Source: Macrostomum lignano (taxonomy: Eukaryota). From it: a stretch of DNA of 33,126 nucleotides. Of this stretch, positions 1 through 33,126 are shown one piece after another. The translations under genes and the position numbers were made by a program. The notes under the pieces were generated by a model. That model ran no database searches and was not told where the DNA came from. It worked only from the letters and a program-made list of their open reading frames with translations. The stretch is from positions 1 through 33,126 of the forward strand of contig NIVC01004856.1 of NCBI GenBank assembly GCA_002269645.1, given 5' to 3'. Every line of letters starts with the position of its first letter. Position 1 is the first letter of the stretch.

Positions 1-478
1 AAGCGACATAATTATACCAAAAATTTAAGCAACGCATTGACAACAATAAAGCGACACATTGACCGACACATTGACCGACACTATATGCGACACATTGACC
101 GGACGTATTTAAGCGACACATTGACCGACACTATAAGCGACACATTGACCGACGTATTTAAGCGACACGTTGACCAACACATTGACCGACACTATAAGCG
201 ACACATTGACCGACAATATAAGCGACACATTGACGCGACACTATAAGCGACACATTGACCGACAATATAAGCGACACATTGACCGACACTATAAGCGACA
301 CATTGACCGACAATATAAGCGACACATTGACCGACAATATAAGCGACACATTGACCGACACTATAAGCGACACATTGACCGACATTAAGCGGACACATTG
401 ACCGACGTATTTAAGCGACACATTGACCAACACATTGAACGACATAAACCGACCTGTACGACTCGTATTAAGCGACAA
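1..478 (+). repeat. Intronic minisatellite, about 24-bp unit (ATTGACCGACACTATAAGCGACAC); begins before the window
   Basis: Repeated near-identical 24-bp units seen directly; explains the RHIDRH/SVNV low-complexity ORFs. Confidence 0.95.
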
Positions 479-505
479 AATTACATAAAAAATCCTCAAT
501 TCCAG

Positions 506-749
506 CTCATCTCGCCGTCGCCGACCTGGGAGGAGCTGCTGGCGGCGGGACTCTGCGACAGAGCGTCGGCCGCGCTGCTGAGGATTCAATTGGCGTCATC
601 ACCGCCATCGACTGGGCAGGCAAACATGAGAGCGGAAGCTGAGGCGTTCGATAAATCGGCTTGAGTAATTGCAATCGGCTGCTTCTAAAGCTGATAGCGG
701 AGGCTTTGCGGATGTCGGCAGCTCGAGTCTGCAGTGCCACTTGGAGCTG
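506..749 (+). CDS. PRKDC: DNA-PKcs exon (late FAT region), with two apparent 1-nt deletions near 660-668
   Basis: AG acceptor at 504-505, GTGAG donor at 750. Ends ...SLQCHLEL, which splices in phase 0 to IRFCD and aligns by eye with human DAYMTLADFCD. Frame changes twice around the stops TGA 662-664 and TAA 666-668. Confidence 0.7.
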
Positions 750-988
750 GTGAGGCCTCGGGATTTTTTCGGGTTTCTTTATTTGTTTTTATTTCTCCCG
801 TTACAAGTTTTCCGCTGTCAAAAAAGATTTTAAAAATATTTATTGTCAATCTATGCAGGTATTTCCTGTTACAACATGAATGGATTTTGTTTTATTTGTT
901 TTTCTACTCTTTATCCTCTCTGAGTTTCGTAGAAAATCTAGAATAGATATTACGAATTTTATTAGTTAGATTAGAGTTAGTGGTAGAG

Positions 989-1367
989 TTTGGGTTAAGG
1001 TAGGATTTAGGATAAGTTAAGGTAGGGTTTAGGATTTGGGTTAGGGTAGGGTTTGGGGTTAGGATTAGGGTAGGGTTTTGGGTTTGGGTTAGGGTGGGGC
1101 TTAGGGTTTGGTAGGGTAGGGTTTAGGGTTTGGGTTAGGGTAGGGTTTGGGGTTCGGATTAGGGTAGGGTTTTGGTTTGGGTTAGGGTGGGGCTTAGGGT
1201 TTGGGTGGGTGGGCTTAGGGTTTGGGTTAGGGTGGGGCTTAGGGTTTGGGTTAGGGTTAAGGTAAGGTTTAGGGTTTGGGTGGGTGGGGCTTAGGGTTTG
1301 GGTTAGGGTTAAGGTATGGTTTAGGGTTTGGGTTAGGGTGGGGCTTAGGGTTAGTGTAGGGTTTGGG
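989..1367 (+). repeat. Degenerate telomere-like G-rich repeat (TTAGGG/TTTGGG/GTAGGG/TGGGGC units) in an intron
   Basis: Dense GGG runs with many exact TTAGGG hexamers. Confidence 0.9.
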
Positions 1368-1454
1368 CAGTCAACTGTGGGCCCTTTCTGCTTCTGCTAT
1401 CCTCGAACTCCTCTGTTTTGAAAGTTTTATATAGTTGTTTTTCTCCACTCGCAG

Positions 1455-1959
1455 ATCCGTTTCTGCGACTCCTGTCTACTAGAAGCAGCGCCCAACCAGC
1501 AGCCGCAGCAGTTCCGAGCCGCTCTCCGCGCCCAAGCCGTGGACTCGGTGACCTCGGCAATGCGCTGCGGCAGTCAAGAGGCCTCAATCAGATTCCCAGG
1601 CTGCTCTGCCTTCTAGGCGAGTCAGCTGATGATGAGGCATCCCAGAATCCGCTGACGAGTCTTTGTCCTCGCGGTTCAGCCGTCAGATGGCATCGGTGCC
1701 GGTGTGGCTGTCCTTGCCCTGGCTGCCGCAGCTGGTGTCGCTGCTGGACAAGCCGGACCAGGGCGGCTCGGCAGTGCTGCCTCTGCTCGAGTCCGTGTGC
1801 GATATCTATCCAGCCGCTCTGGTCTATCCGTTCCGATTGGCCAGGGCCAATTATCGATTCGAGACCGGCGACTCGGGCGCTCGGCAGGCGGCTGAACGGC
1901 TGTGGCAACGGCTGAGACGACTGCCGCTGGTTGAGGAGTTCATCGCCCAGATGGGAGAG
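1455..1959 (+). CDS. PRKDC: DNA-PKcs exon (FAT/FRB-like region), with two apparent 1-nt deletions near 1595 and 1663
   Basis: AG at 1453-1454, GT at 1960. IRFCDSCLL...EASIRF / PRLLCLLGE / SVPVWLSLPWLPQLVSLLDK...YPAALVYPF match human LKFPRLLQII and SVPCWQFISW...YPQAIVYPF across three frames. Confidence 0.85.
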
Positions 1960-1962
1960 GTC

Positions 1963-2075
1963 AGTGACTAGAAAATTCTGGCATTGTTGTCTCCAGAGTG
2001 AAAAGAATATTTGGTCATTTTTGTCTCTAGAGTGACTAGAAAACTCTGTTATTGTCTCCAGGGTGACTAGAAATA
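1963..2075 (+). repeat. Short imperfect intronic tandem repeat (about 38-40-bp units containing GTGACTAGAAA / TGTCTCCAG)
   Basis: GTGACTAGAAA at about 1964, 2032 and 2063, with similar TGTCTC(C/T)AG motifs between. Confidence 0.6.
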
Positions 2076-2150
2076 AGTCGATCAGTATTATCCCCAAGAG
2101 AGAAAGTGACAACATCAATTAAAACTCGCCGCTCCTTCCGCCTGCGGCAG

Positions 2151-2552
2151 GTGTGCCTGCCCGCCTGCACAGCCCTGGACTGGCTGTCCAACGCCAAGCG
2201 CTCCATCGGTCAGACTGAGCGCCTTCGCGAACTGCACGCCGAGGCCATCGACCAGCTGTTCTTCGATCCCGACGGCCCGCAAGCCGGCGGTCACGGCCGG
2301 CTACGTCGGGAGTTTGCCGCCCGACATCGGCGCGAATTTCTGGCCGCCCTGCCGACCGCTGACCGGCTGGCCGGCATCCGGTCGGAGACGGAGCTGCAGC
2401 GCGCGGTTGGCAAGCTGTGGAAGCGGGTTCGAGACGAGCGCGACTCGTCCAGCGTTGCCACTGCCCGGCTGGCCGACTTCAGCACCTGGCTGGCCGAGTT
2501 TGCCGCGGCCGAGCACGGCGACGCTTATCTGGAGGTCCCTGGACAGTATCAG
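2151..2552 (+). CDS. PRKDC: DNA-PKcs exon (pre-kinase region)
   Basis: AG at 2149-2150, GTGAGT donor at 2553; open frame ending LADFSTWLAEF...LEVPGQYQ, similar to human LKECSPWMSDF...LEIPGQY. Confidence 0.9.
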
Positions 2553-2925
2553 GTGAGTGAGTGAGTGAGTGAGTGAGTGAGTGAGTGAGTGAGTAAAAAA
2601 TTGAGTGAGTGAGTGAGTGAGTGAATGAATGAGTGAGTGAGTGAGTGAGTGAGTGAGTGAGTGAGTGAGTGAGTGAGTGAGTGAGTGAGTGAGTGAGTGA
2701 GTGAGTGAGTGAATGAATGAGTGAGTGAGTGAGTGAGTGAGTAAGTGAGTGAGTGAGTGAGTGAATGAGTGAGTGAATGAGTGAGTGAGTGAGTGAGTGA
2801 GTGAGTGAGTGAGTGAGTGAGTGAGTGAGTAAAAAATTGAGTGAGTGAGTGAGTGAGTAAAAAATTGAGTGAGTGAGTGAGTGAGTGAGTGAGTGAGTGA
2901 GTGAGTAATTAGGCAAGTGAGTGAG
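2553..2925 (+). repeat. (GAGT)n microsatellite with GAAT and AAAAAATT interruptions, intronic
   Basis: Seen directly; source of the spurious THSL ORFs. Confidence 0.97.
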
Positions 2926-2990
2926 TTGGTGAATCGCAGGGTAAGCAGGCCAGTCTTCACCCTATCACTCCTGCCGCCCTCTCCCGTCAG

Positions 2991-3269
2991 TGCCGGGACA
3001 ACCTGACGGCCTCCCTGGCGAAGCCGCAGCCGGAGCTGCACACTCGCATTGCCGGCTTCGGCGACACAGTCCGAGTGATGTCGTCTCTGCGTCGACCGCA
3101 CCGGCTGACGATCCGCGGCAACGACCAGCGGGACCGGCCGTACCTGGTGAAGGCCGGCGAGGACCTTCGGCAGGACCAGCGAATCCAGCAGGCTCTGGGA
3201 CTGTTTAACTCCCTGCTGCAGAGGGACATTCAGTGCCGGCTGCGGCGGCTGAGTCTCGTCACCTATCAG
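2991..3269 (+). CDS. PRKDC: DNA-PKcs exon, kinase N-lobe
   Basis: AG at 2989-2990, GT at 3270. KPQPELHTRIAGFGDTVRVMSSLRRPHRLTIRGNDQRDRPYLVKAGEDLRQDQRI matches the DNA-PKcs pattern KPLPEYHVRIAGF...MASLRRPKRIIIRG...LVKGGEDLRQDQR, including the ATP-binding Lys. Confidence 0.95.
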
Positions 3270-3278
3270 GTGCAATGC

Positions 3279-3716
3279 TCGATTATGGGATTTCTATTGA
3301 TTTTTGTGATTATCAATTATGGGATTTCTATTGATTTTTGTGATTATCAATTATGGGATTTCTATTGATTTTTTGGGATTCTCAATTATGGGATTTCTAT
3401 TGATTTTTAGGGGATTCTCAATTATGGGATTTCTATTGATTTTTTGGGATTATCAATTATGGGATTTCTATTGATTTTTTGGGGATTCTCAATTATGGGA
3501 TTTCTATTGATTTTTAGGGGATTCTCAATTATGGGATTTCTATTGATTTTTAGGGGATTCTCAATTATGGGATTTCTATTGATTTTAGGGGATTCTTAAT
3601 TATGGGATTTCTATTGATTTTTAGGGGATTCTCAATTGTGGGATTTCTATTGATTTTTAGGGATTCTTAATTATGGGATTTCTATTGATTTTTAGGGATT
3701 CTTAATTATGGGATTA
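3279..3716 (+). repeat. Intronic minisatellite, 34-36-bp unit (TCAATTATGGGATTTCTATTGATTTTTAGGGGATTC)
   Basis: About 12 tandem copies seen directly. Confidence 0.95.
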
Positions 3717-3749
3717 AAACCCACCAACCCAACCGACCAATGCCCGCAG

Positions 3750-4425
3750 GTGGTGCCCCTCAGTCCCGACCTGGGCATTCTGGAATGGCTGGAGCGCACC
3801 CAGCCTTACAAAGACTTTCTGGTGCATCAGATGACCGCAACGGAGCAGCGAATTCACTCCAAACAGTGTATCGACTACTCTAAGTTCGTATCCAATGACC
3901 ACTGCAAGCTGTACACCCTGCCAGATCAGCAAGTTGTTCAACGACATTTTCAACCTCTGCTGGACTGTGTGCCAGACTGGCTGCTTGCCAGAGGTCTGCG
4001 TCAGTTATCCAGCAGTTGGGAGGCCTATTACGCTATGCGTGACACCCTGGTGAGAAGTCACGCGGCAATGTGCGGCGCACACTGGCTACTGTCAGTAGGC
4101 GACAGGCACATGTCCAACTATATGCTGTGCCTGGATAGCGGCAAAATGATTGGCATCGATTTCGGTTACGCCTTTGGCACTGCGATCACATTTCTGCCCA
4201 CCCCGGAGCTGGTGCCGTTCCGGCTGACAAGACAGATTTGCGGGGCGATGGGGCCGCTGCCGCCAAGTCAGGGGGCGTTTGTGCGATGCCTGGGTCATTG
4301 CCTGGCAGCTCTCAGGCGCGAGCGAGAGCTGGTGCTGTCCGTGCTGCAGGTTTTTATTAATGACGTGTCCGCTGACTGGAAGCAGCTGGCTGGGATGCTG
4401 ACTGCCGCGCACAGGGAGTCAGCTG
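3750..4425 (+). CDS. PRKDC: DNA-PKcs exon, kinase catalytic core
   Basis: AG at 3748-3749, GTGAG at 4426. Contains LGILEWLE, catalytic loop GDRHMSN, IGIDFG and PELVPFRLTRQ (PIKK signatures). Confidence 0.95.
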
Positions 4426-4466
4426 GTGAGGATTCTTTCTTTTTTTATCCCCAAATCGTAACAATT

Positions 4467-5085
4467 ATCCCATTTGATCCCATGCTGTTGTATGTCAAAA
4501 GATGTTAATTAATCCCATGCTAAATTATCCCAAGGAATCTTAAATAATCCCATGCTAGATTATCCCAAGGAATCTTAAATAATCCCATGCTAGATTATCC
4601 CAAGGAATCTTGAATAATCCCATGCTAGATTATCCCAAGGAATCTTAAATAATCCCATGCTAGATTATCCCAAGGAATCTTGAATAATCCCATGCTAGAT
4701 TATCCCAAGGAATCTTGAATAATCCCATGCTAGATTATCCTAAAGAATCTTAAATAATCCCATGCTAGAATATCCCTAAAAATCCCAAATAATCCCATGG
4801 TAGAATATCCCTAAAGAATCTTGAATAATCTCATGCTAGAATATCCCCAAAAATCCCAAATAATTCCAAGCTAGAAAAAGCCTAGAATATCCCTAAAAAT
4901 CCCAAATGATCTCATGCCAGAATATCCCTAAAAATCCCAAATATCCCATGCTAGAATATCCCTAAAAATCTTTAAAAATCTCATGATAGAATATCTCTAA
5001 AAATCTTATATAATCCCATGCTAGAATATCTCTAAAAATCTTGAATAATCCCATGCTAACATAATCCCATAAAAATGCTAGAAGT
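4467..5085 (+). repeat. Intronic minisatellite, about 35-bp unit (TAATCCCATGCTAGATTATCCCAAGGAATCTTAAA, grading to ...GAATATCCCTAAAAATCCCAAA)
   Basis: About 16 tandem copies with gradual sequence drift. Confidence 0.95.
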
Positions 5086-5113
5086 TATCCAAATCCAATT
5101 TCAAAACCAACAG

Positions 5114-5496
5114 CGGCCTGGGACACCAACGGGGATCGCACGGGCTCCAAATCAGCTTCAGCTTCATCAGCGGCAGCCGGAGGCAGCGGCTCAATCGCCA
5201 GCTTCTCCTGTCCAGAGCGCTGGTTCAGCTCCGAGAAGCTGCAGGTGGTTCGCCAGAAGCTGTCTGGCGCGCATCCTTGCCAGACGTTGAAGTCGGAGCT
5301 GCTGTTGGACCGGCACAGAGGCAAGCCGTACACGCCCGGCATGCTGGCTGTTATCGATCGGCGACGGATCAATGTTGGTGATGGAGATGCAGCTGAGAGG
5401 CTGGTGCCGATGCAGCAGGCCGAGCTACTGGTTGACATGGCAACCGATCCCGCTTTGCTGGCTCGAACCTACAGCGGCTGGCAGCCGGATCTCTGA
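5114..5496 (+). CDS. PRKDC: DNA-PKcs terminal exon (PRD + FATC)
   Basis: AG at 5112-5113, phase 1 matches the previous donor. WFSSEKLQVVRQKLSGAHP and LLVDMATDPALLARTYSGWQPDL* align with human WYPRQKICYAKRKLAGANP and [22 protein letters not shown]. Confidence 0.92.
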
Positions 5497-6270
5497 ACAT
5501 TTTTTTAATTTCATAATTAGAATCGATTTTAAAACTCTTAGTTTACTACTTATAATGACGCAATCATGTGAGTAGTTCGTAAGGACATTATTAAATATTA
5601 TCATTTTTATAGACCGCTTCATCAGCAAAAAGGTTTTAAAATGCATGATTAGCTACTAATAAGTAGATTGCAGGAACATCAGCTCTGTTCGCTGTAGTTA
5701 TTTTTAAAATTAAAAAAATAATTATCGTTTGATTACCTTTGACTTTACCGTTCAGTGCGCTTATATGTTGATTGAAAATCTCAAAAAAATCTAAAATAAG
5801 TCAAACAGCACAATTTGCAGTTTCATTTTGTTTTAGGCCTTTTTAAACTATGTTTAAACTATGTTACTACTAGTGATGGCGCAATATTAAAGTAGTTTAA
5901 ACGGAAATTTGCGTTTCAACAGGAAACTAATATATATGGTTTAAATTTTTCAACATATTACGTCACAAGTTTATTTTTTTAAGACATCTTGTTTGCTCTA
6001 TCAAAATTAAATAGTGTATAGCTAGTATCTTTATAAAGGTGTTTACCCACAATAACTTTGCAAATATTTTTCTGACGCTAAATTTCTATCCCGTGCTTAA
6101 AATTACGAGTAGGTATCCTGGCTTAATCTGGTTGACTTGTCAGTTTTAAACATTGGCTTAACTTTAAAAGCACCTGTTTCTTTCAAGTAACTGTTTTATT
6201 TCCACATTAATAGTAGTATGGTTAGTCTTTTAGAACTGTGTTAGCCAAAATCGGCTGCCTAATTTCTATC

Positions 6271-6643
6271 GGGGTGGGTTTCACAAACGCGAAATTTCAC
6301 AACCGCTAAAAGCACTTGCTTTCACAACCGCGAAACTTCAAAACCGCTAAAAATTTTGCAGTCACTTTCATAAACGCGAAGCTTCACAACCGCGAAACTT
6401 CACAACCGCTAAATCACCTACTTCCATAAGCGCTAAATTTCACAAACGCAAAACTTCACAACCGCTAAATTTTTTGCAGTCACTTTCACAACCGCGAAAC
6501 TTCATAACCGCGAAACTTCACAACCGCTAAAATTTTTGCACTTACTTTCATATACGGTAGCCTTTTTAGCGGTTGTGAAGTTTCGCGGTTATGAAAGTAA
6601 GGTGATTTAGCGGTTGTGAAATTTCGCGTTTGTGAAAGCAACC
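6271..6643. mobile_element. Non-autonomous foldback/MITE-like element with internal tandem subrepeats (TTCACAACCGCGAAAC / TTCACAACCGCTAAA)
   Basis: Left end GGGTGGGTTTCACAAACGCGAAATTTCACAACCGCTAAA is the near reverse complement of the right end ...TTTAGCGGTTGTGAAATTTCGCGTTTGTGAAGCAACCC; no clear TSD. Confidence 0.6.
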
Positions 6644-7316
6644 CTTGTACAATACTACATACTACTTATCCAAAAGTTTTCGTAAGTAGCATTTCTATTA
6701 AACTATTCTATGTTATTTTTGTTTAATTCCAAGGTTTCTTACTTATTTTTCGCACCATTTCAAAAATCCTATTAAATATAGCCGCTTTCGTGTTTAAATG
6801 CTTTTTAATAATACAAATTTTAAAAAGCGCATTTGAGAAGCAATTTTGGTGCTCTGCTACTTTAATATTGCTCTATTTGTCTAAACAGTCCAAACAGGGC
6901 CTTAGAAGTGCTTATAATATTCTTAAACAGGCTTAGATTCTCCTCTCTGGCAGCTGACACACAAATAGATATTATTGTACACCCCGGGGTGGCCCCGGGA
7001 GATGCAAATCTGTCTAGGGTAGCAGGGGCTGCCTAGCTGGGAGACACCCAGGTCCCGCCTATGCCTGTCCCTAACTAAACCACGTACTGAACATCACGTG
7101 TTTATCGTTACTCTACTATAAACACATGTTATATCTATATATCTACTCTACTGCACTGCTGCTAGCGGGCCAACGGTGGTGACGGCACGGAACGGGGACC
7201 GTGGATTGAATAGAAAGGAAAAGGGCGGTAAACAGACAGACAATAAGCAAAAATATACCACCCAACTAGGCAGCCAATCAAACCGCCAGCCGGGGAGGGG
7301 TGGAGCAACTGAGCTG

Positions 7317-9630
<2,314 letters not shown>

Positions 9631-10157
9631 TTTTTCTTGGGCTCTTCTTGCAGACATTGTGATATAATCAGCAAAGTTATCGTGTTCAGCTCCAAAGGTT
9701 CGACACCAGCCGGCGGGATCGCCGATAGCTCTGGGCCTGAGCCTTCGGCAGATGCATTTGGTTGCAACATGGCAGACAACTCCGGATCCGAGTCGGCGTC
9801 AGGTCCATTACAACGTCTTACTTTTAACCTTTAGGAGTAAGGTAGCGCCACTCGTTTTCTACTCAATCGGGCACGGTTTCTTTGTCCGAAGCGATTAAAC
9901 ATGAACGCTTAAAGCTGAAAATGTTTCATGGAAAGAAATATGGTTTTATATATAAATCGTTAGTACAAACTTTCCAATTTGCTTTTGCGTACGCCCTAGA
10001 TTCTAAAATTGCATGTTGAATAAAAAATTGTATAAAAACACTACCTTCTCTTAAACTACTAAAGTTCATTGAAACGTGTTTATTACAAAGTTGGTACAAG
10101 AAATGCATATACTGTGGGCTTAGAATACAATTCAACGTCCTATATGTACGAGCTAAG

Positions 10158-10443
10158 TGTCGGATTCCCAAATCCTCCATATGCTATTACAAGTACGCAT
10201 TCTTACTTTGCGTAAACATTCTTACATTCTTACTTTAATTCTAGCAAAGTACAAACACTTGGCATATGTTCATTTACTTTAGTCCACTCCAATTCTGGTT
10301 CGCTACGTTTATACCATAGACGATCTCCAAGCTTCCACTGTACTCTATAAATCGTATTATCAATAAAGCAAGCGCGGGCTTTGACCTAAAGTGTAGCCTT
10401 CTACCTTACCACAGCATATCTGTTTCTTGTCAAGCCTGATAAT
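10158..10443 (+). promoter_or_regulatory. Putative 5' LTR (TG start, TATAAA at 10346, AATAAA at 10362)
   Basis: Lies directly upstream of the PBS and gag; canonical CA 3' end not seen. Confidence 0.6.
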
Positions 10444-10444
10444 T

Positions 10445-10462
10445 TGGTAGCAGAGCGTGGTT
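10445..10462 (+). promoter_or_regulatory. Primer-binding site complementary to the initiator tRNA-Met 3' end
   Basis: TGGTAGCAGAGCGTGGTT closely matches the known animal tRNAi-Met PBS pattern TGGTAGCAGAG..TGGTT. Confidence 0.75.
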
Positions 10463-10499
10463 ACAAGCCTGCCTACGTGCCCGCCTGTGATCCACAAAC

Positions 10500-11640
10500 A
10501 TGTCCAGCCTATGCGCATTCGTTAGCACGACCACCATGTGCTCTGAGACATGCCTAGCTCAACAGCACAGCAAGGAAAAGCTGCGCTGCCAGCAGTGCCA
10601 TGCCGTCATATGTCGCCGTTTCGCTGACTCAGCCTTCTCCCCTAAGGGATCGGCCAGTAAGGCGGTGTTCGACCTTCTCCTCTCTCGACTCAACGAGGCC
10701 TTGGGCTCAGCCGGCCCGCAGCCCGTCTACAAATGCCCTCTCTGTCCCTCCTCGGACGGCTAATCAACGCCCTCGCTCTATGAGCAGCTGATAGCCCAGG
10801 GTCTCATACATGTGAACCTTCGCGACAAGCGTCCAACGCACTTCAAACGTAGCAGCCTCCAGCTCGGCATCCAGGCCTCCGACTCTGAGGAGGGAATGGA
10901 GAGCGCCTCCGCACCAGAAGCCCGCGACCCAGGCCACGTGAGCGACGACGGCGGCAGCCAGCGACGCAACAGCGCCAACCCTGCGACTACATCAGCACAG
11001 CCAGCCTCTCATTCTGCCTGTACCACTCTGCGGCCCAGTACTACGGATCCCGCAACCGCGCCCGCCCAGCCTGGCTTCTTCCCACGGTCCAGCCCATCCT
11101 ACGCACCCGGCGCTGCGCCCGCTGTCTCTCAGGACTGCATGCAGCAGCTCTCTGCAGCTTGACACAGATGATGCAACAGAACCAGCAGATCCTGCTGCAG
11201 GTCCAGGCCCAAGCGTGCCAGCCTTCCAACTCATCCGTCCCAACCCAACCGGCGCCACGACCCAACTTCTCGGGCGACTGTATCCTTCACAACGTCCAGC
11301 TCCAAACGTTCGACGGCAACTTCCCAGCCTTCTGGAGCTCCTTCAACTACCGAGTCGACCACATCAGTTACTCGGATGTAGACAAGTTCGAGACACTACG
11401 AGGCCTCCTCAAGGATGCTGCGCTCAAGAAGCTCGGTGGCCTCGACGCCTGCCAGCCCGGCGCGTACAAGGAGGCCCGTCGTATCCTCGAGCTCAACTAC
11501 GGCGACCTGCAAGAGCAGAAGAGCGTCTGCTACCGTCGTCTCCTCGCCATGCCGCGTCTGCGCAGCATCGAGTACGAGAGCCTAGAGGACTTCGCCGACG
11601 TTCTCCGCCTCACCGTCGGACAACTCAGTCGACTGAACAT
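10500..11640 (+). pseudogene. BEL/Pao Gag: N-terminal Cys/His finger (PHD-like), low-complexity linker, DUF1759-like domain; truncated
   Basis: C..C..C..H..CQQCH..C...CPLC; QLQTFDGNFPAFWSSF...SDVDKFETLRGLL...YKEARRILELNYG. In-frame TAA at 10761-10763 and a frameshift near 11160. Confidence 0.8.
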
Positions 11641-12251
11641 CTCGACCTGCTCATCGGCAACGACTACGCCCAACTGCTGATCGGACCCAGCACCGGCGCC
11701 ATCCCGCTGCGGCCCAGGCTCACGGCCTACCTCATCCCGTTCGGCGCCATACTGAGCGGCTCCCTCGGAGACGACGAACATCACAGCGGCAACAGCCACC
11801 CTCGCGTCATCGGAAACACTCTGCTCTGCAATAGCCGTCCGACGAACTTGGAGCAGCTGGTAGACCGGATGACCAGCCTTGAGATCCTTGGCCTACAGAA
11901 AGATGTGGGGCGAGTCAACCTTCAAGATGACGCGCTCACCAACCGCCTTCTCAAGAGCGTCACTCGCCAGCCAGATGGACGCTTCTCTGTCGCCCTGCCC
12001 TTCAAGCCTGAGGCAGAGCAGCTACCCACCAACTTCAGCCAAGCCTTTGGACGCGCTCAAGCCACCCACCGCAGACTGACGCTGGCCCAACGCGAGCAAT
12101 ACTACGCAGAGTTCAAGAAGAGAAATAAGGAAGGTGTCATTGAGATCGTGGACGGAGGCAAGCCTGCAGGGTCCATAGTACACGTGCTCCCACACTTCCC
12201 AGTCGTCAAGGAGTCGTCCAATACCACCAAGATCCGACCAGTAGTGGATGC
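11632..12251 (+). pseudogene. BEL/Pao Pol remnant (post-protease linker to the start of RT)
   Basis: HLDLLIGND, FGAILSG, GRFSVALPFK, LPHFPVVKESSNTTKIRPVVDA; protease and most of RT, RNase H and integrase are missing. Confidence 0.85.
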
Positions 12252-12888
12252 TTACTTGTAATAGCATATGGAGGATTCGGGAATCCGACAGGCTGGGGGC
12301 GGAACGATTAACAGTTGGAGGATTCGGGAATCCGACATCTTCTCTTCAGCCTTTTGGCTTCCGAACAATGATGGGTGAGCTGGCTGTTGGTTCATCATGA
12401 TCAACATGATCATCATCATTAGAGACATTTTTCTCAATTTAACTTGTATAAAGTTGTATAAAGGTTTTTGCTGTTTTCTTAGATCCTTTCCGCTGACACC
12501 AAGGTTGTTGTAGGGCTATCTTCTTAGTAAAGTCTTGATCTCAATGATGCCACCAAAGTTGTCGCAGCTTTCCCACCGCTTCTACCAAAGTTGTTGTAGA
12601 TCTTATATATGATTAATTTCTCAATAGATCTTTTAAATTTGCATAAAATTATGGCCCTTTTAGACTCTAGAAATGGTAGCATATGGTAGCGTATCTATCT
12701 CAATTATGGTAGCGTATTTATGTCAAATGACCGAGTTTTTAGTTACATATTTATTTCATATAATATAATATTTATTTCATACATTTCACTAAGGTATTTA
12801 TTATTAAGCTTGTTAGGCTGATCTGGTTTGTAATATTCAGTCCGCTTTTAAGGCGTTACCAATGATCTAAGGATTACAGCTTTTCTTC

Positions 12889-12910
12889 TATATATATATA
12901 TATATATATA
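12889..12910. repeat. (TA)n microsatellite
   Basis: Seen directly. Confidence 0.9.
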
Positions 12911-14429
12911 TCTCTGAAAATGAATAACTCCTTTAGAAAGCACACTTGAGTCTTTTCTACATGTATTTCAATGTTTTCACATTGTGAAGAGTTGATTCGG
13001 GAGGTGATCAGTCTCCCGAAAACTCCCACTTCCAGACACTTAAGCCTGGGAACAAAATCAGTGATCACTTCCTGTTGCGGGCTCCTCTTCTTTGTCGCGC
13101 GCGTCTGTAGAGCTCGTCTCCGTAGAGCTGTTCCTCCCGGGGTAGTCTTCTTGAAGTCTAGAGTCGGCCGAAAGTGAGAGCGTAACAATTAAATCGACGT
13201 CGCAGTATTTCTTCGGGTGCAGAATTCGATGTATTCCTCGAGTGCATAAATCAATATCAACGATGCGCCCTTATAATAAAATCAACTTTCTATAATAAAA
13301 CGAGGTCCTCCAAGAAGGGCGTCTTCTTCTAGAAATAACGGAATCGGAGTCGTGTGCTCCTATCGGTTAATCTAGGATAAACAAAATCAATCAATCGATA
13401 ATCCTCTAAGGGTATCGGAATCGGTCCGCAGATCCTATCCAATCCCTTAGGAAAACGGGAGGTCTCAAATTCGATGAATTCATTCAAATCGACTGGACAG
13501 TAACAGCCGACTATGAATCGCTCTCAAATCAATAACAAAGGCTCGAGCAACGGCTCACCAATTGGTTTACTTCTCTCTCAGAGATGTAGCCTCGCTTAGC
13601 TGTTCCAGCAAGCTCCAAGATATTTTAAGAGGCTGCTCCGAGTCTGAGATTTCAGCTCGGATTTTTCGTTTATATTTATACACAATTTGTCGGCCTTGAG
13701 TCGGCCTTGAGCTCAAAACCGGTTTTTTTGATGAGTTCACGAAAAGAATTTTAATATTTGACAGGTGGGGTTTTTGAATAGAAATGGGTGAGACTTGGGT
13801 TACATTCAGGTTAACATTTACCATATTTGGGAGTTCTAAAAATAGATGTCGAGAACCGGTTTTTCGGACAATAGCGTAGTCACTCGCTGTTTGCGTGATA
13901 TTACTGGTATTACTATAAATAGAGTATGACGCATAGCTATTTTTAAATTTGTGTTCATAATTTTATCTTACTACTTCTAGTACGCTACCATGTTTAGAGA
14001 TCTCTACAATTGCCAGCACTGTAGGGTTTGTTTTTCTCTCTACTTCTACTCGTGTATTTATAGTCTTTCTCCTTCTATTTTAGTAAAACAAAGGGGTAGC
14101 ATGAGATTATTCGGTGCATTAAAACAATATGGAAATTGTTCGTTGCAGATAAACAAAATGGGAATTGTTCGGTGCAGATAAACAAAAATGTGACGGTTTC
14201 CTAGACATAGATTTAAAAATGAAAAACGTAGCAATTTTCTTTTGTATCTACATCAACTAATTACCTCCCTTAACAAACTTTTTTTAACAATTAGTGAGAA
14301 AAATTTGCGGAAGGCATTCAGGACACAATCAAATGCTTAGAAACAGTAATATGACATTTACAAAAGTCTGGTAAGGTAACTCGCTTTATAAGCAACAGGA
14401 ACAGAAATGAAATCGCCAACATATGTTTA

Positions 14430-14476
14430 AAATGCCGAAGCTTTTCGTCCTAAGCGGACATCGTCAGGGTCGATTT
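14430..14476 (-). ncRNA. Minimal type I hammerhead ribozyme
   Basis: Minus strand: AAAUCGACC CUGACGA U GUCC-GCUUA-GGAC GAAA AGCU UC / GGCAUUU. Conserved CUGANGA and GAAA boxes, 4-bp stem II, palindromic mini stem III, UUC cleavage triplet (cleavage after 14437). Confidence 0.7.
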
Positions 14477-14741
14477 ATTGAAAAACGAAAACACAGGTGT
14501 TTAAAAGTAGGTTGTTGTACATTGTGAGTTAAAGTCCGATGGACAGGTCAAAAGGCGAACCATGATCAAGAGGTTGGAGAGGAACGCACACACAGCGCAG
14601 AGAGAGAGCGTGCCTCATACGTCAGAACACTTGGAGCTGTTGGCTTGCACCGTTCCCCGCTAATTGGACATTAAGGTTTGGCTTGAGGGCCTTGATGTAC
14701 AAGGCTTCAAGAATGGTCAGTTTGTAATCTTGCCTTTTATT
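14430..14741 (-). mobile_element. 3' fragment of a Penelope-like retroelement (GIY-YIG C-terminus + pLTR)
   Basis: Minus 14741-14622 translates NKRQDYKLTILEALYIKALKPNLNVQLAGNGASQQLQVF*, the typical PLE LxILEALYIxxxKPxLN tail, followed by AATAAA and a hammerhead core. Confidence 0.8.
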
Positions 14742-14834
14742 ACGCTTAGTATAGTTACATAGAAGGTAGTTATATAGCAAAGCTATATAACAGCAAAGCT
14801 ATATAACTACTTGCTATATAACTATACTAAGCGT
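14742..14834. repeat. Palindromic mini-element, arms of about 37 bp (ACGCTTAGTATAGTTA...TAACTATACTAAGCGT)
   Basis: Outer 16 bp perfectly inverted; further inverted TAGTTATATAGC/GCTATATAACTA inside. Confidence 0.7.
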
Positions 14835-15472
14835 CTATTTCTGCAGTGTAGCGTAGATCCTCCCTATTAAATTGGACTATCGAGCCTAATTAAACTGAAA
14901 GAACATGCTCTTAGAACACGGAGCATGCGCCGATTAGCCTATGATGCGCTCCTCGTGCATGCTCAGAAATCGTTTCCTCAAAATTGAAAACTGACTTCTG
15001 TACTACTGTACAAAACACAACTGAGATTTATATTATCAGGAAGAAGACTTCCAGGCGCGTCATCTGAAATAAGTTTTTTAACTCGCTAAATCATATAGAA
15101 CCGCAAAATTAGTCGAGTTAAATAATTGTCTTACTTTTTGTACAGGTTCAACATCTGAAGCAAACTCAACAAAACGTGCAAAAATGTGCGCTTTAATGTG
15201 GAGCTGCGTTCTTAAATGATTCGTTAAATAGACGCGTGAACATCATGCGAAAACAGTTCATTTAAAATTCGACGCCCTGTTTCTCAAAAATGTACCTATT
15301 GTTTTCATATGATCTTATGAGAAAGTAAAATTTATCTATTTGCCCTCATTTAAAGCCAACAAATCAAAAATCGTGTATTAGGATTCCTTATTTTCGAAGT
15401 TTAAAAATTGTACAGCATTTTTGCTCGTATACACCTTGTACAGGTACAAAGTACGCAATCCCGTGTACATAT

Positions 15473-15835
15473 TGTAGTATCCTTGCAAATAACGAACACT
15501 GCAGAGGCTCCGTGTAGTAGAGTTATAGTTGAAACGGATGTGCGCCGATAGCAAGCACTCGGCAGTAGATTTGTTTGAAGCGTGTATTTGTAGTAGTCTG
15601 GGCTAGCAATAGTAGCTGGAGGACCCCAAAGGAGTCTTGGTTATGACTGCGCGTGGAGTTTCTATTTATAGGCGGGAGCGCGAGGGAGAACTTTCCAGAA
15701 GGATACCATACATGGCACGCGCGCACACGAGAGAAGGGTCGAGAAGATTCTGGAATAAACAAATGAACTCACGCATTATAACAAATGAGGGAAGTTTCTA
15801 GAAACTTCCAGAATAATTGCACGATCGCCATAACA
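15473..15835 (-). mobile_element. Solo LTR (363 bp) with 5-bp TSD CATAT
   Basis: Minus strand starts TGTTAT and ends ACTACA; TATAAATA near 15670; CATAT at 15468-15472 and 15836-15840. Confidence 0.85.
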
Positions 15836-16806
15836 CATATCCTCAAGTGTCTAAGTGTCCCGTGTACATTACCTTGTTGGAAAGAGAATCTAGGTAGAAT
15901 CTAGTTTAATGCCACCAAGCTTCTGCTTGATCTTGCGCCGTTCAAAAGTTGTGCGTCAGTGTTGAAAATGGGTCGAAATGCAGGTGCAAAATTTTGAGGT
16001 TTTTTCAAACCCTGCTCGGCACGAGTATATCGTATAGGCGTCAAAGTATACCAAACCGTTACCACATATGCTGGCAACAATTATGCACGAACCACTAAGC
16101 TGCACCATAAAGGGTACAATTAATTGTTTGTTTGTGGCCAGCAAAGGAGTAAAAAAAGACACGTTTCTCGACCTTCAAGCCGGAAATATTCGATACAATG
16201 TATGTAAACAAACTAATACAAAAAGAACTATTTACGTAACACCTAAATGATTGCAAGGACATGCGTTGTGAAGCACAAAAAGTGTTACTTCTACATCAGG
16301 TAAGCCTTGAAAGTGCACCTTTAAAAAATGTACTTTTACAGTACACTTGTACTTTTGTACAACAGGTGTACGATTCGAAATTTTTATATCTTGATCAAAT
16401 AGCCCGCGGTGTCCTCATTGTACCCCTACAAGCTCAAATTCGACGTATTCGACCTTTTCGCTGCCCTGCAACAAACTAAAAAAATGAAAATTTTTGCAAC
16501 TTAAAAAATACATTTTTCACATTTTATACCGAAAAGTGCAAATGCACCAAAAATCATTATTGTGTCTAGACATCGCGGGCTATATCGTGAAAATAATCGT
16601 CAATGTGCTGCCCCGGAATAAGTAGTCTATGGCCGAATTTGTGCCAGGAAAGTAAACGGATATGTAACGTATATATCCGTTAAAAACAGATTTAACCATT
16701 GATGAACTATAGATCGATTGAACGTAGGTTTTGTCATTAATATTATTACCAAGAACACACTAAGCAATTCGTCCACTGCTTATAGCTATTCACCGCTTTC
16801 ATACAG

Positions 16807-18253
16807 TCACAAGAAGAAGCTAATTTTAGCACCATCCTTCTCCAAAGTTGCGATTGGGTTGCGCGACGGACCAGACTCGTTGGTCCCTGATTCACGGCGT
16901 TCGATTGCAAGCACCTTTGACGTAGTAGTCTCGTGGTGCAAACCTGCCGTGAGACTGCGAGAAACCTGGATCTTCCTTTTCTCAGAGATGCGTTTGGTGT
17001 ACCGGCCGACGGATTCATCGTGGCGATGGCCTACAAATAAGCGGGAGAATAAATCTAGAATCTTAAGTTATGTGAAATAGGATACATTTTTTCATATTTA
17101 GCGCGCTACTGACCTGTAACAGCCTTGATTTCTTCCATGGAATGACCAGCTTCAGCCAGGTTCGTCTCGGTCGTAGTTCTGACGCAATGGTTGGTGTAGA
17201 CGGCTCAGTCCGGCACGCTCAGAAATTTTCTTCATCATCTCGTTTAGCATGTTCGTGCCAAGAACGCAGGTTGAGGACTACCAATTTTCTGATCCAGGTT
17301 TGATCTTGAGAGGTTTCGGAAAAAGCACACTGACCTGCTGTGGAACCTTAGATAGGTACATCTCCACGGCTGCAACAGGGCATCGGGCATCGTCGGTTGC
17401 GAAAAGACGAAACTGTTTGCCGTCCGTCCAATCCCTCTCGGTGATTGTTTTCTCAGCTCCATCCTTGACCAGATCGACACACTTGACGCCGTTCTCTGAC
17501 GAGACAATCAGGTCTGACTTCTTCAGAGCTCGGATCGACTCTCTGCCACGGAAGCCAAAGTGGTACATAACCAAAAAGAAGATCTCGTCTTGAAGCTTCT
17601 GTGGATTACTTTTATCAAAGTACCCGCACAGCTTGTCCATATCGCTAGCGGTGATAGCCCGATACCCAAAGCTGTCGCCAATTGACCGCAGCATGCCGTT
17701 GTACGTTTGATTACTACGGCGAAATACGTCATCTCCGATCAAGTTTGTTCCACGAACATCCCGAAGGTAGCGATGAATACTCGCTCGAAAACAGCGCAAC
17801 CTGTCGGGAGCGTAATAGCGCTCGCCATCTTGATCAACAATCTTGAGGTTCACATACCACAGTCGCAAATAACTATCCACATACCGCAGCGGCATTATTT
17901 GTATAGATTTCATCCGGTAGATTTCTCCCCCGTAGAAACTCTTTCAGGCGAGAAACGTGCAGTTTTGTCTGGGCCACGGTTGCGGCAGATTTGAAGTCCT
18001 CCTCCACCTTTGAAATCAAGGCCAAATCAGCTTGATCCAGCTCCACCGGTGTTGTTTCCATGCTAGTGACCTCCTCGGAGTCTAGCTCAGTCGAAAATTT
18101 ATCCAGAAATTCACTGTCCTCCAGTGAAACTCCAGTGTATTGGTTGATTACGCCAGGCGCATCTAGGCTCATCGACAGCCGAGAGACGAACTCGTATTCC
18201 TGCCGTTCGAGCCCGGCGATTTCTCCCTCGGCAATTCTTGCTAAATTTATCAT
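16807..18253 (-). pseudogene. Crypton-like tyrosine recombinase (DUF3504-type) no. 1, with an 83-bp intron (17031-17113)
   Basis: GFRGRES (catalytic R), RCPV, YTNHCVR (HxxR), and spliced TG|HRHDESVGRY (H/Y). Frameshifts near 17900 and 17200, nonsense TAG at 17278-17280. Confidence 0.85.
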
Positions 18254-18743
18254 GTTGGCTTGCAAAGCGAGCAGAAGAACTGCAAAGACTTGAATGATTG
18301 TTAAATGAGAATGAAAATCAGAACTGAAAGAGCTCAGATAGCAGGATTCAGATTCTCGAAAAACTTGTCTATGGCTTCGCCCCCACACCCAATTTGTACT
18401 CAGCCTCGCAGCGGGCCGAAATGACGATTCGGCCCGGGAATTTTGTCTGCCTAAACCTGCCTAGCCCGGCATCTGGAGCGGGCCGAAATGAAATTATTAT
18501 GGCCCGCGAATTCGACACAATATAGATATTTCTACCCCATTTGGCCGCTCCATATATATCTATGGTTCAATGCAACAATCCTTTCTTTGGCCCGGCCAAA
18601 GAAACAGCGGTCCGGGCCAGAGAAATCAACTCAACAACAGTGTATTTATTATCAGAAAGTGATGTAATAAAACAACATTAACAATGCAATATTAAAGGAA
18701 GGAATTTTTTACGATGCTGTATTTTGTCACTTCAATCATTCAA

Positions 18744-19262
18744 TCATTCGAAATACGAGTAGATGCTCACTTTGTTTGTATCGCCACACACCTCCAGGCG
18801 CATTCTCTTCACCCTTGGTCGACCACTGCCAACGCCACCGTCCATCTCGTCTCCAGCCCCGGCCGGCTCGGTTTTTGCTGCACTTTCCGGTTTCGTTTCA
18901 GCAGCTGCAGATCCAGCTAGGATGGCGCTGAAAGTTTTCTCTTGACTCATTGAGATGCCAATGTAGCGCTCTAAAGCGTTGCTACTGTGCCCGGTCACAC
19001 GTGCTATGTCAGCTCGTTGCACGCCAGCCTCGTTCAGGGTGGTAGCGCAGGTCTTGCGTAGACTTTGATTCGTGTAGCGTGTACCATCACCAGGCGAAAC
19101 ATCGTTCACTAAAGTCTTGACAGTGTCAGCCAGGGTATGCCGTCTCATTGGCGTCCGCATAAACCACTCGGCGCGGCTGTCTGGCTTCCACTGACGATTG
19201 CATGACAAGATAAGAGCTTCATGGCACTCACGTGGCCGACGCGCGCAGTAGTCCGTGTACAC
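18744..19262 (-). pseudogene. Crypton-like tyrosine recombinase no. 2, C-terminal fragment
   Basis: WFMRTPMRRHTL, YTNQSLRKTCATTLNEAG, VTGHSSNALERY; cut off at its 5' side by a MITE. Confidence 0.8.
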
Positions 19263-19264
19263 AC

Positions 19265-19598
19265 AGACTAGAGTGTGACAAAAAACAGCTAGCCATTAGT
19301 TCGTTCCTAAGCTGTTGGATTGCTTGGCAAACCGGAAGTCAATCGATGCCGACTAATAGGGGGCCTATTGAATTGTCATCCTCAGAGATCTCAGATGTGT
19401 TAAGCCGATAAGAGGTCTCTGCTGGTAGCTCGTTTGCTATTACAGACGACGAAGGCCCTGAATTGTGAGCATAATTCCCAAGCATCTCTTAAAGTATTCA
19501 AAGTGGTGACATACGAATTTACTTAAAATTATGAGGACACTGAATGTTAGGAACGATCATTCCAATGGCTAGCTGTTTTTTGTGTCACACTCTAGTCT
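19265..19598. mobile_element. MITE-like element with inverted termini of about 33 bp
   Basis: AGACTAGAGTGTGACAAAAAACAGCTAGCCATT versus the reverse complement of AATGGCTAGCTGTTTTTTGTGTCACACTCTAGTCT; TSD ambiguous (TA or CTAG). Confidence 0.75.
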
Positions 19599-19784
19599 CT
19601 TCCAAGGAATTTTACCTTAATGACCAGCGTTTTCGAAATCTTTGCTAGTCTTTTTTCCGGCAGCAGGAGCCTCAATGATTTTGCATCTTTACCTGATGAA
19701 GCACATTGAGCACTGGTAGCACATGCTGTACTGGAGCCTGCAGCACTTACAGAAAATACAAACAAACAAATGCAGGCACATATA

Positions 19785-20450
19785 CGAGGGGTGTACTGAA
19801 AGTTTTGAGATGCAACAAAACCAAAAGTTTCTGAGGCAAAATTTCTGTCACAATTTTTAAAAGTAGTTGCCACCAACTTGCACACATTTCTTTATCCGGT
19901 GAAACCACCGTGTCCATGCTCCAGCCCACTGTTCTTCAGGCACTGCTGAAACCACCCGCTCGAACTCGATTCTTGCTGCTTCAGGGCTCTCAAACCGAGT
20001 CCCACGAAATTGGTTCTTCACCAAAGGGAAGAGAAAGAAGTCGCAGGGTGCCAGGTCGGGCAAATATGCAGGATGCGTCACCAGCCGGACTCCATTCTTG
20101 GCCAGAAATGCCAATGTTGCAGCAGCCGTTTGCGCACTGGCATTGTCGTGGTGCAGCAGCAGGCCACGGTGCGCGGCCGGCGTCTGCGCCAAGCATCGAA
20201 CACCAGCGGCAGGCACTGGTTGATATACCAGCCGGCATTGACTGTACGCCTGTCCTGGAGCGCTACAGTCGCCAGGTGGCTAGCCTGGCTGAAGAAAGTC
20301 GCCACCATCTGGTTCCCGACGCTGCGGGCTCGCCTGATCTTTGTTGGACTGGCATCATCCGGAAGGAGCCAAACTGCCGACAGCTGCTTGGTTTCTGGGT
20401 CGCACTGGTAGACCCAGGTCTCGTCCATCGTAGCAATTCTAATCTGTTCA
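19785..20450 (-). mobile_element. Mariner DD34D transposon, 5'-truncated, frameshifted
   Basis: DETWV, HHDNAS...HPAYLPDLAPCDFFLFP (34 residues between D2 and D3); 3' TIR TA|CGAGGGGTGTACTGAA at 19783-19800. Confidence 0.9.
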
Positions 20451-20791
20451 CTTAGAGATTCTGCTTTTCATTCAGCTATTTATTTTCATGACAATATGCT
20501 CTCTATTTTCAACTTTATCTTTTCGTATTAGTAGCATGATATGGTTGTTCCTTAATGTAAACGAGAAAAAAGCTAAAGAATTACGCAACTTGGCGGATAA
20601 TGACAAATAAAAACCCAGAAAATCATACTATAAATGTATTTACTTAAAGTTTTTCAATGACTCCCGCGGTTGAACATTAAACCTTTAGTACTTAATTAAC
20701 ACGGCAGCAGAGCATTTTTTAAATAACACAATAGCGCAACCTTGTCTAAAAAACACAGAAGAGCACACTAAACAGTAGTGGCCACTATTAA

Positions 20792-22267
20792 CAGTAGGAA
20801 TACCAAGCCATTTTTCCGCCCGTCGAACTACCAAGGGGGGGGAAATTTCCCCCCCCCCTGACAATTTTTTTTGCTGCGCCGGAACGGAGCAACGCAGGCA
20901 CACGAAATTCAAGAACACGGGCTAACTTTTTGTTGCGCACCTTCTCAAACAAGAATCAAGTCGCCAGCCCTCCGGACCGTCGAGATATTCGACGATTCTG
21001 CCAGAAGGTCGGATTTTTCCCATAAGCGCTAGTGTATTCAGTACACCCCTGTGCGCCAATTAGCACTGCGCCTCAGTGCAGCCTTGCCAAGTCTCCAAAT
21101 TTCATCAGCACGTCGACCACATGTGTCTGCATTAGTTCTGACTTCGTTGGTCACTAGCCTTCACCCAGGTGGAGCTTCTGGACCCTCAACAGCTGTGGCA
21201 CCAGGTGACTATGGACACCCTGATGCGGATTTCTCTAGTTTCGCCGATCAAGCCTCGACAGTGGGCAAGAATCAGCCGCCAGACATTCTCAGCTAGTCTC
21301 TCAAGCATTCCGTCATCATTCCGACGCCGTCGGCTCCTTCAACAGATTACACCAGGTGACTATGGACAGCCTGATAAGAATTTCTCTAGTTTCGCTGATC
21401 AAGCCTCGACAGTGGGCAAAAATCAACTGCTGGACATCCTCAGCTAGTCATTCAAGCATTCAGCCATCACCCCGACGCCGTCGGCACCTTCAACAGGTGG
21501 CACCAGGTGACTATGAAGATCCTGTTGGAACTATGTCAGATTTTTCTTATCAAGCTTCAATAATGGGCAAACCTCAACCGATGGACATTGTCAGCTAGTT
21601 TCTCGAGCATTCCGTCATCACCCCGATGCCGTCGGCACCTTCAACAGATTACACCAGGTGACTATGGACACCCTGATGCTGATTTCTCTAGTTTCGCCGA
21701 TCAAGCCTCGACAGTGGGCAAGCCTCAACTTCTGAAAACCCTCAGCTAGTCTCTCGAGCCTTCCGTCACCACCCTGACGCCGTCAGCACCTTCAACAGGT
21801 GGCACCAGGTGACTACGGACATCCTGTTGCAAATATGTTAGATTTTTCTTATCAAGCTTCAATAATGGGCAAACCTCAACCGATGGACATTGTGAAGGCT
21901 GATGGACACCGATGGACACCTGGGTGAAGGCTAGTGACCAACGAAGTCAGAACTAACGCAGACACATGTGGTCGACGTGCTGATGAAATTTGGAGACTTG
22001 GCAAGGCTGCACTGAGGCGCAGTGCTAATTGGCGCACATGGGTGTACTGAATACACTAGCGCTTATGGGAAAAATCCGACCTTCTGGCAGAATCGTCGAA
22101 TATCTCGACGGTCCGGAGGGCTGGCGACTTGATTCTTGTTTGAGAAGGTGCGCAACAAAAAGTTAGCCCGTGTTCTTGAATTTCGTGTGCCTGCGTTGCT
22201 CCGTTCCGGCGCAGCAAAAAAAATTGTCAGGGGGGGGAAATTTCCCCCCCCCTTGGTAGTTCTACTG
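20792..22267. mobile_element. TTAA-flanked foldback element with long inverted arms and an internal satellite
   Basis: TTAA|CAGTAG...CTACTG|TTAA (TTAA at 20788-20791 and 22268-22271); arms 20825-21171 and 21917-22262 are reverse complements with about 2 substitutions plus homopolymer-length differences; no transposase seen. Confidence 0.75.
21180..21900 (+). repeat. 151-bp tandem repeat, about 5 units, with an alternating (about 302-bp) pattern
   Basis: CCAGGTGAC at 21201, 21352, 21503, 21654, 21805; units alternate GTGGCACCAGG and ATTACACCAGG. Confidence 0.92.
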
Positions 22268-22271
22268 TTAA

Positions 22272-23170
22272 GCCGAGAAAAACTCGCCGACCACACAGTG
22301 AGAACGTCTTCTTCTAGAAGCACAGTTTCCCTGTCTTCATAGACCTGAACGTCATAGAAGTCCGCAGCATTAGTCTGAACCTGTGGGCCTACATGTCTCC
22401 TATCGTTCCCGTCCTGATTTCGTGGATTGCACTTTGTCCGTTTTGATTCAGTCTTTCTGGCTTGCCTCCCTTGTTGGACGTGCCCATCATTCTTTATTCT
22501 CGGTTTCTTTGCTGACGGTGCCCGCGCGTACGAACAGACAAAAAACGATGCAAAAACGGTGTAAAACGTTGGACTTCTTTTAAAAATCTCAGTGACAAAT
22601 GCAGGATCTTCTGTTCCTTGCCGTCGTTTCCGATTTGCTATACCGTATAAGTATGGCAGGCCGTTCGGCGTGTGATTTTGAACCGTCAAAAGATTCAAAG
22701 TTCGTTTGTACTTTATCCGAACGAAATCAGGTAGGGAGATTCGTTAGCGTTTGTCTGCTGAGACAGTTCGTTCTTTACTAGTTGAAAATTATTTTCAGCT
22801 GTAACGTTAGAGTACCAAGACTTCACTTATGTAATGTTTGTGTAATACTCTACAATGAAGGGGTGCCAGTGGCAGCCATCGTTCGATTAGGAACGAGAGT
22901 AGAGCCTTTGAATAATCATTATTCTTGACGTGCTCTTGTAAACACTCTGGTGAGGAGGCATGGAACTTTTCAAAGAGGTGATTGTCTACGCAATGAGTTA
23001 ACTGTTCGCTCATCATCTGGGTAGAATGTGCAGCGGCTGGTCGAAGCATCGTCATCGCCCAAAACGGTCTCGGTGTCAGGCAAGAAATTTCAGTTAGAAA
23101 CGTTGTCCACGAGCTACATCCGTGTTCAGGAACTGAATGTTTGGAGCCAAACAATGCGATAACTTGCTTC
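22272..23170 (-). pseudogene. MULE/NOF-FB-like transposase remnant, 3' part
   Basis: KNNDYSKALLSFLIERWLPLAPL and SNVTAENNFQLVKNEL resemble the Mutator C-terminal TNxxxExxFxxxK motif; continues across the P-element TSD from 26491. Confidence 0.45.
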
Positions 23171-23465
23171 GCTACGGTCACAGATTCTATATTACCTAGA
23201 TTGGTCACTCCAAGAGAAATCGTTCGCTCATCGAAAACCCAGTGTTTTTGCCACAGACGCGAGTTGAATACTGCCGCATTAACATATATTTTTAGTAAAC
23301 TATGTTATTTGCCTTTAACGCTAGGCGAGCCAATATTGAGAAATGACTTTTAATTGGAGAAAACGCGAGTAACAATTTTCTGAGCCGAATATTTATTGAA
23401 TGCGCGGAACATTAAAACAAATAAAGATATTATTACTTCCATAAAGATATGGTGATTAAACAAGC

Positions 23466-23560
23466 AAGTATGACAGGCAAGCATGACAGATAAGCATGAC
23501 AGATAAGCGTGACAGATAAGCGTGACTGATAAGCATGACAGATAAGCGTGACAGATAAGC
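23466..23560 (+). repeat. 13-bp tandem repeat AGC(A/G)TGACAGATA in the 3' region of the P element
   Basis: About 7 copies seen directly. Confidence 0.9.
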
Positions 23561-23637
23561 AAACACAGTATTTAAGAAAGCGTGCCAAATAAGTAAAATA
23601 ATGAAGCACAGTGAGTACCCTAACCACATGCATCATG

Positions 23638-26272
23638 TCACAACTTCTTGAGCTTGCGGTTAGCAATAGCGCGATCTCTTTCCTTCCGCACAGTCTCCAT
23701 CTTCTCTCGGCACCACTGATGCAATCGCATGTGCACAAAAAGCCTTGCCGCTTGTGCATTGCTTTCGGCTCGATGTTCGATACAAAATGGAAGCTGCACA
23801 CCAACTCGCTCAAATCTGCCGAGGATTCTTGCCCCAATGGCATCAGCAGCTGCTGCTGTTGCCATTTCTCGACGAAAAATCTTCTCCATCTTGCAGAATA
23901 TCGCAACACATGCGCTCGACGGCTAAGTAAGGCCGTATCGAGAATCTTCAAAGTTTTTGTGGGTGAAGGTTCGAGCAGGTGACTCGTCTGTTACCAACTC
24001 ATCCTTACAGCTGTTGCATGCAAAAATTTGCAGCTTCCGAAAAATCCATCCTCCGATGTAAGGGACTACTTCAGTAGCCTCCACATTGTCAAATGCAATT
24101 TCTGTTGCAACGTCTCCATCTGCAGAAACTGCCCGATGCTGCTGGGGCTGCTCTGCAGCTGAAGTTGATGCAGCCGTGACCTTCTCACGTAAGTCACGAA
24201 TCTCAACTGCCATGGCATCACCATCGTCCTCACAGTTTGTGCCGTTCGCAAGCTTGCGTTCCATTTTGCCAGCACTGATGGATCGAAGTGCACCGAGAAA
24301 CGCATGCAGTTCGGCTTCTCGTTGAAGCCATTGCGGCCTCTCACCATGGAGAAAAAATTCTGCAGCAGAAACAAGAAGGCATGAACACTATATGTAACAA
24401 CTGAAAACCATTTTCAGGCAGATACTCACCTCAACATGATCCTGGGAAAAGCGTCGAAGGCACAAATACGACACACCAGCTTCCCTTAGGCCGAAGTGAA
24501 TGATGCGCTTCGCTGACTCGATAGAAAGCAGCCAGCCTTCTTTAAACGGCATGGTTGTCTTGCTCCTTCCACCTCTCACAGGCGAGAATCGCCATGTCAA
24601 AATGAATTCTTGCGCTGCTGATAGCTGGCTCAGTACCGTCTCAGCGGACTCTTCGGTAACTGCACCTTTTCCATGCTTGCCGAATAAACTAGCAGAGTTG
24701 AGAATGTCAAACATCTCGTTTACTTTCTCCACAAACTCAGCTGTCTGCAGAGCGGACTTCTCCATTCGATCATGATCAACCAGAACTCGCATGCCACTCG
24801 CAACGGAATGGCTGAAAACCTGCGCCGCCAGCGAGACTTTCATTTTCTGCGCGATGCCGGGACAGAAATGCGCATCTGTCAGTTTTACCGCCAGCTTCAA
24901 CTCTCGTCTGCGCTCAGACTCGTAGAATTCACGCAGGTGTCGCCAGGTGGCCCGCTTGTTGCCATTATACTCGATGTCGTGCTTAAGCAGGCAGTTTCTC
25001 GTATTTTTCAAGCAGTGAGGAACGTCCAGTATGAAGTACACGGGCTCGCCTGTAGTATGGATGTGGAAAGCTTGGCTGCGACAAGGAGACCGTCTTCCTG
25101 ATGTGAGCCCACTGTGTAGGCTCTTAATCAGTCACCACTGCCTTCACACAAATTTCTGCTTCATTAGCGGCCTTCAGGCATTCGTTGATGGCAGCCTTGA
25201 ATTCCGGCTGTTTTTGGCCGTGGTTGACTAAGTAGCAGGCGATGGGCTGTTTCCACGGGGCCACGATGCCTCGCAGTTGTGCAACAATGGCCTGATTCAC
25301 CGGCTTTGCATCTTCCAACGCCTCGAATCCTGAAGCCAGTCCAATAATTGCATCGCTATTCTTGTCAAACCTGACTGATGGAGAGATGCGCATTCCGTCC
25401 AGGCAGAGCGTAGCGATCTTTTCATCCCTAGACTTTCGTGAAAAGCAGGTCTTCAGTTCAGCGATGGTGAAGCTGCAGACTCCGGTATCCGAAAAAAATA
25501 ATCGAATTCTGCGCTTCAGAACTGTTTCGGATGAAAGCAGAAGGCCTGATTGCCTGCGTAGGAACCGATAAGCAGCAGGACTCAAGTGGTGAATCACAAT
25601 GGCTTCTCGCACCTGCTTGCGATTCCAGCGCATACCGCGATTTCGAATTCGGCGTGTTGCAACTGTCTGCTGTTCAGAAGTGGCAGTTGAAGCTCTTTGA
25701 AGCTTCTGCTTTAATCTTTTGATGACTCCATCTCGATATCGAGCTCTATCCCGCTGTTTCTTCCGCTCCTTTCGAATTTCGTTGCGGTTGTTTGTTGCCC
25801 TGTCTTCTGAACCAGTTTTATTCTGAGCGTCGGCTAGCATTGCGTGTAGCTCAGGCATCTCGACAGCATACGTATCTTCACAATGCAGAACTGGTGGATA
25901 CATGTTGTCAGCAATGTGGTCTGGTCGTGGCTCGACTTCAACCGATTCCTTCTCCAAGCGTGGTGGAAAAGTGTAGGGATTTGGAAGGGCATCTTTTCTA
26001 AGTCGAGCTGAACGTCGTTCGTGTAGTGGGCAGGAGTAATCGGTTTCTTTAAAATGCAGACTGCACACTTTCAGCCTCCGCTGCCGCACAAAATTTAAGT
26101 CAACATCGCGTAATTCAAGTATCTCTATCCAACGAACTGCTACCTGGTCATCGCTTGGAAATTTGTGTAGATGGACTGCAAATCCATGCACTGAAGCTGG
26201 AGTGTCCTCTGTAGTATAGCAGGCAGCTGCACAACAAGCGTGGCTACTAAGACGATTGATGATCAGCTCCAT
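23638..26272 (-). pseudogene. THAP + P-element transposase (THAP9-like), with a 70-bp intron (24360-24429)
   Basis: THAP CCAAAC...KFP...W...VCSLHF; CLDGM, WKQPIA, VVTD, DVPHCLKNTRN, QKMKVSLAAQVFS, spliced SQDHVE|NFFS, YIGG..C..C. Nonsense codons at 25124 and 23923, frameshifts near 25060 and 24290. Confidence 0.93.
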
Positions 26273-26490
26273 GGCTTACGTGCGAAGCAGCAGCTCACAG
26301 CCAGCGAGTTTTGAGCTCGCGATAGATTTATCAAATAAATTATTAAATGCAGAGTGCTGCGCTGGCAGCAGACAACTGACTGTCTATGGGCAAAACGCTG
26401 GGTTTTCGCGGCAGACGGCTGGCGGACGCAGTTTCCATTGCAAATTCGATGAGTGACCAATCTAGGTAATATAGAATCTGTGGCTACGGT

Positions 26491-26935
26491 CACCAAGTCT
26501 TAATATTTTTCTAGGCACATCAAGTAGACAAAACATCGAATAAATAATTATGAATTCTTGGACACTGAATTCTGTGCCAGAGCGAAGATTTCTACTTACT
26601 GCGCCTATAATGTGGTTCGAGAAAGCAAAAGGGATTGTTGACAAGCGTCCGGCTGCACCGTTTTTAACGATGTCAAATAAATGCCGTAGAACGTCGGAAA
26701 TGGACATTTAAGTGAACACAAGGCAGACGCAGTGAATCATCGCCTATGAAAAATCAGTCATAGCCATGCCGACTTTCATAGCCATTCATAAAATTGTTAG
26801 AATCTGTCGCTTCTTGTGCGGCGTTAACAAGACAAGCGTAGAAAATACTCCTTCCAGGTGGAAGCGTAAATCCACTTTCACATCTAAGCCGTTCTACGCC
26901 TTCTCTTTTTCTTCGGCAGTGCTGCGGCGACATCT
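26491..26935 (-). pseudogene. MULE/NOF-FB-like transposase remnant, 5' part
   Basis: GRSIFYACLV, then TDFS*AMIHCVCLVFT*MSISDVLRHLFDIV...SNHIIGAVSRNL, resembling the Mutator xDFSxALxxA...CxxH region. Confidence 0.45.
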
Positions 26936-26939
26936 CGAA

Positions 26940-27257
26940 AAGAGGTATATAGTGGTTGGTGGAGCATCTGTGCAATCAGCAAGCTGGCGGACTGTCATGC
27001 GAGCATCTTCATCCAGAAGTGCCTTGATGCGAGAGGCCAGTTCTTTGTTAAATGGATTCTTTGGGCGACCAGAGCGAGGGTGATCGCCAAGTTCCCCCTG
27101 GCCTCTAAGCCTTCAATCCAGTTGCGCACAGTGCGGATACTAACAGCGTGGTTCTGATAAGCAGCCACTAGTCTTCATGAATCTTGGTGGGATTCAGGTG
27201 ATTCTTCCACAAGATAAAAGCTGCTGCTCGCTGGGCCTCAGCGCTATGAGCATCCAT
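26940..27257 (-). pseudogene. Mariner transposase N-terminal (HTH) fragment
   Basis: PTKIHED/VAAYQNHAVSIRTVRNWIEG.../DHPRSGRP...LLDEDARMTVRQLA, with two frameshifts; catalytic domain absent. Confidence 0.8.
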
Positions 27258-27299
27258 AGAGAGATTAGGGCTTCTTGAACTTTAATCCTATAAAATATA

Positions 27300-28980
27300 C
27301 CTTTTTGCAATCAATTTCGTCGTTTTTGCGTTCAATTTCGACACGAGCGCTAGTGTGCAGTCTAAAAAACTGAGCCATAGACACTGGGCAACTTTTGCGT
27401 TCAAATTCGGCCGTGTTGCATTCTATTTCGGCAGCTTACGGCATCAGACATTCTCCATTTGAAATTACAGAAACTAGCCTCGCCGCTACAAAATAACCAT
27501 GGATACGCATGAACAATAAAGGACAATACAAATAAGAAACAACTAGACTTGAACAGTCAATTAGAAACAAATTTTAGTCCACAGAGTCTACAGAGTTTCG
27601 TTGGGTCGCATCACTTAAGCCAAAATATCCTTGGCATCCAGGCAACGCTGCACGTACGTCTGGCCGTGGTTCACCCATTGCAGACACTTGAACGGTGTAA
27701 TGTCCTGCGCTGCAATGCGCACCAAGCGTTGCAGCAGCCGAAGTCGATGTTGCTGCAGTGAGATGAACGCTGCTTGTGCAGCGGTCTGATCGCTGGCCTC
27801 CCGCTGCACCGCAGGCGACGAGAGAGCGCGCTTCAGCGCTGCCTTCAGGCATGAGCCTGCCTGCTCAGCGGCATTCAGGAATGGTGAATACGGGGGCAGA
27901 AACCGGCACTCATGACCTTCACCCAATCCTGGCACGTTCAGGTGCGCACGAGCGCCATCAACCATGAGCACGAATTCCTCCTCCTCTAACAGGACGTCCA
28001 ACTCGGTTAGAAAGTCTGCGAAATGGGCGTTGGTGAAGCCTCCCTGTATAGTGGTCAGGTGAATCAGGCCGTACACAGGCGAGATGACCAGGCAGATGGT
28101 TAGGTTCTGCCCTCGCTGGCCATTCAAAACCGAGACGGCACGCTGGCCTCGTGGAGCCCAGCCCTGACTGCGGAGTGTCCACAGATTGACACCGAACTTG
28201 TCAAGCCAGATCGTGTGGCGATGGACGCCTTCGGCCAGCATCCACTCAGCATGCATGCAGCGGGCCTCCTTGGTCACGGGAGTGTTCCAATCCACTGGAT
28301 TCCCTCTCATGAGCTTGAGAGTGATGAGTCTTCCATCCAGTACGCGGCTGATGGCAGACACTGACACATTCACTAGATTGGGGAATCCCTGCAGGATGTG
28401 GTTCCTCATCTGCGCCAGTGTTGCGCCAGGTTGGGTCTCCAGGAATTCGGTGATCGCATTCACCATCTCATCTGTCAAGCGACGCCTCTTTGCTCCGCCT
28501 TTTGGAAGAGGGTCCGCTCTGCCCTGGTCAGCGTAGGCTTTGATAATGCTTGCCGCAGTTTGGCGCGCAAAGCCCAGCACACGAGCGAGCGCTCGCCAGT
28601 CTGCATTGAAGTCGTAAGCTGCGATCAGTCTCTGTCGATCAACTGTCGTGACGCGCGTGTATTGTCCTCTTGGAGGCATTCTAGCCGGGAGCAGAAAGTA
28701 AAAACACCGAAACAGACTTGCGGAGACGACTATAGGCCTGCTTTCGGAGACAAATTTTTCATCCCACCCTCACTGAACGCGATCGAGTGAGAAAGTGTCT
28801 ATGGCAAAAACATTCGAACTGTGCCCACAGTGCCCATGTGATTGCGCTGCCGAAATAGGACGCAAAAAGGCCGAATTTGAACGCAAAAGTTGTCCAGTGT
28901 CTATGGCTCAGTTGTTTGGACTGCACACTAGCGCTCGCGCCGAAATTGAACGCAAAAACGACGAAATTGATTGCAAAAGG
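27300..28980 (-). mobile_element. IS630/Tc1-mariner superfamily element with TIRs of about 136 bp and TA TSD
   Basis: TA|CCTTTT(T)GCAATCAATTTCGTCG... at both ends (27300-27435, 28846-28980), internal TTTTGCGTTCAA repeats, TA at 27298-27299 and 28981-28982. Confidence 0.92.
27615..28679 (-). CDS. IS630-like DDE transposase, 354 aa, uninterrupted ORF, DD30E spacing
   Basis: N-terminal HTH, GGAKRRRLT linker, WLDKFG (D1), MVDGARAH (D2), FLPPYSPFLNAAE (E). Confidence 0.9.
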   Translation of the reverse strand: MPPRGQYTRVTTVDRQRLIAAYDFNADWRALARVLGFARQTAASIIKAYADQGRADPLPKGGAKRRRLTDEMVNAITEFLETQPGATLAQMRNHILQGFPNLVNVSVSAISRVLDGRLITLKLMRGNPVDWNTPVTKEARCMHAEWMLAEGVHRHTIWLDKFGVNLWTLRSQGWAPRGQRAVSVLNGQRGQNLTICLVISPVYGLIHLTTIQGGFTNAHFADFLTELDVLLEEEEFVLMVDGARAHLNVPGLGEGHECRFLPPYSPFLNAAEQAGSCLKAALKRALSSPAVQREASDQTAAQAAFISLQQHRLRLLQRLVRIAAQDITPFKCLQWVNHGQTYVQRCLDAKDILA

Positions 28981-29490
28981 TAAGTTCCGATTTTAGTAGG
29001 TTCATAGTTCTGTAGCTGTAGGTGTTTTTTGGGTCGCTGATTTAAAAAATGAAACCCATTTTGGCTACCACTAACTATTTTTTAGAACTTCGCTACCCCT
29101 CACAGAGCTACCACGCTAAGCGGGACATGGAGAATCAGGGATTTTGGGTAGGGTATAATATAATATTATATATATTATATTATATTATATTATAATAGAA
29201 GGTAAGGCTACTCCTTAGCCTTCATGCTACAGAAATAGAAGGCAAGAAACAATTAATTATTAATTAAATAAAGTATGGTGAAGCCTCATAGTGCTCACAA
29301 CTGCAAGCGTTCTATGAAGCTGCGGGCTTTATATTTCGTGTTTAACGTCTATGGCACTGAAATAGTGCTCGGAATTTTAGCTGACGCTATACCAGACAAA
29401 AGTACACATATTAGAAAAATGAAATGCAAAGGGTATGTCAACTGTGAGAAACAACTACAGTATATGGAGTAGCTGAAATCGTTTTTCCGC

Positions 29491-30650
29491 CTAATTATTG
29501 ATCACCACACTGCAGTTCGTCAGATGAAATTGAATTGAGACTTCTCCACTGCCGGATTGTTCTTGAGCTGCTCGCCGCACCTGCCGACCGTCGATTACTG
29601 CGGAGCAGTCCTGAAGTTGTATGTCACTTGTTTGTTTGTACTGACGCACGCCGACGATGCTTCTGTGACCAGTTGTCTCCATGATAAGTTGCTCATCGAC
29701 TCCAGCGCGGTACAGTCTCGTGGCACAAGACGCTCGCAGGCTGTTATTGCGTTTGTTACCCTGAATGCCGGACTCCTCACACAGACGTTTCACCATGGTC
29801 GACAGGGTGTTCTTACCAAGTGGACGCTTGGTATACCAGCATTTCGCACTATGATTGCGAATCGCCTGTAGGTAGAACCGACTGATGTCGGTCGGGCGCA
29901 CGCTAATAAACTTCTTACAACAACAACAACAACTAAAATACGCTGTCAGTGGAAAAAGGCAGCGTCACAGTGCACGCTTCATAGCCTTGGCGCGAACAAA
30001 GGCCGCACCGCCGGCAGTGTCCGGGGCGCCAGGATCGGCCAGCAGGCAGTCGACGAAATGCCGAGTTCGGGCCGGTAGGGTGCCTGCAGCGTTAGCAGCA
30101 GCACCTCCTGCACCGGCTGCGGGCAGTAGGACTCGGCGCAGATGATGTGGCCTGCCAGCTGGAGTCGCCGAAGTCGCAACTTCTTGAAGAGTGCAACATT
30201 ATGCGACTGGGGTCAGCCACGTCAGGAAAGTGTACAACCTCTTTGGGAGTAACACGCTTGTCCTTCAGGCCTCGAGTAAAGGTCTTAGAATTTCTTTCTA
30301 GGTAAATTAAGCACTCGGAACCGTCCCTGATTTCCACACGAAATTGTTCCACAGTGAGATTACAATGCTCATCGCGGCCCCGTAGAGCAAAATGTAGACC
30401 GTTGAGATAGAACAGGGTTCGAGTCAGTTGGTCAGGTGTTTTGTCACCTAGTTGTTGCTCCCTGAGTTGAGCCATTTGACTCCTCTGCTGCCGCTGCTCC
30501 AATTATTCTGGCGATGTCATGGTGGCTGCGAAGGTCACCACCAGCATTTAACACAGTGTCGATGTCAGATTGAAGCAATACATTGGGATCGAATCCACCC
30601 ATGAAATCATCGGTATAGTCAACTAGCGGATTTGTAATACGTGAATTCAT
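29491..30650 (-). pseudogene. Crypton-like tyrosine recombinase no. 3, internally deleted and interrupted by a LINE tail
   Basis: GLHFALRGRDEH, YLERNSKT..GLK, WYTKRPLGKNTL, RNNSLRASCATRLYRAGVDEQLIMETTGHRSIVGVRQY; LFKK|FISVRP is restored when the insert is removed. Confidence 0.88.
29917..30177 (-). mobile_element. 5'-truncated non-LTR retrotransposon (RTE-like) 3' end with (GTT)n tail and 8-bp TSD
   Basis: RLRRLQLAGHII.AESYCPQP (RRLxxAGH LINE C-terminal motif); tail at 29917-29933; TSD AACTTCTT at 29909-29916 and 30178-30185. Confidence 0.85.
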
Positions 30651-30689
30651 TGTCCAGAAGACACAGCCTGGCGTAATGACAAACTCAAC

Positions 30690-31017
30690 TGGCCATTATT
30701 TCAGCTGCATCTCGTCAGCTCAAGCCTATCATCAGCTTATTCATTTATAGTCTATGGCCCAACAGCTTTTTTATTTATAGTCTATGGCCCAACCACCGCC
30801 CTCTTTACGCAGTCGCACGCACGCAGACTCTTACCCTGAAATAATGACCGCTTCCGGCACGCTGAAATAATGGCCAGGCTGTGTTTTATAGACAATGACG
30901 TTGCGTAGTAGGTAAGGGGCTGAAATAATGACCAAACACGAGTGCTGATCCAAACACGAGTGCGCGTAGCGCACGAGTGTCTATGGCCATTATTTCAGCC
31001 CATTACCTACTACGCAA
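30690..31017. repeat. Cluster of CTGAAATAATG motifs and a 33-bp inverted repeat upstream of recombinase no. 3
   Basis: Five copies in both orientations; arms 30901-30933 / 30985-31017 with 2 mismatches. Confidence 0.75.
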
Positions 31018-31578
31018 TCTACCATTGCTGCAGAATAGGGCACACGCTGTAGAATAAAAATGGCTGTTAGTTTGATGGCTGATATAGCCTTCGTCTTCAA
31101 CAGACAGCAGCAGAAGAAGCAGCAGCTTTGTCCATAGACGACATCAAAATTTTCCGGGAATTATTTACTTGAAGCCCGTAAATTCAATGAGGCATCACCA
31201 TGCTCTATAAGAGATAAAGCACGCTTTTCCGGGCACTATTTTTTAATGCCCGAGAGCCGAAGGCCGAGAATCGAGAGCCGGGTGCCAACATTTGGTGGGG
31301 TAATTCAAGGCGGGTGTGGCGTCCCCCCAGTCCATGGACTGAACAGCCGAAAGGCTCGAGGGTGGTTGACTAAGAATATATTTTAAATTATTAATTCCAT
31401 TTACTTTATGTAAAGATTTTCTGAGTTTTTTTACTTTTTAAGTTGTTTATTATACAAGGAAAATTTTCTTAAATGCCAGTTTTCAGTGCTTGTAAAAGCC
31501 AGACGGAAGGCTAATTGAAAGTCAAGTGATATATGTAAATATCTTATTCTTTACAGCAAATAAAAAACTTCAAAAGTA

Positions 31579-32880
31579 CGAGGGGTGTTGCAAAACTTTC
31601 CGGACTGTGTTTTCTGTGAACGACGAGAATGTCCAAATGAGCTGAATTTTAGTCACAACTCCTTGCACATCTGCCCTATTGAAAGGTAGAAGGGCAAAAC
31701 GATTCGAAATGCTGATCAAAACTTCAAACGATTTTAAACATGGACCCAAGAACCTTACAGTACGATTTGGAAATTCAGATTGTCACTCGCTATCGCTGTC
31801 GCTGGTGTTCTCGGAAGTGTCACGCAGCTTGGGGATTGGCTCGCTCTACATATTCGCGTTCCATGGAAACGCACTTTTGGTAGCGCTCAACAATGAGCTT
31901 CGTGAAGCCAGCCTCCCAGAAGGTTGAATCCAGCTGACGCAGAGATTCGTTGGCAGCATTGATGACCTGCTCGCACGTTGTGAAGACTTGGCCTCGCATC
32001 GGCATCTTCATAGGGCCAAACAAAGTCGGCGCTGGTAAGGTCGGGACTGTAGGCTGGGTGCTTCAGTTGGCGGAAGCCAAGCTCCTCCACCTTGGCCTGT
32101 GTGCAAGCAGCAGCATGCGGCCGCACATTGTCCCACAGGATGAATGGCTGCTGGCCCATGATGCGTCGCTTGCTCAGAATCGCAGTGCGCAGACGGTTGA
32201 GCTGGTCGATGATGTAATTAGAATTGATTTTCTGGCCCTGTGGCAGGTAGTCGACTAGCAGCACACTGCAAGCGTCCAACCAGACGGTGCACATTACGTT
32301 TTGCGTCCATGCTGACTTCATGGCCTTTATGTGTGGATGGCGACCTTTGGGACCCCATTGCATCGACTGCTGCTTTGTCCGCGGATTGAACATTGGCAGG
32401 GGCGTTTCGTCGATGGTTATGACCAGCTCCTTGAACCTGCTGTCACCAATGTCGTTCCACAATGCCCAGTTCTCAAGAGAACACTGCACGCGCGCTCTTT
32501 TGTGCTCTGCAGTCATGCGACTCACATATGAATAGTGGATGCCACACACATTCCCAATTTCACGCACACATGCCGATGAATTGTCCTTCAGATATTCGAG
32601 GACAGCAACCGCGTTGCCTTCATCCGTGCTGGTGCGTGCTGGATGGACAGAACGAGGGCATCAGCAACGTTGGTGGCACCACCATTGGCAAGACGATGGT
32701 GTTCGAAAACTTGCGTCCGACCCAATGCGTGATCACCGAATGCAGTAACCACTTCGTTGAAGGTTTCCGTTGCCGTTTTTTCCTGCTGTTGACATGCGAA
32801 AATGTTCGTACAGAAGTTCGTACAGCTACAGCACACGCGATTCTGAACAATGATTTGTGCACAACGAATTGGCGCAAAAA
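31579..32880 (-). mobile_element. Mariner DD34D transposon, degenerate
   Basis: TATETFNEVVTAFGDHAL (HTH), TIDETP, WDNVRPH...HPAYSPDLTSAD (34 spacing); 3' TIR TA|CGAGGGGTGTTGCAAAAC; several frameshifts; 5' TIR not identified. Confidence 0.9.
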
Positions 32881-33126
32881 ATGTCAGAAAGTGTTCGCAA
32901 CGATTTTTTTAAACACAACACGGATCTGAAAGTGCCACGAGCTAACGTTTTAACAACGTGCACGCGGGACAAGGTGACCAAAAGGACTACTGAATTGGGT
33001 AATGGTTAAACGGTTTACGATTCACAATACGATTGACTAAAATGCACAATTTAGCGACTGAAACAGTTCAAGCATGACACTACTGCGAGCAATAATTAAT
33101 TTTTTTTATCACGAGAAAGGTGACGA

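What the first reader, a model, noticed from the sequence alone, without database searches (positions are those of the whole stretch)
14430..33126. All 12 orientable transposons lie on the same (minus) strand: candidate unistrand piRNA cluster or TE trap
The PLE, solo LTR, three Crypton-like recombinases, three mariners, MULE-like remnant, P element, IS630-like element and LINE tail all read on minus. With independent random orientation, 12 of 12 gives P of about 0.0005; counting the plus-strand BEL upstream (12 of 13) gives about 0.003, although the boundary was chosen after inspection. Strong co-orientation of diverse TE fragments is the known signature of flamenco-type clusters. A plus-strand transcript (PRKDC read-through or the BEL LTR promoter at 10158-10443) would be antisense to every element.
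Basis: partly seen in the sequence, partly recalled or inferred. Interest (0 to 1): 0.72.

Follow-up and report, generated by a model that had tools for sequence, protein, structure and literature searches.

The report
Same-strand transposon pile-up beside PRKDC
Downstream of a DNA-repair kinase gene lies a transposon-rich stretch in which every recognisable transposon gene points the same way, but only 7-8 of the 12 claimed elements can be verified, the run is not rare genome-wide, and nothing in the sequence shows that it makes piRNAs.

Summary
The co-orientation is real but weaker than claimed. A symmetric Pfam scan of both strands of 12.1-33.0 kb found transposase or recombinase domains only on the minus strand. 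They are three Crypton-like tyrosine recombinases, two mariners, one P element, one intact Tc1/IS630-like element with TIRs and a TA duplication, and one short HTH remnant. That makes 7 credible elements plus 1 weak one.

The claimed PLE, solo LTR, MULE-like remnant and LINE tail have no support from Pfam, Rfam or a 1.84-billion-protein search. A 1.4-kb foldback element is symmetric and cannot be oriented.

The copies are unrelated families (24-46% amino-acid identity), so they are independent insertions. The statistics become P = 0.008-0.016 rather than 0.0005. Allowing for the boundary chosen after inspection, with the plus-strand BEL, gives 0.012-0.04. About 390 runs this long are expected among 100,000 randomly oriented insertions.

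PRKDC ends at 5493, so the field is not in its intron. Flamenco hallmarks are absent or untestable: there are no Gypsy/LTR fragments, poly(A) signals are not depleted on the plus strand, and only 18.7 kb is visible.

Best reading: an ordinary transposon accumulation zone with chance or weakly selected co-orientation. A piRNA cluster remains possible (about 0.15) and needs small-RNA data.

The parts
2925..5496 (+). Last exons of a PRKDC (DNA-PKcs) orthologue: kinase exons at about 2925-3270 and 3750-4427, the FATC exon at about 5080-5493, and a TGA stop at 5494-5496. The introns are GT-AG.
   Evidence: Pfam PI3_PI4_kinase E=2.2e-34 and 9.9e-7, and FATC E=2.7e-7. PDB DNA-PKcs residues 3792-4016, E=1.5e-40, against ATM at 3.6e-21. 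DNA-PKcs residues 4034-4126 of 4128. Splice sites and the stop codon read directly.
10158..12258 (+). 5' fragment of a BEL/Pao-like LTR retrotransposon. The LTR spans about 10158-10444, with TATAAA at 10346-10351, AATAAA at 10362-10367 and a TGG primer-binding-like site at 10445. The gag-like ORF is truncated at 12258. This is the only plus-strand TE-coding remnant in the window.
   Evidence: Pfam DUF1759 E=1.9e-6, 28.4 bits, above the 25.4 cut-off. LTR features read. The 439-aa ORF itself found no homologues, so the family call rests on DUF1759.
12248..12290 (-). 43-nt inverted copy of the BEL LTR start, abutting the truncation point.
   Evidence: Inverted repeat I6, 95% complementary; sequence.
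14625..14798 (-). 58-aa ORF that by eye resembles the end of a GIY-YIG (Penelope-like) endonuclease. It is unverified.
   Evidence: No Pfam hit at E<=10 or in the six-frame scan. No hammerhead ribozyme in Rfam. The resemblance is from memory only.
16810..18460 (-). Crypton-like element A. The tyrosine recombinase is spread over three frames: 17876-18460, 17281-17943 and 16810-17067.
   Evidence: Pfam DUF3504 E=4.3e-5 at 17329-17628, 24.1 bits, below the 29.7 cut-off. 30% identical over 43 aa to Crypton C. No RT domain nearby.
18747..19295 (-). Crypton-like fragment B: the C-terminal half of a tyrosine recombinase, 5'-truncated.
   Evidence: Pfam Phage_integrase E=5e-5 at 18978-19229. 29% identical over 106 aa to the Crypton C C-terminus, E=1e-10.
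19860..20467 (-). Mariner A: DDE catalytic domain with one frameshift. The N-terminal DNA-binding part is missing.
   Evidence: PDB SETMAR E=1.9e-13 and Mos1 residues 241-344. No Pfam hit at E<=0.01.
20822..22265 (.). Foldback-type non-autonomous element. Its 350-nt terminal inverted repeats are 98% identical and enclose 4.6 copies of a 151-bp tandem repeat. It is symmetric and cannot be oriented.
   Evidence: (I1, I7).
22810..23304 (-). Its identity is unknown.
   Evidence: 0 hits among 1.84e9 representative proteins. No Pfam hit. AlphaFold pLDDT 35.7, unusable.
23641..26275 (-). P element (THAP9-like transposase), nearly full-length coding region in five ORF pieces. The breaks are frameshifts or short introns. 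No TIRs were found.
   Evidence: Pfam THAP 9.9e-10, TNP-like RNaseH_N 3.5e-18, GBD 5.4e-24 and RNaseH_C 3e-6. PDB P transposase 6p5a, E=4.3e-11. The TIR search was negative.
26757..27174 (-). Short helix-turn-helix remnant of a Tc1/mariner/IS630-type transposase N-terminus. This is a weak call.
   Evidence: Pfam HTH_32 E=4.4e-5, 24.4 bits, below the 33.7 cut-off. No mariner match in PDB. Marginal match to the N-terminus of an IS630-like relative.
27300..28980 (-). Complete Tc1/IS630-like element: about 135-nt TIRs, flanking TA duplication, intact 354-aa transposase ORF (27618-28679) with D160, D241 and E272 conserved.
   Evidence: Pfam DDE_3 1.2e-15 and HTH_32 1e-6. TIRs 93% identical. TA|CCTTTT...AAAAGG|TA. 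Relatives are at most 56% identical. Catalytic triad from alignment.
29494..30502 (-). Crypton-like element C: tyrosine recombinase in two ORFs, 30095-30502 and 29494-29964.
   Evidence: Pfam DUF3504 1.2e-15 (58.4 bits) and Phage_integrase 7.9e-12 (45.7 bits), both above their cut-offs.
31573..32908 (-). Mariner B, near full length but with several frameshifts. It has an N-terminal HTH-like ORF, a DDE ORF at 31890-32660 and a C-terminal ORF.
   Evidence: Pfam Transposase_1 3e-12 and DDE_3 3.8e-6. PDB SETMAR 8.4e-15 and Mos1 residues 146-285.

Best explanation
The stretch from about 14.4 kb to the window end is an ordinary transposon accumulation zone in the gene-poor DNA 3' of PRKDC. It was built by at least seven independent insertions of unrelated, mostly decayed DNA-transposon families: three Cryptons, two mariners, one P element, one still-intact Tc1/IS630-like element and an HTH remnant. 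A symmetric foldback element and about 5 kb of unclassifiable sequence lie among them.

All recognisable transposase and recombinase genes point toward PRKDC (minus strand). I read this co-orientation as a chance run, of the kind expected hundreds of times per TE-rich genome and likely to surface in a scan of many windows. No dedicated function is demonstrated.

Shown: the element identities, their orientation and their independence. Inferred: that chance is the cause.
For: - Only 7 credible elements plus 1 weak one can be verified, not 12. Four claimed elements have no support.
- Two-sided P is 0.0078-0.016. Allowing for the post-hoc boundary and the adjacent plus-strand BEL gives 0.012-0.039.
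- About 390 same-strand runs of at least 8 are expected among 1e5 randomly oriented insertions; simulation gave 396.
- The elements are cut-and-paste or recombinase DNA transposons. No insertion-orientation mechanism is known for these (my own knowledge), and they are the class least subject to orientation selection in transcribed DNA (PMC1391917).
- There is no transcription footprint on the plus strand. Poly(A) hexamers number 22 on plus and 15 on minus, and G+T is 0.494.
- No host-gene domain was found on either strand of the field.
Against: Within this one window the run is still nominally significant, with 8/8 on minus and zero on plus after a symmetric scan. An illustrative Bayes sketch leaves 7-26% for a strongly biased piRNA-type locus and 31-43% for a weakly biased ordinary transcription unit; the priors are my own assumptions. 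The genome-wide run-length distribution for this organism could not be measured because the source genome is not in any collection I could reach. About 5 kb of the field is unannotated and could hold further elements of either orientation.
Confidence: 0.6

Rival explanations
1. The field is a unistrand piRNA source locus. A plus-strand Pol II transcript starts at the BEL LTR promoter or another upstream promoter, or arises from PRKDC read-through. It runs antisense through all the captured transposons and is processed into antisense piRNAs. Selection for antisense captures creates the strand bias.
For: - All 7-8 orientable elements are antisense to the plus strand and none is sense.
- Five superfamilies are represented, from fragments to one intact copy, as expected of a trap.
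- A plus-oriented LTR with TATAAA at 10346 lies upstream.
- D. melanogaster flamenco has 79% of its TEs antisense (PMC10495008), which would give about 0.15 for 8/8, against 0.004-0.008 by chance.
- Antisense TE insertions in host transcripts are known to seed piRNAs (PMC13226689, abstract).
Against: - In flam-like loci the bias is carried exclusively by Gypsy elements and is absent for other classes (PMC10643416). Here there is no Gypsy or other LTR coding fragment in the field, and the only LTR-type element is sense to the proposed precursor.
- The visible length is 18.7 kb, against 227-1085 kb.
- There are 22 AATAAA/ATTAAA hexamers on the plus strand of the field and 13 more between PRKDC and the field.
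- The BEL LTR carries its own AATAAA at 10362, and the BEL is followed by an inverted LTR end.
- The organism is unidentified, so even the presence of a PIWI pathway is inferred only from the animal-type TE set (THAP, BEL gag, DUF3504 Cryptons).
Confidence: 0.15
2. The field lies inside an ordinary plus-strand transcription unit: a long intron or extended 3' region of a gene outside the window, or a lncRNA. Sense-oriented insertions were removed by selection because they bring poly(A) and splice signals. This is the general 'transcription footprint' of antisense TE bias.
For: Antisense orientation bias of TEs within transcribed regions is well documented and has been used to predict transcripts (PMC1391917, PMC3517506, PMC1794541). 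The field is antisense to the neighbouring PRKDC gene's strand.
Against: - PRKDC itself ends at 5493, so the field is not in its intron.
- Neither poly(A)-signal depletion on plus nor G+T skew is seen.
- No exon-like Pfam domain was found on the plus strand of 12-33 kb.
Confidence: 0.2
3. The co-orientation is mechanistic or non-independent. Some 'elements' are pieces of one copy split by nested insertions; for example, the HTH remnant at 26.8-27.2 kb could be the missing N-terminus of mariner A at 19.9-20.5 kb. Alternatively, the Cryptons integrated site-specifically in a fixed orientation. Either way the number of independent events is smaller than it looks.
For: Mariner A lacks its N-terminal domain, and the HTH remnant lacks a catalytic domain and lies upstream on the same strand. 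Three Cryptons within 14 kb is a striking local density.
Against: - The Crypton copies are only about 30% identical to each other and the mariners 24-46%. There is no DNA similarity between copies, so they are different old families, not duplicates.
- No shared TIRs link the two candidate mariner halves.
- The joined pieces would make an element of about 2.1 kb, too long for a mariner.
- Merging them removes only one event (7 instead of 8).
Confidence: 0.05

Closest known systems
flamenco and flam-like unistrand piRNA clusters of Drosophila (PMC10643416, PMC10495008)
   Same: TE-dense locus next to a protein-coding gene. It has a strong strand bias of TE fragments from several families, and a possible upstream Pol II promoter oriented so that the transcript would be antisense to the TEs.
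   Different: Flam-like loci are 227-1085 kb, are enriched in Gypsy/Ty3 endogenous retroviruses, and owe their strand bias to those elements alone. They are defined by unistrand piRNAs, a conserved promoter and somatic expression. Here 18.7 kb is visible, the content is DNA transposons only, the single LTR-type element is in the opposite orientation, and no expression or small-RNA evidence exists.
Genic or read-through piRNA sources created by antisense TE insertions into host transcripts (PMC13226689, abstract)
   Different: The first verified TE lies more than 11 kb beyond the PRKDC stop codon. Between them are a 2.3-kb microsatellite, a sense-oriented BEL fragment and 13 plus-strand poly(A) hexamers. 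No transcript evidence exists.
Antisense TE orientation bias as a footprint of ordinary transcription units (ROAST/FEAST, PMC1391917; PMC3517506)
   Same: Unrelated TE families are co-oriented relative to one strand.
   Different: That bias is statistical (strongest for LTRs, weakest for DNA transposons) and comes with poly(A)-signal depletion and G+T skew on the sense strand. Neither is seen here.
TE nests or 'graveyards' in gene-poor DNA
   Same: High density of decayed copies from many families, some truncated next to one another, with an occasional young intact insertion (the Tc1/IS630-like element with a TA duplication, and the foldback with 98% identical arms).
   Different: Random orientation is the usual expectation. 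Here the orientable subset is uniformly on one strand.

Membership tests
flamenco-type unistrand piRNA cluster | Strong strand bias of transposon fragments over the locus | tested here: met
   7 credible and 1 weak TE coding remnants on minus and 0 on plus in 14.4-33.1 kb. P=0.008-0.016, or 0.012-0.04 with the post-hoc boundary.
flamenco-type unistrand piRNA cluster | Enrichment of Gypsy/Ty3 (LTR, env-bearing) elements, which carry the antisense bias (PMC10643416) | tested here: not met
   No RT, integrase, protease, gag or env Pfam domain on either strand of the field. The content is Crypton, mariner, P and Tc1-like. The only LTR-type element (BEL gag) lies outside the field on the opposite strand.
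flamenco-type unistrand piRNA cluster | Extent of hundreds of kilobases (227-1085 kb in PMC10643416; up to 350 kb in PMC10495008) | not testable with these tools
   The window ends at 33126 and the source contig could not be retrieved. Only 18.7 kb is visible.
flamenco-type unistrand piRNA cluster | Discrete Pol II promoter and a long single-stranded precursor transcript | not testable with these tools
   A candidate exists only as a sequence motif: the BEL LTR with TATAAA at 10346-10351, followed by its own AATAAA at 10362-10367. The promoter tool offered covers bacterial sigma-70 sites only.
flamenco-type unistrand piRNA cluster | Abundant 24-32-nt, 1U-biased small RNAs from one strand | not testable with these tools
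   No small-RNA data are available and the organism is unidentified.
Ordinary transcription unit (antisense TE footprint) | The region lies within an annotated or evident transcript on the strand opposite the TEs | tested here: not met
   For PRKDC this is not met. The FATC exon ends at 5493 with TGA and aligns to DNA-PKcs residues 4034-4126 of 4128. No plus-strand protein domain was found downstream. Other transcripts cannot be excluded.
Ordinary transcription unit (antisense TE footprint) | Depletion of poly(A) signals and G+T excess on the sense strand (PMC1391917) | tested here: not met
   AATAAA plus ATTAAA: 22 on plus and 15 on minus. G+T on plus is 0.494. The sample is small, so this is only weak evidence.
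Crypton (tyrosine-recombinase DNA transposon) | Tyrosine recombinase of the DUF3504/CryptonA type without an associated reverse transcriptase. DIRS and Ngaro recombinases do not match DUF3504 (PMC3212892). | tested here: met
   Element C: DUF3504 1.2e-15 and Phage_integrase 7.9e-12. Element A: DUF3504 4.3e-5. Element B: Phage_integrase 5e-5, plus E=1e-10 to C. No RT domain in the field. A and B are below Pfam's curated cut-offs. Element termini are not defined.
Tc1/mariner/IS630 superfamily | DDE/D transposase with an N-terminal HTH, terminal inverted repeats and a TA target duplication | tested here: met
   This holds in full for 27300-28980. For mariners A and B only the transposase homology is met; their TIRs were not found.
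P element / THAP9-like | THAP DNA-binding domain plus an RNase-H-like catalytic domain interrupted by a GTP-binding insertion domain; 31-bp TIRs and an 8-bp duplication | tested here: inconclusive
   All four protein domains are present in the right order. TIRs and the duplication were not found.
   No Pfam family at E<=1 in six frames of the unassigned segments, nor at E<=10 for candidate ORFs. No Rfam family. No homologue for the orphan ORF. The only homopolymer tail candidate is T8 at 33100-33107, at the window edge. A species-specific repeat library could still rescue some of these.

The most novel reading that the evidence does not exclude
The field is the proximal part of a unistrand piRNA cluster in an unidentified, probably invertebrate animal. 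It would trap DNA transposons (Crypton, mariner, P, Tc1-like) rather than endogenous retroviruses, and would be transcribed on the plus strand from an LTR-derived or other promoter between PRKDC and the field. That would be a flamenco-like architecture with a different cargo class.
Probability: 0.15. Interest if true: 0.5.

Novelty: already known. Interest (0 to 1): 0.25.

Why it matters
If the locus really were a unistrand piRNA source made only of DNA transposons, it would extend the flamenco principle (antisense capture in a single transcription unit) beyond retroviral elements and beyond Drosophila. It would also show that co-orientation alone can flag such loci in unannotated genomes.

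As it stands, the value is mainly methodological. Orientation runs read by eye overcount elements, since 4 of the 12 could not be verified. A run of 7-8 is expected hundreds of times per TE-rich genome. So strand runs in a single 20-kb window should not be promoted to piRNA-cluster candidates without a genome-wide null and small-RNA data.

The window does supply a clean annotation of several diverged TE families, including an apparently intact Tc1/IS630-like element.

Tried and rejected
I replaced this with typed pseudo-proteins in which stops become X.
- Retrieving the source contig to see beyond 33126 failed. Three window ORFs are not on record.
- Identifying the organism failed. The Tc1-like transposase has relatives of at most 56% identity, unnamed apart from a 41% Nematostella hit. 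The PRKDC kinase exon found only two weak hits through the word-indexed search. The BEL ORF found none. So the taxon stays unknown. An animal is inferred from the THAP, BEL-gag and DUF3504-Crypton content and from the GT-AG introns.
- The 'MULE-like remnant' could not be supported. The orphan ORF 22810-23304 was tested with Pfam, a full HMMER search of 1.84e9 proteins and AlphaFold (pLDDT 35.7; the first job was lost). I ran no fold search because the model is meaningless.
- The PLE could not be supported. There is no GIY-YIG, RT or hammerhead signal.
- TIR searches for the two mariners, the P element and a hypothetical split mariner (19.6 kb and 27.2 kb) found only chance-level matches.
- I rejected the idea that the Cryptons or mariners are local duplicates, because there is no DNA similarity and only 24-46% protein identity.
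- I rejected an intron-of-PRKDC explanation, because the gene ends at 5493.
- RIP or methylation decay of the TEs is not indicated; CpG o/e is about 0.95.

Full report
CONTEXT

The window is eukaryotic nuclear DNA. Its left end carries the last exons of a DNA-PKcs (PRKDC) orthologue on the plus strand.
- ORFs 2925-3365 and 3696-4505 hit Pfam PI3_PI4_kinase (E=9.9e-7 and 2.2e-34). ORF 5065-5493 hits FATC (E=2.7e-7).
- Against the PDB, the kinase exon aligns to human DNA-PKcs residues 3792-4016 (E=1.5e-40; the next PIKK, ATM, scores 3.6e-21).
- The last exon aligns to residues 4034-4126 of 4128.
- The introns are GT-AG, and the reading frame ends with TGA at 5494-5496.

So the gene stops at about 5.5 kb, and everything the finding concerns lies downstream of it, not in one of its introns. 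Between the gene and the field lie AT-rich DNA, a 2.3-kb (CTGT)n array at 7314-9631, and a 5' fragment of a BEL/Pao-like retrotransposon on the plus strand (gag-like DUF1759, E=1.9e-6). The BEL LTR starts at 10158, with TATAAA at 10346, AATAAA at 10362 and a TGG primer-binding-like site at 10445.

CHECKING THE OBSERVATION

To avoid looking harder at one strand, I extracted every stop-to-stop ORF of at least 50 aa on both strands. I joined them with X spacers and scanned them against Pfam.

The plus strand of 12.1-33.0 kb gave no family at E<=0.01. The minus strand gave the following, in window coordinates:
- Mariner B: Transposase_1/DDE_3 at 32016-32414.
- Crypton C: DUF3504 at 30257-30460 and Phage_integrase at 29629-29880.
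- A Tc1/IS630-like element: DDE_3 at 27828-28214 and HTH_32 at 28338-28559.
- A short HTH_32 remnant at 26972-27103.
- A P element: THAP at 25982-26236, TNP-like RNaseH_N at 25127-25486, GBD at 24667-25017 and RNaseH_C at 24297-24365.
- Crypton B: Phage_integrase at 18978-19229.
- Crypton A: DUF3504 at 17329-17628.

A second mariner (A, 19860-20467) missed Pfam but matches Mos1 residues 241-344 and SETMAR (E=1.9e-13). Mariner B matches Mos1 146-285. The P element matches the Drosophila P transposase.

The Tc1/IS630-like copy is complete. It has 135-nt TIRs at 93% identity, a flanking TA duplication, an intact 354-aa ORF and conserved D160/D241/E272.

A tblastn of the 40 related transposases I had fetched, run against the window, again hit only the minus strand.

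WHAT COULD NOT BE VERIFIED

- I scanned all six frames (stops as X) of the unassigned segments 14400-16800, 22266-23640 and 30500-31560. No Pfam family appeared at E<=1 on either strand.
- Candidate ORFs gave nothing relevant at E<=10.
- Rfam found no hammerhead or any other family, and there are no tRNA-like sequences.
- The only sizeable unexplained ORF, 22810-23304(-), has no homologue among 1.84 billion representative proteins. It also folds to an unusable model (pLDDT 35.7).
- The only homopolymer that could be a retroposon tail is a T8 run at 33100-33107, at the very edge of the window.

These four items may still be real, because a species-specific repeat library might recognise them. 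They cannot be counted now.

The element at 20822-22265 is a foldback with 98% identical 350-nt arms around 151-bp tandem repeats. It is symmetric, so it has no orientation.

The verified tally in 14.4-33.1 kb is therefore 7 credible elements plus 1 weak one (the HTH remnant), all on minus. Crypton A, Crypton B and the HTH remnant have E of about 5e-5 but fall below Pfam's curated cut-offs. Crypton B is independently supported by its similarity to Crypton C (E=1e-10). From the coordinates, recognisable TE sequence covers about 11.5 of 18.7 kb (about 61%).

INDEPENDENCE

The copies are not duplicates of one another.
- A self-comparison at DNA level finds no similarity between the Cryptons or between the mariners.
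- At protein level the Cryptons are about 30% identical and the mariners 24-46%.

One caveat remains. Mariner A lacks its N-terminal domain, and the HTH remnant, 6.4 kb upstream on the same strand, lacks a catalytic domain. They could be one copy split by nested insertions. No shared termini support this, and the joined length would be too great. If it were true, the count drops from 8 to 7.

STATISTICS

With the verified counts the numbers change.
- Two-sided P is 0.0078 for 8/8 and 0.016 for 7/7.
- The boundary was drawn after inspection and the next element upstream (BEL) is on plus. The fairer figures are P=0.012 for a run of at least 8 among 9 elements, P=0.023 for at least 7 among 8, and P=0.039 for 8 of 9 by the binomial test.
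- Among 100,000 randomly oriented insertions, about 390 runs of at least 8 are expected, and simulation gave 396. Even runs of at least 12 are expected about 24 times.

In a scan of many windows, a run like this is not an anomaly by itself.

TESTS BEARING ON THE piRNA OR TRANSCRIPTION READING

- Class of cargo. [quoted passage not shown] D. melanogaster flamenco has 79% of its TEs antisense, 85% of them Ty3/mdg4 (PMC10495008). Here no retroviral or LTR coding domain occurs in the field, the cargo is DNA transposons, and the only LTR-type element is sense to the proposed precursor.
- Transcription footprints. Transcribed regions show depletion of poly(A) signals and a G+T excess on the sense strand, and an antisense bias of TEs that is strongest for LTRs and weakest for DNA transposons (PMC1391917). 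The field has 22 AATAAA/ATTAAA hexamers on plus against 15 on minus, and G+T is 0.494. There is no footprint, although the sample is small.
- Read-through from PRKDC would have to cross 9 kb with 13 plus-strand poly(A) hexamers and the microsatellite.
- The BEL LTR does offer a plus-strand TATA box. However, it is followed by its own AATAAA, and the element is truncated at 12258 against an inverted copy of its own LTR start.

None of this excludes a piRNA source. It means that no positive sequence evidence exists beyond the strand run itself.

EXPLANATION AND RIVALS

My best reading (0.6) is an ordinary TE accumulation zone whose orientable members happen to share a strand.

The main rivals are these:
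- A weak antisense footprint of an unannotated plus-strand transcription unit (0.2).
- A genuine unistrand piRNA locus (0.15).
- Non-independence or mechanistic orientation (0.05).

An illustrative Bayes calculation used priors of my own choosing: 0.63 chance, 0.35 ordinary transcription unit and 0.02 piRNA cluster. The posterior for a cluster is 7-26%, depending on how strongly DNA transposons are assumed to be biased in such loci. I place it in the lower-middle of that range because the published bias is specific to Gypsy elements.

COMPARISON WITH THE KNOWN, AND NOVELTY

The locus resembles flamenco only in showing a strand bias next to a gene. It fails the one other defining feature that could be tested (Gypsy/LTR enrichment), and the remaining features are untestable here.

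The individual elements are new but unremarkable members of known superfamilies. DUF3504-type recombinases mark Cryptons rather than DIRS or Ngaro elements (PMC3212892). I therefore rate the finding as an already known kind of thing, a TE-rich intergenic region, with a modest chance of being a new member of the unistrand-cluster class.

LIMITS

- The organism and the flanking genome are unknown.
- About 5 kb of the field is unclassified.
- Orientation could be assigned only to elements with recognisable coding remnants.
- No expression or small-RNA data can be consulted.

The decisive experiments and computations are listed separately.

Noticed in passing
window 27300-28980: The Tc1/IS630-like element looks intact. 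It has a 354-aa ORF, about 135-nt TIRs at 93% identity and a TA duplication. The invariant D160/D241/E272 leave only 30 residues between the second D and the E, shorter than the classical DD34E spacing. The closest relatives are 56% identical and unnamed.
   Followed up: partly
window 20822-22265: Foldback-like element: 350-nt arms 98% identical, G8-AAATTT-C10 palindromes at both termini, and an interior made of 4.6 copies of a 151-bp tandem repeat. No clear target duplication. It looks like a recent insertion.
   Followed up: partly
window 3278-3715 and 4498-5058: The two introns flanking the PRKDC kinase exon each hold a 35-36-bp minisatellite. The two arrays are 65-72% similar in inverted orientation, so the exon sits between the arms of a large imperfect inverted repeat.
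   Followed up: no
window 971-1367: A degenerate TTAGGG-like (telomere-type) repeat array lies inside a PRKDC intron.
   Followed up: no
window 7314-9631 and 2553-2906: A 2.3-kb (CTGT)n microsatellite lies between PRKDC and the BEL fragment, and a (GTGA)n array of 354 bp lies in a PRKDC intron.
   Followed up: no
window 12248-12337: The BEL fragment is truncated at 12258 exactly where a 43-nt inverted copy of its own LTR start begins. A further 21-nt copy of that terminus follows at about 12317-12337. This suggests a head-to-head rearrangement of two copies.
   Followed up: no
window 22810-23304 (-): A 165-aa open reading frame has no detectable homologue among 1.84 billion proteins, no Pfam domain and no confident fold. 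It may be non-coding.
   Followed up: yes
window 16810-19295 and 29494-30502: Three mutually divergent (about 30% identity) Crypton-type recombinase remnants lie within 14 kb. That is an unusual local density for a generally rare transposon class.
   Followed up: partly
window 14430-33126 versus PRKDC exons: CpG observed/expected is about 0.95 across the TE field but 0.69-0.81 in PRKDC exons. The TEs show no methylation-type CpG decay and no RIP-like AT enrichment.
   Followed up: no
window 14742-14834, 30901-31017, 19265-19598, 6272-6644: There are two perfect-ish palindromes of 93 and 117 nt, and a small inverted-repeat pair bounding about 330 bp (MITE-like). Arrays of a 16-bp unit also occur in inverted arrangement downstream of PRKDC.
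   Followed up: no
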